Shown here: piece after piece, positions 1 to 64,000 of the stretch
Position numbering within the stretch: the stretch's first letter is position 1
Layout of the letters: each line of letters begins with the position of its first letter
Virus record (IMG/VR): IMGVR_UViG_3300032236_002285
Span: 248,001 to 312,000 of that record
Length of the DNA stretch: 64,000 bases
Strand: one strand, 5' to 3'
Position numbers and translations under genes: made by a program
Notes under the pieces: model-generated
Told to the model about the DNA's origin: nothing
Seen by the model: the letters and a program-made list of their open reading frames with translations, nothing else
Databases searched by the model: none

Positions 1-122
1 GTATCTATAGATGAAAGTGATGATTCTAAGAAATATTCATATCATGTTAAAAGAGGATTTTTAAGAACTGATAAATGTTATATTAAGATAGCCCCTATAA
101 GAATAGAAATTCAATTAGCATA

Positions 123-647
123 ATGAAACATATAAAGACATATAAACTATTTGAAAGTATTGATACTGATAAAATTTATAATAACATAGATACTTCTGAT
201 AATGATGTTTATTATCAAATACCATTCCAATGGTTTTATGACGGTAAAGAATTTGGTGATGACTTTAAGTTATTTCTTGGTGAAAGATTTATTTATGATT
301 ACATAAAAGATGAAGAAATAACAAAAGAATTAGAATCTGATTTAAGTAATGTTGATTTAAGTAAAGGGTGGGAATCTGATACATTTCATTCTGGTGATAA
401 TAAAGATAACATACACACTAAAAGGATTGCTAAATTAGTTCAGTCATTACAAAATAATGAGCCACTAAGACCTATATCTTTTTGGGTATCAGAAAATAGT
501 TATATGCATGATTGTTATAATTTCATAGAAGATGGAAATCATAGGTTAAGAGCTTTACAGTATTTAGGTTATGATTATTTCCCAGCTTATGTTTATGGTT
601 CTCATGAGAAGTTTATTTTAGAAGAATTAAAAAAATTAAATAGTTAA
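123..647 (+). CDS. ParB/Srx-like N-terminal domain protein with capsid-targeting-like N-terminus
   Basis: IEDGNHRLRAL motif typical of the ParB/sulfiredoxin fold; begins MKHIKTYKLFES. Confidence 0.55.
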   Translation: MKHIKTYKLFESIDTDKIYNNIDTSDNDVYYQIPFQWFYDGKEFGDDFKLFLGERFIYDYIKDEEITKELESDLSNVDLSKGWESDTFHSGDNKDNIHTKRIAKLVQSLQNNEPLRPISFWVSENSYMHDCYNFIEDGNHRLRALQYLGYDYFPAYVYGSHEKFILEELKKLNS

Positions 648-658
648 TATATACTATA

Positions 659-1132
659 ATGAAACATCTAAAGACATACAAGATATTTGAAAATATTGAT
701 ACGATAATAAATGATCTTAAAGATATCTTATTAGAGTTACAAGATAAGAACTTTAACATACGAATTGCGAGTATTGAACATCATGCTGGTGAAAATGCCT
801 TAGATATAACTATATCTAAAGATGGTGGTAATTTTGATTTCTGGACAGAAAGTAATATAGGTGAACTCACACCTTTCAATTTTATTGAGGTTAAAGAGGA
901 TCTAATAAGATTATTAGAATATGCTAATAGTGAAGGATGGTATGACTTTAACTTTGAAATTATTACACCATCAAACACATTAAATGGTAGTAAAAAATTT
1001 AATGATGGTACATACCAAGCTTCGGTGGAAGTTAAAGGTGATGAGATTGTAACTAATTACAGTTGGAATCAAGGTGAACCAATTAAAGATGATGAAAAGA
1101 TCCTTTGTGTTTATATTGGATTGTTGAAATAA
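659..1132 (+). CDS. hypothetical protein, MKHLKTYKIFE family (putative head-internal protein)
   Basis: N-terminal tag plus DLKDILLELQD, shared with the next ORF; TAATATATA at 645-653. Confidence 0.6.
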   Translation: MKHLKTYKIFENIDTIINDLKDILLELQDKNFNIRIASIEHHAGENALDITISKDGGNFDFWTESNIGELTPFNFIEVKEDLIRLLEYANSEGWYDFNFEIITPSNTLNGSKKFNDGTYQASVEVKGDEIVTNYSWNQGEPIKDDEKILCVYIGLLK

Positions 1133-1143
1133 TATATACTCTA

Positions 1144-1536
1144 ATGAAACATCTAAAATCATATAAAGTATTTGAGTCAACTGAGACAGAGCAAGACTTA
1201 AAAGATATCCTACTTGAGCTACAAGATGAAGGATATAAAGTTATACATAATGATGATGTTATGTTAGGGGTTACTGGTGAACCAGGAAATATTAAAGCTA
1301 TCTGGGTAAGAGATGTTAATAATCCAAGTTATAGTGAAGGTAAAGATTGGGAAGAGTTAAGAGATTACGCTTTAAGAATTAAAGATTACTTAGGTGATAA
1401 GTATTTGAGCTTTGCTTGGAGACCTATTCTTTTAGGAAGTCAAGGTAAAGAAAATCCTTATCATACTGTTAAGTTAAATGAAGATACCCAAATAGATGAA
1501 AAAATATACTCATTCGTAATAAAATACAAAGAATAA
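1144..1536 (+). CDS. hypothetical protein, MKHLKSYKVFE family (paralog of 659..1132)
   Basis: Start moved from 1105 to ATG 1144, 5 nt after TAATATATA (1130-1138); shares DLKDILLELQD. Confidence 0.65.
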   Translation: MKHLKSYKVFESTETEQDLKDILLELQDEGYKVIHNDDVMLGVTGEPGNIKAIWVRDVNNPSYSEGKDWEELRDYALRIKDYLGDKYLSFAWRPILLGSQGKENPYHTVKLNEDTQIDEKIYSFVIKYKE

Positions 1537-1566
1537 AAAAGCCCTCTTAATGAGGGCTTTCTTTTT
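1535..1566. terminator. bidirectional intrinsic terminator
   Basis: AAAGCCCTC-ttaat-GAGGGCTTT flanked by A/T runs, between convergent genes. Confidence 0.8.
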
Positions 1567-4501
1567 ATCTTAATAAAGTGATATTACCTTTCTTATAGAA
1601 TCTCTTACCTTTATATGAATAAGCTTCTGCTTCATAAACATAAACACCAATCGGACAAGGCTCACCTTTAAATCTACCATCCCAGCCTTCATCTATATTC
1701 TTTGTTTCAAATACCATCTGACCCCATCTATTGAATATTCTAAAATGATCCAATGTAGCAATACCATGATGTTGTACTTTAATTATATCATTAGGTGAAG
1801 AACCCGGTGAAAAAGCATTAGCCACATCAATATAAGAATCATCTTCTACAATCACAACAACTGTATCAGTTACTTCACAACCATATTCTGTTTTAGCATT
1901 GACAGTATAAATAATACTAGATTGTACTGAAGTAATAGGTGATGATATACAAGGATTACTTAAACCATTAAGCGGAAACCAATTAAAGTATAAACAATTA
2001 CCACCTGGTGTAAATTGATATGATTCACCTGGATATAATCTAATCGTATCTGGTAGATTAATACTTGCTAAGTTTTTAATCTCTACATTTACAAGAGTAG
2101 AATCTATACAACCTGTTACTTCTTGTGCCACGACTAAATAAGTAAAATTACCTGGAGGCCATACTGTTGGCTCTTGAGCCGTATCACTACTAATATATAA
2201 ATTAGGGTACCAATGAATCCAAGTTAAAGGAGCGGCAAAAGTACTTAATAACTTAGTAGAATCTCCAGGACACAATGGTTTTATTCCTAAAGGTTGGAAA
2301 AAATTACTTGCAATTACCGTATAAGTCGCATCATCACTTCCATTACATCCGATTGGTGTTGTTACCGTTAAGTTAACATTTTGACTCAATACACTATTAA
2401 AGATTGGATTCGCTATTGATGGGTTATTAAACGCACCTGAAGGTGTCCAAGTGTAAGTGTAAAAAGGATATGTTCCTGGTGTTATTATTGGATCACATTG
2501 AATTGTATCACCATTACATATTGTTCTGTCCGCCCCAATAAACACAGTTGGATTTGGTTGAACATCAATATAGATTGTCTTAATTGAATCTTTACATCCT
2601 GTCTTGGTTGCTTTGATTGTATATAACCTTGAGGTGTCAGGTGTAATCGTTGGTGACATTATGTTTGGATTACTCACAAATAAATTAGGTGTCCATTTAT
2701 AAGTATAACGATTATCACCAGTTACATTTATGTTAACCGTATTACCCTTACAAATCGCAGTATCTTTATTGTTTAGTTTGAACCCTTGTAATACTTTTAT
2801 TTTCAATGTATCATAACGAGCACATTGATTTAATCCATTTGGAGTTATCTTAACAATATAAGTCGTATCTTTTGTAGGAGTACAAATTGGATTATTAATA
2901 GTATCCTTATTCAAAAAAGTTGAAGGAAACCATTTAACACTAAAAATTGTGTTAGCACTTGGAATTAAATTAGTATTCAATAATAACGAGTTATTGATAC
3001 AAGTTACAGTATCTGGTCCCAAATTGAATATCGGTATTGGTGATACTGTTACGGTAGTCGTATCTTTGTATTTATCACAAACACCCATCAAATTACTTGT
3101 AACCACATATTGAGTTGTTACAGTTGGATTAGCAAATGGAGCAGGACAATTAGTACAAGTTAATGAAGTCACAGGCGAACCACCAGGTAAAACTGACCAA
3201 GTGAATTGGGTACCACCAGCAACTTGCAACATAGCATAATCACCAATACATATTATTGGATATGTGGTGATATGAGTTTGTTGCCAAATATAAATTGGTA
3301 CAATAAATGTTTGTGATACAGGAATACCAGGAGGTGTACAAGTAGAATCTTTAATAGTAAATGTTAATATCCTTAAACCTGTATCAATTAATGAAGGAGA
3401 CCAATTAAAACAAGTTCTAACTGAATCTGTAAATGGATGAGTTGTAGTAAGTGTTGAACCAGGAGTGGTAATGCTATTATTAGATGATACAACTAATATA
3501 GCATTTGAATTAGTTGATTTGGCATCAAAACAAAATGATATTGTATGACCACCACATCCTTCTATTCTACCATTGTTCCAAGTACCACCTACAATAGATA
3601 CTGTATCTAAATTCAAGGTTGGTGGAGGGATGGTACAAGCTTTAACAATAATTTGTATATCTCTCATCACAGAACCTATTAACACACCATTTCTCCATTC
3701 TTTTACAAAAACAGTAACAACTGCAACTTGTTGAATGTTAGGTGTAAATGATATCTGTCCTGTTGTTGGACTAATAGTAAATGTATTGTTTGTACTTAAT
3801 GGGTTATTAGTTAAGTTATAGGTTACGGGTGGTGAAGTTGTGTTTGTAAATCCTATGTCTGAACCCGCAATAACATTACAACCGGCTGAACTTGTTTTTG
3901 GTTGAATTATAGAAAATGACATTGAATCGTTATTAGGGTCAACAGCGCCATTATTATAGTTGTATGGCATATTAACACAAAGATAAGGTACTGGTTTTAC
4001 GGTAAAATAAGGTGATGAATTACCTTGAGCATATTGATTGTTAAGCATTGCTTCAACATACATATTCTGAGTACCAGGTTGATATAAATTAGTAATGGCA
4101 TTATTTCTAGCACCTTCAGAAATATAAAATTTCCATGAATTACATCTTGAAGGCAGTGTGATTGTGTTTTCATATATCCACTCTCTATAACCAGGGAAGG
4201 TACCACCGTTACAAGTACTTGGGTAACCAGGACAACCGGTACTTACTTCTTGTCCATTGGTTGGACTTGTAATTTTACTGAGTGTTATGTTAGTACACCA
4301 ATTAGTACAAGGATTAAAACAATAACATAAAACATCACTGGGTTCTGGAATACCAGTACAATCTCTATAAAATTTGAATGTAATTTTATATGTTGAATCT
4401 GATATCCAACTATAAAGTAGTTCACCGCCAGCGCAGTGAGATGCTTTGCTCACGTTAGCAAAGGAAAGTAGCATAATTAATGCTAAGAGTAATCGTTTCA
4501 T
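1565..4501 (-). CDS. secreted T9SS type-B cargo (gliding motility-associated C-terminal domain, Ig/PKD-like repeats)
   Basis: Sec signal peptide; SHCAGGELLY..FYRDC N-terminus; C-terminal NAFSP..IFNRWGQMVF..GWDGRFKG..GVYVY..GNITLLR (CHU_C / type-B CTD). Confidence 0.85.
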   Translation of the reverse strand: MKRLLLALIMLLSFANVSKASHCAGGELLYSWISDSTYKITFKFYRDCTGIPEPSDVLCYCFNPCTNWCTNITLSKITSPTNGQEVSTGCPGYPSTCNGGTFPGYREWIYENTITLPSRCNSWKFYISEGARNNAITNLYQPGTQNMYVEAMLNNQYAQGNSSPYFTVKPVPYLCVNMPYNYNNGAVDPNNDSMSFSIIQPKTSSAGCNVIAGSDIGFTNTTSPPVTYNLTNNPLSTNNTFTISPTTGQISFTPNIQQVAVVTVFVKEWRNGVLIGSVMRDIQIIVKACTIPPPTLNLDTVSIVGGTWNNGRIEGCGGHTISFCFDAKSTNSNAILVVSSNNSITTPGSTLTTTHPFTDSVRTCFNWSPSLIDTGLRILTFTIKDSTCTPPGIPVSQTFIVPIYIWQQTHITTYPIICIGDYAMLQVAGGTQFTWSVLPGGSPVTSLTCTNCPAPFANPTVTTQYVVTSNLMGVCDKYKDTTTVTVSPIPIFNLGPDTVTCINNSLLLNTNLIPSANTIFSVKWFPSTFLNKDTINNPICTPTKDTTYIVKITPNGLNQCARYDTLKIKVLQGFKLNNKDTAICKGNTVNINVTGDNRYTYKWTPNLFVSNPNIMSPTITPDTSRLYTIKATKTGCKDSIKTIYIDVQPNPTVFIGADRTICNGDTIQCDPIITPGTYPFYTYTWTPSGAFNNPSIANPIFNSVLSQNVNLTVTTPIGCNGSDDATYTVIASNFFQPLGIKPLCPGDSTKLLSTFAAPLTWIHWYPNLYISSDTAQEPTVWPPGNFTYLVVAQEVTGCIDSTLVNVEIKNLASINLPDTIRLYPGESYQFTPGGNCLYFNWFPLNGLSNPCISSPITSVQSSIIYTVNAKTEYGCEVTDTVVVIVEDDSYIDVANAFSPGSSPNDIIKVQHHGIATLDHFRIFNRWGQMVFETKNIDEGWDGRFKGEPCPIGVYVYEAEAYSYKGKRFYKKGNITLLR

Positions 4502-4577
4502 ATTTAAGGTTTTACATAAAGTTATGACACTACCATGACAATTCCAAAAATTATTTTTTTATTTAATATATACTTTA

Positions 4578-4979
4578 ATGAAACACTTAAAGAAATATAA
4601 TGAATCTGATCAAGAATTCACATTCATAGACATTATTGATATCCTACAAGATATCATTGATGAAGGTCATGATATTGTTATTTATTCAGCTACAGGTAAT
4701 TATTATACACCTGAAGATATTAATAAAAGAGGTGTAGAAACTGAATTCAGGTTTCAGAGATATGCTAATGAAAATAAAAAGTCATTTAAGATTCAAATCA
4801 ACTTCAAGATGAGTTTAGAGTATAGTTATCTTGTTGATTTCTTTGATGAGATGAAAGTACCTATCGCCAGATTTGAAGATACTGGATTTTATCTAAGCCA
4901 TATGGAACCAAAAGTAACTGACGAATCGGATCTCTATCGTTGTTATGGGGTTTACTACAATTTTGAATCAGATAATTAA
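4578..4979 (+). CDS. hypothetical protein, MKHLKKYNES family
   Basis: N-terminal tag; TAATATATA at 4564-4572. Confidence 0.6.
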   Translation: MKHLKKYNESDQEFTFIDIIDILQDIIDEGHDIVIYSATGNYYTPEDINKRGVETEFRFQRYANENKKSFKIQINFKMSLEYSYLVDFFDEMKVPIARFEDTGFYLSHMEPKVTDESDLYRCYGVYYNFESDN

Positions 4980-4983
4980 TAAG

Positions 4984-5577
4984 CTATAATCCAGATTTTT
5001 CTAAACAATCCTTTAAGAAAACCTTTGCTTCTTCTGGTGTTAAATCATTAGCATCTTTTCCACTTGGTACGGTATAAGCAAAATCACCAGCTTTAATTAG
5101 TCTTCTACCAGCCGCATCATTATCATAAATAACAATCTTCTTTTGTATTAAAGTTTTTAACCAAGATTTTAGTGAATCACTTGGGTTATTACAAAGAACA
5201 GCTATAGCCGGATAACCAGCTTCTTGAATTCTAGCCGCATCAAATATACCTTCAGTTATAAATACAAACTCATCACTCATAACATCTAAAGATTCTAATC
5301 CCCAAACAGCAATCTTTTTACCTTTACCTTCATCAGAAACCCAAGTGAAATATTTAGCCATTCTTGGATCTTCTAAATTGGATTGACCTGTTTTTTGATA
5401 ATCAGGATTGTATTTTTGATAACCCACCATTTGACCAGACAGGTTGTAAAGAAAGAAATAAGAATCTCCAGTATCTTCATCCATAATGACTCTAGTCTTC
5501 GTAGGATCAACGCCACGACCTTTTAGATGGTCTGTTAGACTACCTTCAAATTCTTCATATAGTTTTAAATATCTCAT
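4984..5577 (-). CDS. Toprim-domain (DnaG primase core-like) protein with N-terminal tag
   Basis: VFITEGIFDA and IYDNDAAG Toprim motifs; begins MRYLKLYEEFE; late motif at 5582-5590. Confidence 0.7.
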   Translation of the reverse strand: MRYLKLYEEFEGSLTDHLKGRGVDPTKTRVIMDEDTGDSYFFLYNLSGQMVGYQKYNPDYQKTGQSNLEDPRMAKYFTWVSDEGKGKKIAVWGLESLDVMSDEFVFITEGIFDAARIQEAGYPAIAVLCNNPSDSLKSWLKTLIQKKIVIYDNDAAGRRLIKAGDFAYTVPSGKDANDLTPEEAKVFLKDCLEKSGL

Positions 5578-5654
5578 AGTGTATATATTAATTTTAAATT
5601 AATACAAACTGGATGTATATACATTTATATATACTAAAAATATAATCTTACGAT

Positions 5655-5849
5655 ATGGCAGCACCTAAAGACAAAATGTTCTCACTACGAATTCCTGAAA
5701 AACTCTTAAATGAATATAGAGAGTTTTGTGAAGAAAATTCTATTAACATTTCTATGAGATTAAGAAAATTTATTGAAAGAGACCTTGAGGGTTATAGGGC
5801 TAAAAAGCTTCAACAACAAATACAAAGAAAAAATAATAATCAATCTTAA
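5655..5849 (+). CDS. ribbon-helix-helix (CopG/Arc-like) DNA-binding protein
   Basis: MFSLRIPEKLLNEYREFCEENSINISMRLRKFIE beta-helix-helix pattern. Confidence 0.6.
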   Translation: MAAPKDKMFSLRIPEKLLNEYREFCEENSINISMRLRKFIERDLEGYRAKKLQQQIQRKNNNQS

Positions 5850-5859
5850 TATATAGATT

Positions 5860-6903
5860 ATGAGATATATTAAAACATACGAGTCATATAAAACTAACAA
5901 ACTTCTTCAAGAAGATTTTGACAGAAAGATAACTATTCTACATAATGTAGAATTAGATGGTACAGATGAAGAACTTTTTAGAAGAATTTTTGACAAAGTT
6001 GTTGAATCTATCAAAGATGAATCTATTAAACAAGAAATCAAGAATTATGTTTCTGAAAATCAATTACTAAATGAAGGATTTTTTGATAAATTAAAAGAAA
6101 GATTTCCTAAAGCGGCTCAAGTTTCTAAATCACTTTCGGATAAAGCTGAAGGTATTTTAAGTAATATCTTACAAAAGGTTAAAGATGCTGTTTCTTTTGT
6201 TAAAAAGATTACTGAAGGTATATCAGAGTTTTTCAAAATGGCTATTGAAAAAGGTAAAGCTTTTTATATTGAGCAATTGAAAACTGGTCAGTTAAAATCA
6301 AAAGTAGATGAATTAGTTAAAACTAAAAAAGAAGGTCTGAAGACTGATTTATTTACAATTGAAAGTGTTCTTAATTTTTATAGAGTAGATTTTATGGGTA
6401 AGATTAATAATACTATTACAACCAATCTTACTAACTTCTTAAATAAAGAACAAACTCCAATTGCAGAATCTATGTTAAATGAAGGTGGTAATGTTATTTC
6501 TACTTTAGTTCATGGTATTGAAGCTATTCCACCATTCTCTTGGTTGGAAGCCCTTGCTAAATCTGGTGAAAAGGGTGCTGCCGCAGTTATTGCTGCTTTA
6601 AGCTCTTTAACTCAAAAATTAGGTGGTCATGCTTTTCAACTTCCAGTTGTTGCTATTTTAATTGGTTTACTTATAGAACAAATCATTAAAGGCCAAGCAG
6701 GTCACTGGTTATTAGAATTAGCTGGTCCTACTCCACTAGGAATGGCAATTAAAGGTATTAAAATGACAGCTTCTATAATAGCACTTATTGTTGCCATTGA
6801 TTCTGTTGTTGGTGGTCAATTGGGTATTGTTAATAATCATCACGATGACCACACCGAACACGGTGAACATGCAGAAACTGAGACTACTGAAAACACAGCA
6901 TAA
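5860..6903 (+). CDS. putative head-internal/ejection protein with hydrophobic C-terminal helices
   Basis: MRYIKTYES tag, repeated LLxE/LNE sites, hydrophobic C-terminal third, late motif at 5847-5855. Confidence 0.5.
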   Translation: MRYIKTYESYKTNKLLQEDFDRKITILHNVELDGTDEELFRRIFDKVVESIKDESIKQEIKNYVSENQLLNEGFFDKLKERFPKAAQVSKSLSDKAEGILSNILQKVKDAVSFVKKITEGISEFFKMAIEKGKAFYIEQLKTGQLKSKVDELVKTKKEGLKTDLFTIESVLNFYRVDFMGKINNTITTNLTNFLNKEQTPIAESMLNEGGNVISTLVHGIEAIPPFSWLEALAKSGEKGAAAVIAALSSLTQKLGGHAFQLPVVAILIGLLIEQIIKGQAGHWLLELAGPTPLGMAIKGIKMTASIIALIVAIDSVVGGQLGIVNNHHDDHTEHGEHAETETTENTA

Positions 6904-6905
6904 AT

Positions 6906-6937
6906 AAAAAGAGGAAGTTAAAAACTTCCTCTTTTTT
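6906..6937. terminator. bidirectional intrinsic terminator
   Basis: AAAAAGAGGAAGT-taaaa-ACTTCCTCTTTTT. Confidence 0.8.
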
Positions 6938-7271
6938 ATCTTATTAAAGTAACATAACCTTTTTGAGCCATCATAGTTCCATCACAATCATATGTGATAT
7001 ACCAGTTATAAATTCCTAAATCTTGAACAACTCCATTAAAAGTTCCATCCCATCTTTTATCATTTAATTGAGATTCAAAAACGGTTTGACCCCATTTATT
7101 TTTAATTATAAAATTTAATATTTTATAATGATTACCAATTGGTCCAAAGGAATCGTTTTTACCATCATTATTTGGTGTAAAAGCGGATGGTAATGATAAA
7201 ACACAAGATTGAGATCTACCTAAATTAATAACACCTATTAAAAGCGCTATCATAAGCAATGTTTTTTTCAT
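6936..7271 (-). CDS. stand-alone T9SS type-B C-terminal domain with signal peptide
   Basis: Signal peptide followed directly by LPSAFTPNNDGKNDSF..NKWGQTVF..WDGTFNG..GIYNW..GYVTLIR. Confidence 0.85.
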   Translation of the reverse strand: MKKTLLMIALLIGVINLGRSQSCVLSLPSAFTPNNDGKNDSFGPIGNHYKILNFIIKNKWGQTVFESQLNDKRWDGTFNGVVQDLGIYNWYITYDCDGTMMAQKGYVTLIR

Positions 7272-7364
7272 AAATTATAACGTTATTTTCTTTATATATA
7301 ATACTGATAATCAAATGTTTTTATATTTTTTTAAAACAAATTAGGTTATTTAAAATAAACATCC

Positions 7365-7504
7365 TATCTTTGTATAACAAAACGAAAAAATAAATTACAA
7401 ATTAAAAAAAGATTAAAAAAGATTAAAAAAATTAGGTAGAATTAAAACTTTTTCTTAATTTTGTATAAAATAAGTCAAAAGGGACAAAAACTTTTTAATA
7501 TATA
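7365..7504 (+). promoter_or_regulatory. promoter block of tRNA operon 1: two Bacteroidota sigma70-type -7 boxes and a late motif
   Basis: TATCTTTG 7365-7372, TAATTTTG 7456-7463, TAATATATA 7496-7504; 7441-7504 closely matches 23022-23086. Confidence 0.7.
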
Positions 7505-7509
7505 CAACA

Positions 7510-7617
7510 ATGACAACAATGAATTTAAATATGAATATGAATCTAACGGTGGTGCTTAATACATTATGTATTAGACGCTCTGAGGGCTTCGTCATATCTA
7601 AACGATTTGTTGACTAA
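7510..7617 (+). CDS. attenuator leader peptide 1, MTTMNLNMNMNLTVVLNTLCIRRSEGFVISKRFVD
   Basis: ATG 5 nt after the late motif; TAA at 7615-7617; overlaps the antiterminator strand 7579-7591. Confidence 0.7.
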   Translation: MTTMNLNMNMNLTVVLNTLCIRRSEGFVISKRFVD

Positions 7618-7649
7618 ATGTATAACAAATTTTATAAAGGATAAAATCG

Positions 7650-7682
7650 AAACCCTCAGACAAAAAATCTGAGGGTTTTTTT
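7650..7682 (+). terminator. attenuator terminator upstream of tRNA array 1
   Basis: AAACCCTCAGA-caaaaaa-TCTGAGGGTTT plus T-run; 5' arm can instead pair with 7579-7591 (12 of 13 bp). Confidence 0.85.
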
Positions 7683-7697
7683 ATATGTAATAAATTT

Positions 7698-7769
7698 GGG
7701 GTGGTAGCTTAATGGTGAAGCAATCGGCTGTTAACCGATAGATTATAGGTTCGAATCCTATCCACCCCG
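7698..7769 (+). tRNA. tRNA-Asn(GTT)
   Basis: GGGGTGG/CCACCCC acceptor; ATCGG-CTGTTAA-CCGAT; TTCGAAT T-loop. Confidence 0.9.
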
Positions 7770-7780
7770 CAAAAATAAAC

Positions 7781-7865
7781 TGGTAGGTACCCGAGCGGTC
7801 TTCAGGGACTAGTCTGATATACTAGGTGAGAAATCACGACGTGGGTTCAAATCCCACCCTACCAA
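7781..7865 (+). tRNA. tRNA-Ile(GAT) with long variable arm
   Basis: TGGTAGG/CCTACCA; CTAGT-CTGATAT-ACTAG; variable hairpin GTGA-GAAA-TCAC. Confidence 0.8.
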
Positions 7866-7871
7866 CAACAT

Positions 7872-7943
7872 TCACTGGTAGCTCAGAGGCAGAGCAACCG
7901 CCTGTTAAGCGGTAGGTCGGGATATCGTAATTCACCCAGTGAG
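7872..7943 (+). tRNA. tRNA-Asn(GTT), irregular T-arm
   Basis: TCACTGG/CCAGTGA, G73; CCGC-CTGTTAA-GCGG; T-stem poorly paired. Confidence 0.75.
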
Positions 7944-7949
7944 CAAAAC

Positions 7950-8028
7950 GCCTCAGTAGCCGAGGTCGCCTTCTAAGCGACTAATCGTAACGGAACTGAA
8001 AATGTAGGTTCGAATCCTACCTGGGGTA
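7950..8028 (+). tRNA. atypical tRNA-Arg(TCT): D-arm nearly absent, long variable region
   Basis: GCCTCAG/CTGGGGT; GTCGC-CTTCTAA-GCGAC; GTAGG-TTCGAAT-CCTAC. Confidence 0.65.
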
Positions 8029-8083
8029 CAAAAAAAAGGGACACTAGTCTTATTAATATATAAGTAAAATGTAGGTTTGTATT

Positions 8084-8914
8084 ATGTTAGACTTTGAAAA
8101 TATTCAAAAAGACTTTGAAAGTGGTCTTTTTTATCAAAAAGATATACTAATTAAGTATAGTATATCAATTAAAAAATTAAGAACTTTTGTAAAAAAAGGT
8201 TTATTGAATAAAGAAAATTGGAAATTAAAAAAATATGAAGTAAAAAGAGAAACAAAAAAGTTAATATCAGAAGGTAGAAAAAAATGGTTGAAAGAAAATA
8301 CATCTAAACATCCTTGGAGAAATGGAAATAAATCTAAGCCTTGTGAGGAGTTTAAGAAATTCTTAAAAAGTAGGAATATTTTCTTTTTGGAAGAGGTTAT
8401 GATTTCAAAAGAAAGATTCTATTCGGTTGATATTTTAATACCTGAGTTCACTTCGGTTGTAGAAATTAATGGTAATCAACATTATAAATCTAATGGAGAA
8501 CTTAAAGATTACTATAGTGAAAGAAATAGTTTTATAAAAAATAAAGGATGGTCGATATATGAAGTACACTACTCAATTGTTTATAATTTAGAAATGTGTG
8601 ATTCTATTTTAGAAAATATTAAAAATAATAATAAAATCGATATACCATTTTATATAAAAAATAAGAAAGAAAAAAAATATAAGAATAGGGAAGAGTACTG
8701 GAATAAAAGAAAAATTAATAAATTGAATAGTTATAGTGAAAGATTAAATGAATTAAAAAACAGTAGTATAGATTTTAAAAAGATTGGATGGGTTAAACTA
8801 GCATCTGAGATATTAAAAGTTAAAAATGTAAATAAACTATTAAAAGAAATCGATCCAGAATTTTATAAAAATTGTTATAAAAGAAAACAAAATGCCGAGG
8901 TGGTGGAATGGTAG
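8084..8914 (+). CDS. DUF559/Vsr-like PD-(D/E)XK homing endonuclease inserted in tRNA array
   Basis: FYSVDILIP..VVEINGNQHY..RNSFI..GWSIYEVHY; Lys-rich; last 21 nt overlap tRNA-Leu. Confidence 0.7.
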   Translation: MLDFENIQKDFESGLFYQKDILIKYSISIKKLRTFVKKGLLNKENWKLKKYEVKRETKKLISEGRKKWLKENTSKHPWRNGNKSKPCEEFKKFLKSRNIFFLEEVMISKERFYSVDILIPEFTSVVEINGNQHYKSNGELKDYYSERNSFIKNKGWSIYEVHYSIVYNLEMCDSILENIKNNNKIDIPFYIKNKKEKKYKNREEYWNKRKINKLNSYSERLNELKNSSIDFKKIGWVKLASEILKVKNVNKLLKEIDPEFYKNCYKRKQNAEVVEW

Positions 8915-8976
8915 ACACGCTAGCCTTAGAAGCTAGTACCCGCAAGGGTGTGTGGGTTCGAGTCCCACCCTCGGTA
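8894..8976 (+). tRNA. tRNA-Leu(TAG)
   Basis: GCCGAGG/CCTCGGT; CTAGC-CTTAGAA-GCTAG; type II variable arm. Confidence 0.9.
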
Positions 8977-9001
8977 CTGAAGTGAAACGAAAGTTCACTA
9001 C
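8977..9001 (+). repeat. 25-nt tRNA-Leu 3' trailer, copy 1
   Basis: CTGAAGTGAAACGAAAGTTCACTAC, identical to 9810-9834; GAAA-capped hairpin. Confidence 0.9.
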
Positions 9002-9010
9002 AAAAAAAAT

Positions 9011-9096
9011 TGATAGGTTGCCGTAGTGGCCGAACGGTCCGGACTGTTAATCCGGTGACGAATAGTCCATCGTGGGTTCGAATCCCACCCTGTCAG
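9011..9096 (+). tRNA. tRNA-Asn(GTT) with long variable region
   Basis: TGATAGG/CCTGTCA, G73; CCGGA-CTGTTAA-TCCGG. Confidence 0.8.
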
Positions 9097-9103
9097 CAAA
9101 TAT

Positions 9104-9175
9104 AGTCCTGTAGCTTAATGGGAAAGCGCTTGCCTTACATGCAAGAGAGAGTCGGATCGTTACCGACCAGGACTA
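9104..9175 (+). tRNA. tRNA-Val(TAC)
   Basis: AGTCCTG/CAGGACT; CTTGC-CTTACAT-GCAAG; T-loop ATCGTTA. Confidence 0.85.
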
Positions 9176-9181
9176 CAAAAT

Positions 9182-9255
9182 TGGACTGTAGCTCATTTGG
9201 TTAGAGCGCCACGCTGATACCGTGGAGGTGGTCGGATCGTAACCGACCAGTCCAA
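9182..9255 (+). tRNA. tRNA-Ile(GAT)
   Basis: TGGACTG/CAGTCCA; CCACG-CTGATAC-CGTGG; T-loop ATCGTAA. Confidence 0.85.
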
Positions 9256-9261
9256 CAACAA

Positions 9262-9345
9262 GGTACTATGGCCGAGTGGAGTCTTTAAGACGGGAGGCAG
9301 TGGTCTGCAAAACTTCTCACACTGGTTCGAATCCAGTTAGTACCT
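9262..9345 (+). tRNA. tRNA-Cys(GCA) with expanded D-loop
   Basis: GGTACTA/TAGTACC, U73; loop CTGCAAA; extra GTCT-TTA-AGAC hairpin in the D-loop. Confidence 0.75.
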
Positions 9346-9350
9346 CAAAC

Positions 9351-9422
9351 GCTTCTTAAGCATTAATGGTGATGCACTAGTCTTGTAAACTAGAGAAATC
9401 GGATCGTTACCGGTAAGAAGCT
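9351..9422 (+). tRNA. tRNA-Thr(TGT)
   Basis: GCTTCTT/AAGAAGC; CTAGT-CTTGTAA-ACTAG. Confidence 0.85.
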
Positions 9423-9428
9423 CTAAAT

Positions 9429-9500
9429 TGTTCTGTAGCTCAATGGTAGAGCGCTTCTGTGACATGGAAGAGGTAGTCGGATCGTTACCGACCAGGACAA
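9429..9500 (+). tRNA. tRNA-Val(GAC)
   Basis: TGTTCTG/CAGGACA; CTTCT-GTGACAT-GGAAG. Confidence 0.8.
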
Positions 9501-9525
9501 CAAAATAATGGATGGTGATTAAGAG

Positions 9526-9598
9526 TGTTACTTCGTGAAATGGTATACACATTTGTCTTAAAAACAAACTTTTGAGGGTTCAAGTCCCTCAGTAAAAT
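9526..9598 (+). tRNA. degenerate tRNA-Leu(TAA)-like element lacking the variable arm
   Basis: Leu-type D-arm GTGAAATGGTATACAC; TTTGT-CTTAAAA-ACAAA; GAGGG-TTCAAGT-CCCTC; acceptor stem has a mismatch. Confidence 0.55.
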
Positions 9599-9625
9599 CA
9601 CTCTTTGAACTTTCCTCCATTATAT

Positions 9626-9709
9626 GCCGATGTGGCTCAGTGGCGACAGCACTGGTTTTGTAAACCAGAGACGAATAGTCCAACGGGGGTTCGAGTCCCT
9701 CCATCGGCT
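9626..9709 (+). tRNA. tRNA-Thr(TGT) with long variable region
   Basis: GCCGATG/CATCGGC; CTGGT-TTTGTAA-ACCAG. Confidence 0.85.
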
Positions 9710-9724
9710 CAAAATAAATCACCT

Positions 9725-9809
9725 GCCTGGGTGGTGGAACGGTAGACACGCTGGACTTAAAATCCAGTGGGCAGTAATGCCCGTGAGGGTTCGAGTCCCT
9801 CTCCAGGTA
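9725..9809 (+). tRNA. tRNA-Leu(TAA)
   Basis: GCCTGGG/TCCAGGT; CTGGA-CTTAAAA-TCCAG; type II arm. Confidence 0.9.
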
Positions 9810-9834
9810 CTGAAGTGAAACGAAAGTTCACTAC
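9810..9834 (+). repeat. 25-nt tRNA-Leu 3' trailer, copy 2
   Basis: Identical to 8977-9001. Confidence 0.9.
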
Positions 9835-9840
9835 TAAATT

Positions 9841-9911
9841 ATTGGGATAGTTTAATGGTAAATCGTGGGCCTGATATGCCCGTGTTCTTGGTTCGATTCC
9901 AGGTCTCAATA
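9841..9911 (+). tRNA. tRNA-Ile(GAT)
   Basis: ATTGGGA/TCTCAAT; TGGGC-CTGATAT-GCCCG. Confidence 0.8.
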
Positions 9912-9916
9912 CAAAC

Positions 9917-9988
9917 TTCGATATGGCCTATTGGTAGGGTGCAGGGGGACATGTTCCTGAGGACTTGGTTCGATTCCAGGTATCGATA
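9917..9988 (+). tRNA. tRNA-like element, anticodon undetermined (8-nt loop GGACATGT)
   Basis: Acceptor, D- and T-arms present (CTTGG-TTCGATT-CCAGG); non-canonical anticodon loop. Confidence 0.5.
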
Positions 9989-9995
9989 CAAACAT

Positions 9996-10082
9996 CGCGG
10001 GGTAGAGTAGAGGTCAAACTCACTGGGCTCATAACCCAGGGTTGCGCAAGTGACACGTCAGGTTCGAATCCTGCCCCCGCTA
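9996..10082 (+). tRNA. initiator-type tRNA-Met(CAT) with long variable arm
   Basis: Unpaired C1:U72; three consecutive G-C pairs in CTGGG-CTCATAA-CCCAG; extra GTTGC-GCAA-GTGAC hairpin. Confidence 0.8.
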
Positions 10083-10088
10083 CAACAA

Positions 10089-10161
10089 GCAGTCATCGTA
10101 TAGTAGGTGATTACACCACCTTGGTACGGTGGAGATTCCGGTTCGAATCCGGGTGATTGCT
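10089..10161 (+). tRNA. tRNA-Thr(GGT)
   Basis: GCAGTCA/TGATTGC; CCACC-TTGGTAC-GGTGG. Confidence 0.85.
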
Positions 10162-10166
10162 CAAAT

Positions 10167-10247
10167 GCCCAGATGGTGGAATGGTATACACGCCAGTCTA
10201 AGAAGCTGGTTCCTTCGGGATTGAGAGTTCGAGTCTCTCTCTGGGCA
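10167..10247 (+). tRNA. tRNA-Leu(AAG)
   Basis: GCCCAGA/TCTGGGC; CCAGT-CTAAGAA-GCTGG; Leu-type D-arm and variable arm. Confidence 0.85.
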
Positions 10248-10255
10248 CAACATAC

Positions 10256-10340
10256 GCCGGTGTGATCCGATGTGGTAATGGAGTTCGGCTCATATCCGAA
10301 TTGGTTTATCCTATTGCTGGTTCGACTCCAGCCACCGGTA
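10256..10340 (+). tRNA. tRNA-CAT (elongator Met or lysidine Ile2), long variable region
   Basis: GCCGGTG/CACCGGT; TTCGG-CTCATAT-CCGAA. Confidence 0.75.
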
Positions 10341-10345
10341 CAAAT

Positions 10346-10426
10346 GTCAGAATGGTGGAATGGTATACACGCTAGTTTCAAAAACTAGTGCCGAAAGGTA
10401 TGAGAGTTCAAATCTCTCTTCTGATA
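10346..10426 (+). tRNA. tRNA-Leu(CAA)
   Basis: GTCAGAA/TTCTGAT; CTAGT-TTCAAAA-ACTAG. Confidence 0.88.
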
Positions 10427-10448
10427 CTCGATAAAATAAAAAATAAAA

Positions 10449-10730
10449 ATGGAAAAGATTATCGACATCGTTAGAGATAACGTTGCAAGATTCGACTGGG
10501 CTTCTGAAGGAGTCCTCTACTACAAAGTAGAAACTGAAAAATATATCTATCACTTCCCAGTAGATATGAATAACAAAGAAGATGTGGGAACAGCTAATTT
10601 TGAATCAGAACATAAGGCTATAAATCTTATGAGATATTTAAGAAAAGCATCAGAAAACTTAGAAAAAATTAAAAACGATTCAGGTACGCCTGATTGGAAA
10701 AAGACATTAAGAGTTACACAAAAAGTATGA
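10449..10730 (+). CDS. hypothetical phage protein
   Basis: 93-aa ORF; its TGA overlaps the LeuRS ATG (ATGA). Confidence 0.6.
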   Translation: MEKIIDIVRDNVARFDWASEGVLYYKVETEKYIYHFPVDMNNKEDVGTANFESEHKAINLMRYLRKASENLEKIKNDSGTPDWKKTLRVTQKV

Positions 10731-11992
10731 AAGATGAAAAGTATATATGCGTTATGTTTCCTTACCCAAGTGGTTCGGGATTGCATGTAGGTCACTTTTA
10801 TAATTATGCTATAATTGATTCTTATTGTAGATACTTTAAATACAAAGGTCAACAAGTTTTTCAACCTTTTGGTTATGATGCCTTTGGTTTGCCGGCTGAA
10901 AACTATGCTAGAAAAGTAGGTCGTGATGCTAAAGATGTTACCTATGAAAACATCAGTCAATTTAGAAAACAGATGGAAAAGATGGATACCAACTATCAAG
11001 AAATGTTGGTAACATCTGATCCTTCTTATCAAAAATGGACACAATGGTTGTTTTTGAAATTGAAAGAACATGGCTTGGCTTATAAAAAAGATGGTGAAGT
11101 AAATTGGTGTCCTTCTTGTGAAACCGTATTGGCTCGTGAACAAGTTAAATCTGATTGTTGTGAAAGATGTTCAACTAAGGTAGAAATGAAAACAATGAAT
11201 CAGTGGTACTTTAAGATTACTGATTATAAAGAACGTTTGATTAAAAACTTGGATTGGATAGATTATCCAAAATCAACTATTAACGCGCAAAGAATGTGGT
11301 TGGAAAACTTGCACGATTGGTGTGTTTCTCGTCAAAGAAAATGGGGCTGTCCAATTCCAATAGAAGGTGAAACCGATACAATGGATACATTTGTAGATTC
11401 TTCATTTTACTATGTTAGATATTGTGATGCTACTAATGATAATGAATTGTGTGCTAAAGATAAATATAAACAAGTAGATGTTTATGTTGGTGGTAATGAA
11501 CACGCTTGTATGCACTTGATTTATGCTCGTTTTATTAATATGTTTTTGTATGATATTGGTGTTGTTTCAGAGGAAGAACCATTTAAGAAAGTTATACATC
11601 AAGGTATAATTTTGAACGAAGGTGAAAAAATGTCTAAAACAAAAGGTAATGTTATTAATCCAGATGATTATGACTCTGATGAATTGAGATTTTATATGAT
11701 GTTTATTGGTCATTATTTTGATGGTGGTTCTTGGTCTGACCAAAATATAGCTGGTATTAAAAGATTTATTAGTCGTTTTAAGGAGTGGATGTCAAGAGAA
11801 GGTTCTGATACTTTTGATATTGAATCATTTAAGAAAAAAATATTTAACTACACTGAGAGTTTTAAGTTTAATAAAGTTGTTAGTGAGTTTATGACAATAG
11901 TTAATCAAAATAGAACTAAAAACATAACACCTGAGATAAAAAAAGAATTGATTGAATTGATTAAGGTGTATATGCCTGGAATTAAAATTTAA
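10727..11992 (+). CDS. leuS: minimal leucyl-tRNA synthetase lacking the CP1 editing domain
   Basis: MFPYPSGSGLHVGH (HIGH), FGYDAFGLPAENYA, DWCVSRQRKWG, ETDTMDTFVDSSFYY, EKMSKTKGN; about 421 aa; start moved to ATG 10727. Confidence 0.9.
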   Translation: MKDEKYICVMFPYPSGSGLHVGHFYNYAIIDSYCRYFKYKGQQVFQPFGYDAFGLPAENYARKVGRDAKDVTYENISQFRKQMEKMDTNYQEMLVTSDPSYQKWTQWLFLKLKEHGLAYKKDGEVNWCPSCETVLAREQVKSDCCERCSTKVEMKTMNQWYFKITDYKERLIKNLDWIDYPKSTINAQRMWLENLHDWCVSRQRKWGCPIPIEGETDTMDTFVDSSFYYVRYCDATNDNELCAKDKYKQVDVYVGGNEHACMHLIYARFINMFLYDIGVVSEEEPFKKVIHQGIILNEGEKMSKTKGNVINPDDYDSDELRFYMMFIGHYFDGGSWSDQNIAGIKRFISRFKEWMSREGSDTFDIESFKKKIFNYTESFKFNKVVSEFMTIVNQNRTKNITPEIKKELIELIKVYMPGIKI

Positions 11993-11995
11993 ATT

Positions 11996-12024
11996 AAAAA
12001 AGTCCTCTATTTTAGAGGACTTTT
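11996..12024. terminator. bidirectional intrinsic terminator
   Basis: AAAAGTCCTCT-atttt-AGAGGACTTTT. Confidence 0.75.
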
Positions 12025-12077
12025 AATTTATTTAAGATTTTAAATATACACAATAAATGTTTATCACTATCATATCT

Positions 12078-12347
12078 TTATTTATCAGCTATAGTTAGTT
12101 TTAATCTTATTGTTGTATTTTCATCTGTGATATTACCAGTAGTTACTCTAACACCTTTTACCCAAACTTCTGACTCATTTACTTTAAAAGCATTAGTAAG
12201 ATTTAATCTACTAATTGATTGAGTTAAAAAATCGGCTACTGATAAGTCAGTATCTAACTTCATATCAAATGAAGGTGATGGGTAAGAACTTTTATTGCTC
12301 TTTGAATCTACATAAGTAATATCTGATTTAACGTGAAATAGTTTCAT
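12078..12347 (-). CDS. hypothetical protein
   Basis: 89-aa ORF co-oriented with the upstream 743-aa gene. Confidence 0.55.
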   Translation of the reverse strand: MKLFHVKSDITYVDSKSNKSSYPSPSFDMKLDTDLSVADFLTQSISRLNLTNAFKVNESEVWVKGVRVTTGNITDENTTIRLKLTIADK

Positions 12348-12368
12348 ATTTATTTTTATTATTTTTTA

Positions 12369-14600
12369 TTACCAAGTTATATCATTAATTTGATAATTAA
12401 TACTACCTAAGCCAGAACCTGTAGTAAATGTTTTAAGGGTATTACCTGAACCAAGAACATAAGTGTAGTTATTTGAATTATCGTGGAATGATGCAATTAA
12501 ACGACCATTGTAATAATCATAACTATCATTGTGTTCAAATCCATTAATAATATCTAAAGTGTTACCACTAAAGTCTAAAAGTTTAACACTCCAACTACCA
12601 GAATATGTTCCACTTGTATTGCTATATATACCCATAATCCTATCCAAACCAATTATAAAATAACTAGAGTTCATTGAATCACTACTTACTTCAAACTTAC
12701 TAGACATGCTATTTTTATTAACAAGTCTGTAATAAGGACTACCTGAGTTATAAATAATAGTAGTATTATCAGTGTAATCAAAATCTGAACCTTGTTGTGT
12801 TTCGGTCCAACCATAAGCAACATTGTCAAAAGTACTAAATGATCCACTTAATTTATTACTATACCAATCATTACCATCACCATCGGTGAACATAAATACA
12901 TCCCCAAGAGAATAGCCTATATTACTTGGTGATGTTCCATTCATAGTTTGTTCATCTAATTTAGTACCACTTGAATTAAAAGTTAAAGCAGTTGTACCAC
13001 CTGAGTTATTAACATAAACAGCATAGTATTTATCATCACCACCTGATAGATATTGAAAAGAAGAAAAATCTGTTAATGCAAAGTCTATATTACTTGTGCG
13101 TGATAAATACTTAATACTATAAACATCACCAGAACCATCATTAGTTCTAACTGATAAATATATACCATCTTTAGTTATTCTATTACTCCACTCATAATAG
13201 TTATTGTTACCACTATTAGAAAGTGCAACCGTTGTAAAATCATGACCTGGATATTTCATTAATGCTGTCCAGTTGGCTGAATAATCTGTTAATAAAATAA
13301 ATAAGTTTTCAGTAGATACCGGATCATCAGGATCGGTAGCATCTATATAATCCGCAAAAGCATATTGATCATTAAATAAAGAACTATCATAGGTATGATA
13401 ATCAAAAGTATCTGCATCACCATCATACACAACATAAGTATTTTGACTACCTGTATATGGACTATATAATTTGTAATAAAATTTATTATTACCATAAAAG
13501 TCGAAATTATGATTACCATATTGATAATCTGATGTTGATCCTAAATCAGCATAAACATTTATTCTTCTAATAGATGTACCACTAGTACTATAAACATCAA
13601 TATAATCTAAATAGCTATATGTAGTATCATAGTTAAAGAAAGCGATAACGTTTGATCTATAACCAACAACATAAGAACCGTGTCTATCTGATGTGTAAAC
13701 TAAACTCACAGCACCTGTATTAGTGTCAATTAAATAAGTATCATGATAACTAGATTGATAAACTCTAAAAAGAACGACATTACCGCTTCTTGAATAGTAA
13801 TCATAAGAGCCACCAAACCAATAAGTTTGAGAGTTAGGAACATTAAAAGTAGTTTTTTCTGACAAACCTGTATAAGTTATATAATCATAACCACCAGATA
13901 AATCATCTACAACAAATGTTATACCTTTTTTATAATTATGATAATCCCAACTGGCTACATTACTATCATAAGTATCTGAATATTGAATCACCCCATCAGG
14001 ACCAACAAATACCATTTTATACATATTACTATCACTATCATTAGTAAAGGTATACATTATATATCTTCCATCAACGGTATCATAGTATTGATAATTCCAG
14101 TCACTAGATGATAATCCAGAATCAATATCAGATATTAAAGTATCAGTTGTATAATTCATAACTGAAAATCCAAAATTTCCACTATTCATTACATAGTTAA
14201 AGAAAATTGCATCTCCTGAATTAAAATTACTAATGATGGTTCCATAGTTAGGAGAACTATTAAGCCAAGTTTTAGCATCATCAACATTTGAAAAAGTACC
14301 AGGACTTCCAGGTAATCTATTAATTAAGTGTAAAAGATCTGAATTTGTTTTTGTTGGAGTTTTCCAAAATGTCGGTTTATTAGGATCTGCGATACCTTTA
14401 CCACCAGCAGTTGTTCTACCTGCTAAGTTTGTTGAAGTTGTATCTGAATAAATAACATACCCTGATACATCATCAAGACCTGCTATCCAACCACCTGTTG
14501 TGTAATCAACTGCACCAGTTGCAACTGCTAAATTTCCTATTTGAGTAGCACCAGTAATTGGTGTTTTACTTGGATTGTACTTTACATCATATTTTGCCAT
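12369..14600 (-). CDS. putative virion structural protein (beta-rich, Ser/Tyr/Asp/Asn-rich; tail fibre/appendage-like)
   Basis: 743 aa, composition typical of fibre or propeller proteins; late motif at 14629-14637. Confidence 0.45.
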   Translation of the reverse strand: MAKYDVKYNPSKTPITGATQIGNLAVATGAVDYTTGGWIAGLDDVSGYVIYSDTTSTNLAGRTTAGGKGIADPNKPTFWKTPTKTNSDLLHLINRLPGSPGTFSNVDDAKTWLNSSPNYGTIISNFNSGDAIFFNYVMNSGNFGFSVMNYTTDTLISDIDSGLSSSDWNYQYYDTVDGRYIMYTFTNDSDSNMYKMVFVGPDGVIQYSDTYDSNVASWDYHNYKKGITFVVDDLSGGYDYITYTGLSEKTTFNVPNSQTYWFGGSYDYYSRSGNVVLFRVYQSSYHDTYLIDTNTGAVSLVYTSDRHGSYVVGYRSNVIAFFNYDTTYSYLDYIDVYSTSGTSIRRINVYADLGSTSDYQYGNHNFDFYGNNKFYYKLYSPYTGSQNTYVVYDGDADTFDYHTYDSSLFNDQYAFADYIDATDPDDPVSTENLFILLTDYSANWTALMKYPGHDFTTVALSNSGNNNYYEWSNRITKDGIYLSVRTNDGSGDVYSIKYLSRTSNIDFALTDFSSFQYLSGGDDKYYAVYVNNSGGTTALTFNSSGTKLDEQTMNGTSPSNIGYSLGDVFMFTDGDGNDWYSNKLSGSFSTFDNVAYGWTETQQGSDFDYTDNTTIIYNSGSPYYRLVNKNSMSSKFEVSSDSMNSSYFIIGLDRIMGIYSNTSGTYSGSWSVKLLDFSGNTLDIINGFEHNDSYDYYNGRLIASFHDNSNNYTYVLGSGNTLKTFTTGSGLGSINYQINDITW

Positions 14601-14696
14601 AGTGATTAAAATTTTTTATTTTATAGATTATATATTAAAATACCAAATAAACATTTTACAATCTCAGTTTTTTTCCATAAATTTGTAATCTAATTA

Positions 14697-14834
14697 ATGA
14701 GTATTTGTACAAAACTACAAACAATAACAGGTATACATAGATATCTTTTCAGACTACTATTTGTGATATGGTTCATCAATAGCGCATGGGCTTTATTTTG
14801 GTATATAGTGATTGGATTAATTATAGAAGATTAA
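14697..14834 (+). CDS. small predicted membrane protein (45 aa), not in the ORF track
   Basis: MSICTKLQTITGIHRYLFRLLFVIWFINSAWALFWYIVIGLIIED; TAAATTTG box at 14678-14685. Confidence 0.5.
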   Translation: MSICTKLQTITGIHRYLFRLLFVIWFINSAWALFWYIVIGLIIED

Positions 14835-14866
14835 TAAATTTATATTAAAAAATAATATATATGGAC

Positions 14867-16486
14867 ATGAAATACATTAAAACTAGAAATAGATTTCTTG
14901 CTGAATCAAAAGGTGAAATGAGCGACAACGCTCTTCATACACTTGCGACTCATGATGATGGACAATCTCCTGATGTTCAAAAAAGTTTGGATGCACTTGA
15001 CGAGGTTTCTCCTAAAGGTAAAGTGGTAACTCGTTTTGCTCCTTCACCAACAGGATTTTTACATATCGGAGGTGTTCGTACAGCTCTTTACAACTACTTG
15101 TTTGCTAAAAAACACGGTGGTATCTTTTATGTTCGTATTGAAGATACTGACCAAAAACGTTTTGTAGGCGATGCTGAAAAATATATTCAAGACGCTTTAG
15201 AATGGTGTGGTATTGACCCAGATTATGCACCTTGGAAAGGTGGTCCTAATGGACCTTACCGCCAATCGGAAAGAGATTATTCTGGTCATATTCAAACTCT
15301 TTTAGATAAGGGTATGGCTTACTATGCTTTTGATACAGAAGATGATATGGTTAAAGTAAGAGCTGAAAATGCTCACTTTGCTTACGATACTAAAACTCGT
15401 ATGTCAATGAAGAACTCACTCTCTTTATCTAAAGAAGAAGTTGATGCACTTCTTGCTGCTAATACTCCATTTGTAATTCGCTTCAAAACACCAGAAAATA
15501 GAACTATCACCGTTAATGATGTAATTCGTGGTGAAGTTAGTTTGAATACAAATCAAACTGATGATAAAGTTTTGGTTAAATCAAATGGTATTCCTACATA
15601 TCATATGGCTAACGTATGTGACGACCACGATATGGGAACTACTCACGTTATTCGTGGTGAAGAATGGTTGCCTTCAACTCCACTTCACTTAATGTTATAT
15701 GAAGCATTTGGTTGGGAAGCTCCTACATTTGCTCACCTACCTCTAATTTTGAATCCTGATGGTAAAGGTAAGTTGTCTAAACGTAAAGCTTTAGCTTTAG
15801 GTATTCCAGCTTTCCCAATGGGTGGTGAAGGTGAAGATGATAAAGGTCAAAAAGTAAAGTATCTTGGTTTCAAAGATGAAGGTTTTGAACCACAAGCTAT
15901 GTTGAATTTCTTGGTGCTTTTAGGTTGGTCCCCAACAGATACTCAAGAACTTATGACTATGGCTGACATGATTTCTAAATTTGACTTAGCTCATGTTCAT
16001 AAGGCTGGTGCTCGTTTTGATGTTGAAAAAGCTAAACACTTTAATGCTCAACACTTGAACACTTATAGAAGTGATGAAGAAATTCTTTCACATATTGATA
16101 TGGGTGATACCTATCATTACTCACCAGAAAATCTTTCTAAGATTGTGGATATCTGTAAAAAGAGAGCAGTCTTTACTAAAGATTTACAAGCTGTTGCTGA
16201 TATCTTCTTTAAGCCAATTGTGATTAAAGAAACAGATGTTAAGTTATTAACTGATGATTACAAAAAAGTATTCTCAGTTTTTGTAACTAAGTCAATTGAT
16301 TGGACGGCTGAAACTATTAAACAAACAATTCACGACATTTGTCAAGAAATAGGTGTTAAAATGGGTAAGATAATGCCTGCTTTAAGATTGGCTATTGCTG
16401 GTGGATTACCAGGTCCAGATTTGGCAACAACAATGGAAATAATTGGTAGGGATGAAACCTTAATAAGAATTAAAAACACTTTATAA
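14867..16486 (+). CDS. gltX: glutamyl-tRNA synthetase with ~50-aa N-terminal extension carrying the capsid-targeting-like tag
   Basis: VVTRFAPSPTGFLHIGG, RIEDTD, HVIRGEEW, KLSKRK; starts MKYIKTRNRFLAES 5 nt after TAATATATA (14853-14861). Confidence 0.92.
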   Translation: MKYIKTRNRFLAESKGEMSDNALHTLATHDDGQSPDVQKSLDALDEVSPKGKVVTRFAPSPTGFLHIGGVRTALYNYLFAKKHGGIFYVRIEDTDQKRFVGDAEKYIQDALEWCGIDPDYAPWKGGPNGPYRQSERDYSGHIQTLLDKGMAYYAFDTEDDMVKVRAENAHFAYDTKTRMSMKNSLSLSKEEVDALLAANTPFVIRFKTPENRTITVNDVIRGEVSLNTNQTDDKVLVKSNGIPTYHMANVCDDHDMGTTHVIRGEEWLPSTPLHLMLYEAFGWEAPTFAHLPLILNPDGKGKLSKRKALALGIPAFPMGGEGEDDKGQKVKYLGFKDEGFEPQAMLNFLVLLGWSPTDTQELMTMADMISKFDLAHVHKAGARFDVEKAKHFNAQHLNTYRSDEEILSHIDMGDTYHYSPENLSKIVDICKKRAVFTKDLQAVADIFFKPIVIKETDVKLLTDDYKKVFSVFVTKSIDWTAETIKQTIHDICQEIGVKMGKIMPALRLAIAGGLPGPDLATTMEIIGRDETLIRIKNTL

Positions 16487-16517
16487 AAAAAGCCTCTGAT
16501 TTTTCAGAGGCTTTTTT
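16485..16517. terminator. bidirectional intrinsic terminator
   Basis: AAAAAAGCCTCTGA-tttt-TCAGAGGCTTTTTT. Confidence 0.8.
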
Positions 16518-16518
16518 A

Positions 16519-18798
16519 CTATTCAAATAGTGGGAATTTTGGCAAATATAGTCTCGTAGTGGCGTTATCTGCAAATATCATATATTTAGAATCATCTCTA
16601 ATAACATATTGATTAAGTATTTTATTATGAACATCAGATGGTATAATATCTGTAAACATTCTAATATTAGTTATTCTCATATCAGAAGCAAGTATATCAA
16701 GATTTGTATTTTCAAGTTGATATTCAATTGGTATAATATTTTGAGTACTATTATACTCTAATCTAAGTATAGTTGATGTTAAATTAGGAGCATCACTTTC
16801 CTCTTCTACATTTCTCTTATAGATGAATTGACTCATAGTTCTTTGTCTTTGGTCTATATTAAGAACATAACAATACCAAACATCTTCTTGAAGTGCTGTA
16901 TTATCACTTGATGCATGTCCTAATAGATCATAGTTATAAGTATTTGAATTTAAAGTAACTTGTATAGCATCATTTACCAAATTAACTTTCCAACCTAGTG
17001 AGTTAGTAACATCATAATAGTTCATAAAGTTATAAACCTCATCTGTTATATAATTATTAATCTTAAACCAAAGCATATATCCAATATTATCAGATACTTT
17101 AAGAATTGGATCAAAGTTTTGATAGGTAACTGCAACTTGCTGATAATTTACGGTAGACAAGTCATAATTAGCCTTACTAATAATAGTTGAAGAGTTTTCA
17201 ATTAATTCTTTATCAATTGTTGCATTATAACTTAATCTAATAGGATCGGATGATAATGGTGTAAATTGTTGCTTATTAGCAATTGAAGCTTTATCTTGAG
17301 CATTCTCAATGCCAAATAACTCATCAATAGTAGAGTTCTTGGTAAGTTGTTGTAACTTGTCTTTGATTTCCTGAGTACCAGCTTTGACATTTGCTTTTTG
17401 AGTGTATTTCTTCAATATCAATTTATAGTAAATAGCTGAGTTATTGAAGTTTCTAAATTGCTGAGCATGGTCAACTTGAAACATTCTATTAACATCACAG
17501 AAATACAAGAAATCTTCTTTTGAAGGTCTTCTTTGAGGTCCAAAAATTTCTTTGAATTGCTTTTTAGTTATATGAACCGTCATGTTTTCAAATAAACTTA
17601 AATCAAATTGATTCATTACTATTTGAGAATCTGGGAAATTATTACCATCAACTGCTACTTTTAAGTTACCTTCACATACTACATTATATAATTGATACTC
17701 ATGCATTGTATGGTCTTGACCTCTTTTATCTGGATCAGTAACAAAGTAAATAACTCTATGTCCAAACATTTGCTCAGAATCAGCACTTAATTTATTCAAT
17801 AAATCCATAGCAGTGTTTTGCTTGTAAGGATTAAATAAGTTAGCTTTATCTTGAGAATTCAATTGTGGTAAAGTTGAACCATTACCAGTTGTATCACAAG
17901 CACCAGAAGAATTTGAAATACCACCACCAACACCAGTACCTGAACCATTTGTATTATCAGCAGGTATAAAATTACCACTTGGATCCACATAACCTACTAA
18001 GTTAGATTGACAACACTCTCTAATACCATAAAGATTAGTTTTGAAATAATCTTGACTGACATTTTGAAAATCACCAATTAAATTAATATCTTGAATACTT
18101 TTAACTGATTGAGAGTTATTTGTTATTGAGTATTCTATTTGGAAAAATCTAATAGGATTAATTCTAACCGTTGTTATATTTTCTTTAGTAAATGGTTCCC
18201 AATTAGACCAAGTTCTTGAATTATCTTGTGAGAATCTATATTTAATATCAACATCAACCGTTCCTGTTGCTGATATAATTTCTAAGTCACTTATATTAAA
18301 AACTTTATAAATAAATGGAGCTTTCCAAATAATATTATCACCAGGCACTAAACTAATAGTACTAACACCATCACCAGCATTTTCAGCAACAACTCTTTCG
18401 AGTTTACCGCCAATTGAGTATTCTAAAATTCTAATAGCACCAACAGCAGATGAACCAGATCTAACCCATTTAATATCTAAATAAAGTGGGTCTTTGGTAT
18501 CAATAGTTGGGAAGTTATCAATAGCTCTTTTTAGATCAAACCAATCAGTCCAAGCATTACCATCTCTTGATATGCGATAATAGTTTTTCAAAAATCTAGT
18601 ATCAGTCATACCTAAAGTATCATACTTAAATGTTGTTAATTCTTTAACATTTTGTAAATTAACAAAACTTATTGTATATTCGGATCCGATTGAATTGAAA
18701 TATGGCGTCGCATCAACTGAATTGACTTGAGCATTTATATCAAATTTATCAGATATATCAATGGTGCCGTTTTCTAAGTTTGAAACTATTTGTTGCAT
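16519..18798 (-). CDS. neck/head-closure (T4 gp14-like domain) multidomain structural protein
   Basis: Central FGHRVIYF..FDLSLFENMTVHITKKQF..RRPSKEDFLYF..MFQV resembles gp14; LamG-like C-terminus; late motif at 18803-18811. Confidence 0.55.
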   Translation of the reverse strand: MQQIVSNLENGTIDISDKFDINAQVNSVDATPYFNSIGSEYTISFVNLQNVKELTTFKYDTLGMTDTRFLKNYYRISRDGNAWTDWFDLKRAIDNFPTIDTKDPLYLDIKWVRSGSSAVGAIRILEYSIGGKLERVVAENAGDGVSTISLVPGDNIIWKAPFIYKVFNISDLEIISATGTVDVDIKYRFSQDNSRTWSNWEPFTKENITTVRINPIRFFQIEYSITNNSQSVKSIQDINLIGDFQNVSQDYFKTNLYGIRECCQSNLVGYVDPSGNFIPADNTNGSGTGVGGGISNSSGACDTTGNGSTLPQLNSQDKANLFNPYKQNTAMDLLNKLSADSEQMFGHRVIYFVTDPDKRGQDHTMHEYQLYNVVCEGNLKVAVDGNNFPDSQIVMNQFDLSLFENMTVHITKKQFKEIFGPQRRPSKEDFLYFCDVNRMFQVDHAQQFRNFNNSAIYYKLILKKYTQKANVKAGTQEIKDKLQQLTKNSTIDELFGIENAQDKASIANKQQFTPLSSDPIRLSYNATIDKELIENSSTIISKANYDLSTVNYQQVAVTYQNFDPILKVSDNIGYMLWFKINNYITDEVYNFMNYYDVTNSLGWKVNLVNDAIQVTLNSNTYNYDLLGHASSDNTALQEDVWYCYVLNIDQRQRTMSQFIYKRNVEEESDAPNLTSTILRLEYNSTQNIIPIEYQLENTNLDILASDMRITNIRMFTDIIPSDVHNKILNQYVIRDDSKYMIFADNATTRLYLPKFPLFE

Positions 18799-18853
18799 GA
18801 CTTATATATTAAAAAAGCAATTCCGGATATTAATTAAAATAATTCTATATAAA

Positions 18854-18885
18854 TTTGGATATTGTGGATAAGTAATGTATATTTG
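18854..18885 (+). promoter_or_regulatory. Bacteroidota sigma70-type promoter
   Basis: TTTG (18854) - 20 nt - TATATTTG (18878-18885). Confidence 0.75.
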
Positions 18886-18910
18886 TATTTAGAAAAATCA
18901 TAACCCTAAA

Positions 18911-20146
18911 ATGATGAATATAAAAGACAAGTTTATTGAGTTAACAAGTAGAACATATCCTCACGGAACTGAGGAAGATGTTTTTCCTTTGTTAAACCCT
19001 GAACTACAAAAAGATGAGTTTAATAACCTTTTTATTAAAATTGGTGAAAGTGATGTTATGTTTACATCGCACTTAGATACTGCAACATCTGCACTTACCT
19101 CTGTTAGTCACGTTTTTGATGGTAACATAATTAAGACAGATGGTAAATCTATTTTAGGTGCTGATGATAAAGCAGGTGTTACTATTATGCTTTATATGAT
19201 TGAAAATAAAATCCCAGGACTTTATTACTTTTTCTTAGGTGAAGAAGTAGGTTGTATTGGTTCTAAGAAAGTTTCTAATAAATATAAAACTGAAAAACTT
19301 GAAGGTATCAATAAAGTAATTTCATTTGACCGTAGAGGTACCGACTCTGTTATTACTTTTCAATCTAGTCAAAGATGTTGCTCTGATAAATTTGGTGAAG
19401 AATTATCTAAACAATTAAATTTAGCAAATGATACTTTTTCATATAAGAATGACCCAACTGGTATCTTAACTGACTCTATTCAATTTATTAGCATTTATCC
19501 AGAGTGTACTAACATTTCTGTTGGTTATCGTTCAGAACACACATTTGCTGAACAACAAGATATTGAACACTTGACTAAATTAGCTGAGGCTTGTTTGAAA
19601 GTAGATTGGAATGGTTTACCTGTTGAAAGAGATCCTTCTAAAACTGAATACAAATCATACGGTGGTTACGGTGGATATGGTTGGAGTGATTGGGATGATT
19701 ATGACTACGGTTATAAAACAACTACCAATAACACTTCAAAGTGGAATTGGAATAAAAATGTAACACCAAAGACTGATAAAATTTGGTTCCACGATAAGAA
19801 ATATAACTATGTTTCTAATGTAGAACTTGATTCTTTAACTAAAAAAGTTATATCAGTTGATTTGTGTAAAGAACGTGTTGAGTATGAAAAGATGATAGTT
19901 GAAGATTTATTAATGTCATTGGATTTAAGTTATAAAGATTTTACTTGGGATGGTTTTAAGTTGAAAGTATTCTATAAGCAAAATGCTGGTGACCACACAA
20001 CAGAGTGTGATCGTAATGACTTGTTAGAATATTTACCTGAACTTGACTATTCAAATGGTGATGATTTAGGTGATTATAAGAGTAACACAAATGAATTTGA
20101 TGATTTTACTGATTCTTCAGAATTTAATTACTCAGAATTTGACTAA
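18911..20146 (+). CDS. M28/M20-family zinc peptidase
   Basis: FTSHLDT, ILGADDKAG, FFLGEEVGCIGS, ISFDRRG metal-binding motifs. Confidence 0.8.
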   Translation: MMNIKDKFIELTSRTYPHGTEEDVFPLLNPELQKDEFNNLFIKIGESDVMFTSHLDTATSALTSVSHVFDGNIIKTDGKSILGADDKAGVTIMLYMIENKIPGLYYFFLGEEVGCIGSKKVSNKYKTEKLEGINKVISFDRRGTDSVITFQSSQRCCSDKFGEELSKQLNLANDTFSYKNDPTGILTDSIQFISIYPECTNISVGYRSEHTFAEQQDIEHLTKLAEACLKVDWNGLPVERDPSKTEYKSYGGYGGYGWSDWDDYDYGYKTTTNNTSKWNWNKNVTPKTDKIWFHDKKYNYVSNVELDSLTKKVISVDLCKERVEYEKMIVEDLLMSLDLSYKDFTWDGFKLKVFYKQNAGDHTTECDRNDLLEYLPELDYSNGDDLGDYKSNTNEFDDFTDSSEFNYSEFD

Positions 20147-20185
20147 TAAAGAGCCAGAAAACTGGCTCTTTTTAAATATTATATT

Positions 20186-20635
20186 ATGAAAACAATAGCA
20201 ATCTACGCTGGAAGTTTTAACCCATTTCACATCGGACATCTTAATATAGTTGAGAAAGCCGAAAAAATATTTGGTAGTGGTAATGTTGTTATCGCTATAG
20301 GAGTTAACCCAGAAAAGCCAAAATCTGATATTGAAATCAGATGTCAAGAAATCAGTAAAAAGATTAATCGTCAAGTTATTTACTATACTAAATTTCTTCA
20401 TGAACTAATTGAAGATTATGAAAAATCTGGTTATAGTGTTGTACTTATAAGAGGTTTAAGAAATGGTGACGACTTAGCTTATGAAGATAACCAACTTAAA
20501 TTTATCAATGATTTCAAAAAAGATATCAATGTTGTTTTCTTTCGCTGTGATGAAGAATTTAAACACATTAGTTCTTCTGCTATTAGAAATCTACAATCTT
20601 TCCGACCAGGTTCCGGTGATAAATATTTAGTATAA
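20186..20635 (+). CDS. coaD: pantetheine-phosphate adenylyltransferase
   Basis: AIYAGSFNPFHIGH, LIRGLRNGDDLAYE, ISSSAIR. Confidence 0.8.
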   Translation: MKTIAIYAGSFNPFHIGHLNIVEKAEKIFGSGNVVIAIGVNPEKPKSDIEIRCQEISKKINRQVIYYTKFLHELIEDYEKSGYSVVLIRGLRNGDDLAYEDNQLKFINDFKKDINVVFFRCDEEFKHISSSAIRNLQSFRPGSGDKYLV

Positions 20636-20883
20636 TGAGGGATATTGAGGGTAGATATTTATCTGATAATGAAATTGAAGCAATTAATTCTTATTTATTA
20701 CAAAATGGTTGCTCAACTATTAATGGCACACCAAATATAACAAATATACACTTTACTAATGGTTTTTATAAAACCGAATTTTCAGAGGCTAACAAAGCAA
20801 CATTAAGTTACCTTGAAGTACCTGAAAACTGGGTTAAGTCATTTATAAGAGATAAGAAAATAAATAAAATAATAAATGGATAA
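20635..20883 (+). CDS. hypothetical protein with C-terminal RDKKINKI motif
   Basis: Translationally coupled to neighbours; shared C-terminal motif. Confidence 0.55.
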   Translation: MRDIEGRYLSDNEIEAINSYLLQNGCSTINGTPNITNIHFTNGFYKTEFSEANKATLSYLEVPENWVKSFIRDKKINKIING

Positions 20884-21286
20884 GCAAAGATACTTCAATG
20901 TAATAAAAAACTATAAGAAAATGTGTTCAAACCTTATAGCAAGTATTTCATCATATAATTGGTCTGACGAATTTTGTAGAAAAGAAGTTAAAGAACTTTA
21001 TGCAAAACTAATTAAAGAATTTGAAAATGTTGACTTCACTCAATTCACACTTGAAGAACTAAAGCAACTTGATTTTAATATGTTGGATGATGATACAATC
21101 TTAATGCCAGTTTGGGCAATTGATTGTTTACCAGATGGTGCTATTGTAATGAGTATTAATGGTGATGAAATCACTTTTGATAAATCTAAAGGTTTAGATA
21201 AAGATGTAAGATTTGGATGTACCGCCTATGGATTTTCTAAATCTCAATTAAGAGATTCTGCTATTGAGCAAGTTTTAGGTAAGTAG
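20876..21286 (+). CDS. hypothetical protein with C-terminal RDSAIEQVL motif
   Basis: Operon position; shared C-terminal motif. Confidence 0.6.
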   Translation: MDKQRYFNVIKNYKKMCSNLIASISSYNWSDEFCRKEVKELYAKLIKEFENVDFTQFTLEELKQLDFNMLDDDTILMPVWAIDCLPDGAIVMSINGDEITFDKSKGLDKDVRFGCTAYGFSKSQLRDSAIEQVLGK

Positions 21287-21287
21287 T

Positions 21288-21692
21288 ATGAAAGAAGTAG
21301 AATTGCTAAAATTAGGGTACATAGTACATGCCGTTAGACAAGATAAAAAAAATCTTATAATGGTTGCTTTCAATGGTGGTCCATTATTTGACTATTATAT
21401 TTCAATTTTAACTAGTCAATGTGATGATTACGAATATCTAAAAACTGATAAGTCTATTATTGGTGGTATAAATTTAAACTTGATGAATCGAAAAGATTTA
21501 GAAACATTCAAGTGTGTACCAGATGATAATCCAATTGTAGGTAAAAACTTTACAGTAAATAATCATTATTGGAGTACATCAGAAGTTAAAAAGATAATAA
21601 ATAATAATATTATAATAACTAAAAACTCAGTCTATGCCATTCATGATATTTCTGAGTTAAGAGATAAAAAAATAAATGATTTAGGTATATGA
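21288..21692 (+). CDS. hypothetical protein with C-terminal RDKKINDLGI motif
   Basis: Operon position; shared C-terminal motif. Confidence 0.6.
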   Translation: MKEVELLKLGYIVHAVRQDKKNLIMVAFNGGPLFDYYISILTSQCDDYEYLKTDKSIIGGINLNLMNRKDLETFKCVPDDNPIVGKNFTVNNHYWSTSEVKKIINNNIIITKNSVYAIHDISELRDKKINDLGI

Positions 21693-22243
21693 TTAATTAT
21701 ATTCCAACAAATAGAAACAATCCAAGATTAGCAAATGTAGGTAGTGCTTGGGGTAATATTCCTACAATAATAAAAGACATAATTGATAGGTTTAATTTAA
21801 AACAAGATTTAGCTCTTGAATTTGGCGTTGAGTATGGTTATTCAACTTCAGCGTTAGCTAACTATTTTAATAATGTAATTGGTGTTGATACTTTTGAAGG
21901 AGATCCACACTCTGGATTTAAAATAAATCATCTTGAAACAACTACTGAAAATCTTAAAGATTTTAGTAATATTCAATTAGTTAAATCAGATTACAGAGAT
22001 TATATTAAAGATAATAATAATATGTATGATATGATTCATATTGATATTATACACACTTACAATGAAACATTTGAATGCGGTGAGTGGGCAATAAATCACT
22101 CAAAGTGTGTTGTTTTTCATGATACACTTTCATTTTATGAAATAATGAGAGTTTGTGAAGATCTATCAGCAAAACACAACCTTGATTTTTACAATTATGA
22201 GGAATCTTATGGTTTAGGTATTTTAATTAATAATAATCTATAA
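21689..22243 (+). CDS. class I SAM-dependent methyltransferase (Methyltransf_24-like)
   Basis: ALEFGVEYGYST, IGVDTF, YDMIHIDIIHTY, VVFHD. Confidence 0.8.
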   Translation: MINYIPTNRNNPRLANVGSAWGNIPTIIKDIIDRFNLKQDLALEFGVEYGYSTSALANYFNNVIGVDTFEGDPHSGFKINHLETTTENLKDFSNIQLVKSDYRDYIKDNNNMYDMIHIDIIHTYNETFECGEWAINHSKCVVFHDTLSFYEIMRVCEDLSAKHNLDFYNYEESYGLGILINNNL

Positions 22244-22310
22244 ACTAAATAAAGAATAAAAGTATAACAAATGGCAATAATGCCATAATTAAAAATAAAC
22301 AAGAATAAAA

Positions 22311-22502
22311 ATGAAAACAGGAACAGTAAAGTTCTACAATGAGGCTAAAGGATTTGGTTTCATCACAGACGAAAACGGAACTGACGTGTTTGTACACGCT
22401 ACAGGACTAAAAGATGAAATCAGAGAAAATGATTCAGTTAGCTTTGAAGTAACAGAAGGTAAAAAAGGATTAAATGCAATTAATGTAACAGTTAATGCTT
22501 AA
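22311..22502 (+). CDS. cspA: cold-shock protein
   Basis: GTVKFYNEAKGFGFI..DVFVH (RNP1/RNP2). Confidence 0.95.
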   Translation: MKTGTVKFYNEAKGFGFITDENGTDVFVHATGLKDEIRENDSVSFEVTEGKKGLNAINVTVNA

Positions 22503-22521
22503 TATATTTTTAGTACTAATT

Positions 22522-22551
22522 AAAACCCTTAGATTTATCTGAGGGTTTTTT
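22522..22551 (+). terminator. intrinsic terminator
   Basis: AAAACCCTTAGA-ttta-TCTGAGGGTTTTTT. Confidence 0.8.
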
Positions 22552-22576
22552 GTTTATAAAAATTAATATATAATGT

Positions 22577-22951
22577 ATGAAATATTTACAAACAATAAAC
22601 GAATATCAAAGAACTGTAGGTTTTAGATATTCTGAACCAAAAGAAAAATATAAAGTATCTTTATTATGTAAAGGTCAAGATATCAATGAAGATAAGATAA
22701 ATGAAGGTTTATCAAAAGTTAGTGAATTGACTTATGACTCAAAGTCTATTGAAGTAAATTTACTTGATGAAGGTATGATTGCTGAACTACCAGAAATTGG
22801 ATCTGTAGAGATTAGCGCAATTGTTAGTTTTAATGTAACTCTTTACAATGAGAAAGAAGTAAATGGTGTTGTTAGTGAATTAGGTCAAAAGTTATCAAAA
22901 TTTGATATTGAAATATTAGATTTTAAATCAAAAGAAAATTTGGAAGATTAA
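22577..22951 (+). CDS. hypothetical protein, MKYLQTINEY tag family
   Basis: Late motif at 22564-22572; N-terminal tag. Confidence 0.6.
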   Translation: MKYLQTINEYQRTVGFRYSEPKEKYKVSLLCKGQDINEDKINEGLSKVSELTYDSKSIEVNLLDEGMIAELPEIGSVEISAIVSFNVTLYNEKEVNGVVSELGQKLSKFDIEILDFKSKENLED

Positions 22952-23086
22952 AATATTATTTCTATCTTTGTATTCACAAAACAAAAAAGAATTAAAAAAA
23001 AATTAAAAAAATATTTGACAAATTAAAACTTTGTTGTATATTTGTATAAAATAAGAACAAAAGGAACAAAAACTTTTTAATATATA
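22939..23086 (+). promoter_or_regulatory. promoter block of tRNA operon 2: two sigma70-type promoters and a late motif
   Basis: TTTG22939/TATCTTTG22963; TTTG23014/TATATTTG23037; TAATATATA 23078-23086; homologous to 7441-7504. Confidence 0.75.
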
Positions 23087-23091
23087 CAGAA

Positions 23092-23190
23092 ATGAAAAAC
23101 TTAAACTTAAATATCGTTAACCCTCAACCGCAAGTTGTAATCGATCAGGATCCTGGTTCGAAAGGGGCTAACTATGTGGTTTTAAGTTAA
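23092..23190 (+). CDS. attenuator leader peptide 2, MKNLNLNIVNPQPQVVIDQDPGSKGANYVVLS
   Basis: ATG 5 nt after the late motif; TAA at 23188-23190; Pro/Gln/Asp-rich core. Confidence 0.6.
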   Translation: MKNLNLNIVNPQPQVVIDQDPGSKGANYVVLS

Positions 23191-23213
23191 AGATATTATA
23201 ACTATGAAACATT

Positions 23214-23246
23214 ACCCAGTTAGTCGAAAGATTAACTGGGTTTTTT
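23214..23246 (+). terminator. attenuator terminator upstream of the Asp/Pro tRNA block
   Basis: ACCCAGTTAGTC-gaaa-GATTAACTGGGT plus T-run; 23166-23173 GGCTAACT can pair with 23218-23225. Confidence 0.85.
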
Positions 23247-23257
23247 GTTTTAGATAC

Positions 23258-23329
23258 AGTCCGTGGGTATGTTGGTATGAATAACCTCCTGTCACGGGGA
23301 AGAAGCCGGTTCGATTCCGGTACGGACTG
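23258..23329 (+). tRNA. tRNA-Asp(GTC)
   Basis: AGTCCGT/ACGGACT, G73; loop CTGTCAC. Confidence 0.85.
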
Positions 23330-23334
23330 CAAAA

Positions 23335-23408
23335 CGAGAAGTGACTAAGGTTTTAAGCACGCGCCGTCTGGAGCGGTGAGTTAGCAGGTTCGATTCCTGT
23401 CTTCTCGA
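23335..23408 (+). tRNA. tRNA-Pro(TGG)-like with atypical anticodon loop
   Basis: C1:G72 and A73 (CGAGAAG/CTTCTCG-A); CGCCG-TCTGGAG-CGGTG has C33 and A37. Confidence 0.6.
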
Positions 23409-23471
23409 CAACAAGTAGCTTTTGAGGCGAAAAATACTCTTTAGAGAATAGAGTAAAACAATTCTCAAAAT

Positions 23472-23544
23472 GGTCTCGTGGTTGAATGGTTACAATACCA
23501 CCCTGTCACGGTGCGAGATGCCGGTTCGATTCCGGTCGAGACCG
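23472..23544 (+). tRNA. tRNA-Asp(GTC)
   Basis: GGTCTCG/CGAGACC, G73; loop CTGTCAC. Confidence 0.9.
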
Positions 23545-23549
23545 CAAAA

Positions 23550-23620
23550 GGACATATAGCTTAAAAGGAAAGAGTACCTCCAGTGGGAGGGGAGTCTTGG
23601 TTCAAGTCCAGGTATGTCCG
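23550..23620 (+). tRNA. tRNA-like element, anticodon undetermined (shortened loop)
   Basis: GGACATA/TATGTCC, G73; D- and T-arms intact; CCTCC-AGTG-GGAGG. Confidence 0.5.
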
Positions 23621-23626
23621 CAAAAA

Positions 23627-23698
23627 GGTCTATTAGGGTAGTGGTTATCCTTCCCGACTGTCTATCGGGAGACACCGGTTCGAATCCGGTATAGACCG
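23627..23698 (+). tRNA. tRNA-Asp(GTC)
   Basis: GGTCTAT/ATAGACC; CCCGA-CTGTCTA-TCGGG. Confidence 0.88.
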
Positions 23699-23745
23699 CA
23701 AATGGGCTTTTCAAGACAAAAAGTTTGTAGATTACTTAATGAAAC

Positions 23746-23820
23746 GGTCTAGTGGTGAAGTGGCTATCATATCTGCCTGTCACGCAGAAGTAGAGGGATC
23801 GAAACCCTTCTAGACCGCCA
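23746..23820 (+). tRNA. tRNA-Asp(GTC), CCA encoded
   Basis: GGTCTAG/CTAGACC-GCCA; TCTGC-CTGTCAC-GCAGA. Confidence 0.9.
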
Positions 23821-23826
23821 AAAATT

Positions 23827-23901
23827 CGGGGTGTAGCGTAGTCCGGTTATCGCGCATGCTTTGGGAGCATGAAATCGTAGGTTCGAATCCTGCCACCCCG
23901 A
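23827..23901 (+). tRNA. tRNA-Pro(TGG)
   Basis: CGGGGTG/CACCCCG-A; CATGC-TTTGGGA-GCATG. Confidence 0.92.
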
Positions 23902-23932
23902 CAAAGAAACAAAATATTAATAAATAGAAATT

Positions 23933-23986
23933 ATGAGAACAACAACACAATACCAGCAACAACAACAAATTAATCCAACGGATTGA
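23933..23986 (+). CDS. attenuator leader peptide 3, MRTTTQYQQQQQINPTD
   Basis: Six Gln codons (CAA x5, CAG x1) in 17; TGA lies inside segment 2 of a 1:2/2:3/3:4 hairpin set. Confidence 0.85.
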   Translation: MRTTTQYQQQQQINPTD

Positions 23987-24014
23987 TAACGGTATCGTAT
24001 TGTCTAAACTTTAC

Positions 24015-24048
24015 AAACCCTATTCAATCTGATTGAGTAGGGTTTTTT
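24015..24048 (+). terminator. attenuator terminator upstream of tRNA-Gln x3 and glnS
   Basis: AAACCCTATTCAA-tctga-TTGAGTAGGGTTT plus T-run, ending 2 nt before tRNA-Gln. Confidence 0.88.
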
Positions 24049-24050
24049 AT

Positions 24051-24121
24051 TGTCTGATGGTGTAGTGGTAGCACAAGGGTCTTTGATCCCCTTAGTTCAG
24101 GTCCGATTCCTGATCAGACAA
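24051..24121 (+). tRNA. tRNA-Gln(TTG)
   Basis: TGTCTGA/TCAGACA; loop CTTTGAT; T-loop TCCGATT. Confidence 0.8.
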
Positions 24122-24128
24122 CAAATAT

Positions 24129-24210
24129 TGAGGAATAGAATAATGGCAGTTCACCCGCCTTTGAAGCGGAGAGAGAAATCTCAGTGTAGGTTCGAGTCCT
24201 ACTTCCTCAA
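24129..24210 (+). tRNA. tRNA-Gln(TTG) with long variable arm
   Basis: TGAGGAA/TTCCTCA; CCGC-CTTTGAA-GCGG; GAGA-GAAA-TCTC arm. Confidence 0.82.
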
Positions 24211-24216
24211 CAAAAT

Positions 24217-24288
24217 TGCTTTATAGTATATGGGTTAACATATCTGTCTTTGAAACAGATGAACTTGGTTCGAGTCCAAGTGGAGCAA
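24217..24288 (+). tRNA. tRNA-Gln(TTG)
   Basis: TGCTTTA/TGGAGCA; TCTGT-CTTTGAA-ACAGA. Confidence 0.85.
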
Positions 24289-24306
24289 CAAAAAATAATA
24301 ACTACT

Positions 24307-25911
24307 ATGAATTTCATTGAAGAAAAAATAATTGAAAAAGGTAATCTTGATAAACTAACATTGAGATTTCCACCAGAACCAAATGGCTATTTACATATTG
24401 GTCACGCTAAATCCATTATCTTAAATTTTGGTTTAGCTGAAAAATATAATAGACCTTGTAACTTGAGATTTGATGATACTAACCCAACTACCGAAGATAC
24501 TCACTTTGTTGAGTCAATTATAAAAGATATAGAATGGTTAGGTTACAAACCCGCCAATATTTTCTATACATCTGATTATTTTGATTTTCTTTATGAATGT
24601 GCTATTACTTTAATTAAAAAAGGATTAGCTTATGTTGATGATTCAACATCAGAAGAAATTGCTAACTTAAAAGGAACACCAACTTCACCTGGTAAAGATT
24701 CACCTTATAAGTCAAGAAGTGTTGATGAAAATTTAGACCTATTTAATAGAATGAGATTAGGTGAATTTGTAGAAGGTTCTAAAATTCTTAGAGCTAATAT
24801 TGATATGACTTCTCCTAATATGATTTTAAGAGATCCAGTTCTTTATAGAATAATATCTAAGTCACACCACAGAACTGGTGATACTTGGAAGATTTATCCA
24901 ATGTATGACTTTGCTCATCCACTTTCAGATTATAAAGAAGGTATTACCGATTCTTTATGTACTTTAGAATTTGAAGTTCACAGACCTTTATATATGTGGG
25001 TTTTAGAAAATTGTGATTTAGAAAATCCGCTTCCAGAAGAAACTGAGTTTGCTCGTTTGAACATTGACTATACGGTTATGTCAAAGAGAAAATTAAAAAG
25101 ATTAGTTGAAGAAGGATTTGTAGATGGTTGGGATGATCCAAGAATGCCAACTATTTCTGGTTTAAGAAGAAGAGGTTTTACTCCAAATGCTATTAAAGAT
25201 TTTTGTGATAGAATTTCTGTTACAAGAAAAGATGGTATTGTTTCTTATTTACTTTTAGAAGAATGTTTAAGAACTGATTTGAACATAGTTACCAATAGAT
25301 TAATGGGTGTTATGGATCCAGTTAAGTTAGTTATTACTAATTGGGATAGCGGAACTGAAATGGTTGAAGTTGAAAATAATCCTGGTGATGAAAGTGCTGG
25401 TACAAGAATGATTCCTTTTAGTGGTGAACTATTTATTGAAAGAGAAGATTTCAGAGAAGAAGCTAATAATAAATTTCATAGATTGAAATTAGGTGGTGAA
25501 GTAAGATTAAAAGGCGCTTATGTTATTATGGCTAACGAAGTTATCAAAGATGAATTTGGAGAAATCACTGAGATTAGATGTACTTACGATCCTTTAACAA
25601 GATCAGGTATGTCTATTGAAAGAAAGATTAAAGGAACTATTCACTGGGTATCTGCTGAACACGGAGTTAGAATGAATGTAAATGAATATGATAGATTATT
25701 TAATGATGGATCACCAGATAAAAATGAAGATGATTTTATCAATTATATCAACCCAGATTCACTTATAATTAATGATAAGGCAATCTTTGAACCTCACGTT
25801 TTAAACGTCAAGGAACCAGTTCAAATGATGAGAAAAGGGTATTATATTTTAGATACTGATGGTAAAAGTTTCAATAAAACGGTAAGTTTAAAAGAAGGTT
25901 GGGTAGGTTAA
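24307..25911 (+). CDS. glnS: glutaminyl-tRNA synthetase
   Basis: RFPPEPNGYLHIGHAKS, RFDDTNP, IYPMYDFAH, SLCTLEF, VMSKRKL, GWDDPRMPTISGLRRRG; start moved to ATG 24307 (ORF-track start lies inside a tRNA). Confidence 0.95.
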   Translation: MNFIEEKIIEKGNLDKLTLRFPPEPNGYLHIGHAKSIILNFGLAEKYNRPCNLRFDDTNPTTEDTHFVESIIKDIEWLGYKPANIFYTSDYFDFLYECAITLIKKGLAYVDDSTSEEIANLKGTPTSPGKDSPYKSRSVDENLDLFNRMRLGEFVEGSKILRANIDMTSPNMILRDPVLYRIISKSHHRTGDTWKIYPMYDFAHPLSDYKEGITDSLCTLEFEVHRPLYMWVLENCDLENPLPEETEFARLNIDYTVMSKRKLKRLVEEGFVDGWDDPRMPTISGLRRRGFTPNAIKDFCDRISVTRKDGIVSYLLLEECLRTDLNIVTNRLMGVMDPVKLVITNWDSGTEMVEVENNPGDESAGTRMIPFSGELFIEREDFREEANNKFHRLKLGGEVRLKGAYVIMANEVIKDEFGEITEIRCTYDPLTRSGMSIERKIKGTIHWVSAEHGVRMNVNEYDRLFNDGSPDKNEDDFINYINPDSLIINDKAIFEPHVLNVKEPVQMMRKGYYILDTDGKSFNKTVSLKEGWVG

Positions 25912-26288
25912 ACTGCCTCCCATCTACCATCTGATAAAAATCTATATGAACCAATAAACTCAAATTTTGCCCATTGTTCCGGTGATATTAAAGAAAGAAA
26001 TTCTTCTCCATTTTTGGAGTAAAGATGATAAACTTCACCAGATATTGGTTCAAAATTATGCTTTGCTTTATAAAGTCTTTCATTTATTTTAATTTCAAGC
26101 ATTAGTGATTCGTATTCTTTAGCCATTTCTTCAAAACGAGCAGAGTAATATTTTTTTACTTTGCTTGTTTTTTCCAGCCTAAAAAGGTCGATGTTATCCG
26201 GTGAAAATTTTTGCGAGCCGATTTCCGTTGGATAGGTTTTAACCATTCTATCCACAACATAACTCATTGGTAATTTCTTATCTTGCAT
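25908..26288 (-). CDS. DUF2452-like protein
   Basis: TYPTEIGSQKF..FEPISGEVYHLY..FLSLISPEQW pattern recalled from Bacteroidota DUF2452. Confidence 0.55.
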   Translation of the reverse strand: MQDKKLPMSYVVDRMVKTYPTEIGSQKFSPDNIDLFRLEKTSKVKKYYSARFEEMAKEYESLMLEIKINERLYKAKHNFEPISGEVYHLYSKNGEEFLSLISPEQWAKFEFIGSYRFLSDGRWEAV

Positions 26289-26397
26289 ACAATTATATTA
26301 ATAATAACTATAATGTTTTTATAAGGTTATCATGATGTTTCATGAATTTAAATTTCCTATATTGTAAAATTATTATTATATTTGTGAATATATACAA

Positions 26398-26853
26398 TTG
26401 ATGCTCTGCGTTTATAAAATTAAATTTAATAAGTCACCTTTTGACCTTAATGATGACTATGAAAGACTTTCTGACATAGATAAGGAAAAGATTGCTGATA
26501 TGGAAGCAGAGTCATTTTTGGATTACGAGGAAGATGGTAGATATGCTTTCTTTATCATTGCTGAGCCAACTGAAGTTAAAAAATATACAAATGTTCTTAG
26601 TGAAAATTTAGTTCAATTTGAATTAAATAATATGTCTGATGATATATTAAAGGGAAATTTTAATATTGAAGACTCGGTTGGAAGTAAAGTAAAAACAATC
26701 AACTCGATGAAATATTCATTTTTTGTTGACGATTTGAAAGATTGGATATACAACAATTTAGATATTGATACTATATTAGATAGAATATCTTCTGTTGGAA
26801 TGGCATCTTTAACAGACGTAGAAAAGAAATTTTTAAAGAATTATAACTTATGA
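26398..26853 (+). CDS. hypothetical protein with C-terminal DUF6576-like helix bundle
   Basis: LDIDTILDRISSVGMASLTDVEKKFL. Confidence 0.5.
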   Translation: MMLCVYKIKFNKSPFDLNDDYERLSDIDKEKIADMEAESFLDYEEDGRYAFFIIAEPTEVKKYTNVLSENLVQFELNNMSDDILKGNFNIEDSVGSKVKTINSMKYSFFVDDLKDWIYNNLDIDTILDRISSVGMASLTDVEKKFLKNYNL

Positions 26854-27263
26854 ACTTATTTTTAGATGATATTAGAATTCCTGGAATGGCACACAATGCT
26901 AAGAAAGGATTAGGTCTTGACTATCTACCTACTAATAAATGGGTTATTGCTCGTGATTATTTTGAATTTGTTAATATAGTTGATAAACACTTTGACGAAA
27001 TTGAATTAGTTTCATTTGACCATGATTTGGCTTGTGTTAAAGATGGTATAGAATATACTGGTAAAACTGCTGTTGATTATTTAATCAACTATTGCTTAGA
27101 ACATAGTAAACAATTTCCTGATTGGTATGCTCATACTGATAACACTTCTGGTCGTCAAAACATCATTGGTGCTATTACCAACTATTTAAAAGTAGTTGAA
27201 GGCAAAGACCTTTCAGATTTTAGATATTATCATAATGGTATTGTTAATGGAAAATTTGTATGA
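26850..27263 (+). CDS. cyclic-phosphate-processing receiver-like domain protein
   Basis: LFLDDIRIP..SFDHDL..TG..HTDN motif pattern. Confidence 0.65.
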   Translation: MNLFLDDIRIPGMAHNAKKGLGLDYLPTNKWVIARDYFEFVNIVDKHFDEIELVSFDHDLACVKDGIEYTGKTAVDYLINYCLEHSKQFPDWYAHTDNTSGRQNIIGAITNYLKVVEGKDLSDFRYYHNGIVNGKFV

Positions 27264-27571
27264 ACTTTATCACAAAACACTTAATTGAAAAAATTGGCGA
27301 ACAGATTAGACAAAAACAATCTATTCTAAAACATAACCACTTTTATTACTTTGATGAACCTATTAAAGATGGTAAAAAGCATAAAAGAGTTATAGATAGA
27401 GTTGATAGGTCTTATCCTTACGTTAAGAATGAAATTTTACCAATTACTTGGTATGCTTTAGATGCTTCTTCTTTAAGAGAGCTTTACATGAAATTAAAAT
27501 ATAACCAGTTTTACATCTATAAAAAATTAGAAGATGGTAAAAGCTATAAAACAAGAATTAAAAACAAATGA
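27260..27571 (+). CDS. hypothetical protein
   Basis: Overlapping start/stop within an operon. Confidence 0.55.
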   Translation: MNFITKHLIEKIGEQIRQKQSILKHNHFYYFDEPIKDGKKHKRVIDRVDRSYPYVKNEILPITWYALDASSLRELYMKLKYNQFYIYKKLEDGKSYKTRIKNK

Positions 27572-28278
27572 TAGTAGGAAAAAGCTTTAAATATTGCACT
27601 GATTATGATTACAACACATATCGTGATTGTAGTAATCATGGGTGTGATGATGAAGGAATTTGTCGTTGTGGAACTATTGAAAATGCTCATATCATTTCAG
27701 TAAACATACCTTCAATGGTTGATGAAATATATTCAGAATATTTTGATAATAGTTTAGCTTCTAAAAGAAACTCTACTATCAATAATATATTAGGTGGTGT
27801 TTCTAAAGAAATTGATATTTATACCATTGATAGGATTTTAAGAATCAATGGTGCCTATGAACCATCTAATTGGGATATTCAAATTTGTGGTGGATATTAT
27901 GGTCAAGAAATTGACGATATTCTTTTAGAAGATAGTATTGCTAGAAAAGTTGAGGACCAAATCAATGAAGCTTTTTCAATTATTGATTTAACATCAAGAG
28001 TTGAATATCTTTTAACTTTGGAATATGGAGAGGTTTTACCTGCTTTAAAAGGTCGTCAATATTCAATTGAAATGGTTGAAAGAGATAGTATCATTTTTGG
28101 TTCAGATGAACATTATAGAAAAGTAAATACTAAAAACCTTGACCATTATTCTGATAAGAATTATGAAGGTATTAGAGGTATTGCTTTAGTTAAAGACAAT
28201 AAATTCAGATTGATTGATGGTTATCACCGTTGTTCAACATCTGAGAACATTAAGATTAAACTTTTAATCGCAAAATAA
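27568..28278 (+). CDS. protein with C-terminal ParB-like nuclease motif
   Basis: FRLIDGYHR. Confidence 0.5.
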   Translation: MIVGKSFKYCTDYDYNTYRDCSNHGCDDEGICRCGTIENAHIISVNIPSMVDEIYSEYFDNSLASKRNSTINNILGGVSKEIDIYTIDRILRINGAYEPSNWDIQICGGYYGQEIDDILLEDSIARKVEDQINEAFSIIDLTSRVEYLLTLEYGEVLPALKGRQYSIEMVERDSIIFGSDEHYRKVNTKNLDHYSDKNYEGIRGIALVKDNKFRLIDGYHRCSTSENIKIKLLIAK

Positions 28279-28721
28279 TGATTGATTTTTTTCATAGTGG
28301 AAGTCAAGTAGGATTTGTAATCAACGGTGTTGGTGGTGCAATCCTACTTTTTTATATATTGATAGAACTATCTATGGTGGTTGTAACTGGTACATTTTTA
28401 TGGCGTAAGTTATTAATTGCTTTTAATGTTCATAGACAAGTAAAGTCAACTATCCCAAGGTGGTGGAAGATTGATAGAATATCAATTATAACAATTGTTA
28501 AGAAAAAGAATAATCTTTTATCTTGGGATTACGAATGTTATGTTCATGTTAGTTCTAATTATATTGAGGGAGTTTGGACAAATGACCATGTAAAAACTAA
28601 TAGTTGGGGAAAAATTTTAAAGTGTGACCTTTTTGATGATATTAAAACTATTGATTCAAGACACGGTGATAAAGTAAAACAGTATAATAGAGATAATACA
28701 TTAGATAAACTTGGAATTTAG
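28278..28721 (+). CDS. membrane protein with C-terminal RDNTLDKLGI motif
   Basis: N-terminal hydrophobic helix; shared C-terminal motif. Confidence 0.55.
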   Translation: MIDFFHSGSQVGFVINGVGGAILLFYILIELSMVVVTGTFLWRKLLIAFNVHRQVKSTIPRWWKIDRISIITIVKKKNNLLSWDYECYVHVSSNYIEGVWTNDHVKTNSWGKILKCDLFDDIKTIDSRHGDKVKQYNRDNTLDKLGI

Positions 28722-30613
28722 TTCCAAGTTTCATTATCTAAGTCTTCTTTTCTATCTTCACACTTAGCTCTTAACATAGAAATTCTATCTCTATATTCTT
28801 GTTCTTCTTTATTGTCAAACTTGATTCTTAACTGACCTTTATCATTTAAGATATCGTCATACTTATTATATAATTTATCAACTCTTTCAATAAGAACATC
28901 TAAGAACTCACTAATACTTTCAGTATAAGTAAACCAATCAATTACTCTTTTCTCTTCACCATCAACAGATTGTTCTATTAAAGCATAACCTAAAGCTTTA
29001 GCATCTATTTCAGTTAGATATTCAACTCCTGTTATATCAACAGCATTACTATCTTTAGCTTCTTCTATCTTATAAACCTCAGTTGCGAATTTCTTAGGAA
29101 TGTAATTACCTTTATAATCAACAACTAATAAATCTTGACTTATGTAACTATAGCTAGACCAGTCGCTAAATTTATCAGATATTTTATCAAACCAAAACCA
29201 ATCAGTGTCTATTAGAGTAATATTGTTATCACCTTCATACATATATTTATCACCAGGACTTGGTACATCACCATCACTATAAATCTCAGTAACTACTCTT
29301 ACAGCGGTTTGATCGTATAACATTCTACGTTCAATATCAGACCAAACACCATCATCTACATGGAAATATTCATCATGATCTTCATCATAGAATATATCAT
29401 CATAGTCTTCTGGGTACCAACCTTGTCTTCTTCTACTACTTGCTCTTCTAACTTCAACCGATCTATCCAGGATTAAATAATCATCAAGAGGGTCTGACCA
29501 AATAGCATCATCTTCAGAAATTCTTCTATCATACCATTCAGAGTAAACACCACCTTCAATTTCTTGATATCCACCACCAGTATCTTCTAAAATATACTGA
29601 CCTTCATAGTCTTTATCTTGTTCATCATCATTGTGTAAAATGCCATTACTAACATCATATCTTCTAAAAGTATCCATATAAGGGTATCTGTTGTAATCTT
29701 TATCTTTAACCTTAACCGTCATCTGAACATTTTTAACTTCATCATTTATAGTAACCGTTGAATAACTATGATGGTTATTATATGATTTATAACACCAACC
29801 TTGTTCTTTAGCATAGTTTTTGAATTTTTGAACATCAGAGTCTTTAATAGTATATTGTCTATCCATAAAATACTCAACACCTTCAATAACATCACTACCT
29901 CTTTTTATAGATGATAATTTCCAAACCAAAGCTCTGCCTAATATTTTATCATCTTCTTTAAGTATTAATAATTTACAAACATCTTGGTTTTGAGTATAGA
30001 TTCCAAATAAACCTCTTTTTTTAGCCATACAAGATGAACCTAATGTACCACCTTCTTCTTTATAATTCTCATACCAGTACCAATATTCAATATCTTCGCC
30101 TTCAACTAAATCAAAATGCTCTCCAGTTTTTTCTAAAGAAGCTTTAAATGAATTTACAAAATCTTGTCTTTGTTTATCATTATATTTTCCGGGAAATAGT
30201 TTATTAACAAACTTACCTAATGCTACTTCGTTTCTTGATTTAGTAAATACTCCAGAAGCGTCAGGTGTTTTATTCATATCAAACTCATGTAAGTCATTTG
30301 AATAAGTCTGAGGATCTGGCATTGCCTTGTTATCAATGTTTATAGACCAATCTATATCAGGATATTTAGCATTAATCAACGGCTTAGCATTTCTCATTGT
30401 TATAAAAGAAAGATAACCTTCTTTACCTAAATCAATAAAAGTCATATCAGGCTTTACATCGGTACCTTCTGAATTTAATAATTCAGCCGCAATATCATTA
30501 TTCTTTATTCTACTAAGAGCTTTTCTAACATTTGGTGAGTAATACAAAAAAGACTCATTGATAGCCTTTTCTAATAATAAATCTTCAATAAAACTATTAT
30601 AATTTGAAATCAT
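28718..30613 (-). CDS. large putative head-internal protein (tag family)
   Basis: MISNYNSFIEDLLLEKAINES; late motif at 30620-30628; LGSSCM..GRALVW..MDRQY core; acidic C-terminal half. Confidence 0.5.
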   Translation of the reverse strand: MISNYNSFIEDLLLEKAINESFLYYSPNVRKALSRIKNNDIAAELLNSEGTDVKPDMTFIDLGKEGYLSFITMRNAKPLINAKYPDIDWSINIDNKAMPDPQTYSNDLHEFDMNKTPDASGVFTKSRNEVALGKFVNKLFPGKYNDKQRQDFVNSFKASLEKTGEHFDLVEGEDIEYWYWYENYKEEGGTLGSSCMAKKRGLFGIYTQNQDVCKLLILKEDDKILGRALVWKLSSIKRGSDVIEGVEYFMDRQYTIKDSDVQKFKNYAKEQGWCYKSYNNHHSYSTVTINDEVKNVQMTVKVKDKDYNRYPYMDTFRRYDVSNGILHNDDEQDKDYEGQYILEDTGGGYQEIEGGVYSEWYDRRISEDDAIWSDPLDDYLILDRSVEVRRASSRRRQGWYPEDYDDIFYDEDHDEYFHVDDGVWSDIERRMLYDQTAVRVVTEIYSDGDVPSPGDKYMYEGDNNITLIDTDWFWFDKISDKFSDWSSYSYISQDLLVVDYKGNYIPKKFATEVYKIEEAKDSNAVDITGVEYLTEIDAKALGYALIEQSVDGEEKRVIDWFTYTESISEFLDVLIERVDKLYNKYDDILNDKGQLRIKFDNKEEQEYRDRISMLRAKCEDRKEDLDNETWN

Positions 30614-30692
30614 ACAAACTATATATTAATTTTATATTGGTAAATTAATAAATATATCATATCTTTGTAAGACAAAAAATTATACACAATTA

Positions 30693-31298
30693 ATGGCAAC
30701 TATAAAAAAGTTCAACCAATTTAACACATCTGAATGGATAGGACCTTTAACAATCCTCGATATTAAGGATAATATCGTTTATACTAACTTTGGTAATTTC
30801 TCTAATAAGTCAGAAAATAAATTAACTATAGGCTACTCTTATATTTTAAGAGTTGTAGGTAATGATATTGTTGATACAGGAATGTCCTGTGTTGACTTAG
30901 TTGTTTTAGTAGATACTGGAACAAATTATAAAATTCTTTCTATTAAGCGTGGTAAAGAACCATTCAAAGGAATGTGGGCTAATCCAGGTGGTAACATTGA
31001 TGAAGGTGAGATACCTTTAGATGCCGCAATCCGTGAGTTAGAAGAAGAAACAGGACTTCTTATACATCCTAGAGACTTTACTTACGTTGGTGCCTTTGAT
31101 AAGCCTTATCGTGACCCTAGAAATAAAAACTGTGTTAGTCATGCTTTTGCTACTGTCTTAGATGAAATCCCAGAAGTTGTAGCTGGTGATGATGCTACAG
31201 AATGTACTTGGAATGATGTTAGTTATGACGGTGATGTAACCGTTGATATGGCATTTGACCACGCAGAAATAATTAAAAAATCAATTCAATCAATTTAA
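30693..31298 (+). CDS. NUDIX hydrolase
   Basis: PGGNIDEGEIPLDAAIRELEEETG Nudix box; MAFDHAEII. Confidence 0.9.
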   Translation: MATIKKFNQFNTSEWIGPLTILDIKDNIVYTNFGNFSNKSENKLTIGYSYILRVVGNDIVDTGMSCVDLVVLVDTGTNYKILSIKRGKEPFKGMWANPGGNIDEGEIPLDAAIRELEEETGLLIHPRDFTYVGAFDKPYRDPRNKNCVSHAFATVLDEIPEVVAGDDATECTWNDVSYDGDVTVDMAFDHAEIIKKSIQSI

Positions 31299-31299
31299 T

Positions 31300-31788
31300 A
31301 TGAATTTAAAATACTTAAAAGAACCATTTGTTATTATCCTTATCGGACCACCTCTTTCGGGTAAATCAACTTGGATTAGAGAAAACTTTCCAACGACTGA
31401 AGTAATTAGTCGTGATGAAACCGTTATGGAAGTATATGGTTCAAGAAACTATACAGAAGCATTTAACAATGTTGATCAAAAAGAAGTAGATAGAGTTTTA
31501 ACTCAAAAGTTTATTGATGCTAATGAGGCTAAGAAAAATGTGATTGTTGATATGACTCATATGGCTTCTAAACGTAGAAAGCAAAATCTAAACTATTTTT
31601 CTGATGATTACTATAAGTTGGGTGTTATCTTTCCTATTTTATCAGATGAAGAATATGAAAGAAGAAACAAAAAAAGAATTGAAGAGGAAAACAAAGATCT
31701 TCCAATGAGAATTGTAAAGAATATGATTTCTTCTTATCAACCAATTCAACCAGATGAAGATTTTAACAAAGTAATAACATTAAAATAA
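31300..31788 (+). CDS. P-loop kinase, AAA_33 / T4 polynucleotide-kinase-like
   Basis: LIGPPLSGKSTW..ISRD..VIVDMT..RR. Confidence 0.75.
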   Translation: MNLKYLKEPFVIILIGPPLSGKSTWIRENFPTTEVISRDETVMEVYGSRNYTEAFNNVDQKEVDRVLTQKFIDANEAKKNVIVDMTHMASKRRKQNLNYFSDDYYKLGVIFPILSDEEYERRNKKRIEEENKDLPMRIVKNMISSYQPIQPDEDFNKVITLK

Positions 31789-31793
31789 AATAT

Positions 31794-32120
31794 ATGTCAA
31801 GTACATTCGACGCATTGGTAGAAGCTATACAGGCTTCTGGTAAAAAATTTAACGAGATTGGTAAAGAATCTATTTTTGCTTATCTTCAAAAACAAGGTGA
31901 ACCTAAAAGCACATGGGATTCTACTTATCAAAAACTAAATGATATGTTTACTCCAACTAAAAAGAAATCTAACTTATCAAGTGCTGGAAATTCTGGAACT
32001 TCTATGATGGTAGATACACATGTGTCTGTTGTTGATTATTCAGACTCATCACACAATGATGTTAAGACTAGACAACCAAGGAAGTCAATTTTTTCTGAGA
32101 TAAAGAAAGTAGCTGGGTAA
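31794..32120 (+). CDS. hypothetical protein
   Basis: 108-aa ORF in operon; hairpin terminator at 32133-32167. Confidence 0.55.
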   Translation: MSSTFDALVEAIQASGKKFNEIGKESIFAYLQKQGEPKSTWDSTYQKLNDMFTPTKKKSNLSSAGNSGTSMMVDTHVSVVDYSDSSHNDVKTRQPRKSIFSEIKKVAG

Positions 32121-32216
32121 AAGAAATTATTTAATCATAGGCATACTATAAGTGTGCCTATGATTTTGTATTTTAAAAAGTATTTATTATATTTGTATTT
32201 CAAATAAAATATATAC

Positions 32217-32579
32217 ATGACTGATTTTATCTCTACATACTCTCTGAACACTAATGAAATTAACAAATTGGTTGATTTTGATTGTGTAAAATCAGATAGA
32301 TGGATTGATTTAGTACTTGAAAATGAAGGTCAATTTAGTAGAACTGGTGAGTTCATGGCATTCGATATAGATGGTGTGGAATTAGTTATATTTTATAATT
32401 TATCTGTATATGGTAAAATAGAATATGATAGAGGTGATTATTGGACACCACCATATTGTGATGTTGATATCACTGGTGAATCTATTGATGTGAATCAAGT
32501 TATCTTAGATAACTATGATATTGAGTTAACAAAAGAACTCAAAGATTCATTTTCAAAAGTAATTAAAAATAATTTATAA
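32217..32579 (+). CDS. hypothetical protein
   Basis: TATATTTG box ~20 nt upstream. Confidence 0.55.
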   Translation: MTDFISTYSLNTNEINKLVDFDCVKSDRWIDLVLENEGQFSRTGEFMAFDIDGVELVIFYNLSVYGKIEYDRGDYWTPPYCDVDITGESIDVNQVILDNYDIELTKELKDSFSKVIKNNL

Positions 32580-32581
32580 TT

Positions 32582-32908
32582 ATGGCAAATGTTTATTTTG
32601 ATAAGGAAAATTACGGTAACTGGGTAGTTTATGAATTAGAAGACTACTATAATTTTAAAGCCGTTAACTATCAAACAAATGAAGAATCAAATCATATTTT
32701 ATCTTGGTCTAGAAATTATGATGAATCTGATTTAAGTGATAATGTAGATAGAATCTATGATGTAGAAATAGATGAAGTAAAATATTATTTTCTTTTTTGT
32801 AAAAATAATAAAGGCTGGGATTTAATCTCAGAAGATCCAAGTAAATTAGAACTACTTATAAAAGAAAAAGGTTTATTTTTTACTGGTGAGACTAAGATAG
32901 TTGAGTAA
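32582..32908 (+). CDS. hypothetical protein
   Basis: Co-oriented acidic ORF. Confidence 0.5.
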   Translation: MANVYFDKENYGNWVVYELEDYYNFKAVNYQTNEESNHILSWSRNYDESDLSDNVDRIYDVEIDEVKYYFLFCKNNKGWDLISEDPSKLELLIKEKGLFFTGETKIVE

Positions 32909-33730
32909 GTTATCCATCAATTGGTCAGCTCTTTCAAAAAATTCTTTATTCTTTAATACTTTTATATTCGCTGTATAATAGTCAACTCCTTTATTTACAT
33001 AAAATGATTGTACCAATTCATCAGGTACATAAACACCGGAATACTTTAATTGATTTATAAAAGGCATAACAACATTTTTAGGATTGTGTGAAAAGCCATC
33101 ATCCATAATATCATATGAATCCGGTAATTCTCTATCGTGATAATCATCGGCACCATCATCACCATGTACATAAAACCCCGCAACTTTACCTTCTAAATGA
33201 TTTCTTAAAAGACTATCAAATTTTCTAGACTTTGATAGTTTACCAGTCACCTCGGCATTTTTAATATTCTCTCTACCCAATACATTAATAGCATCCCAAA
33301 CATTCATAGTTAAGTTAGAACAAACTAAACGATCAAACATTGTTTTAACTTGAGCTGATAAAGAATGCCAATGAACAGGTGAAACAATTATAAAAGCATC
33401 ACATTCTTGTAATAGATTATAAACATCTAATTCGTGTAGTAAGTCAGGTACTTTTTGGTCACCTTTGTTATAACAAGAACAAGGAAAGTGACAATGATAA
33501 CCACCCGCAGTTGAAACACAACCTTTACAAGGTTGAATAGTTGGCTTCTTATATTGATTAACAGAAAGGTCTATAAGTTTGAAGTTAATAAAAGGAGACC
33601 ACTCTTCTAAAATATAATCAACAATAACATGACTTTTAGAGTCCATGCCAGGACAAGTATCTTTATCTCTTGGAGAACCTTGAAATAAAACGACATTTGG
33701 TTTTTTGTCACCGAGCTTTCTAATAATCAT
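32873..33730 (-). CDS. flavodoxin-fold NADPH-dependent FMN reductase / iron-sulfur flavoprotein
   Basis: FQGSPR, IQPCKGC..HCHFPCSC, DAFIIVSPVHWHSLSAQVKTMFDRL; late motif at 33736-33744. Confidence 0.8.
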   Translation of the reverse strand: MIIRKLGDKKPNVVLFQGSPRDKDTCPGMDSKSHVIVDYILEEWSPFINFKLIDLSVNQYKKPTIQPCKGCVSTAGGYHCHFPCSCYNKGDQKVPDLLHELDVYNLLQECDAFIIVSPVHWHSLSAQVKTMFDRLVCSNLTMNVWDAINVLGRENIKNAEVTGKLSKSRKFDSLLRNHLEGKVAGFYVHGDDGADDYHDRELPDSYDIMDDGFSHNPKNVVMPFINQLKYSGVYVPDELVQSFYVNKGVDYYTANIKVLKNKEFFERADQLMDNLLNYLSLTSKK

Positions 33731-33767
33731 ATTTGTATATATTAATTATTTTTACTATCTTTGCCTT

Positions 33768-34196
33768 ATGAAAGTTAGTTTTGATTTTGATAATACGTTA
33801 TCTCGAAAGGATGTTCAAGAGTTTGCCAAAGAGTTGGTGAATGAAGGGCACGAAGTTTGGATTGTTACTTCTAGGTTTGATGATGAAACTGCTGAAAAAA
33901 ACCTTAATAAATCTGGTCTTTTTGCCGGTGTTGTTAATCAAAACCAAAAACTTTTTAAGGTTGCTGAACAATGTGGCATTAAAAAAGAGAATATTCAATT
34001 TACTTGTATGGAATCTAAATCTTTATTTTTAGAAGGTAAAGGATTTATATTTCATTTAGATGATGATGATATTGAGTTGATGGATATTCATGAAAATAAT
34101 AAATTTACTGGTTATAAATGTTTTCCAGTTCATGTTGACCATTTTGAGTGGAAAGAAACTTGTAAAGATATTTTGAAAAAAAGTTTGGCGGAATAA
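33768..34196 (+). CDS. HAD-superfamily-like protein
   Basis: MKVSFDFDNTL (DxD), IVTSR, HLDDD; start moved to ATG 33768. Confidence 0.7.
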   Translation: MKVSFDFDNTLSRKDVQEFAKELVNEGHEVWIVTSRFDDETAEKNLNKSGLFAGVVNQNQKLFKVAEQCGIKKENIQFTCMESKSLFLEGKGFIFHLDDDDIELMDIHENNKFTGYKCFPVHVDHFEWKETCKDILKKSLAE

Positions 34197-34214
34197 AAAA
34201 TTGTTGTATCTTTG
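34184..34214 (+). promoter_or_regulatory. Bacteroidota sigma70-type promoter
   Basis: TTTG (34184) - 19 nt - TATCTTTG (34207-34214). Confidence 0.7.
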
Positions 34215-34249
34215 TGTAACAAAAAGAGAACACAATGATTAAATAATAA

Positions 34250-34354
34250 ATGAAAACAATTTTCGTAATTAAATTATTTGTAATTCTAGGAATTACAAGT
34301 ATGGGTCCGAAAAACTATTCTTACTCTATAACATTGGCGACACGGTGCCGATAA
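34250..34354 (+). CDS. small ORF, 34 aa with hydrophobic N-terminus
   Basis: MKTIFVIKLFVILGITSMGPKNYSYSITLATRCR, first ORF after the promoter. Confidence 0.35.
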   Translation: MKTIFVIKLFVILGITSMGPKNYSYSITLATRCR

Positions 34355-34456
34355 TGGAAGAAAAACAAATTAGAGTGGATATTTATCCAAATTCTAAAAA
34401 GTGATAAAAATTTGCGGTTTTTTACAACTTTTGAAAATCGTAAAGTATAACATAAA

Positions 34457-34605
34457 GAGTTTTCGTAGTGGTTAACTCTTAATTCCTCCAACTGAGGGGT
34501 CTGTTTTTACAGGGTGGGTACTAAACCCCACGCAAAGTTTTCGTAGTGGTTAACTTACCTCTGAACAGAGGGGTCTGTTTTTACAGGGTGGATACCTAAC
34601 TCCAC
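34457..34605 (+). ncRNA. tandem pair of ~73-nt four-hairpin structured RNA repeats
   Basis: Copies 34457-34531 and 34535-34605; invariant TTCGTAGTGGTT loop and GAGGGGTCTGTTTTTACAGGGTGG core; compensatory stem changes. Confidence 0.65.
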
Positions 34606-34620
34606 ACTAAAATTAATTCT

Positions 34621-34731
34621 ATGAATGACACGGAAATGTATGCTTTAATAGCAACTCCTGTTATATTGTTTGGTTCAATAGCAATCGCAGTGTATAAGGA
34701 AAAGAGAGCCAAGAGAAAGAAAGGCGTTTAA
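34621..34731 (+). CDS. small single-pass membrane peptide (36 aa)
   Basis: MNDTEMYALIATPVILFGSIAIAVYKEKRAKRKKGV, followed by terminator at 34730-34757. Confidence 0.55.
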   Translation: MNDTEMYALIATPVILFGSIAIAVYKEKRAKRKKGV

Positions 34732-34791
34732 TCCCATCTAAGATGGGATTTTTTTTGTAAAACTTTTTAATAATTTTTAATATTAACATTA

Positions 34792-35241
34792 ATGGATTTA
34801 CTAACATCAGAAATAGATATTTTACTTCTTATATTACCTAGAATTTTAGTAGCCACAATATGTGGATTTCTTGTAGGTTGGGATAGAGAAAAGAAAAAGA
34901 AAGTAGCCGGTTTAAGAACAATGGTTCTTATTAGCGTTGGTACTTGTATATTTGTTTTATCAGCTCTTGTTTGTTCAAAAATGTATAATATATCAGACCC
35001 ATCCAGAATTATATCAACTATTATAACTGGTATAGGATTTTTAGGTGCTGGTGTTATTATGAAACATGATGATAAAATTGTTGGTGTAACAACCGCTTCT
35101 TTTATATGGGTAATCGCGGGTATAGGTATTATGGCTGGTCTTGGAATAATTATTATGCCAATTGTTTTGACTTTTGGACTTTTATTCATATCTTCGTATT
35201 TCGAAAAATTAGAAAAGTACATACAAAGAAAAAATCAATAG
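34792..35241 (+). CDS. MgtC/SapB family membrane protein
   Basis: GFLVGWDRE..AGLRTMVLISVG..DPSRIISTIITGIGFLGAGVI..GVTTAS. Confidence 0.9.
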   Translation: MDLLTSEIDILLLILPRILVATICGFLVGWDREKKKKVAGLRTMVLISVGTCIFVLSALVCSKMYNISDPSRIISTIITGIGFLGAGVIMKHDDKIVGVTTASFIWVIAGIGIMAGLGIIIMPIVLTFGLLFISSYFEKLEKYIQRKNQ

Positions 35242-35730
35242 ATGAAATTAGAAATCGAACGCAAATTTCTATTGAAGGCTATGCCTGATATAGATCCTAC
35301 CGAGGTTGTTAAAATTGACCAATACTATTTTAAAAATTCAAAAGGTGTTTGGGAACGAGCTCGATCATGGGAGTCTAATAAGAATGGTAAAAAATATATT
35401 CACACGGTTAAAAAAAGCATTTCTAAAGGTGTAAACCTTGAAGATGAAAAAGCATTAACTGATGTTGAGTTTGTTGATTTTAAAAATAAGTGTTTATCAA
35501 AAACACTTGAGTCTAAATTCATTTCCAAAGAAAGATGGATTTATCCAGATGGTAAACTTTATTGGGAAGTTGATATTTTTAATAGTGGTCACCATTTAAT
35601 TGTAGCAGAGATTGAAATACCTACAAAAAGCTATAAATTGACTATTCCGGATTTTATTAAAGATAAAATGCTGTTAGAAGTAACAGGATTAAAACAATTC
35701 AGTAATAGAAACCTTTCTAATAAAATCTAA
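35242..35730 (+). CDS. CYTH-domain (triphosphate tunnel metalloenzyme) protein
   Basis: LEIERKFL, KERWIY, WEVDIF, VAEIE. Confidence 0.85.
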   Translation: MKLEIERKFLLKAMPDIDPTEVVKIDQYYFKNSKGVWERARSWESNKNGKKYIHTVKKSISKGVNLEDEKALTDVEFVDFKNKCLSKTLESKFISKERWIYPDGKLYWEVDIFNSGHHLIVAEIEIPTKSYKLTIPDFIKDKMLLEVTGLKQFSNRNLSNKI

Positions 35731-35740
35731 TATAAAAAAC

Positions 35741-36274
35741 ATGAGTAATAAATTAGAATTAAGAATGTATGGTCTTGTACCATATAATATTTCACCAATT
35801 CAACAAGCTATCCAATTTGGACACGCTGTTGTTGAGTATGGTCAAAAAATGAAATACTTAGGTGAACATAAGCAGTCACTGAATACTCAGTACAATGATT
35901 GGGCTGATAACTGGAAAACATTTATCATCTTAAATGGTGGTACGACAAATCATAAAACTTCCTTAGAAAATGGATTACCATTTGGTAGTCTGAATAACCA
36001 CTTACTTACTTTATCTGAAAATGATGTTGAGCTTGCTCATTTTAGTGAGCCAGATTTGGGTGACCAATTAACTGCGGTTGTTTTCATTGTTGATGAAAGA
36101 GTATTTAATAAAAAGAAATATCCGGATTTTGGATTTGACTATGATGAAATAAATGAATGCTTTGTTAGAAATACTAATTTTGGTCTAAAGCCAGACTCTG
36201 CTTGGAAAGAAAGTATAGGTGGTGCTAAAAATGTCTTCCTAAGAGACTTTTTGAAAAACTTTAGATTAGCTTAA
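35741..36274 (+). CDS. peptidyl-tRNA hydrolase 2 (PTH2)-like protein
   Basis: AIQFGHAV, KTFIILNGG, FSEPDLGDQLTAV. Confidence 0.6.
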   Translation: MSNKLELRMYGLVPYNISPIQQAIQFGHAVVEYGQKMKYLGEHKQSLNTQYNDWADNWKTFIILNGGTTNHKTSLENGLPFGSLNNHLLTLSENDVELAHFSEPDLGDQLTAVVFIVDERVFNKKKYPDFGFDYDEINECFVRNTNFGLKPDSAWKESIGGAKNVFLRDFLKNFRLA

Positions 36275-36276
36275 CT

Positions 36277-36624
36277 ATGGCTGAAAGTTGGATAAAGATT
36301 AATGATGAAATATTTTACACTAAAGATATATCAATTCAATTAAGTATTGGATCACATGCTTCTTTATCATTGACATTTGATATTAATAAATATCCAAGCT
36401 ATTCAAATATATTTTTTACTAAATATGATGGTCGTGAAAAATTTAATATTGTAGGTAAAGATTTTGAAGCAAAAGGAACTATAATTAAAACAATTGATAT
36501 TGATAAAAGTACAATGATTGTATCTGTTAGATGTGATTTGCTTAATCATAAAGATATTTCAGAAAGAAGAGAAGAAATTCTTGATAAAGTACTAAACAAC
36601 CCTGAAAATAATAATATAAAATAA
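36277..36624 (+). CDS. hypothetical protein with RREEILDKVL motif
   Basis: Operon position; shared C-terminal motif. Confidence 0.55.
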   Translation: MAESWIKINDEIFYTKDISIQLSIGSHASLSLTFDINKYPSYSNIFFTKYDGREKFNIVGKDFEAKGTIIKTIDIDKSTMIVSVRCDLLNHKDISERREEILDKVLNNPENNNIK

Positions 36625-36642
36625 ACAAGTAAAATTTAAAAT

Positions 36643-38775
<2,133 letters not shown>

Positions 38776-38800
38776 ACTTCCTTCTGTTCATATCAAAGAT

Positions 38801-38832
38801 AAGAGAGAGTTGAAAAACTCTCTCTTTTTATT
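38801..38832 (+). terminator. intrinsic terminator
   Basis: AAGAGAGAGT-tgaaaa-ACTCTCTCTT plus T-run. Confidence 0.75.
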
Positions 38833-38866
38833 TTAAACAATTATTATAATAATCAGTATAAACAAT

Positions 38867-39451
38867 ATGGTACTTTACATTTTTATAACACATCAGAAAA
38901 ACATAAATAACTGCTATAATAGAATCTTTAATATGATGAAGGATGATTTTATAGTCGTTCAGGGTGGATTTGCTAAAGATGAATATGATGAGGACAAAAA
39001 AATACTGAAATTGAATTGTAATGATTTATATGTAGGTCTGCCGGAAAAAGTTATGAAAACATTTCATTATTTAATTAGTGATGATAGATTTAGTAAATAT
39101 ACACACTTTTGTAAATTGGATGATGATATGATAGTTACTAAAAGATTTGAAAATTTAACTGATGATTATTTAGGTAATGTTTCTTATCAAGAGGGTAATA
39201 GAAATTGGCACATTGGTAGATGTGGTAATTTTTGGGATAAGATTCCATATTTAGGTAAATTTGTACCTTGGTGTATGGGTGGGTTTGGTTATGTTGTTTC
39301 AAGAAAAGCTTTGCAAAAAGTATTACCAAATTTTAACTATTTAGATCATATTTATGAAGATCTATACATGGGTATTATTTTAAATAATTCAGGCATACTA
39401 CCTAAAATGATAAATACAAAAGAATATCTGATAAGCCCAGACCATAAATAA
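38867..39451 (+). CDS. glycosyltransferase, GT31 (galactosyltransferase/Fringe)-like
   Basis: GLPEKV, CKLDDD (DxD), WCMGGFGYVVS, YEDLYMG. Confidence 0.7.
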   Translation: MVLYIFITHQKNINNCYNRIFNMMKDDFIVVQGGFAKDEYDEDKKILKLNCNDLYVGLPEKVMKTFHYLISDDRFSKYTHFCKLDDDMIVTKRFENLTDDYLGNVSYQEGNRNWHIGRCGNFWDKIPYLGKFVPWCMGGFGYVVSRKALQKVLPNFNYLDHIYEDLYMGIILNNSGILPKMINTKEYLISPDHK

Positions 39452-39462
39452 GTAAAATAGTA

Positions 39463-40485
39463 ATGATTAAAATTTATACCTATGCTCATAAAAGACCAGA
39501 TTTTATCGCAATTCAATTTGACTCTATTTCTAAATACCTTAAAGACGACTATGAATATGTTGTTTTTAACAACGCTATAGATGATGAAAATTTAAGTTCT
39601 CAAATAGAAAAAGAATGTCAAAAGATTAATATAAAATGTATAAAAGTACAGCTACAAGAAGATATTAATAATCAAAATTTTATTGATGGTTCTGAGATAC
39701 AATTTATAAATAACAATGGTAATTACAAATACGCTAATCCAAATGTTGCTTGTTCTTACCCTCTTATTTGGTCTTTTAAAAATATTATATCTAAAGATGA
39801 TAATGAAAATATAATTGTTATCATTGATTCTGATATGTTTTTTAGTAGAGATATCTCTATTAAAGATTTAATGACCGGTTATGATATAGCCTTTATTCCT
39901 CAATATAGAAATAATGATGTTCACTATATGTGGAATGGGTTTGTTATTATAGATGGTAGTAAAAATAATTTAAATGAAATAAACTGGTTTTGTGGAAGAG
40001 TTAATGGCCAACCTGTTGATGTTGGTGGACAAACTCATTTTTATCTTAAAAATAATCCTCAATTAAAAATAATGTATTTAGAGTTTTGGAATCTAAATGA
40101 ATTTAATAATGATGAATATAGATCACATCTAAATGGTAATATGTGCGTTCTTTTTTCTTTGAAAGACAATGAAGTTGTAGATTTTACTCCAATAGATAGT
40201 AGGTTTACTGATAATAATAAATTATTTGATTACGAAATAGATAAAGATAGTTTTGATGAGTATATAAAATACTATACAGATAATATTAAATATATTAAAA
40301 ACTCTGTAGAATCATTTAACTTTCCAAAACCAGAGCATATAGATTTTATAAAATGTTATAATAAAAAAATAGAAGACTCTTTTATTTTTCATTACAAGAG
40401 TGGTAGTAACTATCTAAACTTCCAAGATAATAATTATAATAAGTTAAAGACTAATGCTCTTAAAAAATTAATTGAATCACTATGA
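39463..40485 (+). CDS. putative GT-A fold glycosyltransferase
   Basis: YVVFNNA, IIDSDMFF (DxD), HYMWNG, DVGGQ. Confidence 0.6.
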   Translation: MIKIYTYAHKRPDFIAIQFDSISKYLKDDYEYVVFNNAIDDENLSSQIEKECQKINIKCIKVQLQEDINNQNFIDGSEIQFINNNGNYKYANPNVACSYPLIWSFKNIISKDDNENIIVIIDSDMFFSRDISIKDLMTGYDIAFIPQYRNNDVHYMWNGFVIIDGSKNNLNEINWFCGRVNGQPVDVGGQTHFYLKNNPQLKIMYLEFWNLNEFNNDEYRSHLNGNMCVLFSLKDNEVVDFTPIDSRFTDNNKLFDYEIDKDSFDEYIKYYTDNIKYIKNSVESFNFPKPEHIDFIKCYNKKIEDSFIFHYKSGSNYLNFQDNNYNKLKTNALKKLIESL

Positions 40486-41186
40486 TATTTTTTTCAATTG
40501 CCATACCCACTTATGAAATGAAAGGTAAAGGTGTTGAGTATTTAAGACAAAGCTTTCAAATATTAAAAAATCAAACATTTAAGGATTTTGAAATTGTTAT
40601 ATCCGACCATAGTAAAAATGATGATATAAAAAACTTATGTGAAGAGTGGAAAGATACTTTAGATATTAAATACTTCCAAAATACAAAAGATATAGGTAGC
40701 TCTTCATCAAATATAAACAATGCTATTATTAATTCTAAAGGTGAATGGGTTAAAATATTATTTCAAGATGACTTTTTATATAATGATCAATCATTAGAAA
40801 ACACTCATAAAGTAATTATTGAAAATTCTGATAAAAAATGGTTTGCTTCATCATGTGAACACAGCAATGATGGTAATACTTTTTATCGACCACTTTATCC
40901 AAAATGGGATGATAGAATGTTATATGGTTTTAATAGCATTAGCTCACCTAGTGTTATAACTATTAAAAATGATAGCACAAGATTATTTTTTGATAAAGAT
41001 TATATATGGTTAATGGATTGTGACTATTATCAAAGATACTTTAATAAGTTTGGTCTACCAACTATTATACCCGATATAACCGTGGTTAATAGAACATGGG
41101 GTGACCAGTTAACAAATACTATTCCTGATTCTGTTAAAAAGAATGAACATTATCAGATATTAAAAAAACATAGAATTATATGGTAA
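40482..41186 (+). CDS. glycosyltransferase family 2
   Basis: SIAIPTY, IVISDHS, ILFQDDF, WLMDCD. Confidence 0.85.
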   Translation: MIFFSIAIPTYEMKGKGVEYLRQSFQILKNQTFKDFEIVISDHSKNDDIKNLCEEWKDTLDIKYFQNTKDIGSSSSNINNAIINSKGEWVKILFQDDFLYNDQSLENTHKVIIENSDKKWFASSCEHSNDGNTFYRPLYPKWDDRMLYGFNSISSPSVITIKNDSTRLFFDKDYIWLMDCDYYQRYFNKFGLPTIIPDITVVNRTWGDQLTNTIPDSVKKNEHYQILKKHRIIW

Positions 41187-41836
41187 ATAAAATTAATTTA
41201 AATAACGTAACAATAGTCTCTGTTGCTTGTGTTAGACCATTAGAAACATTAAAGGCTATTAAATATTCAATGAATGGAATTGAGTTTAATAAAGCAATGT
41301 TATTAACAAATCATAATATAACAGACAATGAAGTTGAAATAGTTAATATTAATAATCTAGATTATGAAGGCTACAATCGGTTCATTGTTTATGATTTACA
41401 CAAATATATTGAAACAGAATTTGCTTTAATTGTTCAAGATGATGGATATGTTATCAACCCTAATATGTGGCAAGATGATTTTTTAAAATACGATTACATA
41501 GGTGCTCCTTGGGGGTTGCCTAGTGATAATTTTAGTTTTAGAGATCCATTTGGTAATTTAATTAGAGTTGGTAATGGTGGTTTTTCTTTAAGAAGTAAAA
41601 AGATATTATCACTTCCTACTCAACTAGGATTAGAATGGAAAAGCTATTTTGGTTTTTATAACGAAGATGGGTTTTTTACTTGTCACAATAGACATCATTT
41701 TGAAAAAGAAGGTTGTGTATTTGCTCCAATTGATGTTGCTAAGTATTTCTCACATGAAGCAGAGATACCAGAAACAATAGGTATCCAACCATTTGGATTT
41801 CATGGTAAATGGTCAAAATATTTAAGAATGTTATAA
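41180..41836 (+). CDS. DUF5672-family putative glycosyltransferase
   Basis: LIVQDDG, YDYIGAPW, VGNGGFSLRS, NED, FSHE, PFGFH. Confidence 0.8.
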   Translation: MVNKINLNNVTIVSVACVRPLETLKAIKYSMNGIEFNKAMLLTNHNITDNEVEIVNINNLDYEGYNRFIVYDLHKYIETEFALIVQDDGYVINPNMWQDDFLKYDYIGAPWGLPSDNFSFRDPFGNLIRVGNGGFSLRSKKILSLPTQLGLEWKSYFGFYNEDGFFTCHNRHHFEKEGCVFAPIDVAKYFSHEAEIPETIGIQPFGFHGKWSKYLRML

Positions 41837-41838
41837 AT

Positions 41839-42768
41839 ATGTTAACAGCAACAATGACAGGTAATTTAGGCAACCATATGTGGAATTATGTTCTATGTAG
41901 AGTTGTCGCTGAGAAATTAGGATATGAATGGGGTGTTAATCCTGTTCCAACACATGATTATCATAATGGTTCAAACCAAATGTACTTCATGAATGTTGAT
42001 TTTGGTAAAGAAGTAGAGGTTATTGGTAAAAACGAAAGAGGTCTTAATGTTTATAAAAACATACCTAATGAGTATTATGATAGTCCAAAAAAATATAATT
42101 ACATCGGTAATGAGTGTTGGATAAATCTTTATGATTCTAATGTATTTAATGTACAAGATAATACAATGATTCATTTAATATCACAATCAGAAGATTATTT
42201 AATAGATAGAAAAAGTGAAATACAATCTTGGTTTAATATTAAAGATGAATATAAAAACGAATATAATAATAGACTACTCGAATCTGGTATAAATTTAGAT
42301 GATAATTTATGTGTTATAAATTTCAGAGGTGGTGAGTTTTTATCAGTTCATAATTTAGTTCCTAGACCTGAGTATTGGAGAGATTGTATCAATCATATGA
42401 AATCTATAAATCCAAATATGAACTTTATAATAATAACAGATGATGTTAGATCCGCTACTAGATATATCGGAAATTACCCTTGTTATCATTTTGATATTGG
42501 AATGGATTTTTATATTATAAACCAATCAAAATATTCTATATTGAGTAATTCCAGTTTTGGCTGGTGGGCTTCTTGGTTAAATATTAAATCAAATTTAACA
42601 ATTGGTCCAAAATATTGGGCAAGACATAACATAAGTGATGGTTATTGGTCATTAGGTGACCAGTATGTAAGAGGTTGGTATTATATGGGTAGAGATGGAT
42701 TACTATATGACTATGATGCTTGTAAAAAAGAATCTAATGAATACTATAAAAATAAAAATTTAATATAA
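41839..42768 (+). CDS. alpha-1,2-fucosyltransferase (GT11)-like
   Basis: GNLGNHMW, INFRGGEF, IITDD, SNSSFGWWASWL; start moved to ATG 41839. Confidence 0.8.
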   Translation: MLTATMTGNLGNHMWNYVLCRVVAEKLGYEWGVNPVPTHDYHNGSNQMYFMNVDFGKEVEVIGKNERGLNVYKNIPNEYYDSPKKYNYIGNECWINLYDSNVFNVQDNTMIHLISQSEDYLIDRKSEIQSWFNIKDEYKNEYNNRLLESGINLDDNLCVINFRGGEFLSVHNLVPRPEYWRDCINHMKSINPNMNFIIITDDVRSATRYIGNYPCYHFDIGMDFYIINQSKYSILSNSSFGWWASWLNIKSNLTIGPKYWARHNISDGYWSLGDQYVRGWYYMGRDGLLYDYDACKKESNEYYKNKNLI

Positions 42769-43637
42769 TGAGAAAAATTTATGATTGCTTTCTATTCTTT
42801 AATGAATTGGATTTACTTGAGATGAGATTAAACATTATGGATCCATATGTTGATTATTTTGTAATCACTGAAGCCTCAGTAACACATAGCGGAATACCTA
42901 AACCTTATAACTTTGAGGCAAATAAAGAAATGTTTTCTAAGTTTCTACATAAAATAATTTATATAAAAAACGATGACATTCCAAATGACTTTGTTAATTT
43001 ACCTCAAATTGAAAATCCAGATTCATATGAAGGACAATGTGTTAAAAAAATACATGAACTAATTGAATCTCAAAATGGATTATTCAATAGACAAACTGAA
43101 CCTTATTTTGGTAGAGACTTCTTTCAAAAAGAATCTATTCGTAAAGGCTTAGAAAATTGTCAAGATAATGATATTATAATCTCATCTGACTTAGATGAAA
43201 TACCAAACCCAGAGATATTAAAAAATATAGATGAGTATTTAGATAAGGCAAAGTTTTTCACGTTTGTTCAAAAAACATATTATTACTATTTGAACTTCTT
43301 AAAAGAATCTAATTGGAAAGGATCTAGATTAGCTTTATATAAAGATGTTAAAGACTACTCTTACAACAAATTAAGAGCTCAACAAAATTATGATTTAGAA
43401 AATGGTGGTTGGCATTTTAGTTTTATGGGTGGACCAGAAAGAGTTAGAACAAAGATAGCCTCATACTCACATCAAGATTTAAATAACCAATATGTTATGG
43501 CTAGTGTTGAAAGTAATATTGAAAAAGGTATGGATCCATTTTTTAGAGGTGGTTTAGCAAAAGTAGAAATAGATAATACATATCCAGAATATCTTTTAAA
43601 TAATTTAGATAGATACTCACATATGATTAAAAAATAA
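42768..43637 (+). CDS. glycosyltransferase family 17 (GlcNAc-transferase-like)
   Basis: IYDCFLFFNELDLLEMRL, SDLDEIP, GGWHFSFMG. Confidence 0.85.
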   Translation: MRKIYDCFLFFNELDLLEMRLNIMDPYVDYFVITEASVTHSGIPKPYNFEANKEMFSKFLHKIIYIKNDDIPNDFVNLPQIENPDSYEGQCVKKIHELIESQNGLFNRQTEPYFGRDFFQKESIRKGLENCQDNDIIISSDLDEIPNPEILKNIDEYLDKAKFFTFVQKTYYYYLNFLKESNWKGSRLALYKDVKDYSYNKLRAQQNYDLENGGWHFSFMGGPERVRTKIASYSHQDLNNQYVMASVESNIEKGMDPFFRGGLAKVEIDNTYPEYLLNNLDRYSHMIKK

Positions 43638-43648
43638 AAATATTAAAA

Positions 43649-44167
43649 ATGAATAATTACGACATTTTATCAGAAAACTCCGAGCATCACTGGCCTTTAC
43701 TAAATACTAATAATGAAGTTTTATTAGATTTAGGTTGTGGAAGACACTGGGCATTTGAATTAGAAGATTCAAGTCCTGTTTATTTAGGTAAAGAAGCATT
43801 AAAAGTTATAGCAATAGATGCTTCACCACAAGAAATAGACTATTTTAACTCCGCTGATTTAGATAAAGATAAGTTTACTTTTCTTTGTATGAAGATACAA
43901 TCTAAGCAAGATATACTTAATTTGATTGGTGAGTATAAACCAACCGTTTTAAAATGTGATATTGAAGGATTTGAGACAAATTTTTATGACATAACAAAAG
44001 AAGAAATGTCTAATATAAAAGAAATAGGAATGGAGTACCATAATTATGATATTTTAGATAAAATATCAAATAAGCTTATTGAGTGGGGATTTGATATTCA
44101 CACAAAAGCAAGATTTGCTTTTGTTGATGCTCCTCAAATGGGTGTTTTGTTCTGTAAAAGAAAATAA
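43649..44167 (+). CDS. FkbM-like methyltransferase-fold protein
   Basis: LLDLGCG, VIAIDA, LKCDIEG, MEYH. Confidence 0.6.
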   Translation: MNNYDILSENSEHHWPLLNTNNEVLLDLGCGRHWAFELEDSSPVYLGKEALKVIAIDASPQEIDYFNSADLDKDKFTFLCMKIQSKQDILNLIGEYKPTVLKCDIEGFETNFYDITKEEMSNIKEIGMEYHNYDILDKISNKLIEWGFDIHTKARFAFVDAPQMGVLFCKRK

Positions 44168-44176
44168 AATTAAAAT

Positions 44177-45169
44177 ATGAACATTAAAAGAATTATTATT
44201 TGGGGTCATTGTATAAACGGTAATACTGCCGGTAGCCATAGTTGGATACACAGAGGTTACTATCTGGCATTTAAAAAATTAGGTTATGAAACACATTGGA
44301 TTGACAATTTATCAACAATTGATCAAAATGATTTATCCGGAACTTTATTTTTTACAGAAGGTACTGCATCAGGTACTATGCCTGTAAGAGAGGATTGTTA
44401 TTATGTTTTACATCATATTGATAACAATCCTTTTATTCAAAAAGGTGCTAAGTATGTTAATCTTTGTAACTATTTACATGTTGAGTTAAATGAAGGTAGA
44501 AATTGGAACTACCCTGGTTCATCTATTGAAAAAATAAAAGATTATGTTTACTATGATATTAATAGTAAGGCTATTTATCAACCTTGGGCAACAGACCTTT
44601 TACCGGAACAAATAGAAGAAAATATAGCAAACTTTGATATTAACAAGAAAGAAATAAACTTTGTTGGTAGTGTTTGGTCAGAAAATATCAACGAAATAAT
44701 GCCATTTTTTATGGATTGTTTTAAGCGAGATATTAAGTTAAATATCTATGGTTGGTTTCAATTTCCAAATCTTATGAAATCATATACAAACATTTCTCAT
44801 ATGGCACCTTGTGGAACTAGTGAAGAAGTAGCAATTAATCTTATTAAATCTTCTTTAATATATCCTGATGTTAGAGGTGAGTTACACAGAAGAGTTGGAT
44901 ATATCCCATGTAGAACATTTAAGAATATAAGTTATGGTTGTATACCTTGTACTAATTCTTTGCCAGTTTATGAATTCTTTGATAAGATTTTACCATATTC
45001 TGAAAATACAGGTGAGTTTATTCAAAAGTCGATAGACTATTTAACAAATGATAAAAATAAAGAAAAATCAATTTATCTAATGAATAAGGTTAAAGAACAT
45101 CACACCTATATTAACAGAGCATTGGATTTATTAGATTTTATAAAAGTTATCTATAATAATGGAGAATAA
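44177..45169 (+). CDS. putative GT-B glycosyltransferase (CgeB-like C-terminus)
   Basis: FVGSVW, YIPCRTFKNISYG, HTYINRA. Confidence 0.6.
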   Translation: MNIKRIIIWGHCINGNTAGSHSWIHRGYYLAFKKLGYETHWIDNLSTIDQNDLSGTLFFTEGTASGTMPVREDCYYVLHHIDNNPFIQKGAKYVNLCNYLHVELNEGRNWNYPGSSIEKIKDYVYYDINSKAIYQPWATDLLPEQIEENIANFDINKKEINFVGSVWSENINEIMPFFMDCFKRDIKLNIYGWFQFPNLMKSYTNISHMAPCGTSEEVAINLIKSSLIYPDVRGELHRRVGYIPCRTFKNISYGCIPCTNSLPVYEFFDKILPYSENTGEFIQKSIDYLTNDKNKEKSIYLMNKVKEHHTYINRALDLLDFIKVIYNNGE

Positions 45170-46217
45170 AATAGCAATTATAACAGGTTCAGCTGGGCTT
45201 ATAGGTTCACAAGCATGTGACTTTTTTAGTAAGAAAGGATATAAAATTATTGGCATAGATAACGATATGAGAGCTTATTTCTTTGGTGAAGGTTCTTCTA
45301 CTAAAGACTCATTAAAGTCTCTTAAATCGAAAATAAATGACTATGAACACTATAATATAGATATCAGAGACTATCAAAAACTAAGTGAAGTATTTAGTAA
45401 CTACTCATCTGATATTGATATTGTAATTCACACAGCGGCTCAACCATCACATGACTGGGCGGCTAACGAGCCTTTAACAGATTTTAGTATTAATGCTACT
45501 GGAACAATGAATATGTTAGAAGTAACAAGATTGAATTGTCCTAAAGCTACATTTATCTTTACATCAACTAATAAAGTTTATGGTGATACACCTAATTATT
45601 TAGACTTGATTGAAACAGATACTAGATGGGAATTAATTGATGGTAGTATAAATGAAACCATGTCTATTGATAATACTAAACATTCTGTATTTGGTGCTTC
45701 TAAAGTAGCTGCTGATGTTATGTGTCAAGAATATGGTAAATACTTTGGAATGAATATTGGTATTTTCAGAGGTGGTTGTTTAACTGGACCAAATCATGCC
45801 GGTGCTGAATTACACGGCTTTCTTTCTTATTTAGTTAAGTGTATTGTTAATGATAAACCATATACAATCTTTGGTTACAAAGGCAAACAAGTAAGAGATA
45901 ATATTCACTCTTGGGATTTAGTTAATATGTTCTGGGAATTTCATCAGAATCCAAAACAAGGTGAGGTTTATAATGCTGGTGGTGGTAGAGATAACTCTAC
46001 TTCTATATTAGAAGCGATTGACACAATTAATAAAATTGCGGGAACTAATTGGTCTAATTACACTATATCTGAACAAAATAGAATTGGCGATCATATTTGG
46101 TATATTTCTGATTTAACAAAATTTAGAACTCATTACCCAAATTGGAATATAACTATTGACTTAGAAGAAACCATTAGACAAATGGTTGATTTTGAAAAAA
46201 GTAAATTAAATAAATGA
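45159..46217 (+). CDS. NAD-dependent nucleotide-sugar epimerase (CDP-paratose/tyvelose epimerase-like)
   Basis: ITGSAGLIG, HTAAQPSH, TSTNKVYG, FGASK, GKQVRDN. Confidence 0.85.
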   Translation: MENKIAIITGSAGLIGSQACDFFSKKGYKIIGIDNDMRAYFFGEGSSTKDSLKSLKSKINDYEHYNIDIRDYQKLSEVFSNYSSDIDIVIHTAAQPSHDWAANEPLTDFSINATGTMNMLEVTRLNCPKATFIFTSTNKVYGDTPNYLDLIETDTRWELIDGSINETMSIDNTKHSVFGASKVAADVMCQEYGKYFGMNIGIFRGGCLTGPNHAGAELHGFLSYLVKCIVNDKPYTIFGYKGKQVRDNIHSWDLVNMFWEFHQNPKQGEVYNAGGGRDNSTSILEAIDTINKIAGTNWSNYTISEQNRIGDHIWYISDLTKFRTHYPNWNITIDLEETIRQMVDFEKSKLNK

Positions 46218-47044
46218 TTATAGTAAAACTAATGGGTGGTATGGGTAACCAAATGTTTCAATACGCATTTGGTAGAGCGTTGTCCTTAAAATATAATACA
46301 CCATTAAAGATTGATTTATCATTCTTGAAAAACAGAAATATGGGTCCTGGCTTTATTTATCGTGATTATGATTTAAATCTTTTTAATGTATATGAGGATT
46401 TCAATGTTAATTATAATGGTGTTGCTGTTGCGAGTGAACCATTTTTTCATTATTCAAATGAGTTGGTTAATGCCATTGCTCAAGTAAAAGATAGAAATAT
46501 TTTAATTGATGGCTATTGGCAATCACCAAAATACTTTTTAGGATTAGACTCTCAAATTAGAAAAGATTTTGAATTTAAAAATAAAGTTGATGATAGTAAA
46601 GATGATAATATACTAAATATGGTTAATCTCATAACCAATTCAAACTCTGTTATGATAAACGTAAGAAGAACAGATTATCTAAATACAAATCATCATGGTG
46701 TTATGGGTTTAGAATATATTAATAATTCGGTTAATATTATTAAAAGTAAAGTAGAAAATCCTAAGTTTTTTATATTCTCTGATGATATTGATTGGTGTAA
46801 AAGTAATATAGTTTTAGATAATATGGTCATAGTTGATCACTCATATAAAGGTGATAGATTTTCATACTATTTACAATTAATGATGATGTGTAAAAACTTT
46901 ATTATACCCAATAGCACATTTGCTTGGTGGGCCGCTTGGTTGAATCAGTATGAAGATAAAATTGTAATAGCTCCTAAGAAGTGGCTAGCGAGTGATAAAA
47001 TAAATACAAATGATATAATACCAAGTGATTGGATAAGAATATAA
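46214..47044 (+). CDS. alpha-1,2-fucosyltransferase (GT11)
   Basis: GGMGNQMFQYA, GYWQS, NVRRTDY, FSDD, NSTFAWWAAWL. Confidence 0.88.
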   Translation: MIIVKLMGGMGNQMFQYAFGRALSLKYNTPLKIDLSFLKNRNMGPGFIYRDYDLNLFNVYEDFNVNYNGVAVASEPFFHYSNELVNAIAQVKDRNILIDGYWQSPKYFLGLDSQIRKDFEFKNKVDDSKDDNILNMVNLITNSNSVMINVRRTDYLNTNHHGVMGLEYINNSVNIIKSKVENPKFFIFSDDIDWCKSNIVLDNMVIVDHSYKGDRFSYYLQLMMMCKNFIIPNSTFAWWAAWLNQYEDKIVIAPKKWLASDKINTNDIIPSDWIRI

Positions 47045-47052
47045 AAATTAAA

Positions 47053-48045
47053 ATGAAAAAAATATTTATTACGGGTTGTGCCGGTTTACTGGGTGCTAAT
47101 TTTTCCAGATATCTACTAGATAAAGGATATTTTGTTGTAGGAGTTGATAACTTTTTTGGAGGTTATAAAGACTTTTTACCAAATCATGAAAACTTTAAAT
47201 TTTATGAAATTGATCTTTATGATAACAAATCAATATCAGAACTTTTTGAAAAATACGAATTTGATTGTGTATATCATTTTGCTGCTTATGCTGCAGAGGG
47301 GTTATCACCTTTCATAAGAAGATTTAATTATATAAACAATGTTGTTAACTCAATGTCAGTTATAAATGAATGTATTAATAGAGATATTAAAATTATATTC
47401 ACATCATCTATGGCTGTCTATGGTGGTCAAACTCCACCATTTGATGAGTCTATGCTTCCTAGCCCTGTTGACTCATATGGTATAGCTAAGTTTTCAGTTG
47501 AACAAGATTTAGCTTGTGGTGCTTCTCAATTTAATTTAAGATATAACATTATCAGACCTCATAATGTACTTGGTACTTATCAAAATATTTGGGATAAATA
47601 TAGAAATGTAATTGGTATTTTTATTAGACAATCATTGAATAATCAACCCATTACAATCTATGGTGATGGTCTTCAAACAAGAGCATTTTCTGATATTAAA
47701 TACTATATGAAACCATTTGAAATGTTAATTGATGGATTTGATGGAGAAACTTTTAATATAGGAGCAGACAAATACTATACAATTTTAGAGGTTGCTAATA
47801 AGGTTAAATCGATCGCGGATAAATATGGCTACAAAACAGACATTGTTCATCTTGAACCAAGACATGAAGTAAAACACGCTTATTGTGACCACACTAAAGC
47901 AAAAGATAAATTAAACTTTATTGATGATACAAATATTGATGTTTTAATTGAAGATATGTTTATTTGGGCAATGAAACAACCTAAAAGAGAAGTTAAAAAA
48001 ATTGAATATGAAGTAACTAATAAAATATATTCATATTGGAAATAA
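47053..48045 (+). CDS. NAD-dependent epimerase/dehydratase (GalE-like)
   Basis: ITGCAGLLG, TSSMAVYG, YGIAK (YxxxK), RAFSDI; start moved to ATG 47053. Confidence 0.88.
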   Translation: MKKIFITGCAGLLGANFSRYLLDKGYFVVGVDNFFGGYKDFLPNHENFKFYEIDLYDNKSISELFEKYEFDCVYHFAAYAAEGLSPFIRRFNYINNVVNSMSVINECINRDIKIIFTSSMAVYGGQTPPFDESMLPSPVDSYGIAKFSVEQDLACGASQFNLRYNIIRPHNVLGTYQNIWDKYRNVIGIFIRQSLNNQPITIYGDGLQTRAFSDIKYYMKPFEMLIDGFDGETFNIGADKYYTILEVANKVKSIADKYGYKTDIVHLEPRHEVKHAYCDHTKAKDKLNFIDDTNIDVLIEDMFIWAMKQPKREVKKIEYEVTNKIYSYWK

Positions 48046-48051
48046 ATTATT

Positions 48052-49503
48052 ATGATTAAAGAAAAAGATATAGTATTTGTAACAACTACTCTTTATACTA
48101 AGTGGTTGGGTTATCAAAAAAGAATAATTAAAGAATTATTTCCAGATAGTCATCATATAATAGTTGATGGTAGAAATAATTGGCCAAACTCTTGGTTTTA
48201 TTGGATAGATGAGGTTAAAAAGTGTGATCAGAAATACTACATTCACATTGATGAAGATTTTTTTATAACAAGTAAAGATGAACTTTTGAAGGTTATTGAA
48301 AAAATGGATTCAGAAAGTATAGATTTAATTGGTTGTCCAGATGGTCACCATCATTTTAGAGGAGCAAATCCAGTAGCTATCAATACATTTTTAATGTTTG
48401 GTAGAGTAGATGATATTAAAAGAATTAATACAGATTTAAAAAACATGAGATTTAATCTTACTTCTTTTGACGGTTCTACTTATTCGTGGCAAAATAGTTA
48501 TGGTATTAGGTTCAAAGAATCTTATAAATCTGATTTTAATTATCAATTTGATAAACAAGGTGGTTCAAACTTTATAAATGAGCATGAGCCTTACTATGCC
48601 TTTTTGTGGACAATGAAAGAACTGGGTTGTAAATTTGATTATTTGTTTCCTTACTTTGATGAGAGATTTAAATCAACTAATGCTAGATTAACTACAGACT
48701 CACCTGACATTGGTATACACATGTGGTATACTAGAAACTGGCACGAAACATTTGATGTTCATGGATTACCAAATCGTGAGAGATATGAAAGAGTTGAAAA
48801 GGTTTTATTAGATAATAAGAAAATAAATATTTATATCAATGTTGCTATTATTGGTAGTGTAAATTACATACTATCTGAATTATTAAATACTATATTCAAA
48901 AGTGGTTTATATTTTGCTTGTAATAAGATAGTGCTAATTTGTAATGGTGATTTTAATCAAATATCACTAAACTTAAATATTCCAAAAATTGAAATTGTTA
49001 AAGCAAATTCTGATATATCTAAATGTGAATTTCCTACATTAGATAGAATTTGGAATGATTGTCAACAAGAAGAACTAATAGTTTTATACTTACATACTAA
49101 AGGTGTTACTAAACCAGGTCAACAAACAATACAAGATTGGACAAACTTACTTTCTTATTTTAATATAGGAAAGTGGCAAGATAGGTTTTATGATTTAAAT
49201 GATTATGATTGTTCGGGTATAAATTTTGGAGGTAACAAAGAAGATATTAATGAAAATCCTGAAACTTGGGGATACGGTAAAGCACCTGTTCATTATAGTG
49301 GAAACTTCTGGTGGTCTAAATCATCTCATATTAAAAAGCTACCTAATCCTATAAGTTGGCTACCTGATAACAATTATAGAAAATGGAGAGTTATGGCTGA
49401 GATGTGGTTGTGTCAAATAGATGGTGATTACAAATCTGCATGGCAGTCAAATGTAAATCACTATAAACAAAATTACCCAAAAAATTTATATGAATCAAAT
49501 TAA
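48052..49503 (+). CDS. two-domain putative glycosyltransferase
   Basis: N-terminal HIDEDFF (DxD) domain; C-terminal LYLHTKG..HYSGNFWW..AEMW domain. Confidence 0.6.
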   Translation: MIKEKDIVFVTTTLYTKWLGYQKRIIKELFPDSHHIIVDGRNNWPNSWFYWIDEVKKCDQKYYIHIDEDFFITSKDELLKVIEKMDSESIDLIGCPDGHHHFRGANPVAINTFLMFGRVDDIKRINTDLKNMRFNLTSFDGSTYSWQNSYGIRFKESYKSDFNYQFDKQGGSNFINEHEPYYAFLWTMKELGCKFDYLFPYFDERFKSTNARLTTDSPDIGIHMWYTRNWHETFDVHGLPNRERYERVEKVLLDNKKINIYINVAIIGSVNYILSELLNTIFKSGLYFACNKIVLICNGDFNQISLNLNIPKIEIVKANSDISKCEFPTLDRIWNDCQQEELIVLYLHTKGVTKPGQQTIQDWTNLLSYFNIGKWQDRFYDLNDYDCSGINFGGNKEDINENPETWGYGKAPVHYSGNFWWSKSSHIKKLPNPISWLPDNNYRKWRVMAEMWLCQIDGDYKSAWQSNVNHYKQNYPKNLYESN

Positions 49504-49717
49504 AACAGGAGCTGGTGGTGAAATCTATTCAAATCCAGAAGCAGATAAATTAAGTGAGCACTACGGTATTGATATAGCTGATCAATTAACATCTATGTTA
49601 TCGGCTGAATTAGCCAAAAGTATTGATAGAGATATTCTAAGAAGTTTAGGTTTAGAACCAGATAGAAATAAAAGAAGGATAAATTCTATTAATAAGATAT
49701 TTAAAGACGTTGAATAA
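49490..49717 (+). CDS. 75-aa protein containing a T4 gp23 major-capsid-like helix
   Basis: EHYGIDIADQLTSMLSAELAKSIDRDILRSL resembles the gp23 HGLDAE.ELANILS.EI..EINREVVR segment. Confidence 0.45.
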   Translation: MNQIKTGAGGEIYSNPEADKLSEHYGIDIADQLTSMLSAELAKSIDRDILRSLGLEPDRNKRRINSINKIFKDVE

Positions 49718-50300
49718 TAGTTGGTAAAGAACCAAGTTCAAGTACTTTAGATTTATCCAATAAGAACTCAATATCATAAAAGTTAAAGTGAAATGTCATT
49801 GTAAATTCTTTAGCATTCACTTTTTGTTGTGAATAGTTAAATGTATTATCTGAAAGACCTTTAAGAACTATTTCATAGAATCTAATTACATAAATAGCGT
49901 CTCTGTGTATATCAACACAAGTAATTGTAAAAGGATTAACCCAAGCATTTTCAACATCTAAATAGTGTTTAGTTAAAATATCAAACATTAACCAATAGTT
50001 CAAATCAGCATCAACAGATCTAAATGTGACATTTAACTCATGAGTTGTTGTGATATCTTGAACATTTTTAGCTGGTTTGAATTCTCTAATTTTACCTCTC
50101 ATATTAGTTTGTTTAGGCATATCAAAACTAATTCCTGGAAAATTAACAGACTTAATAGTTGAGTTAATATAATCAATTACATTCTCATACTGAACCCAAT
50201 TTTTTTCTAATATTGGTGTATAAGTTTGAATAACATCATGTTCCACAAAATCACTTGGTAAGTTAAATATAAACTGACTCCCTTGACTACTTAATCTCAT
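49701..50300 (-). CDS. tail tube / tube-associated (T4 gp19/gp54-like) structural protein
   Basis: TIKSVNFPGISF..ELNVTF..LNYWLMF..FTITC..EFTMTFHFNFY pattern; size fits. Confidence 0.5.
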   Translation of the reverse strand: MRLSSQGSQFIFNLPSDFVEHDVIQTYTPILEKNWVQYENVIDYINSTIKSVNFPGISFDMPKQTNMRGKIREFKPAKNVQDITTTHELNVTFRSVDADLNYWLMFDILTKHYLDVENAWVNPFTITCVDIHRDAIYVIRFYEIVLKGLSDNTFNYSQQKVNAKEFTMTFHFNFYDIEFLLDKSKVLELGSLPTIIQRL

Positions 50301-50316
50301 TTATTATTGTTATTTT

Positions 50317-52206
50317 TTATCCAGTAAGACCTGTTGCTGATGTCGCTGATGATATTGCATTATTTGATAATACACCTGGTTTAGATACCGGTATAGACTC
50401 AGTTGTTATTGCTCTTCTAGTAACTACAGCAGTTTCTTTAGGTAAATTAGGATCTTTAATAATTGTTGGGTTAGCACTAGCCGCTTGATTCAATCCAGCA
50501 ACATTAGCAACATTATCATGTACTCTAAATAAACCAGTATAAATAACAGATGTGATATTTTGAACATAACTAGTAATATAAAAAACATTAATACCTGATT
50601 CGTAAATCTTTTTAAGATCAGGATATTTATTTTGTGTAACTTTAAAGGCTAATTGACCAATTGATAAGTCAATTGAACCAGATTCTGTATAAAGTGGAAA
50701 TTCAAAATATTTAGAATCCGTTTTGAATACCAACTTAATATCACCATAAGTAGTTAGATTCAAGTAGTTAGGTTTAAGAACATCACCATTAGCTATATAA
50801 AAATTAACAATATTATCAAATGGGTATAGAACAATAGTAATTTTACCATTTCCATAGAATGTTGTATTATTAAATAAAGCATTATCTGATTTACCAACAA
50901 TATTAGCTCTGTCTATTAAAACAGGGAATGGAACATTAACCGTTTCAACCTTTACATTATTAGTATTAGTGCTAGGAATAACTCTACCTGTTGATGCTTT
51001 ACTAACAGAGTTAGGTAAAGTTATCTGACCCATTGAGTTTGATAAACCTACTAATGAAGGATCAATATTAGATTTAATATTATAGATTTTTGGTTTATGA
51101 GCATTTGATAAATTAATCTTAGTTAGATTTAAAGCATATTTAGATACTTCATCTTGTAGCATACCATAAGAAGCTCTTCTAATAATATAAGAATCATCTA
51201 CAGCATCTATTAATCTCATTTCAACATCTATAATAGCTGTTGTAGTTGAATATTTAATAATCGGTCTATATTCAACGGTTTCATTAAAGTTTTCATTTTG
51301 AGTAACCGTTGTTGTTTTACCTCTAATATTTTGTTCATACATTGTTATATTATACTGAACATAATACCTATGACCAATATTATAAGACTCTTCTATAAAC
51401 TGGTTAAACCCACCAATTGTATCATTGTAAGTTCCGTATATTTCAAAGAAATCACCATTAGCTGAATGTGCTACAACCAAACCAAGTCTTTCAAATTCTG
51501 GAGTTTGTGGAAGAGTTGTTGTTACTTTAGATGCTAAAAGGTAGCTAGTTATACCATTTATTGTTTGTATATTATTTATAAAGTGAAAATCAATAAATAT
51601 TGGTGATGTTGAATTCATACCACCACCATTGGTAAGATTAGCATTTATACTATTCTCTTTTGGAAGATTATTGGTCTTTTGAGAAGCAATATCACTTAAA
51701 GCAGGTACTAAAATAGTTATATTTTTACCCCATTGTTTTTCTTGAAAAAGAAGTGGAGGTGTTGTAAAATTTAACAAGTATTGCTGACTAACATCAGTCA
51801 TATCAAAGTAAAAATTAGAAACATCAAATGTTCTTTGGTTTGAAACATCAAACCCATATACTTTAATATAAAAACCTAAATATTCACCAAATGTCCAGTT
51901 TATTGGAACGTGAATTTTAATAGTATCAAATCTAGTTGGGGTACCAGAAGCATACTCTTTTAATTGTAAAAATGAATAATAAGATGGATTTACTTTTGCG
52001 TATTTCTGACTTACTGAATCAACTCTAAATAATTGATTACCTAATGTGTTTGCAGTAACAGATGAGCTACCTGATATAAAAGATTGGCTTCTGTCTCTAG
52101 AATCTACCAAAACATCATAAGATTCACTTAATAAATTACCGTCATCATAAATGTATTCAAGTAAAATATTTTTATCTAGTTTTATAAATTTAGAAATTTT
52201 AGCCAT
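50317..52206 (-). CDS. putative structural protein
   Basis: 629 aa, beta-rich; late motif at 52227-52235; adjacent to the tube-like gene. Confidence 0.45.
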   Translation of the reverse strand: MAKISKFIKLDKNILLEYIYDDGNLLSESYDVLVDSRDRSQSFISGSSSVTANTLGNQLFRVDSVSQKYAKVNPSYYSFLQLKEYASGTPTRFDTIKIHVPINWTFGEYLGFYIKVYGFDVSNQRTFDVSNFYFDMTDVSQQYLLNFTTPPLLFQEKQWGKNITILVPALSDIASQKTNNLPKENSINANLTNGGGMNSTSPIFIDFHFINNIQTINGITSYLLASKVTTTLPQTPEFERLGLVVAHSANGDFFEIYGTYNDTIGGFNQFIEESYNIGHRYYVQYNITMYEQNIRGKTTTVTQNENFNETVEYRPIIKYSTTTAIIDVEMRLIDAVDDSYIIRRASYGMLQDEVSKYALNLTKINLSNAHKPKIYNIKSNIDPSLVGLSNSMGQITLPNSVSKASTGRVIPSTNTNNVKVETVNVPFPVLIDRANIVGKSDNALFNNTTFYGNGKITIVLYPFDNIVNFYIANGDVLKPNYLNLTTYGDIKLVFKTDSKYFEFPLYTESGSIDLSIGQLAFKVTQNKYPDLKKIYESGINVFYITSYVQNITSVIYTGLFRVHDNVANVAGLNQAASANPTIIKDPNLPKETAVVTRRAITTESIPVSKPGVLSNNAISSATSATGLTG

Positions 52207-52254
52207 CAGATAGATATCTTTTGGTTTATATATTAAAAAAGAAAACCTTTCTTA

Positions 52255-52668
52255 TTAAGAAAGGCCCTCTTTTATTAATCTATCTTTAACAGATTCTACT
52301 ATTTGATCTTCTGTTAGACTTGGATGGTTATCAACTATCTGTCGATATAATTCCATCTCTTCTTTGGCTAACTTTTCTATCTCTACATTTATTGGATTTA
52401 CAAGATTCTCCAATCTTTTTCCTTCTTCCTCAACTTCATCAATAATTTTAAGTAGTTTTTCAAAAACTTCTACTTGACTCATATTGTTGTTTTTCTTCTT
52501 TGCGCTTTCCTCAACTTCTTTATTAAAGTCATCAAGTTTCTTAACGGTTTCTTCTAATCTATCAGAAACCTGTAAAGCTCTTGCTCTGTAAAGATCTAAA
52601 TTATTTATTAGTTTCAAATAGGTTCTCCTAATAGAGATAGCCATCTGTAAGTATTTTTCATCTACCAT
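52255..52668 (-). CDS. hypothetical coiled-coil protein
   Basis: Heptad-rich 137-aa ORF. Confidence 0.6.
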   Translation of the reverse strand: MVDEKYLQMAISIRRTYLKLINNLDLYRARALQVSDRLEETVKKLDDFNKEVEESAKKKNNNMSQVEVFEKLLKIIDEVEEEGKRLENLVNPINVEIEKLAKEEMELYRQIVDNHPSLTEDQIVESVKDRLIKEGLS

Positions 52669-53555
52669 TATTTAGAAACTTCTTTTTTAGCTCTAGGTTT
52701 TCTAGTAGTTTTTGGTGCTTCAGTTTCAGTTTTATTAACTTGAGTAACTGAATCGGTTATTTGTGAATTTACATCTTTAACCACCTCAGCGCCATAAACC
52801 AATTCCTTAATCTTTTGTTTAATCATATCTTCAATAATTTGAGGATTTCTTAAAAGATTATCAGTAAATTCTGCTGCTAAGAAGTCAATTATACTTGTAT
52901 TATAAGAATCTTCCATCATCTCGATAAAGTCAGGACGTGGAATTTTATTTTTAATCTCAAGAGATATTGAAAAATCTTTAGATCTTTTAACATTCTTAAA
53001 CATAGTTATAATAGGATCTTCCTGAGCAATTGGTTGTTGAAATGTTTGAACTGGTCTAGAAACTGGTTGCTGAACTTGTTCAACTCTACTAACCTCAACC
53101 TTTTGAACTTCTTCAGATTCAGGATTTAATAATTTATTAAATGCTTCATTTTGTTTATTAACAGCATCTTGTGTATTGGTAGCACCATATTTTCTAGCTA
53201 ATTCAGCTCTTTCGTCTTCTTCAGTAGTCATTATTATAGCACTTTCATTCATTGCTGGTTTAGCAATGTTAGAATTAATACCATCGACATTTATCATAAC
53301 TTCTCCGGCATTTATATCATCTCTAATTTTATCCACAGGAATACTTTTAATTTTTTCAGCTAAGCTGTTATAAGCGCCTTGATTATTAAAAAAATTAGAA
53401 ACATCAATTTGTTCAGTATATAAATCAGGATTTAGAAGATTGGAAACTTTTTCTTTTCCTTTATTTTCAAGAATAGCAATATCTTCAAATGCGTCAATAA
53501 CTCTTATAGACTCACCAGTTCTGTTATTCTTAAATGTTTTATTACTAATGCTCAT
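52668..53555 (-). CDS. hypothetical protein
   Basis: 295-aa ORF coupled to the downstream gene. Confidence 0.6.
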   Translation of the reverse strand: MSISNKTFKNNRTGESIRVIDAFEDIAILENKGKEKVSNLLNPDLYTEQIDVSNFFNNQGAYNSLAEKIKSIPVDKIRDDINAGEVMINVDGINSNIAKPAMNESAIIMTTEEDERAELARKYGATNTQDAVNKQNEAFNKLLNPESEEVQKVEVSRVEQVQQPVSRPVQTFQQPIAQEDPIITMFKNVKRSKDFSISLEIKNKIPRPDFIEMMEDSYNTSIIDFLAAEFTDNLLRNPQIIEDMIKQKIKELVYGAEVVKDVNSQITDSVTQVNKTETEAPKTTRKPRAKKEVSK

Positions 53556-53601
53556 ATTGAAATATTATTTTTATTTTTATAGTATTTTTTATACTAAAAG
53601 T

Positions 53602-54270
53602 TTATTGAAAATCAACTCTGTCTTTTTTAATCACTCTATTTATGTATGAATTTAGTGGTTGTAAGTTTGTATAATGATTTAATTTTATTACATCATCTTC
53701 TGATTTAGCAGTTGATAGTGGTATTATATGATCAATATCCCAGAATGTTCCGTGGTTTTCCCAAGTCATTTCTGATGTAAATTTTTCTTCAATATAATTT
53801 TTGAAAAAAGTTACATCACAGCCTAAAATTTCAAATGTTTTTGATTTTTTTGTATAGTTTTTATTTTTGAATGCTTTTCTTATCATAGAGGATATTGAGA
53901 ATTTCAATTTAAATAAAGGATCTGATTTTCTTCTTTCTCTCTGATAGTTTGATTTATATTCTGTAATCTTCTCTTTATTTAACTTAGCGTGTTCGGATTT
54001 ATACTTTTTTATTTTTTCTTTGTTGTTTGTAGCATAATTCTTTTGATAATCCAACTTACTATCTCTGTTTGATTTATAGTTTTCTTTTAACCTTTCAAGA
54101 ATTTCATCTTTATTTGAGTCATAATAATTACTCATGTATTCTTTAATTTTTTCTGAGTTTTTCTGTCTATGATTTTTTTTATACTCAAACATGCATTTTT
54201 TACAAGAGTTTCTACCCCTAACAAAAAGATCTATTTCTTTTTCCTCTCCACATTTTATACACTTTTTCAT
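53602..54270 (-). CDS. HNH homing endonuclease
   Basis: N-terminal CxxC..CxxC; TWENHGTFWDIDHIIPL..NHYTNLQPL..N; start moved to ATG 54270. Confidence 0.85.
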   Translation of the reverse strand: MKKCIKCGEEKEIDLFVRGRNSCKKCMFEYKKNHRQKNSEKIKEYMSNYYDSNKDEILERLKENYKSNRDSKLDYQKNYATNNKEKIKKYKSEHAKLNKEKITEYKSNYQRERRKSDPLFKLKFSISSMIRKAFKNKNYTKKSKTFEILGCDVTFFKNYIEEKFTSEMTWENHGTFWDIDHIIPLSTAKSEDDVIKLNHYTNLQPLNSYINRVIKKDRVDFQ

Positions 54271-54341
54271 AAAGTATATATAAAAAAAATAAGGGTTCCT
54301 TGAAAAAAGAACCACTTATTTTTGATTGATTGACTTTTTGA

Positions 54342-55310
54342 TTATAAATCAGCAAAGAAATCATCTTCATCAGCTGAAGCACTTGTAGTTGCCGCTGGTT
54401 TACCAGAGAAGTTATCTTCAAAATCAAAATCATCAGATGATGGTTTTGCCTCTTGTTTAGGGTTAGAGAAAGAAGAAGAAGCTTTACCAGTTAAGAAGTT
54501 TGAAATCTCAGTGATTTTAGCTTGTTGCTCTTCAGTCAATTTCTTTGGAGCAAATTCTTCTAAATCGTGGTCACGGTCTAATAAGAAATCTTTGATTTTA
54601 CTTTGAACACCAGCTTCAATTTTACCATCGTTAAGAGGAGCATTTTTGAAAGCTTGTTTCTCTTTGAAATAAATTGGAAGAGAAGTTGTTTCTGGTTTGA
54701 ACATACTCATTTTGTAGTCAGGGTATGTTTCGTCACCTGTTTGGATTTCTTTAACAACTAATACAAAATCTTTACCAGCTGCTAAGTCAAATACGTTACA
54801 ACCTACACCAGAGATTTCACCATTCTTTTCAGCCATGATTTTATCTTTGATAGTTTTACCATATTGGAAGATTAAAATCTTACCAACTAATTCTGGTTGT
54901 TGTTCGTCTTCGATAACTAATACATAAGAGTAGTATTTCTTAGAGTACTTTAATTGCTTTGATTTTTCAATCAAAATCGCATTTTTTGAATTTTGCATTT
55001 GGTAATACAAATCAGTCAAAGGACACTTCTCGTTGAAGTTCTTTGGTGAATCAAACCAACCGCTTAATTCTTTAGGTTGTTTAATATCAACATAGTGAGT
55101 AATTTTCTCAATTGCTGATTGACCAACTTTACCTTCTTTGGTCAAGTTAGGAAGTAATCTTACTACAGATCTCCATCCTCTTTTTTTGTCTTTCACTTTT
55201 GAAAGATCTACACGATAAATACCATCGTTGTTGTTGTTTGCTTTCGCCTCATTAAGGAAGTCCATTTTGCTGTCTAAACCGCCATTAAATAAATCATCTA
55301 ATTCTGCCAT
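54342..55310 (-). CDS. single-stranded DNA-binding protein, T4 gp32-like
   Basis: VVRLLP, KCPLTD, KYYSYVLVIED..GKILIFQYGKTI, FDLAAGKDFVL, YPDY, acidic C-terminal tail DDFFADL. Confidence 0.85.
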   Translation of the reverse strand: MAELDDLFNGGLDSKMDFLNEAKANNNNDGIYRVDLSKVKDKKRGWRSVVRLLPNLTKEGKVGQSAIEKITHYVDIKQPKELSGWFDSPKNFNEKCPLTDLYYQMQNSKNAILIEKSKQLKYSKKYYSYVLVIEDEQQPELVGKILIFQYGKTIKDKIMAEKNGEISGVGCNVFDLAAGKDFVLVVKEIQTGDETYPDYKMSMFKPETTSLPIYFKEKQAFKNAPLNDGKIEAGVQSKIKDFLLDRDHDLEEFAPKKLTEEQQAKITEISNFLTGKASSSFSNPKQEAKPSSDDFDFEDNFSGKPAATTSASADEDDFFADL

Positions 55311-55528
55311 GATTGCTTTTTATTTTTTTTGTTTATCAAATACATTATTGTATCTGATTAATATTTATATTATAGGATTAAAAAAAGTTTTAAGATTGTT
55401 TGGAAGTGTGGTTAATATTTAATATATTATTGGAAATTTGAAAAAATTCCACACTTTTTATAGAAAAAAAATTATTAAAAGTTCAATAAAATCTTGAGAG
55501 ATCAATCATTAACATCGGTATCATCATA

Positions 55529-56104
55529 TTAAATGAAATAACCTTTTAAGAAATCAATTAATCTATTACCAACTTCAATTTTCTCTTCGTTTGGATTCCA
55601 CATTGGTCTTTCATAAGCCCAATTTGCCAAAACCTGAGCTTTTGTAAGATATTCTACAGCATCTTCTAAAATAGTAATAATTTGTTCTGGTTCAACATTT
55701 TCACCTTCCTCAATATGCTTTTTAAGATCTTCAACAGAATCATCAAATCCCATTTCAATAGTACCTATAATAGCTTGAAATGCTACTTGTAAGGCTTGCA
55801 TATTATATTCGGATTTAAGTTTCTCTAACTTGTTATCCATAACTAAAACTCTAAATTTAAATTGATCCTCATCTGATAAATCATACTTATCAACCATGTC
55901 TTCAATGATACTTAGAATATCTTCACCATCAGAGACTCTATACATAAACTCTTGTTTATTTGACTTTGGTAAAGCTTTAGCAAATTGCTCAGCTTGATAT
56001 CCAATATTATATTTATCGGGGTTAGCATTATATGATTTTATAGTTGATTTAAAATCATCAGATAATGATTCAATAAATAATTTAAAGTTTTTTATATTTT
56101 TCAT
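55529..56104 (-). CDS. hypothetical protein, MKNIKNFKLFIES tag family
   Basis: N-terminal tag. Confidence 0.6.
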   Translation of the reverse strand: MKNIKNFKLFIESLSDDFKSTIKSYNANPDKYNIGYQAEQFAKALPKSNKQEFMYRVSDGEDILSIIEDMVDKYDLSDEDQFKFRVLVMDNKLEKLKSEYNMQALQVAFQAIIGTIEMGFDDSVEDLKKHIEEGENVEPEQIITILEDAVEYLTKAQVLANWAYERPMWNPNEEKIEVGNRLIDFLKGYFI

Positions 56105-56889
56105 TTTGATTTAATTACTTTTATTCTTTCCAATTGATACTTCATAATATCAACTTCTTGATTCTGTTTTAAGAAATCAACTATTTTTTGATACATCTGT
56201 ATGGTAATCCTGCAGTCTGTAAGAGCATCGTGATAGTTTGTCATATTAATTCCAAGCGCTGGTCCTACTTTAGACATTGATGATGATATTAATCCACCAT
56301 CTCTATCAGATGTTCCAATAAAATTAATTATATCTTTATATTTAACATCAGTTTCAGCCAATGCTTGTAATAGTGGTAGGTAGTATAATTGAATTAACAT
56401 CTTAGTGTCAAATACTTCATTCTTAATTTTATGACCATATCTACCAGATAACATAGCCATATCAAAAGCAGCATTTTGTGCTATAAGTAAACAAGGTTCG
56501 TAATTACCAACCCAATCAAAGAACTGATCTAATATTTCTTGTTCATTTTTATATTTGAACTTACCGGAACCATAATGATTGAATCCTAAAACCCATTTAG
56601 TTTTATCACCAGGTTTACTAAATTTTGACTTAGTTTCATCAGTTAGTTTAATCTTCTCATCAAATAAACCTAATTCTTTGAATGTATTTGAATTAAAATT
56701 ATAATCAGTAGACAAACAAGATACTTGAGTTAATTGTTGTTTCTTAGGACCACCCAACCCAGTCGTCTCGGTATCTATGAACAACCACTTTAAATTAGAT
56801 TTTGACTCAATCCAATTGAGAATCTCTGGTATACTTTTATACCACATCTTATTCTCATTAATTAATTCACTATATTTTAATATTTTCAT
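56101..56889 (-). CDS. DEDDh 3'-5' exonuclease (DnaQ-like) with N-terminal tag
   Basis: FIDTETTG, AQNAAFD, HDALTDC; MKILKYSELINE; late motif at 56894-56902. Confidence 0.8.
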   Translation of the reverse strand: MKILKYSELINENKMWYKSIPEILNWIESKSNLKWLFIDTETTGLGGPKKQQLTQVSCLSTDYNFNSNTFKELGLFDEKIKLTDETKSKFSKPGDKTKWVLGFNHYGSGKFKYKNEQEILDQFFDWVGNYEPCLLIAQNAAFDMAMLSGRYGHKIKNEVFDTKMLIQLYYLPLLQALAETDVKYKDIINFIGTSDRDGGLISSSMSKVGPALGINMTNYHDALTDCRITIQMYQKIVDFLKQNQEVDIMKYQLERIKVIKSK

Positions 56890-56984
56890 AAACTATATAT
56901 TAAAACCTATACTATGTTTTTTATTTTGGGTTGATACAGAAAGACATTAAAAAATTAATATATAAGTAAAATAGAATTTTATAT

Positions 56985-57746
56985 ATGAAAAATTGTTTAA
57001 AGTGTAATGAGGATATAACAAAAAGAGGTGCTAGATTTAAATATTGTAAAGAATGTTCAGAGATATCAAAAAAAGAATCTTATAAAAAATATCTAAGTAG
57101 TGAAGATGTTAAAATTTCAAAAAATAAATATAGCAAAGAATATTACAAAGAAAATAAAGACAAATTAAAACCAGTTAGAAAAAAATGGAGGGAAACTAAT
57201 TCACAAAAAGAGAAAAATTACAATAAAGATAGATATCAATCATTTGATAAAGAAAGATTATCAAACTACTACACCGAGAATAAAGAAGAAATAAATAGAA
57301 AAAAATTAGAATATAGAAAAACTGAAGAGTATAAAAAATGGATATCTGAATATAGAATAAAAAATGCTCATAAGCAAAGATATAGAGATTCATTAAAATC
57401 TGTTATTAGGCGACTTAACCGTGATAAAAATGATTATACAAATAATCTATTAGGATATAGTGATTTAGAATTTAAGTTACATATAGAAAGCCAATTCACT
57501 GAAAAAATGAGTTGGTCTGAAAGAAAATCATTTGAAATTGACCATATCATACCAATAGTTGCTTTTATAGAAAATACTCCTTTGTCTATTGTTAGTTCTT
57601 TAGAAAATTTAAGACCAATGGATCCTGAAGATAATATTAAAAAATATACATCTCTGGATTATAACTATATTGAATTGTATGAAAAATATATTGAATTTTT
57701 AACGGATGATTATAAGAGTAAGGTATTGGATTATATTTCAAAGTAA
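56985..57746 (+). CDS. HNH homing endonuclease
   Basis: N-terminal CxxC..CxxC; FEIDHIIPI..SLENLRPM..NIKK. Confidence 0.8.
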   Translation: MKNCLKCNEDITKRGARFKYCKECSEISKKESYKKYLSSEDVKISKNKYSKEYYKENKDKLKPVRKKWRETNSQKEKNYNKDRYQSFDKERLSNYYTENKEEINRKKLEYRKTEEYKKWISEYRIKNAHKQRYRDSLKSVIRRLNRDKNDYTNNLLGYSDLEFKLHIESQFTEKMSWSERKSFEIDHIIPIVAFIENTPLSIVSSLENLRPMDPEDNIKKYTSLDYNYIELYEKYIEFLTDDYKSKVLDYISK

Positions 57747-58276
57747 ATCTTTTCACCATTTGATAGTGAATAACAAATTTTATTTACATTCTTAACTTCG
57801 TATTTATAATCGGGTTTTACATATTTCTTACCAGTTCCTTTCTTAACATAAGAAATTGTAATATGTGGCTTGTAATCAGGGAATTGATCCGAGTTAGGAA
57901 ATTTAGACAACTCATCGTGTAAATGTTGTAAAGCACCATCCGGTATTACATTAAACTTAACAACATCAAATTTATCGTTTTTTTCAAATATACCTATACC
58001 ATCTACTTTAATATTAATATCATCTGAATAGTTCTCAAATACTGATTTAACCATTTCAGGAGTTACATCATCATGTAAACCATATAAAATAGTAACATGT
58101 GGATTATCTTGAATGCCTTTAGGATCATCATTTTCATCACCGTAAAATATGTCTTCTGGATCAATAGATGATGTTATTTCATCCCAGTTACTTACCGGAA
58201 TATTAATCATTACACAGCCATATTTATGACCGTTAATTGATTCATTTACAAATTGTATATAGTTTTTAATTATCAT
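57731..58276 (-). CDS. 2H phosphoesterase, T4 gp57B/Acb1-like, with N-terminal tag
   Basis: Two HxT motifs, PHVTILY and FPDYKPHITISY; begins MIIKNYIQFVNES. Confidence 0.75.
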   Translation of the reverse strand: MIIKNYIQFVNESINGHKYGCVMINIPVSNWDEITSSIDPEDIFYGDENDDPKGIQDNPHVTILYGLHDDVTPEMVKSVFENYSDDINIKVDGIGIFEKNDKFDVVKFNVIPDGALQHLHDELSKFPNSDQFPDYKPHITISYVKKGTGKKYVKPDYKYEVKNVNKICYSLSNGEKIYFEI

Positions 58277-58704
58277 ATTTTACCTTGTATTATTATTCTA
58301 TTAGTTTCCCATAAATTATTATATGAAAATTCGAAATCAAGTCCAGTTTCATCGTGCAATCTTTTTATAGCGATTATAAAATCCTGATAATCTTCTGAAG
58401 AAAAATTCACAGAATTGGTTGTTGTTCTTTTTTCCCAAGAAATATCACCACTAGAGTTTATCTCTCCTGTAAATTCAAATTTCTTATAATTATAAGGATC
58501 ATACGAAAATATATGATCCTTTTCTCGTTTTTTCATTATATATTTGAAATGTGGCATTGGATGATATGATAAATTATTATCTGGGTCTTGTGACCAATAC
58601 CAACCATTATCTTCAAACTCTTGAAAACAATCTTTAATAGTATCAAAAACTTGTTGATAGATTTTTTCCTCTATTGATTCATTAAATCTTTTAAGATATT
58701 TCAT
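58273..58704 (-). CDS. hypothetical protein, MKYLKRFNES tag family
   Basis: Start moved to ATG 58704, 7 nt from the late motif (58712-58720). Confidence 0.65.
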   Translation of the reverse strand: MKYLKRFNESIEEKIYQQVFDTIKDCFQEFEDNGWYWSQDPDNNLSYHPMPHFKYIMKKREKDHIFSYDPYNYKKFEFTGEINSSGDISWEKRTTTNSVNFSSEDYQDFIIAIKRLHDETGLDFEFSYNNLWETNRIIIQGKI

Positions 58705-58841
58705 ATATCTATATATATTATTTGTTGTAATCAAATTTATTTTATATCTTTGTAATGTTAATTTCTTCTTAGATAGAATTTAATTGGTGGCACAAGGACG
58801 GACTCGAACCCAGATTGTTAAACAAATTAAATTAAAGAATT

Positions 58842-59930
58842 ATGAGTAATTTTAAAGTATCTAAAGAAAAAATCGAGCTCTTCGTTCACCCGAACGCTGA
58901 CGCTCTTGAACTCGCAAAAATTGGTTCTTACCAAGTAGTAGTTCAAAAAGGTCTTTACACGACCGGTGATGAGGTAATCTTCGCACCTGAAAAATCTGTT
59001 CTAACCGGACAGCTTAAATCAGAGTACGAAAAATATCTTTCTGGTCCAAATAAAGATAGGGTAAAGGCGGTTCGTCTTAGAAATGAAATCTCTTCTGGGA
59101 TTATCATTCCAAAAGAATTAGTTCCTAACTTTGAAAGCTATACGGTTGGTGTAGATATTTCAGAGGATTTAGGAATCACTAAATACGAACCACCAATTCC
59201 AGTTCACTTGGCTGGAAGTGTGACAAGATTTGATATGCCACACATCGGAAATCACGACTGCGAACATGCAAATGTTTATGTTAATGATTTAGTACCAGGT
59301 GAAAGAGTTGTTATCACTGAGAAAGTACATGGGTCTCAATTCATCTTAGCACATGAGATTGAAACTGAGAAAACGATTGTAAGTTCTAAGGGTATGTTAA
59401 AAGCCGGATTGTCTTTACAAGATGAAGAAGGTAACACATACTGGGTAGCGGCTAGGAACGATAATATCATTGGTAGAATTAGAAATAATTTTACAGAAGG
59501 TGTTGTTCAAGTGTTTGGTGAGGTTATTCCAGTTCAAAGTGGATATAACTACGGACAAACAAAACCAACCGCAAGGTTGTTTGATGTTAGGGTAAATGGC
59601 AAATCCATTCCTTACGATATGGTACCTGATGAATTGAGAGAGTTGTGGGTACCAATCATTTACGATGGTACTCTTAATTTAGAATCTAAAGAAGTAGTTC
59701 TTTATGAAGATGAATCAAGAGGAATCCGTAAGACAAGAGTTGACTTCATCCTTCCAAAAGATGTCGTAGAACTTTGTAAGGGAAAAGAGTTAGTGTCTGG
59801 TCAAGAATTACATATCCGTGAAGGTGTTGTACTTCGTCCTTACATTGACCGTGATGCTAAAGATGGTACTAAACTTAGGTTGAAAATCATCAACCCGGCA
59901 TACAAGGAATCCGGAGAAGAAATTAACTAA
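58842..59930 (+). CDS. RNA ligase, DRB0094/Rnl5-like with N-terminal tRNA-binding OB domain
   Basis: HPNADALEL..VVQKG..LRNEISSG (OB domain); TEKVHGS (motif I), VFGE, LFDV, REGVVL, LKIIN. Confidence 0.85.
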   Translation: MSNFKVSKEKIELFVHPNADALELAKIGSYQVVVQKGLYTTGDEVIFAPEKSVLTGQLKSEYEKYLSGPNKDRVKAVRLRNEISSGIIIPKELVPNFESYTVGVDISEDLGITKYEPPIPVHLAGSVTRFDMPHIGNHDCEHANVYVNDLVPGERVVITEKVHGSQFILAHEIETEKTIVSSKGMLKAGLSLQDEEGNTYWVAARNDNIIGRIRNNFTEGVVQVFGEVIPVQSGYNYGQTKPTARLFDVRVNGKSIPYDMVPDELRELWVPIIYDGTLNLESKEVVLYEDESRGIRKTRVDFILPKDVVELCKGKELVSGQELHIREGVVLRPYIDRDAKDGTKLRLKIINPAYKESGEEIN

Positions 59931-59933
59931 AAG

Positions 59934-59962
59934 AAAAACCCACTCATTTGAGTGGGTTTTTT
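59934..59962. terminator. bidirectional intrinsic terminator
   Basis: AAAAACCCACTCA-tt-TGAGTGGGTTTTT between convergent genes. Confidence 0.75.
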
Positions 59963-60252
59963 TATTCTTCGTCTTTGTGAATTAATTTAATTTCATCTTG
60001 CCATCCTTCTGGAAGTTCTTCCTCTTCTTCTGTATCAAAATCAAAACCCATTGAAACAAGATAATTCATTACTGAGTTTATCATAATATCATCAGCACCT
60101 CTTTCTTTCATATAATCTTCAAAATCTTCTACCGTATAAGAACCTTTCTCAGCTCTTAACTCTTCTAATTTAGGTAATATATCTACTGCGATATCTTCAT
60201 GAATATCAGAATCTATTTTACCGTATGCTTCAAATGTTTTTAAGTATTTCAT
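59962..60252 (-). CDS. acidic hypothetical protein, MKYLKTFEAY tag family
   Basis: N-terminal tag. Confidence 0.6.
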   Translation of the reverse strand: MKYLKTFEAYGKIDSDIHEDIAVDILPKLEELRAEKGSYTVEDFEDYMKERGADDIMINSVMNYLVSMGFDFDTEEEEELPEGWQDEIKLIHKDEE

Positions 60253-60261
60253 ATAACTATA

Positions 60262-60780
60262 TTATTTTTTTGACCAGATAGATTTATTAAAAACCTTTTC
60301 AGCTTCAGACTTTATTACAGAATACAATTGAGAGAATTTATTTAAATCAAATGGCGCTTCTTCGTCTGATTCAAAGTAACAATTTTGTATAAACTCTAAA
60401 GGTGGACAAGCCGCAACAACTCTATTGATATATTCTTCTTCATCAAAATCTCTATTGTGAATACTACTATCAATATTCATTAAGTTTCTGTATTTCTCAC
60501 GGTTATAAGTTCCTATTTGTTGCATTATAGGATCTAATAAGATTGAAATATCAACTATTGTTTGAGTTAAGTTTTGCTCTTTACTCGTAGCTTGTGTTAA
60601 CAATAATAAGCCGGTAAATGCTCTAGATAAAACTAAGTGTGGTACAACATTTGTACCACGAACCGTGCCTTTCCATTTTAACTCATGTTTAAATTGGTCA
60701 TTATATACAACAAAACTATCATTTATATAATCATCAAGTGTATATTTTGATGATTCATTAAATCTCTTTAAGTGTTTCAT
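60262..60780 (-). CDS. hypothetical protein, MKHLKRFNES tag family
   Basis: N-terminal tag. Confidence 0.6.
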   Translation of the reverse strand: MKHLKRFNESSKYTLDDYINDSFVVYNDQFKHELKWKGTVRGTNVVPHLVLSRAFTGLLLLTQATSKEQNLTQTIVDISILLDPIMQQIGTYNREKYRNLMNIDSSIHNRDFDEEEYINRVVAACPPLEFIQNCYFESDEEAPFDLNKFSQLYSVIKSEAEKVFNKSIWSKK

Positions 60781-60782
60781 AA

Positions 60783-61301
60783 TTATTTCTTCTTTTTTGA
60801 TTCACCTGAAAATGGAGACATTAAATGTTTAAGATTCCAAGAAGGTACAAATTTTTTATTATGCTTTTCAAAGTCTTCATATGATTCAATTCCTGTATCA
60901 ATAGGATTTTCAATATATTGAATATTAGCACCTTGTTTATTCATATCAGAGATTCTGTTACCAATGTCGGTTTTAGCTGACATCTTCATAACTCTTTTAA
61001 GTTGATCTACCGTATGTTGTCTAGGTAAAGCTTCATTTGTTTGTTCAACAACATCAATTGTACCATCATCATTAAATTGAGCCAACCAAGGTCCGTTACA
61101 AATTATAATTGATTGACCTACTAGCTCTGGGTTAATGTTTTCTGGTCCGAATTCCTTAACACTTTTAACACCATCTTCATCTATAACAAAGTGAAAGTCA
61201 TCTCCTTTATTTTTATCAAGAAGTCCTTTGATTCTACCTGCTACAGATATAAATTCAGTTACACCACCAATTGGTTTAAGTCTAGCTCTAATAATTTTCA
61301 T
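60783..61301 (-). CDS. hypothetical late protein
   Basis: Late motif at 61306-61314. Confidence 0.6.
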   Translation of the reverse strand: MKIIRARLKPIGGVTEFISVAGRIKGLLDKNKGDDFHFVIDEDGVKSVKEFGPENINPELVGQSIIICNGPWLAQFNDDGTIDVVEQTNEALPRQHTVDQLKRVMKMSAKTDIGNRISDMNKQGANIQYIENPIDTGIESYEDFEKHNKKFVPSWNLKHLMSPFSGESKKKK

Positions 61302-61343
61302 AAAGTATATATTAAATAAAAAAACTCAATCTTTTAATTGAGT

Positions 61344-62441
61344 TTAAATAGTGTTTATCCAACAATAGTCATCATACTTAAACCAGTAAAATGCTCTGTT
61401 ATTTCTTCTTAGTAAGTTAAAATAAAAATCTTTATTTTCATCTGTTTCAGTTAAAATAAAAACTTTTTTATTATTTATATCTGGTTCTATTTTTGACTTA
61501 CCGCAAATAACAATGTTATCTGATTTAGAATTAACTGAGTCAAATGTAATTTCTATATCAGGAAATAATTCTATTAAAAGTCTTCTTTTAACCAATAAAT
61601 TGGAAAATCCATAAATATCTATAGACTTTACATTTTTCCAATCAAGTGTTAAAAAGTTGTAACAATCTAGTTCAAAATCACAACCATCACCGGTGAAAAA
61701 GTAAGGAAAATAAAAAAAATCTCTTTTATTTTTTTGATACCATTTATCAAACTCATCATCTATCTGCTTAATTTGACTAACTTCTTCAGGTGTTCTTTCT
61801 TTTGTACTATTAGATACTTTATCAGTTTCATACTCAACATAACATCTTGGTAAACAAAGTACATCACCTTTTGTACTTAAATATTTAACAATATATTGGT
61901 CATTCATTCTAATCATTTTACTATCATCAGTAAATACATCAGACCAATCTATTTTAATTTTACTCCTCCAAACTCTACCTAAAAAGCTGAGAGCTGGCAT
62001 AACTCTACCTTTGTCAATAAAGGGATTTAAAAAAGGCGTATGAACAAAGTATCTTTTTAATTTACCTGACTTTTTTATCCATTTTGAAGCAGATAAAATA
62101 CAAACAACTTCCGGAAATTTATCAAACCAAATTTGACAATGTTCTAGATATGATGGATGATATAAATCATCACCGTCTATGTGAAATATAAATTCACCTT
62201 TAGCATATAAAGAAGGATTTCTATAGAATTCTCTCTTCTCAGTTTGTATAATTCTTCTAACCCTTTTATCTTTTTTAGATATCTCTAATAAAGTTTTATC
62301 AGTTTCTGGATTATCTGAAAAATCATCAGTGACAACCCATTCCCAATCTACATTTTGAGTTTTAGCACACTCATATAATCTGTAGATGTAAGATGGATCG
62401 TCACCGAAGAAAGATGTTACAATAGAGAATTTAGGACTCAT
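61344..62441 (-). CDS. glycosyltransferase family 2
   Basis: SIVTSF, VVTDDFS, FHIDGDD. Confidence 0.75.
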   Translation of the reverse strand: MSPKFSIVTSFFGDDPSYIYRLYECAKTQNVDWEWVVTDDFSDNPETDKTLLEISKKDKRVRRIIQTEKREFYRNPSLYAKGEFIFHIDGDDLYHPSYLEHCQIWFDKFPEVVCILSASKWIKKSGKLKRYFVHTPFLNPFIDKGRVMPALSFLGRVWRSKIKIDWSDVFTDDSKMIRMNDQYIVKYLSTKGDVLCLPRCYVEYETDKVSNSTKERTPEEVSQIKQIDDEFDKWYQKNKRDFFYFPYFFTGDGCDFELDCYNFLTLDWKNVKSIDIYGFSNLLVKRRLLIELFPDIEITFDSVNSKSDNIVICGKSKIEPDINNKKVFILTETDENKDFYFNLLRRNNRAFYWFKYDDYCWINTI

Positions 62442-62444
62442 TAA

Positions 62445-63401
62445 TTAAAAATCGTCATCTAATTTATCAAAGTCAATAGCCTTGTCTGATACTTTTTGAT
62501 ATTCAGCAACTCTTTTCTCAAAGAAGTTAGTTTTACCTTGTAAAGAAATCATATCCATAAAGTCAAAAGGATTTTCAACATTATAAACCTTTTTACAACC
62601 TAAAGCACTCATCCAAAAATCAGCAACATACTCAATATATTGTTCCATCAATCTAGAATTCATACCAATTAAAGATACTGGTAAAGACTCAGTGATGAAT
62701 TCTCTTTCGATATCAACAGCTGAGCAAATAATTTCTTGAATTCTTTCAGCACTTACTTTGTTTTGAATATATCTATTGTGTAACAAAGTAGCAAATTGAC
62801 AATGTAAGCCTTCATCTCTTGAGATTAACTCATTAGAGAAAGTTAAACCTGGCATTAAACCTCTTTTCTTTAACCAGAAGATAGAACAGAATGAACCAGA
62901 GAAAAAGATACCTTCAACAGCAGCAAATGCGATTAATCTTTCAGCAAATGATTCAGAGTTAATCCACTTCAAAGCCCAATCAGCTTTCTTCATAATAGAA
63001 GGGAAGTTGTCAATTGCGTGAAACAATCTATCTTTTTCAGCTGAATCTTTGATATAAGTATCAATTAAAAGAGAGTATGTTTCAGAGTGAACATTCTCCA
63101 TCGCAATTTGAAAACCATAGAAAGATTTTGCTTCTGGGTACTGAACTTCTTTTAGGAAGTTTTCGGCTAAGTTTTCATTTACAATACCGTCAGATGCGGC
63201 AAAGAATGCTAAAACCATTTTAATAAAATGCTGTTCATCGGCATTTAATTTTTCATTCCAATCGGTTAAGTCTTGAGCTAAATCAATTTCCTCGGCAGTC
63301 CAAAAGCTCATCTCAGCCGTCTTATACATTTCCCAAATATCGTGATATTTTAAGGGAAACATTACAAATCTGTCTTTGTTTTCTTGTAGTATGTGTTCCA
63401 T
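62445..63401 (-). CDS. nrdB: ribonucleotide reductase class Ia beta subunit
   Basis: [60 protein letters not shown]. Confidence 0.97.
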
Positions 63402-63535
63402 ATTTTTAATTTATTTGTATTTATTTATATAGGTATTTATTAATAATGTTTAGTTTCTTTTTTATTTAATCCAAACTTACTATATTTGTACTTTATAACA
63501 TTTAAAAGTTGAATACCGCAGAAACAAATAAAAAA

Positions 63536-64000
63536 ATGAAATGGACGAATAAGCGATCGAGAATAGTCGATGCGCTTGAAAGTAACGCGCATGAGAATAA
63601 ATTGGAAAGTATGATAAGTAACTTATCACTTTTGAACTCAGATGAATTTTCAAAAGTAAAAAATCGACTACTTTTCTTGGCTTTAAAAAATGCTTCAAAA
63701 GAGTGTGCTGAATTTCTTTTAAGTAAAGAATCAAAGTTTAACTCTATTGATATATTGCGTAAGTGTGACTGGACTAAAATGGTTGAGGTATTTAATTTAT
63801 TAAAACTTCATGAAGATAAAGACGACTCAGGAAATCATAAATCACTTCAAAAAGCATATCTAATAAATCGTTTAGTTGATCCTTCAAAAGTAGATGCTAA
63901 TAAAGAAAGAGTTGATTTCTTATTCAAGTTAATATCTGATGGATTTTTTACGGCTGAACAAGTTAGAGACCAAATAGAAGAAAACTACAAAGGTAAGCCT
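63536..64000 (+). CDS. hypothetical helical protein, truncated by window end
   Basis: ATG 63536 after TATATTTG (63481); open frame to 64000; one ankyrin-like LLFLALKN..CAEFLL segment. Confidence 0.55.
   Translation, partial: MKWTNKRSRIVDALESNAHENKLESMISNLSLLNSDEFSKVKNRLLFLALKNASKECAEFLLSKESKFNSIDILRKCDWTKMVEVFNLLKLHEDKDDSGNHKSLQKAYLINRLVDPSKVDANKERVDFLFKLISDGFFTAEQVRDQIEENYKGKP

Follow-up and report, generated by a model that had tools for sequence, protein, structure and literature searches.

Predicted codon-matched leader-peptide attenuators in front of tRNA and aminoacyl-tRNA synthetase operons in a huge phage of Bacteroidota

Leaders, terminators and tRNA blocks at the locus

The analyzed window (a stretch of 64,000 nt, positions 248,001 to 312,000 of the virus record) belongs to the IMG/VR contig 3300032236_002285 (476 kb), whose relatives include the 634 kb and 642 kb phage genomes LR745206 and LR756502. 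tRNA genes were predicted with ARAGORN, which found 27 tRNAs, all on the + strand, at 7698-10427 and 23258-24289, while an Rfam search added three more at 7872-7943, 7950-8028 and 23335-23408. tRNA identities rest on anticodons only, and several of these tRNAs have unusual shapes. Three short ATG-ORFs, hereafter L1, L2 and L3, are each followed by a G+C-rich hairpin and a T-run, and the T-runs end 15, 11 and 2 nt, respectively, before the first tRNA. This confirms the initial annotation, which had placed a leader ORF, an alternative helix and an intrinsic terminator ending 2-15 nt before the first tRNA in front of each of three tRNA blocks, with two corrections: there are four physical tRNA blocks, of which one (8894-10427) has no leader of its own and lies in the L1 operon, and gltX (14861-16486), which lies inside the range annotated as the candidate system, has no attenuator.

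Unit L1 (+ strand, as are all features below unless stated otherwise) opens with a Bacteroidota-type -7 promoter box (TAATTTTG) at 7456-7463, located in a stretch of about 150 nt (promoter and 5' UTR) that is paralogous to the one before L2, and the motif AAAACTTTTTAATATATA is shared between the two at 7487 and 23069. The leader ORF at 7510-7617 encodes 35 aa (MTTMNLNMNMNLTVVLNTLCIRRSEGFVISKRFVD, beginning MTTMNLNMNMNLTVVLNTLCIRRSEGF) with a sensing block made of Thr/Met/Asn/Leu/Val/Cys/Ile/Arg codons. Region 1 (TCTAACGGTG, 7542-7551) lies inside the sensing codons and pairs with region 2 in the terminated conformation according to minimum free energy (MFE) folds. Region 2 (TCTGAGGG, 7579-7586, extended by TTCG at 7588-7591) is the 5' strand of the antiterminator, lies inside the leader ORF and is a copy of the terminator's 3' arm. 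The intrinsic terminator (7653-7682) consists of a 5' arm at 7653-7660 (region 3), a 3' arm at 7668-7675 (region 4) and a T-run at 7676-7682. The first tRNA block (7698-8028) contains Asn(GUU), Ile(GAU, with a long variable arm), Asn(GUU) and Arg(UCU), where the anticodons of the two tRNAs found only by Rfam were read from the sequence. It is followed by an ORF of 276 aa of unknown function (8084-8914) that overlaps the start of the next tRNA, for which no Pfam or NCBIfam hit and only a weak PHROG hit was obtained. The second block (8894-10427) holds Leu(UAG, UAA x2, AAG, CAA), Asn, Val(UAC, GAC), Ile(GAU x2), Thr(UGU x2, GGU), Met(CAU x2), a probable Cys(GCA) at 9262-9346 and one odd tRNA at 9917-9989. 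The operon ends with a gene (10727-11992) whose start overlaps the stop of ORF 10449-10730 (ATGA) and which is followed by a bidirectional terminator (11998-12024). The initial annotation called this gene leuS, but it is a truncated LeuRS-like gene of about 421-432 aa, scoring 399 bits against TIGR00396, below the 548-bit cut-off.

Unit L2 has its own -7 promoter box (TATATTTG) at 23037-23044 and a leader ORF at 23092-23190 (32 aa, MKNLNLNIVNPQPQVVIDQDPGSKGANYVVLS, beginning MKNLNLNIVNPQPQVVIDQDPGS) with a sensing block of Pro/Gln/Asp codons. Its region 2 (GGCTAACTATG, 23166-23176) pairs either with region 1 (23131-23138) or with the 5' arm of the intrinsic terminator (23215-23246; 5' arm 23215-23225, 3' arm 23230-23240, then the T-run). 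The tRNA block of L2 (23258-23902) comprises Asp(GUC) x4, Pro(UGG) x2 (one at 23335-23408) and one odd tRNA at 23550-23621. The leader ORF L3 (23933-23986, 17 aa, MRTTTQYQQQQQINPTD) has no promoter of its own, so it is a second attenuator in tandem within the L2 transcript. Its region 2 (CGGATTGATAACGG, 23979-23992) overlaps the stop codon and pairs either with region 1 (ATTAATCC, about 23968-23976) or with the 5' arm and loop of the terminator (24018-24048; 5' arm 24018-24028, 3' arm 24032-24042, then the T-run). Three tRNA-Gln(UUG) genes (24051-24289) and glnS (glutamine--tRNA ligase, 24307-25911, start MNFIEEKI), the last gene of the L2/L3 operon, follow. The glnS assignment is confirmed by a score of 668 bits against TIGR00440, above the 426-bit cut-off.

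All three units show the classical 1:2, 2:3 and 3:4 alternative pairings, and the three regions fold much better than shuffled sequence (z = -5.25, -5.35 and -4.75 for L1, L2 and L3). In L1, 20 of the first 21 sense codons are decodable by its own array (background 0.37, P = 3e-8), and the 21st, TGT, is matched by the probable tRNA-Cys, while in L3 the same is true for 6 of 7 block codons (P = 4e-9). The match of L2 is weak when taken alone, as it is not significant against its own Asp/Pro array under strict wobble rules (P = 0.1 to 0.57), and becomes clear only when the Gln codons of the tandem downstream unit are counted or when its homologues are compared.

Related units in other phage genomes

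About 45 such units were found in related phages, with leaders rich in the codons read by their own downstream tRNAs, although units in different genomes are homologous and these counts are thus not independent events. L1 is kept as an ORF in five relatives (LR745206, LR756502 and three IMG/VR or metagenome loci) despite about 77% nucleotide identity, and the Gln and Asp/Pro leaders occur in loci whose GlnRS is down to about 56-60% identical. L2 homologues with (N)PQPQ..DQDP(D) blocks stand before Asp/Pro arrays in at least 10 loci, and 16 distinct Gln-run homologues of L3 were recovered, always in the Gln reading frame. Further leader classes match their own arrays: HKNFSKSHKWF (also HKFKHKWF) before His, Phe, Trp and Lys tRNAs, SKSSSRSSS before Arg and Ser, SYESYYEEG before Glu and Tyr, ISIAVIGNGAGAI before Ile(UAU), Gly and Ala, and LRQLVLEQLIE before Leu, Arg, Glu and Ile. 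Leaders also sit directly before synthetase genes, i.e., IIII before ileS, VVVV before a valS-like gene, LLL, LLLL and LLLLLL before leuS-like genes (three loci, relatives of the truncated LeuRS-like gene of the window), NNRNR before asnS plus an argS-like gene, QQLQQQ before glnS, and DD before aspS. In the 99 kb of LR745206 examined, 55 of 59 tRNAs lie behind such a unit.

The leaders of all units are ATG-ORFs of 13-38 aa whose upstream context is A/T-rich and G-poor, like that of the phage's long ORFs, with an AATATA motif present in 25 of 46 leaders and a TAnnTTTG box about 8-55 nt upstream of most stand-alone leaders in this clade. The hairpins have energies of -9 to -18 kcal/mol and are followed by a T-run, with the stem ending 9-25 nt before the first tRNA in most units and further in some. 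In order to test whether leader content tracks array content, leaders and arrays were permuted in LR745206 and in LR756502 (7 units each), and the true pairing was the best of 5040 in both genomes, at amino-acid as well as codon level, although the shared N-terminal motif (Asn/Ile/Thr/Leu codons) makes every leader partly match the large L1-type array. Antiterminator specificity was assessed over 42 distinct terminators: the duplex energy was -12.2 kcal/mol with a leader's own terminator and -7.9 with others (Wilcoxon P = 4.5e-13), 0 of 20000 reassignments reached the observed mean, and the reversed-sequence control was not significant. As a control for the arrangement itself, 0 of 80 and 0 of 73 bacterial or bacteria-like glnS loci carried a Gln-run ORF plus terminator.

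These results disfavor the possibility that the hairpins are ordinary terminators, insulators or RNA-processing signals of upstream transcripts, with untranslated chance ORFs and tRNAs made by read-through or from unrecognized promoters. AT-rich DNA does yield many short ORFs, the window holds about 24 terminator-like hairpins, and a TAnnTTTG-like string overlaps the start of the first tRNA at 7691-7698. However, besides the permutation and complementarity results, the ORFs are kept in frame across divergent relatives, there is no room for a promoter in the 2-15 nt between T-run and tRNA, and a start from the 7691 box would truncate the tRNA, so that we regard this explanation as very unlikely. 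Equally improbable is that the ORFs encode functional small peptides, for example regulators of the phage synthetases or tRNA-modifying enzymes, instead of cis-acting sensors. The N-terminal motif is indeed conserved across classes and trans-acting leader peptides do exist (peTrpL in Sinorhizobium, PMC7298713), but within a class the peptides vary freely except in composition, the length of the codon run varies, the conserved C-terminal parts coincide with RNA pairing segments, and the match between terminator and antiterminator would be left without a reason.

Inferred mechanism of attenuation

The sequence evidence supports the core claim of the initial annotation and makes it probable that each unit is a ribosome-mediated (leader-peptide) transcription attenuator whose output is a phage tRNA array, often followed by a cognate aminoacyl-tRNA synthetase gene; at the level of sequence, this claim survived the refutation tests named there. 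In the inferred mechanism, a Bacteroidota-type promoter starts a transcript that opens with a short leader ORF, in which a common N-terminal motif (M-K/T-T/N-I/L-x-N-I) precedes a block of codons read by the tRNAs encoded downstream, and just 3' of this block lies region 2, complementary to the 5' arm of the terminator. If the cognate aminoacyl-tRNAs are plentiful, the ribosome would run over region 2 while RNA polymerase makes the terminator, the 3:4 hairpin would form and transcription would stop, whereas if any of them is limiting, the ribosome would stall in the block, region 2 would pair with region 3, and polymerase would read through into the tRNAs and synthetase. As the products are the molecules whose shortage is sensed, each unit would be a negative-feedback controller of tRNA supply, and a leader that mixes codons for several amino acids would act as an OR gate. 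The Gln codons carried by L2 fit its control of access to the Gln unit downstream.

The placement of the codons is consistent with this model. A boundary was derived from folding with a ribosome footprint, without using amino-acid identity, and in 43 units cognate residues made up 59% of the 8 codons before it, against 20% N-terminally and 13% after it, although this is a thermodynamic model only. In many units the folding model forms the antiterminator even without a ribosome, and the default state without translation may therefore be read-through, unlike in the classic trp model, but the three window units do have a 1:2 helix in their MFE fold. This behavior, together with the shared N-terminal motif and similar promoters, which would allow co-regulation, could indicate that the leaders sense general translation capacity, i.e., that any loss of ribosome loading or elongation (host shut-off, ribosome-targeting defenses) turns on all translation-supply operons together and that codon content is secondary. 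We consider this unlikely, as it does not explain why each leader carries the codons of its own array or synthetase, or why those codons sit exactly before the masking boundary.

The phage is uncultivated and the mechanism is inferred from sequence only; translation of the leaders, the response of read-through to decoding speed and the physiological trigger are inferences. Possible triggers are a mismatch between host tRNAs and the AT-rich phage codon usage, decay of host tRNAs, or their cleavage by host defenses. The initial annotation proposed starvation or anticodon nucleases such as PrrC or PARIS, which remains an inference, and extra tRNA cannot cure amino-acid starvation, so what is sensed remains ambiguous. 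Its statement that replacements are transcribed only then implies a tight off-state, which sequence alone cannot establish. A more speculative and rather doubtful reading, not excluded by the data, is that huge phages of Bacteroidota carry a self-tuning controller of decoding supply, a paralogous family of ten or more attenuators per genome, each reading the decoding speed of one set of codons and releasing the matching tRNAs and synthetase, and possibly a tRNA-repair module (RNA ligase) behind an H-T-Y-K leader, which would also detect tRNA depletion or cleavage by host anticodon nucleases and replace exactly the species that are hit.

To our knowledge, and in the literature searched, leader-peptide attenuation has not been described for tRNA genes, and we found no description of it in any virus. 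If it works as inferred, a phage measures codon-by-codon decoding speed on host ribosomes and adjusts its own tRNA and synthetase output, a concrete and testable answer to the long-standing question of why huge phages carry dozens of tRNAs and when they use them, linking phage tRNAs to supply-and-demand control and possibly to defense against tRNA-targeting immunity. The units show how one attenuator scaffold was duplicated and retuned by changing a few codons together with a compensating terminator arm, and they provide a natural set of compact, codon-specific sensors that could serve as reporters of aminoacyl-tRNA availability in Bacteroidota.

Comparison with known regulatory systems

Large tRNA arrays and synthetases in huge phages of Bacteroidota are known cargo, which may serve as aids to codon usage or as counter-measures to host tRNA decay and anticodon nucleases. 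The description of huge-phage tRNA and synthetase repertoires (PMC7162821) covers only their presence, with no occurrence of "attenuat", "leader" or "terminator" in its text, and the regulation is what is new here. T-box riboswitches of Firmicutes have the same regulatory aim, as synthetase genes are switched on when the cognate tRNA is uncharged by choosing between terminator and antiterminator, but a T-box binds the uncharged tRNA directly and has no leader ORF, and no T-box match was found in 6500-26500 at E <= 1.

The attenuators of amino-acid biosynthetic operons in Proteobacteria (trp, his, leu, thr, ilvGMEDA, pheA; see also PMC1183508 and PMC2965389) share with the phage units a short leader ORF with a block of cognate codons, mutually exclusive 1:2, 2:3 and 3:4 helices, an intrinsic terminator before the regulated genes, and leaders that mix several amino acids, as in ilv and thr. 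They differ in that the products regulated here are tRNA genes and synthetases instead of biosynthetic enzymes, the system is encoded by a phage, at least 10 paralogous units per genome together cover codons of 19 amino acids (all but Cys) in LR745206, and initiation lacks a Shine-Dalgarno sequence, as in Bacteroidota. No Rfam leader family (His_leader, Leu_leader, Thr_leader, Trp_leader, Phe_leader) matched at the leaders, the only hits being a sub-threshold Phe_leader match on the bidirectional terminator at 16483-16546 and a trpB-motif match with E = 0.86. The stand-alone ileS, valS-like, leuS-like, asnS, aspS and glnS units resemble the pheST attenuator of E. coli (pheM leader), in which a synthetase operon appears to be gated by a leader peptide rich in the cognate Phe codon, but that is a single case in a bacterium, while here a whole family is present and most units control tRNAs as well.

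Genomic context and anatomy of the leader-terminator units

The stretch 7300-11000 of the window matches two uncultured phage genomes, LR745206 (634,780 bp) and LR756502 (642,428 bp), at about 77% nucleotide identity, and the lengths of these records correspond to two of the four largest genomes (634 and 642 kb) of Al-Shayeb et al. 2020, whose largest genomes all fall in the 'Mahaphage' clade and are predicted to infect Bacteroidetes (PMC7162821). The IMG/VR contig 3300032236_002285 (476 kb), which holds the window, encodes the same GlnRS and LeuRS-like proteins at 100% identity. The promoter-like boxes fit the Bacteroidota TAnnTTTG type and the start codons lack Shine-Dalgarno sequences.

The tRNA genes were predicted with ARAGORN, which found 27 tRNAs, all on the + strand, at 7698-10427 and 23258-24289, while Rfam added three more. 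A conserved tRNA-like gene with anticodon GCA at 9262-9346, a probable tRNA-Cys with an unusual D region, was missed by ARAGORN at default settings and by Rfam; it is conserved in LR745206 and LR756502 with compensatory changes in the anticodon stem, and a related array has a tRNA-Cys that ARAGORN calls outright. Some tRNAs whose anticodons normally go with class-I tRNAs (Ile GAU, Asn, Thr, Met CAU, and Gln; 7781-7866, 9011-9097, 9626-9710, 9997-10081, 10256-10341, and 24129-24211) are 83–87 nt long. The three whose structure was drawn (Ile GAU at 7781-7866, Asn at 9011-9097, and Gln at 24129-24211) carry a stem-looped long variable arm, like class-II tRNAs, whereas this is inferred from length alone for the Thr and the two Met tRNAs. 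Two further tRNA-like genes, at 9917-9989 and 23550-23621, were reported by ARAGORN with non-standard anticodon loops ('acat' and 'gt') and may be decayed copies or unusual decoders.

The initial annotation, which had described short leader ORFs and intrinsic terminators in front of the tRNA blocks, was confirmed. The leader ORF L1 (7510-7617) is followed by a terminator stem at 7653-7675 and a first tRNA at 7698, L2 (23092-23190) by a stem at 23215-23240 and a first tRNA at 23258, and L3 (23933-23986) by a stem at 24018-24042 and a first tRNA at 24051. The T-runs end 15, 11, and 2 nt before the first tRNA, which leaves no room for a promoter. The three regions fold far better than shuffled sequence (z = -5.25, -5.35, and -4.75 for L1, L2, and L3) and their MFE structures are 1:2 plus 3:4. 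When the 3' arm of the terminator was left out of the fold, or a ribosome footprint was placed on the sensing codons, region 2 (the 5' strand of the antiterminator) paired with the 5' arm of the terminator, i.e., TCTGAGGG (7579-7586) with CCCTCAGA (7653-7660), GGCTAACTATG (23166-23176) with CCCAGTTAGTC (23215-23225), and CGGATTGATAACGG (23979-23992) with 24018-24031. L1 and L2 share a paralogous stretch of about 150 nt holding promoter and 5' UTR. L3 has no promoter and follows tRNA-Pro directly, so it is a second attenuator in series, which fits the presence of Gln codons in L2 in addition to Asp and Pro codons.

The operons end in a truncated LeuRS-like gene (10727-11992) and in glnS (24307-25911). 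The gltX gene (14861-16486), whose product (GluRS) has an N-terminal extension of about 53 aa relative to the bacterial model, has no leader-terminator, unlike the other synthetase genes. The phage synthetases are often much shorter than the full-length family profiles, e.g., about 421 aa for the LeuRS-like protein, which aligns only to parts of the 843-position LeuRS profile, 509 aa for a ValRS-like protein (6275-7804 of the related locus L020), 392 aa for an ArgRS-like protein (2720-3898 of locus L046), and 211 aa for a HisRS-like protein (5425-6060 of L045, a locus of LR745206). Pfam, NCBIfam, and PHROG searches of the neighboring ORFs (8084-8914, 12369-14600, and 16519-18798) gave no function. 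The first of these (276 aa, no family) is embedded inside the tRNA array and overlaps the start of tRNA-Leu, and a protein-coding ORF inside an array of LR756502 (38004-38804 of locus L047) resembles a GIY-YIG homing endonuclease. A cold-shock-protein-like gene (22311-22545; MKTGTVKFYNEAKGFGFI...) with its own terminator lies about 0.5 kb upstream of the L2 promoter, with ORF 22577-22951 between them.

Codon matching and comparison with related phages

In L1, 20 of the first 21 sense codons are decodable by the tRNAs of its own operon (background 0.37, P = 2.6e-8), including the isoacceptor-level matches TTA/UAA, CTA/UAG, CTT/AAG, and AGA/UCU, while the remaining codon, the conserved TGT, is covered by the probable tRNA-Cys. 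In L3, 6 of 7 block codons are Gln (P = 4e-9). L2 alone is not significant and becomes so only when the Gln codons are included (P = 0.002).

L1 is conserved as an ORF in LR745206, LR756502, and three IMG/VR or metagenome contigs, where it shows substitutions and in-frame length changes. A search of IMG/VR with a 19-nt leader pattern gave 14 hits, of which only 3 were true homologues and the rest chance matches. Loci were additionally fetched with the GlnRS protein, and those with at least about 56–60% GlnRS identity carry Gln-run leaders (16 distinct versions) before tRNA-Gln arrays and glnS, or before glnS alone in one of these loci (L026), while Asp/Pro leaders precede Asp/Pro arrays. Viral contigs with more distant GlnRS (≤ 54% identity) lack the system, so it is confined to one clade.

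A scan of 99 kb of LR745206 and 98.5 kb of LR756502 revealed seven tRNA units per genome, each with a leader of matching composition. The block HKNFSKSHKWF precedes His, Phe, Trp, and Lys tRNAs, SKSSSRSSS precedes Arg and Ser, SYESYYEEG precedes Glu and Tyr, and ISIAVIGNGAGAI precedes Ile(UAU), Gly, and Ala, while the leader of the L1 type precedes Asn, Arg, Leu, Val, Ile, Thr, and Met, the Asp/Pro type Asp and Pro, and the Gln type Gln. In the LR745206 stretch, 55 of 59 tRNAs lie behind such a unit, and in the window all of them do. In other contigs the arrays are grouped differently and the leader follows: in locus L023, LRQLVLEQLIE precedes Leu/Arg/Met/Glu/Ile, and in L012 (an IMG/VR or metagenome locus) the GGA, GCG, and ATA codons of the leader match the Gly(UCC) and Ala(UGC) tRNAs of the array and a probable tRNA-Ile(UAU), the anticodon of which was read by eye, although ARAGORN calls this tRNA in the homologous LR745206 and LR756502 arrays.

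Leaders also precede stand-alone synthetase genes, with IIII before ileS, VVVV before a valS-like gene, LLL, LLLL, and LLLLLL before leuS-like genes (three loci), NNRNR before asnS plus an argS-like gene, DD before aspS, and QQLQQQ before glnS. Extra scans for ileS and valS relatives in IMG/VR returned nothing new, and the two close asnS relatives showed no detectable leader upstream. In the two complete genomes a leader of the same style (MRALHTYKITIDLG / MKTLHTYKNVIDWM; 5085-5177 of L045 in LR745206 and 25658-25755 of L047 in LR756502), carrying H-T-Y-K, precedes together with a terminator a cluster encoding a HisRS-like fragment and RNA ligase(s), which may be a tRNA-repair module under attenuator control.

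Nearly all leaders, in the window and in the related loci, begin with M-[KTRN]-[TNK]-[ILMV]-x-N-[IL] whatever their class, which suggests one ancestral leader that was duplicated and retuned, or a shared requirement for translation initiation. At 100-4609 the window holds a family of paralogous ORF starts that share a conserved 5' region (..AATATATACTnTAATGAAACAT.., peptides starting MKHLKTYK), and the same AATATATA motif precedes many leader start codons.

Statistical support and controls

In each of the two genomes, LR745206 and LR756502, the true leader-to-array pairing scored best of all 5040 permutations, at both the amino-acid and the codon level (diagonal 0.36–0.42, off-diagonal 0.10–0.12), although the shared N-terminal motif inflates matches to the L1-type array. 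In order to assess the specificity of the antiterminators, the duplex of each leader with the 5' arm plus loop of its own terminator was compared with those formed with other terminators. Over 42 distinct terminators the energies averaged -12.2 and -7.9 kcal/mol, respectively (Wilcoxon P = 4.5e-13), 0 of 20000 random reassignments reached the observed mean, and a reversed-sequence control was not significant. The placement of the cognate codons was examined with a boundary defined purely from folding with a 28-nt ribosome mask, i.e., the last A-site position that still allows the antiterminator. Cognate residues make up 59% of the eight codons before this boundary, 20% of the N-terminal part, and 13% of the part after it (43 units).

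An origin from the host was considered and rejected for the bacterial glnS loci searched. The closest bacterial GlnRS genes are 52–58% identical and mostly from Bacteroidota, and they show no Gln leader, terminator, or tRNA-Gln upstream: a Gln-run ORF plus terminator occurred upstream of glnS in 0 of 80 bacterial genomes, and anywhere on the glnS strand in 0 of 73 bacteria-like metagenome loci.

Inferred mechanism and relation to known attenuators

The best-supported reading, inferred from sequence without expression data, is classical ribosome-mediated attenuation applied to tRNA supply, and at the level that sequence analysis allows we consider this mechanism likely. A stall at cognate codons would keep region 2 free to sequester the 5' arm of the terminator, so that the polymerase reads through, while smooth translation would cover region 2 and transcription would terminate. 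Many units, however, form the antiterminator in the model even without a ribosome. Because the products relieve the stall, each unit would be a negative-feedback loop, in which leaders that mix codons act as OR gates and tandem units (L2 then L3) add a second check. As more tRNA cannot cure amino-acid starvation, the relevant signal is more likely shortage of tRNA than shortage of amino acid, and candidate causes are a mismatch between the host tRNA pool and AT-rich phage codons, host tRNA turnover, or cleavage by defense nucleases. The last of these, proposed in the initial annotation (anticodon nucleases), is plausible but has no direct support, with the H-T-Y-K leader before the HisRS-like and RNA-ligase cluster as one hint.

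Full-text searches found no description of leader-peptide attenuation of tRNA genes, or of such elements in jumbo, huge, or mega phages, and the paper that released the related genomes does not mention attenuators, leaders, or terminators (PMC7162821). An Rfam scan of 6500-26500 at E ≤ 1 returned tRNAs but no leader or T-box family at the three sites, and the device is not a member of any Rfam leader family and it is not a T-box. In its mode of action it appears to resemble the trp, his, leu, thr, ilv, and pheA attenuators and, in its synthetase-only form, the E. coli pheST attenuator, while what is notable here is its output (tRNAs), its carrier (a virus), and its expansion into a family covering codons of 19 of the 20 amino acids (no Cys codon in the LR745206 leaders).

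What the first reader, a model, noticed from the sequence alone, without database searches (positions are those of the whole stretch)
7510..7682. Attenuator 1: first 23 leader codons use exactly the 8 amino acids whose tRNAs lie downstream
Seen: MTTMNLNMNMNLTVVLNTLCIRR uses only M, T, N, L, V, C, I and R. The array at 7698-10426 encodes anticodons for Asn, Ile, Arg, Leu, Val, Cys, Thr and Met only. AT-rich Lys, Phe and Tyr codons are absent from this stretch, so AT bias alone does not explain it. Codon-level matches include AGA/TCT, CTT/AAG, CTA/TAG, TTA/TAA and ACA/TGT. Leader nt 7579-7591 (TCTGAGGGCTTCG) pair at 12 of 13 positions with 7648-7660, the terminator 5' arm. Inference: a multi-input stalling sensor for the whole tRNA set.
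Basis: partly seen in the sequence, partly recalled or inferred. Interest (0 to 1): 0.92.

Follow-up and report, generated by a model that had tools for sequence, protein, structure and literature searches.

The report
Codon-matched leader attenuator gating phage tRNAs
A huge phage of Bacteroidetes places a short translated leader and a terminator in front of each block of its tRNA genes, and each leader uses the codons that block decodes, so the phage probably makes more of a tRNA set only when ribosomes run short of it, a control not previously described for tRNA genes.

Summary
ORF 7510-7617 (35 codons) uses only M, T, N, L, V, C, I and R in its first 23 codons. The downstream array (7698-10427) carries tRNAs for exactly those eight amino acids. 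Segment 7579-7591 pairs at 12 of 13 positions with 7648-7660, the 5' arm of an intrinsic terminator (7650-7682). Chance is about 4e-9, and no 23-residue window in the window's proteome matches.

Comparative data support the interpretation. I found 74 distinct homologous leaders in huge-phage contigs. Other leader classes match other arrays: P/Q/D leaders precede Asp/Pro, Q-runs precede tRNA-Gln plus GlnRS, H/K/F/S/W precede His/Lys/Phe/Trp/Ser, E/Y precede Glu/Tyr, G/A precede Gly/Ala, and S-runs precede Ser/Arg. Together the classes cover all 20 amino acids (array-swap permutation 0 of 10,000). Indels in the ORF preserve the reading frame. The antiterminator segment covaries with the terminator arm, including a complete change of stem sequence.

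The best reading is a classical ribosome-mediated attenuator applied to tRNA operons, which closes a feedback loop on tRNA supply. Codon 23 (CGC) has no matching anticodon, and the last codons (C, I, R) lie too close to the antiterminator arm to be clearly sensing positions. The direction of the response is untested. Nine literature searches found no prior description.

The parts
7365..7372 (+). Distal promoter-like box TATCTTTG (fits TAnnTTTG), followed by A-rich repeats.
   Evidence: Motif scan. The same arrangement recurs before the second array at 22963, and the two upstream regions are paralogous, 126 of 172 aligned columns identical. Assignment as a promoter is inference.
7432..7463 (+). 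Proximal Bacteroidetes-type promoter candidate. The -7 box TAATTTTG lies at 7456-7463. The -33 position reads TTAG here and TTTG in relatives.
   Evidence: The cassette is conserved in all leader classes. Of 134 loci retrieved with it, 99 carry a complete leader. The promoter consensus is from my own knowledge of Bacteroidetes sigma-A promoters and was not tested.
7478..7504 (+). Conserved 5' leader containing TTAATATATA (7495-7504), 5 nt before the ATG.
   Evidence: The same 10-mer lies mostly 14-16 nt (motif start to ATG) before the start codons of first genes of operons on both strands of the window: 16 copies, about 11 at that spacing (compared).
7510..7617 (+). Leader ORF, 35 codons plus TAA.
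   Evidence: There are 24 distinct class I homologues with frame-preserving indels, and the other two frames hold 2-8 stops.
7513..7575 (+). Regulatory codons 2-22 (T, M, N, L, V, C, I, R), each readable by an anticodon in the array.
   Evidence: Across 15 class I units, 85.5% of such codons are decodable by the unit's own array as called by ARAGORN.
7557..7573 (+). Small A/U-rich hairpin (TAATAC/GTATTA) inside the ORF, just before segment A. It may be a pause or anti-antiterminator element.
   Evidence: Folds. The columns are nearly invariant, so covariation gives no information either way. Its role is inference.
7579..7591 (+). Segment A, the 5' arm of the antiterminator, inside the ORF (codons 24-28).
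   Evidence: 12 of 13 complementary to 7648-7660. Duplex z-score -5.3. Covaries with B.
7648..7660 (+). Segment B, which pairs either with A (antiterminator) or with C (terminator).
7650..7682 (+). Intrinsic terminator: an 11-12 bp stem (7650-7660 with 7668-7678) and a T-run.
   Evidence: Terminator scan. Energy -15.3 kcal/mol. 94% of cells paired across 24 homologues.
7698..10427 (+). Regulated tRNA array of 21 tRNA genes (Asn, Ile, Arg, Leu, Val, Cys, Thr, Met), interrupted by ORF 8084-8914. The first tRNA starts 15 nt after the T-run.
10449..11992 (+). Genes co-transcribed after the array: a 93-aa ORF and a 432-aa LeuRS-like class I synthetase core (10694-11992).
   Evidence: Pfam PF00133 and PF09334. 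TIGR00396 leuS scores 399 bits, below its cutoff of 548. There is no terminator between 10427 and 10449.
11996..12024 (+). Terminator closing the transcription unit.
   Evidence: Sequence. Coordinates.
23092..23246 (+). Sister unit 2: a 32-codon leader with the core PQPQVVIDQDP, and a terminator at 23214-23246. It precedes the Asp (x4-5) and Pro tRNAs at 23258-23902.
   Evidence: Its A:B pairing is weaker (-11.6 kcal/mol, z about -1).
23933..24048 (+). Sister unit 3: a 17-codon leader carrying Q-Y-Q-Q-Q-Q-Q, and a terminator at 24015-24048. It precedes three tRNA-Gln(TTG) genes (24051-24289) and then GlnRS (24307-25911).
   Evidence: GlnRS scores 668 bits on TIGR00440 against a cutoff of 426.

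Best explanation
This is a ribosome-mediated (leader-peptide) transcription attenuator in front of a phage tRNA operon.

Transcription probably starts at a host-type promoter about 40 nt upstream of the ATG. The 35-codon leader is translated while RNA polymerase moves on. Codons 2 to about 20 sample the decoding capacities that the downstream genes supply (Asn, Thr, Met, Leu, Val, and also Cys, Ile and Arg).

If one of these codons is read slowly, the ribosome stalls upstream of segment A (7579-7591). A is then free to pair with B (7648-7660) as soon as B is made. The terminator stem B:C cannot form, and polymerase reads into the 21 tRNA genes and the LeuRS-like gene.

If decoding is fluent, the ribosome runs over A and parks at the stop codon, in the interior of the would-be antiterminator hairpin. 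B then pairs with C, and transcription ends at 7682.

Because the regulated products are the tRNAs that relieve the stall, the unit is a negative-feedback controller of tRNA supply. The phage and its relatives carry one such unit, with a differently composed leader, in front of each tRNA block.

What is shown: the architecture, its conservation, the codon-array matching and the covariation. What is inferred: translation in vivo, the direction of the response and the physiological signal.
For: 1. Observation and chance.

2. Homologues: the same leader occurs in two GenBank huge phages. In all there are 74 distinct leaders from IMG/VR and metagenome contigs.

3. Coding: 105 of 106 gap runs inside the ORF are multiples of 3, whereas gaps after the stop are of any length. 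The other two frames are closed. The ATG sits in the same TTAATATATA context as real gene starts.

4. Matching: class I leaders match their own arrays at 0.81 of residues, against 0.01-0.05 for arrays of the other classes. Array-swap permutation gave 0 of 5,000.

5. Codon level: 85.5% of class I regulatory codons are decodable by the unit's own array. Arg is split by codon family: AGA codons go with Arg-TCT arrays in class I, and CGC/CGT codons with Arg-ACG arrays in class III.

6. Unbiased scan: a search for ORF-terminator-tRNA finds further classes (Gln, Ser/Arg, Glu/Tyr, Gly/Ala/Ile, Lys/Phe). All 20 amino acids are enriched 1.3- to 39-fold in leaders whose array carries that tRNA. Permutation gave 0 of 10,000. 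Variant L102 lacks L, M and R in its leader's sensing stretch (the start codon and one Leu near the end aside), and its array lacks Leu, Met and Arg tRNAs.

7. Structure: the class I A:B duplex averages -18.5 kcal/mol against -7.5 for shuffles (median z -5.6). A:B is in the minimum-energy fold of the nascent RNA in 24 of 24 class I units, and the terminator is in the full-length fold in 24 of 24.

8. Covariation of A:B: 85% of cells pair against 25-55% when the partner is slid. Nineteen cells show changes on both sides, and 0 of 500 shuffles reach the covariation score. In three homologues the stem changes from CTGAGGG to GTTCGGG in A, B and C together.

9. There is no room for a promoter between the T-run and the first tRNA (15 nt).
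Against: - There are no expression data of any kind.
- The host and phage are uncultured, and the transcription start site is not mapped.
- The geometry is less clean than in trp. A ribosome at the stop codon (7615) does not itself cover A (which ends at 7591). Termination must therefore rely on the ribosome occupying the interior of the A..B hairpin (16 of 27 footprint nt are paired there) and on the faster folding of the local B:C hairpin.
- The interior helices are barely better than shuffles (z about -1).
- Stalls at codons 21-22 would cover 4-7 nt of A, so those codons may not act as positive inputs.
- Without any translation the nascent fold favours A:B, giving read-through, unlike trp superattenuation.
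- Class II antiterminators are weak (z -1.3). Only 14 of 34 class III units show A:B in the nascent minimum-energy fold.
- The N-terminal N/T-rich codons are shared by all classes, including ones whose arrays lack Asn and Thr tRNAs.
Confidence: 0.8

Rival explanations
1. The hardware is the same, but the signal is different. The leaders would report amino-acid starvation or general aminoacylation and translation status of the infected cell, not the size of the tRNA pools. The tRNA arrays would simply be switched with the host's translational state.
For: Leader-peptide attenuators respond to charged tRNA, so they cannot by themselves tell a lack of amino acid from a lack of tRNA (established for trp and his; my own knowledge). 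Synthetase genes lie in the same units: a LeuRS-like gene after array 1 and GlnRS after the Gln tRNAs.
Against: Making more tRNA does not relieve amino-acid starvation, so such a loop would not close. The leader composition tracks the tRNA content of each block in fine detail, down to Arg codon families and merged or split Glu/Tyr/Gly/Ala blocks. That is what selection for a product-matched sensor would produce.
Confidence: 0.1
2. The polarity is reversed, or the element is mainly a timing device. Stalling near the end of the sensing stretch would cover A and cause termination. Alternatively the element is a constitutive partial terminator that sets the ratio of leader transcript to array transcript, with translation only modulating it slightly.
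For: Codons 20-22 (C, I, R) lie within about 12 nt of A, so a stall there would mask part of A (geometry). A ribosome at the stop codon does not cover A. Untranslated nascent RNA already favours A:B.
Against: Most matched codons (2-19) lie where a stall leaves A free. The class-specific codon matching has no purpose in a constitutive device. A lies at the same position relative to the sensing codons in three classes that use different stem sequences.
Confidence: 0.06
3. The ORF is an independent small-protein gene with its own terminator, or a nascent-peptide arrest element of the TnaC or SecM kind. The resemblance between its composition and the array would then be coincidence or shared AT bias.
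For: The peptide stretch V-V-N-N-T-L-C-I-R is highly conserved, also at synonymous sites. Third codon positions vary no more than second positions.
Against: AT-rich Lys, Phe and Tyr codons are absent from this leader but dominate the leaders of the Lys/Phe/His and Glu/Tyr arrays. The match holds for all 20 amino acids. Segment A covaries with the terminator arm. Conservation at synonymous sites is what a codon-specific sensor and an RNA switch would both predict.
Confidence: 0.03

Closest known systems
Leader-peptide transcription attenuators of amino-acid biosynthesis operons (trpL, hisL, leuL, thrL, pheL; multivalent ilvL of ilvGMEDA)
   Same: A short translated ORF enriched in diagnostic codons. 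An intrinsic terminator before the regulated genes. An alternative antiterminator that shares the terminator's 5' arm and whose formation depends on where the ribosome is. Multi-amino-acid input, as in ilvL (Ile, Leu, Val) and thrL (Thr, Ile).
   Different: The regulated products are tRNA genes, not enzymes. Up to eight amino acids are sampled in one leader. The core has three segments, with no demonstrated 1:2 helix. The stop codon lies well downstream of A. The element is viral, in a Bacteroidetes system without Shine-Dalgarno sequences. A whole set of paralogous units covers all 20 amino acids. No Rfam leader family matches above threshold: His_leader scores 23.6 bits against a cutoff of 49, and Phe_leader 25.5 against 55.
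pheM leader of the E. coli pheST operon (attenuation control of an aminoacyl-tRNA synthetase)
   Same: Leader-peptide attenuation applied to a component of the translation apparatus for the same amino acid. The Gln-run leader before tRNA-Gln x3 plus GlnRS (23933-25911) is the nearest analogue.
   Different: Here the first regulated genes are the tRNAs themselves, and the units are phage-encoded. This comparison rests on my own knowledge of pheST. No sequence similarity was tested.
T-box riboswitches
   Same: They control translation-apparatus genes by terminator/antiterminator choice, in response to the state of a specific tRNA.
   Different: T-boxes bind uncharged tRNA directly through a specifier codon and the T-box motif, and they need no translation. 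No T-box hit appears in the window at gathering threshold or in 7300-7700 at E up to 10. Here a translated ORF carries many codons.
tRNA arrays of large phages (T4, T5, mycobacteriophages, Lak and other huge phages)
   Same: Clustered phage tRNA genes, here in relatives of the 634-kb and 642-kb Mahaphage genomes predicted to infect Bacteroidetes.
   Different: The huge-phage paper reports tRNA counts and synthetases but contains neither 'attenuat' nor 'leader'. No regulatory leader has been described for such arrays in the papers I could search.

Membership tests
Ribosome-mediated (leader-peptide) transcription attenuator | A short ORF immediately upstream that is translated. | tested here: met
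   35 codons. 105 of 106 gap runs in the ORF among 24 homologues are multiples of 3, while gaps after the stop are of any length. The other frames are closed. The start context is shared with real genes. Translation itself is inferred.
Ribosome-mediated (leader-peptide) transcription attenuator | Regulatory codons that correspond to the regulated pathway. | tested here: met
   Codons 2-22 are all readable by array anticodons. The match is class-specific across units, with permutation results of 0 of 5,000 and 0 of 10,000.
Ribosome-mediated (leader-peptide) transcription attenuator | An intrinsic terminator between the leader and the regulated genes. | tested here: met
   Hairpin plus T-run at 7650-7682. 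It is present in 67 of the 68 units with enough downstream sequence to test, out of 74 distinct leaders. 94% of cells are paired.
Ribosome-mediated (leader-peptide) transcription attenuator | A mutually exclusive antiterminator that uses the terminator's 5' arm and a segment controlled by ribosome position. | tested here: met
   A (7579-7591, inside the ORF) pairs with B at 12 of 13 positions, z -5.3. Covariation occurs at 5 pairs and includes a full stem swap. A:B is in the nascent fold in 24 of 24 class I units.
Ribosome-mediated (leader-peptide) transcription attenuator | An upstream 1:2 (pause or anti-antiterminator) helix, as in trp. | tested here: inconclusive
   A small hairpin lies at 7557-7573, but its columns are invariant. 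RNAalifold finds no conserved helix that sequesters A.
Ribosome-mediated (leader-peptide) transcription attenuator | Read-through rises when the cognate charged tRNA is limiting. | not testable with these tools
   This needs a coupled in vitro system, a reporter or transcript mapping.
Ribosome-mediated (leader-peptide) transcription attenuator | The regulated genes are amino-acid biosynthesis or synthetase genes (the scope of all described members). | tested here: not met
   The first 21 regulated genes are tRNAs. A LeuRS-like gene follows only at the end of the unit. For this reason I file it as a new variant.
T-box riboswitch (RF00230) | A specifier loop and the conserved T-box sequence, detectable by the Rfam model. 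| tested here: not met
   No hit at gathering threshold in the whole window, and none at E up to 10 in 7300-7700.
Rfam leader families (His_leader, Phe_leader, trpB motif) | A score at or above the family's gathering threshold. | tested here: not met
   trpB 30.8 bits against 59, Phe_leader 25.5 against 55, His_leader 23.6 against 49. These are sub-threshold and driven mostly by the terminator.

The most novel reading that the evidence does not exclude
These phages carry a complete, modular, codon-resolved controller of tRNA supply. Every tRNA block, together covering all 20 amino acids, sits behind its own leader-peptide attenuator written in the codons that block decodes. Each block would then be transcribed only when its own codons become slow to read. 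Causes could include the load of AT-rich phage mRNAs, or the host depleting or cleaving particular tRNAs as a defence. This would be the first case of tRNA genes under leader-peptide attenuation, and a virus-encoded closed feedback loop on the decoding capacity of the infected cell.
Probability: 0.6. Interest if true: 0.93.

Novelty: new variant of a known kind. Interest (0 to 1): 0.88.

Why it matters
Bacterial tRNA genes are known to be controlled at the promoter, by growth rate and the stringent response. Why large phages carry tRNA arrays, and when they use them, is still debated.

A leader-peptide switch in front of each array would mean the phage measures decoding speed codon by codon and tops up only the tRNAs that are short. 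That would give a direct, testable mechanism for demand-driven tRNA expression. It would also extend classical attenuation to a new class of target, to viruses and to Bacteroidetes-type systems.

The units are small and modular, and each comes as a sensor with a known codon specificity. Such parts could serve as reporters of decoding speed for chosen codons.

The leader-to-array match is also useful for annotation. A leader's composition predicts the identity of odd-shaped tRNAs downstream that standard tools miss, here the Arg and Cys genes.

Tried and rejected
- The first IMG/VR scan, with the 16-mer before the ATG, mostly returned chance hits in AT-rich DNA. It had to be filtered by script. 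A gapped promoter-cassette pattern was specific.
- The same pattern in bacterial genomes gave three chance hits with no tRNAs nearby. The cassette therefore looks phage-only, and this search gave no host clue.
- RNAalifold on the whole class I alignment recovered only a mis-registered terminator, because MAFFT split the swapped stem. I used anchored, ungapped frames and the count of structure pairs instead.
- I looked for a trp-like 1:2 helix. The window's full-length fold pairs A with codons 10-16, but this pairing is not conserved. The 7557-7573 hairpin never varies.
- I tested whether the interior of the A..B hairpin is structured. It is only marginally so (z about -1).
- I recalled that E. 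coli tRNA-Phe genes might have an attenuator-like leader. pheV in K-12 has only about 100 nt with a plain promoter upstream and no leader ORF, so I dropped that precedent.
- Nine literature searches and a term search of the huge-phage paper found no description of leaders before phage tRNA arrays. The library is incomplete, so this is not proof of novelty.

Full report
**The observation**

The ORF runs from ATG at 7510 to TAA at 7615-7617 and has 35 codons. Its first 23 residues use only M, T, N, L, V, C, I and R. The remaining twelve add S, E, G, F, K and D.

Downstream, ARAGORN tRNAs between 7698 and 10427. Rfam adds two more, at 7872-7943 (anticodon loop with GTT, Asn) and 7950-8028 (TCT, Arg). 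Region 9262-9346 is a homologue of a tRNA-Cys(GCA) with a 13-nt insertion in the D-loop.

Segment 7579-7591 is complementary at 12 of 13 positions to 7648-7660. The latter is the 5' arm of a hairpin plus T-run at 7650-7682.

The eight amino acids make up 41.4% of residues in the window's 65 long ORFs. The chance of 22 further codons staying in the set is about 4e-9. None of 16,888 proteome windows of 23 residues does so, and the longest run is 11. This ORF ranks first among 455 small ORFs.

One caveat applies. Codon 23 (CGC) is not read by the array's Arg-TCT tRNA and is variable in homologues, so the codon-level match ends at codon 22.

**Context**

The window has 30% G+C. Its only extended DNA relatives among deposited phages are two uncultured genomes of 634 and 642 kb. 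These belong to the huge-phage clade predicted to infect Bacteroidetes (PMC7162821). A CHU_C type IX secretion sorting domain in ORF 6936-7271 fits that host range.

Upstream of the leader lie a TAnnTTTG box (7456-7463) and a conserved stretch ending in TTAATATATA, 5 nt before the ATG. That 10-mer also precedes the start codons of first genes of operons on both strands of the window, mostly at the same spacing.

**Homologues and sister units**

Both GenBank relatives carry the same leader, terminator and array. A pattern built on the promoter cassette retrieved 134 loci from IMG/VR and metagenomes. Of these, 99 hold a complete leader, giving 74 distinct peptides in three classes:

- **Class I**, the one in question, precedes Asn/Ile/Arg/Leu/Val/Thr/Cys/Met arrays.
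- **Class II** has a core of P, Q and D codons and precedes Asp/Pro arrays.
- **Class III** has a core of H, K, F, S and W codons and precedes His/Phe/Lys/Trp/Arg/Ser arrays.

The window itself holds a class II unit (23092-23246) before its Asp/Pro tRNAs. It also holds a 17-codon leader with a run of Gln codons (23933-24048) before three tRNA-Gln genes and GlnRS.

A class-agnostic scan for ORF-terminator-tRNA found further classes:

- Ser-runs plus Arg codons before Ser/Arg tRNAs.
- Tyr/Glu-rich leaders before Glu/Tyr tRNAs.
- Gly/Ala/Ile-rich leaders before Ile/Gly/Ala tRNAs.
- Lys/Phe-rich leaders before Lys/Phe tRNAs.

Where blocks are merged, the leader is merged too.

**Statistics of the match**

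| Test | Result |
|---|---|
| Class I regulatory residues matched by own array | 0.81 |
| Same residues against arrays of the other classes | 0.01-0.05 |
| Swapping arrays among units | 0 of 5,000 permutations reach the observed score |
| Class I regulatory codons decodable by own array | 85.5% |
| Enrichment of each of the 20 amino acids in leaders whose array has that tRNA | 1.3- to 39-fold |
| Permutation on the unbiased set | 0 of 10,000 |

Arg is split by codon family: AGA goes with Arg-TCT arrays and CGC/CGT with Arg-ACG arrays. A divergent class I relative (L102) lacks L, M and R in its leader's sensing stretch (the start codon and one Leu near the end aside), and its array lacks Leu, Met and Arg tRNAs.

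**Evidence that the ORF is read**

In the alignment of 24 distinct class I units, 105 of 106 gap runs inside the ORF are multiples of three. After the stop codon, gaps have any length. The two other frames contain 2-8 stops.

**RNA switch**

The class I A:B duplex averages -18.5 kcal/mol, against -7.5 for dinucleotide shuffles of the ORF (median z -5.6). In 21 of 24 units no shuffle out of 200 did as well.

Folding the nascent RNA up to the terminator loop puts A:B in the minimum-energy structure in 24 of 24 class I units. The full-length RNA has the terminator in 24 of 24.

On the alignment, 85% of A:B cells pair, against 25-55% when the partner is slid by 1-3 columns. Five pairs show changes on both sides (19 cells), and no shuffle out of 500 reaches the covariation score. 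In three homologues the stem sequence CTGAGGG is replaced by GTTCGGG in A, B and C at once. The pairs just outside the terminator stem (GGGTTC:GAACCC, CTTCG:CGAAA, TTTTGA:TCAAAA) change together.

Classes II and III use other stem sequences, again mirrored in their ORFs. Class II pairing is weak (z -1.3), and only 14 of 34 class III units show A:B in the nascent fold.

**Mechanism and its weak points**

I propose the canonical logic.

- A stall at codons 2 to about 19 leaves A free. A:B then forms before C is made, and polymerase reads through.
- Fluent translation takes the ribosome over A to the stop codon, in the interior of the A..B hairpin. There 16 of its 27 footprint nucleotides would otherwise be paired. 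B is left to fold locally with C.

This step is inferred, and several points weaken it:

- The ribosome at the stop does not itself cover A.
- The interior helices are hardly better than chance.
- Stalls at codons 21-22 would mask 4-7 nt of A.
- Untranslated RNA favours read-through.
- No conserved trp-like 1:2 helix was found.
- The N-terminal M-x-T-x-N-x-N is common to all classes, so part of the Asn/Thr richness of this leader is inherited.

**What is regulated**

The first tRNA begins 15 nt after the T-run, which leaves no room for a promoter. After the array come a 93-aa ORF and a 432-aa LeuRS-like core, with no terminator in between. The unit closes at 11996-12024.

**Comparison and novelty**

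The element works like the leader-peptide attenuators of amino-acid operons and of pheST. It meets their structural criteria, but it regulates tRNA genes. No Rfam family reaches threshold. The best sub-threshold hits are the trpB motif, Phe_leader and His_leader, and there is no T-box.

E. coli pheV, which I checked as a possible precedent, has no leader. Nine literature searches and a term search of the huge-phage paper found no description of such leaders.

I rate it a new variant of a known kind, of high interest. No step had to be referred.

Noticed in passing
window 7781-7866, 9011-9097, 9626-9710, 9997-10081, 10256-10341, 7950-8028: These tRNAs have a long variable arm (79-87 nt, class II shape) but carry Ile-GAT, Asn-GTT, Thr-TGT, Met-CAT (x2) and Arg-TCT anticodons. 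The Asn and Thr copies share the arm GACGAATAGTCCA. They are conserved in relatives and are not close copies of the Leu tRNAs (at most 0.66 identity to any Leu tRNA). Which synthetase charges them is unknown.
   Followed up: partly
window 9104-9176, 9182-9256, 9351-9423, 9429-9501, 7872-7943: Several tRNAs have the T-loop ATCGTTA (or ATCGTAA) instead of TTCGAAT, which swaps the usual T54/A58 positions.
   Followed up: no
window 9262-9346: A tRNA-Cys(GCA) homologue with a 13-nt insertion in the D-loop. ARAGORN at default settings and Rfam at gathering threshold both miss it.
   Followed up: partly
window 9917-9989 (also L126): A tRNA-like gene with an 8-nt anticodon loop, called 'acat' by ARAGORN (Cys|Met). 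It is conserved in a relative and might decode a quadruplet or be an unusual Met/Ile tRNA.
   Followed up: no
window 8084-8914: A 276-aa ORF sits inside the tRNA array. It has no Pfam hit, only a weak PHROG hit of unknown function. It is preceded by its own GGGACA...TTAATATATA stretch. It may be a mobile insertion.
   Followed up: no
window 10694-11992 and 24307-25911: Synthetase genes sit at the ends of attenuator-controlled units. One is a 432-aa LeuRS-like core, about half the length of the 843-position bacterial LeuRS model (leuS model below cutoff). The other is a full GlnRS directly after three tRNA-Gln genes.
   Followed up: partly
window, 16 sites (e.g. 644, 4563, 5846, 22563; minus strand 5582, 18803, 56894, 61306): The motif TTAATATATA lies mostly 14-16 nt (motif start to ATG) before the start codon of first genes of operons on both strands. 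It could be a phage promoter giving near-leaderless mRNAs, or a translation-start signal.
   Followed up: partly
window 7340-7509 versus 22940-23091: The 170 nt upstream of the two promoter-bearing leaders are paralogous (126 of 172 columns identical). Each has a distal TATCTTTG box and A-rich GATTAAAAAA repeats. The regulatory cassettes have evidently been duplicated and their leaders rewritten.
   Followed up: partly
window 8978-9002 and 9811-9835: An identical small hairpin (AGTGAAACGAAAGTTCACT) follows two tRNA-Leu genes. It has no T-run. It may be a processing signal.
   Followed up: no
window about 58770-58800, minus strand: The plus strand reads TGGTGGCACAAGGACGGACTCGAACCC, which looks like the 3' half of a tRNA gene on the minus strand. 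ARAGORN does not call it. It could be a tRNA fragment or an interrupted gene.
   Followed up: no
window 6936-7271, minus strand: A small ORF with a CHU_C type IX secretion sorting domain, a Bacteroidetes hallmark, encoded in a phage.
   Followed up: no

Follow-up and report, generated by a model that had tools for sequence, protein, structure and literature searches.

Bacterial tRNAs fall into two architectural classes, with the extra hairpin arm in the variable region normally seen only in tRNAs for Leu, Ser and Tyr, yet several systems are known in which body class and amino-acid identity come apart. The allo-tRNAs and selC* tRNAs of bacteria combine a long variable arm with anticodons outside the Ser/Leu/Tyr set (Mukai et al. 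2017, PMC5389517), nematode nev-tRNAs place anticodons of class I amino acids on class II bodies (PMC3333845), and the type I tRNA-Leu of Streptomyces has lost the arm from a class II identity (PMC6614811). Phages, meanwhile, encode structurally altered duplicates of host isoacceptors that defeat tRNA-cutting defences. The PARIS nuclease AriB cuts Lys-UUU, Thr-UGU and Asn-GUU at positions 40/41 in the anticodon stem, next to the variable region, and contacts the D-loop (PMC12409363); a bacterial Schlafen cuts Lys-UUU, Met-CAU and Ile-CAU in the anticodon arm (PMC13056530); and the variable loop of phage SP15 tRNA-Tyr is required to beat Retron-Eco7 (PMC12673091). Here we examine a 476-kb phage genome (97% complete) carrying ten tRNAs with class I identities (Lys, Asn, Thr, Ile, Met, Gln and Glu) and class-II-like variable arms, an association for which we found no published description.

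An initial annotation, made from a 64,000-nt stretch of this genome (hereafter the window), had reported six such tRNAs, several with clean hairpins and most beside a normal copy of the same isoacceptor. That observation holds, and extends further than was reported. ARAGORN and Rfam RF00005 both call all six genes on the plus strand, with Rfam scores well above the gathering score of 29 bits over model positions 1-71 (Table 1). Their variable regions are 15-18 nt, above the 10-nt minimum for a long-arm tRNA, and five of the six form hairpins of 3-5 bp, the exception being the CAT tRNA at 10256. Normal-length siblings lie nearby for Asn, Ile, Thr and Gln, whereas the normal initiator lies outside the window. 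The annotation missed four further long class I tRNAs elsewhere in the genome (Lys-UUU twice, Lys-CUU and Glu-UUC), as well as the occurrence of similar tRNAs in many unrelated phages.

Table 1. Long-arm tRNAs, normal-length tRNAs and synthetase genes in the window (positions are those of the window).
Position	Strand	Feature	Length	Rfam bits	Variable region	Details
7781-7866	+	tRNA-Ile(GAU), long arm	86 nt	51.3	7826-7840	GTGA-GAAA-TCAC plus GAC; D-arm CCCGAGCGGT... and acceptor TGGTAGG resemble tRNA-Tyr; A73
9011-9097	+	tRNA-Asn(GUU), long arm	87 nt	45.1	9056-9071	GAC-GAATA-GTC plus CATC; U1-A72 and G73, as in normal tRNA-Asn
9626-9710	+	tRNA-Thr(UGU), long arm	85 nt	60.5	9669-9684	Same GAC-GAATA-GTC hairpin as the Asn tRNA; G1-C72; U73; 3-bp D-stem
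9996-10082	+	Initiator-type tRNA-Met(CAU), long arm		45.0	10040-10057	GTTGC-GCAA-GTGAC (two G.U pairs); C1xU72 mismatch; three G-C pairs at the base of the anticodon stem; A73
10256-10341	+	tRNA with anticodon CAU (Met, or Ile2 if lysidinylated)	86 nt	41.6	10301-10315	15 nt, no clean hairpin; a similar D-loop (GATGTGGTAAT) is seen in viral locus L116
24129-24211	+	tRNA-Gln(UUG), long arm	83 nt	55.5	24171-24185	GAGA-GAAA-TCTC plus AGT; U1-A72; flanked by two normal tRNA-Gln genes and followed by a phage GlnRS gene
7698-7770	+	tRNA-Asn(GUU), normal length
9182-9256	+	tRNA-Ile(GAU), normal length
9841-9912		tRNA-Ile, second normal copy
9351-9423	+	tRNA-Thr(UGU), normal length
24051-24122	+	tRNA-Gln(UUG), normal length
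24217-24289		tRNA-Gln, second normal copy
9526-9599		Short 'Leu' tRNA
24308-25911	+	Phage glutaminyl-tRNA synthetase				tRNA-synt_1c plus both GlnRS-type anticodon-binding domains; directly after the three tRNA-Gln genes; the listed ORF starts at TTG 24250 inside the last tRNA, so ATG 24308 is the likely start
14861-16486	+	Phage glutamyl-tRNA synthetase				tRNA-synt_1c plus Anticodon_2
10694-11992	+	Class I synthetase core, LeuRS-like	432 aa			Best match bacterial LeuRS (399 bits, below the family cut-off of 548), about half its length; directly after the tRNA array

We next asked whether the arms are more than chance insertions. In 147 non-redundant long class-I-identity tRNAs, drawn from the viral loci of our first scan, two related phage loci and this genome, 70% have a hairpin of at least 3 bp against 38 +/- 3.6% in shuffled sequences (z of about 9), and 36% against 12% have one of at least 4 bp; among them are 69 distinct stems, and 40 of 103 loops are GNRA. 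Two related published huge phages (LR745206 and LR756502) keep orthologous copies whose stems differ by compensatory changes: Lys shows GAGA/TCTC against TACC/GGTA, and GAC/GTC against GAG/CTC against GGAT/ATCC; Gln shows GAGA/TCTC against GCC/GGC against GAAT/ATTC; and Glu shows CATC/GATG against CAC/GTG. The long tRNA-Asn has its ortholog in LR745206. The hairpin itself is not always kept, however, since some orthologs have an unstructured 12-nt variable region instead (the LR756502 Thr, and 12 of 85 long Lys).

The same architecture recurs well beyond this lineage. Scans of viral contigs found at least 82 true long tRNA-Lys(UUU) in 117 pattern hits, plus long Asn, Cys, Trp, Thr, Met, Gly and Ile, whereas 120 cellular pattern hits yielded only 11 long tRNA-Lys(UUU), ten of them in loci with 7-31 tRNAs. 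Cultured phages carry such tRNAs too, namely phiCbK, CcrBL9, the phiKZ-like phage PA1C and E. coli phage Bas26, and long-arm Asn and Lys tRNAs occur in 110-320 kb cultured phages of E. coli, Pseudomonas and Caulobacter. At the D-arm the picture is mixed: a class-II-type arm, with a 3-bp stem and enlarged loop, is clear in the long Ile and Thr tRNAs and in the Lys and Glu tRNAs outside the window, while the long Asn has an enlarged D-loop but is drawn with a 4-bp stem, and the long Gln and the initiator keep a 4-bp class-I-like D-arm. Across the class, the nearest D-arm is a Ser or Tyr D-arm for 31% of long class-I tRNAs, against 3.6% of short controls.

Identity marks follow the anticodon. Long Asn has G73 in 9/9 and U1-A72 in 8/9, long Cys has U73 in 8/8, Trp G73 in 5/5, Gly U73 in 3/3, Thr G1-C72 in 6/6 and Lys A73 in 70/88; in discriminator base and 1:72 pair the long forms match the short forms of the same anticodon family in this genome and in the viral loci compared. 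Together these patterns suggest that the tRNAs are functional phage tRNAs keeping the identity given by their anticodon (Ile, Asn, Thr, fMet, Met or Ile2, and Gln, with three Lys and one Glu outside the window), each kept beside a normal-shaped copy and built on a class II body resembling bacterial tRNA-Tyr, with a variable arm of 0-1 nt, a 3-5 bp stem, usually a GNRA tetraloop and 3-4 unpaired nt, often with a class-II-type D-arm. In this view they belong to a widespread, mainly viral class, and the extra arm, projecting from the junction of the anticodon stem, D-arm and T-arm, would make the phage copy a poor substrate for host defence nucleases that dock on the anticodon stem and elbow of class I tRNAs, while the anticodon, discriminator and acceptor stem would still allow charging, mostly by host synthetases, and use on the ribosome, as for Leu/Ser/Tyr tRNAs.

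The genes, their helices, the conservation with compensatory changes, the cognate identity marks and the viral enrichment are established by our analysis; expression, charging and, above all, nuclease resistance are inferred. We put the probability that these are functional cognate tRNAs with a selected extra arm at about 0.8, that nuclease evasion is the selective reason at about 0.35-0.4, and that the whole reading is correct at about 0.45. The only evidence from RNA libraries consists of contigs from a metatranscriptome that may contain DNA, and evasion rests on analogy with the PARIS, Schlafen and Retron-Eco7 work. The set of long-arm identities is broad (Cys, Trp, Gly, Pro and Ile-UAU as well), so that overlap with known nuclease targets is weak evidence, and in an anticodon-blind scan Lys is not dominant (4 of 17). 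A long arm can itself be a target, since Septu and Retron-Eco7 cut the tRNA-Tyr variable arm (PMC13096335, PMC12673091), and the Asp (4 copies), Gly, Val and Phe tRNAs of this phage have no long version although their codons are heavily used.

The interpretation offered in the initial annotation, that structurally diversified copies may evade host tRNases or be read only by phage synthetases, is supported in part: its structural reading of class I identities on class-II-like bodies is right, and evasion is also the explanation we rank first, but exclusive reading by phage enzymes is not supported as a general rule. It is true that GlnRS lies directly after the tRNA-Gln trio, that the GluRS and LeuRS-like genes lie beside the arrays, and that long Gln and Glu tRNAs exist. 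Yet Pfam and NCBIfam searches of the genome found only GlnRS, GluRS, the LeuRS-like protein and a HisRS fragment, with no match for a Lys, Asn, Thr or Ile enzyme; these searches included no separate one for MetRS, so that a dedicated MetRS is not excluded, though the one class I ORF fits LeuRS better. The GlnRS has the normal length and domains, with nothing extra to grip an arm, normal-shaped Gln and Glu copies sit beside the long ones, and the same kind of long-arm tRNA-Asn occurs in a 114-kb E. coli K-12 phage, a record left out of the synthetase searches. We regard orthogonal pairs as unlikely. Somewhat less unlikely is the possibility that the arms are tolerated, nearly neutral insertions, the variable region being one of the few places a tRNA can grow, spread without selected function by gene conversion among neighbouring genes in phage arrays. 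The identical 13-nt arm in the long Asn and Thr tRNAs suggests copying between genes, arm sequence and length change fast between relatives, one ortholog lacks the hairpin, and about 30% of long variable regions have no hairpin of at least 3 bp. Weighing against neutrality are the compensatory stem changes, the strong enrichment of hairpins and GNRA loops over shuffles, the co-adapted D-arm, the recurrence of the architecture in phages of very different hosts and genome sizes, and its rarity in cellular genomes, which have the same opportunity.

It is also unlikely, on present evidence, that these are non-translational decoys or inhibitors soaking up tRNA-targeting nucleases, including those that recognize the tRNA-Tyr-type arm, such as PtuAB of Septu and Retron-Eco7. 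The arm geometry does match tRNA-Tyr, and overexpressed phage tRNA can blunt PtuAB and possibly AriB (PMC12673091, PMC12409363), but a decoy would not need the full sets of cognate identity marks and the intact anticodon loops with U33 and purine 37, and the initiator copy keeps its initiator-specific features. Least likely of all is that they are Ser, Leu or Tyr tRNAs with altered anticodons that deliberately mistranslate, like allo-tRNAs or nematode nev-tRNAs. Bacterial SerRS and LeuRS ignore the anticodon, A73 plus hinge features suffice for E. coli LeuRS (PMC9976931), and several long forms have A73; however, the tRNAs lack the identity sets of Ser (G73, long 6-7 bp arm), Leu (A73 plus Leu-type D-loop) or Tyr (A73, G1-C72, GUA), their discriminators and first pairs following the anticodon instead. 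Their 3-5 bp stems are shorter than the 6-7 bp of this phage's tRNA-Ser arms, none shares the invariant D-arm of its five long tRNA-Leu, and the acceptor/T arrangement is 7/5, not 8/4 or 9/3. A further-reaching possibility, less likely than not but one for which the data leave room, is that phages have repeatedly moved class I identities (Lys, Asn, Thr, Ile, Met, Gln, Glu, Cys, Trp and Gly) onto a tRNA-Tyr-like class II body, perhaps through single-step anticodon and discriminator switches (GUA to GUU to UUU, and so on), and keep these copies as a nuclease-proof spare set. This would constitute an unrecognized viral tRNA class and a new counter-defence principle, a change of overall shape rather than point mutations at the cleavage site.

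Among described systems, the known phage anti-defence tRNAs (T5 tRNA-Lys/Thr/Asn against PARIS, and SP15/T5 tRNA-Tyr against Retron-Eco7) share with these tRNAs their status as phage-encoded duplicates of host isoacceptors that differ structurally, and the whole PARIS target set has long-arm copies in this phage. The known cases, however, rely on point substitutions or on a resized arm in a tRNA that already has one; T5's own Lys and Asn tRNAs are normal length, and the addition of a whole arm to class I tRNAs has not been reported in the papers we could search. Allo-tRNAs likewise combine a long variable arm with anticodons outside Ser/Leu/Tyr and are found in metagenomes, sometimes in polycistronic arrays, but they are bacterial, are often linked to toxin-antitoxin genes, and have 8/4 or 9/3 acceptor/T branches, long anticodon stems and mostly serine identity (G73 or U73); the tRNAs described here are viral and have cognate identity marks, with a 7-bp acceptor, 5-bp T-stem and 5-bp anticodon stem in the ARAGORN structures. 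Nev-tRNAs are eukaryotic and decode an alternative code for leucine, whereas here the identity marks argue for cognate charging. The Streptomyces type I tRNA-Leu represents the opposite change, although this phage and many viral loci also hold short 'Leu' tRNAs. There is also a close resemblance to bacterial class II tRNAs, especially tRNA-Tyr: the variable arm has the same layout as this phage's own tRNA-Tyr genes (3 bp, tetraloop, 3 unpaired nt), a layout that E. coli tRNA-Tyr also has, many long-arm tRNAs carry the CCCGAGCGG-type D-arm with a 3-bp stem, and the acceptor/T arrangement is likewise 7/5, while the anticodons, discriminators and first base pairs are those of Lys, Asn, Thr, Ile, Met, Gln and Glu (and elsewhere Cys, Trp and Gly), not of Tyr, Ser or Leu.

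ARAGORN identified 27 tRNA genes in the window and Rfam 29, all on the + strand and gathered in two arrays at 7.7-10.4 kb and 23.3-24.3 kb. The six genes singled out in the initial annotation as class I identities with extended variable regions are real and lie where they had been placed, with Rfam scores of 41.6-60.5 bits against a cut-off of 29. When each cloverleaf was split into its parts, the variable regions proved to be 15-18 nt long; five of the six form a 3-5 bp stem capped by GAAA, GCAA or GAATA and followed by 3-4 unpaired bases, while the CAT tRNA at 10256 has the extra length but no clean hairpin. Asn-long and Thr-long carry the same 13-nt arm, and the initiator copy keeps a 1:72 mismatch and three G-C pairs in the anticodon stem. 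Normal-length copies of Asn, Ile, Thr and Gln lie within a few hundred bases.

Coordinates of the long-arm tRNAs and of other features discussed in the text (window positions unless stated)
Feature	Coordinates	Strand	Length	Variable region
Ile-GAT, long arm	7781-7866	+	86 nt	7826-7840
Asn-GTT, long arm	9011-9097	+	87 nt	9056-9071
Thr-TGT, long arm	9626-9710	+	85 nt	9669-9684
Initiator-type CAT, long arm	9996-10082	+	87 nt	10040-10057
CAT, long variable region	10256-10341	+	86 nt	10301-10315
Gln-TTG, long arm	24129-24211	+	83 nt	24171-24185
Short 'tRNA-Leu(UAA)'	9526-9599 (with flanks 9519-9606)		74 nt	5 nt
tRNA-like gene, Cys (GCA) anticodon loop	9262-9345
Arg(UCU)-type tRNA	7950-8028; L001 (locus) 3229-3318			22-23 nt
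Normal-length tRNAs with altered T-loops	9104-9501, 7872-7943; genome 218721-218879
tRNA with 8-nt anticodon loop	9917-9989
tRNA with 6-nt anticodon loop	23550-23621
CHU_C-domain protein	1565-4501	-	978 aa
Toprim ORF	4984-5577
ORF splitting the tRNA array	8084-8914		276 aa
LeuRS-like core	10694-11992		432 aa
GluRS	14861-16486
GlnRS	about 24308-25911
HNH endonuclease	L120 (Lys/His array locus of this genome) 576-1118
HisRS N-terminal fragment	L120 1834-2466 (genome 220433-221065)		210 aa
Long-arm tRNA-Ile(UAU), viral locus L054	8593-8686 of L054
Long-arm tRNA-Ile(UAU), viral locus L102	11562-11656 of L102
Long-arm tRNA-Ile(UAU), viral locus L112	4462-4555 of L112

The phenomenon extends beyond these six genes. 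The window is bases 248001-312000 of a 476,236-bp virus record with 29.9% G+C, estimated to be 97% complete, and the whole genome contains 53 tRNAs by ARAGORN (59 by Rfam), ten of which combine a class I anticodon with a long arm; the four outside the window are Lys-UUU (two), Lys-CUU and Glu-UUC. Nearly every tRNA gene in the genome is followed by C after the discriminator, but only five of 53 encode the full CCA, and the tRNAs therefore depend on a CCA-adding enzyme. The nearest public genomes are two uncultured huge phages, LR745206 (634,780 bp) and LR756502 (642,428 bp), which are about 78% identical across the tRNA array. Both keep the three long Lys genes and a long Gln, and one or the other also keeps long Asn, Arg-UCU, Glu and Thr.

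We next asked whether the arms are selected helices. Between the three phages the arm stems differ but stay complementary: Lys shows GAGA/TCTC against TACC/GGTA in one case and GAC/GTC against GAG/CTC against GGAT/ATCC in another, Gln shows GAGA/TCTC against GCC/GGC against GAAT/ATTC, and Glu shows CATC/GATG against CAC/GTG. A MAFFT alignment of 33 long tRNA-Lys misaligned the variable arms, and selecting only foldable sequences would have been circular, so we relied on this ortholog comparison and on an unselected shuffle test rather than on a covariance model. In an unselected set of 147 non-redundant long class-I-identity tRNAs, drawn from the viral loci of the first scan, the two related phage loci and this genome, 70% have a hairpin of at least 3 bp near the 5' edge of the variable region, against 38 +/- 3.6% after shuffling; for hairpins of at least 4 bp the figures are 36% against 12 +/- 2.4%. 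This set contains 69 different stem sequences, and 40 of 103 loops are GNRA. Together these patterns indicate that the arms are selected helices.

A long arm on a non-Ser/Leu/Tyr anticodon could mean mischarging, as in allo-tRNAs or nev-tRNAs, but the marks that synthetases read argue otherwise. Long Asn tRNAs have G73 in 9 of 9 and U1-A72 in 8 of 9, long Cys have U73 in 8 of 8, long Trp have G73 in 5 of 5, long Gly have U73 in 3 of 3, long Thr have G1-C72 in 6 of 6, and long Lys have A73 in 70 of 88; in each case this matches the short tRNAs of the same anticodon family, and in this phage the long and normal siblings share discriminators. The acceptor/T branch is 7/5, not 8/4 or 9/3, the stems are shorter than the 6-7 bp of this phage's Ser arms, and none has the invariant D-arm of its five long Leu tRNAs. 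The roles of these marks are established and are summarized in PMC9976931; that the tRNAs are charged accordingly is inferred from sequence alone.

The body of these tRNAs resembles tRNA-Tyr. The arm layout equals that of this phage's own two tRNA-Tyr genes, and Ile-long shares 6 of 7 acceptor bases and the CCCGAGCGG-type D-arm with one of them. Across the wider set, the closest D-arm of a long class-I tRNA is a Ser or Tyr D-arm in 31% of cases, against 3.6% for short controls. The anticodons involved (GUA, GUU, UUU, CUU, UGU, UUG, UUC, GAU, CAU) are linked by single substitutions, and for most of these synthetases the anticodon is the main identity element, so an origin by identity switching of a Tyr-like gene is possible. 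Whole-body similarity within the genome (65-80%), however, is too weak to prove this or to settle whether the long forms descend from tRNA-Tyr or from their own isoacceptors. Codon usage explains tRNA copy number but not which families have a long copy.

To examine how widely such tRNAs occur, we searched IMG/VR with a pattern for tRNA-Lys(UUU) with 20-27 nt between the anticodon loop and the T-arm. At least 82 true long-arm tRNA-Lys(UUU) came from the 117 stretches returned, on contigs of 5 kb to 619 kb, and their flanks held long Asn, Cys, Trp, Thr, Met, Gly, Pro and Ile-UAU tRNAs. An anticodon-blind pattern (GAAA loop plus a common T-arm) returned 93 distinct tRNAs, of which 17 had class I anticodons. 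Among 1386 non-seed class-I tRNAs in these arrays, 88 (6.3%) were long; by identity the counts were Ile-UAU 15/35, Cys 11/50, Trp 7/51, Gly-UCC 8/62, Asn 10/82 and Thr-UGU 7/62. The three long-arm tRNA-Ile(UAU) genes that we read, in viral loci L054, L102 and L112, share a variable-arm hairpin with the conserved loop CCAGATTAG, which contains GAU in an anticodon-loop-like setting, raising the possibility that it is a pseudo-anticodon for IleRS. By contrast, the same Lys pattern in one genome per prokaryotic species gave only 11 true cases in 120 stretches, ten of them in loci with 7-31 tRNAs, which look like phage or mobile tRNA arrays. For the Lys pattern both scans, of viruses and of prokaryotes, were partial, so these values are proportions and not frequencies. 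Cultured phages also carry such genes, annotated plainly: Caulobacter phiCbK has Lys-CUU and Lys-UUU (annotated 88 and 91 nt), CcrBL9 has Lys-CUU (87 nt), the phiKZ-like Pseudomonas phage PA1C and relatives have Asn (87 nt), and Escherichia phage GreteKellenberger (Bas26) and, by the BLAST span, many related Salmonella and E. coli phages have Asn (83 nt). BLAST had led us to suspect a long-armed tRNA-Asn in T5 itself, but its Lys and Asn tRNAs are normal, the hits being Epseptimavirus relatives such as Bas26.

Other tRNAs of this phage are also structurally unusual. In the reverse case, a 'tRNA-Leu(UAA)' with a short variable loop, a G2.A71 mismatch and U73 is embedded in a longer stem formed by the complementary flanks AAGAGTG/CACTCTT; short Leu tRNAs are frequent in the viral loci (45 of 134 non-seed Leu), and the half-length LeuRS-like gene follows this array. 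A tRNA-like gene missed by both ARAGORN and Rfam has a 7-bp acceptor, a normal T-arm, an anticodon loop CTGCAAA (Cys, GCA) and U73, but an extra hairpin (GTCT-TTA-AGAC) inside the D-loop, a structural embellishment at a second site; the gap between Ile and Thr in which it lies is conserved in relatives. An Arg(UCU)-type tRNA of unclear structure (Rfam 36.6 bits), conserved in LR745206, has a much reduced D-arm and a variable region containing GTAACGGAA. Several normal-length tRNAs (Val-UAC, Ile-GAU, Thr-UGU, Val-GAC, a third Asn, Phe, His) have T-loops ATCGTTA or ATCGTAA, in which position 54 is A and position 58 is U, the reverse of the usual T54-A58 pair. Two further tRNAs have abnormal anticodon loops of 8 nt (ggacatgt) and 6 nt (cagtgg) and cannot be assigned by ARAGORN.

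We then examined the protein-coding genes around the arrays. The genome encodes a GlnRS directly after the Gln trio, a GluRS, a LeuRS-like core directly after the first array, and a HisRS fragment next to the Lys cluster, whereas in Pfam and NCBIfam searches of this 97%-complete genome no match to a Lys, Asn, Thr or Ile enzyme turned up; most long-arm tRNAs must therefore rely on host enzymes. The LeuRS-like protein, a class I synthetase, first looked like MetRS, but NCBIfam fits bacterial LeuRS much better. The class II synthetase hit beside the Lys tRNAs is not LysRS or AsnRS: it matches only the N-terminal third of HisRS (158 bits to TIGR00442, positions 2-147 of 406) and may be a fragment or one piece of a split gene. 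A Toprim ORF, considered as a possible AriB- or RNase M5-like tRNase, matches the DnaG primase Toprim region only, and the idea was rejected. The ORF that splits the tRNA array has no Pfam or NCBIfam match, and related DNA in a public run joins 8033 to 8889 without it (98 other letters lie between); it looks like a mobile insertion, possibly a homing endonuclease, and an HNH endonuclease also sits in the Lys/His array. A protein ending in a CHU_C type IX secretion sorting domain, a Bacteroidota feature, hints at a Bacteroidota host.

Among assembled contigs of public runs, one metatranscriptome library holds contigs 90-99% like the array, covering Ile-long (7788-7868; 2 differences, no gaps) and Thr-long with the arm present. 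This shows close relatives in nature and no arm-less form, although it is not proof of transcription.

Several unrelated defence nucleases hit just these kinds of tRNA. PARIS AriB nicks Lys-UUU, Thr-UGU and Asn-GUU between positions 40 and 41, its second subunit reads the D-loop, and T5 escapes through substitutions (PMC12409363); a bacterial Schlafen cuts Lys-UUU, Met-CAU and Ile-CAU in the anticodon arm (PMC13056530); and for tRNA-Tyr, the longer variable loop of the SP15 phage copy is required to defeat Retron-Eco7 (PMC12673091). A long arm leaves the tRNA between the 3' strand of the anticodon stem and the T-stem, beside the D-arm, which is where such enzymes must sit, and ribosomes and EF-Tu already accept class II tRNAs. 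We therefore rank steric escape from host tRNases first, with the normal sibling kept as a second, differently shaped copy. Whereas the genes, their helices and their identity marks are read directly from the sequences, this escape is an inference, as are expression and cognate charging. Against it, long arms can themselves be cut (Septu, PMC13096335), the list of long-arm identities is broad, and some orthologs have no hairpin. The rival explanations, which we place below it, are neutral spread of arms by gene conversion, private pairing with phage synthetases, a decoy function, and deliberate mischarging. The interpretation offered in the initial annotation, that such copies may evade host tRNases or be read only by phage synthetases, is thus supported only in part.

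If the arm blocks defence nucleases, it would explain why phages carry duplicate isoacceptors, and it would add a structural escape route to the tRNA arms race (PARIS, PrrC, Schlafen, Septu/retrons). The class also bears on how class II synthetases such as LysRS and AsnRS tolerate an arm on the side they face, and it offers natural scaffolds for engineered tRNAs carrying variable-arm tags. These ideas are directly testable, because cultured phages of E. coli, Pseudomonas and Caulobacter carry such genes. The genes are already in GenBank under ordinary names, and annotation pipelines should flag them rather than silently name them.

Full-text literature searches, which included reviews of non-canonical tRNAs and of tRNA identity, found allo-tRNAs, nev-tRNAs, type I tRNA-Leu, known from Streptomyces (PMC6614811), and anti-defence phage tRNAs; in the incomplete literature searched, none of the papers described 7/5 class-I-identity tRNAs with long arms in phages. 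Textbooks and recent reviews limit long variable arms in bacteria to Leu, Ser, Tyr and Sec (PMC7609411, PMC9976931). By contrast, the tRNAs analysed here form a coherent class that breaks this rule while apparently keeping normal identity, and that is concentrated in viruses.
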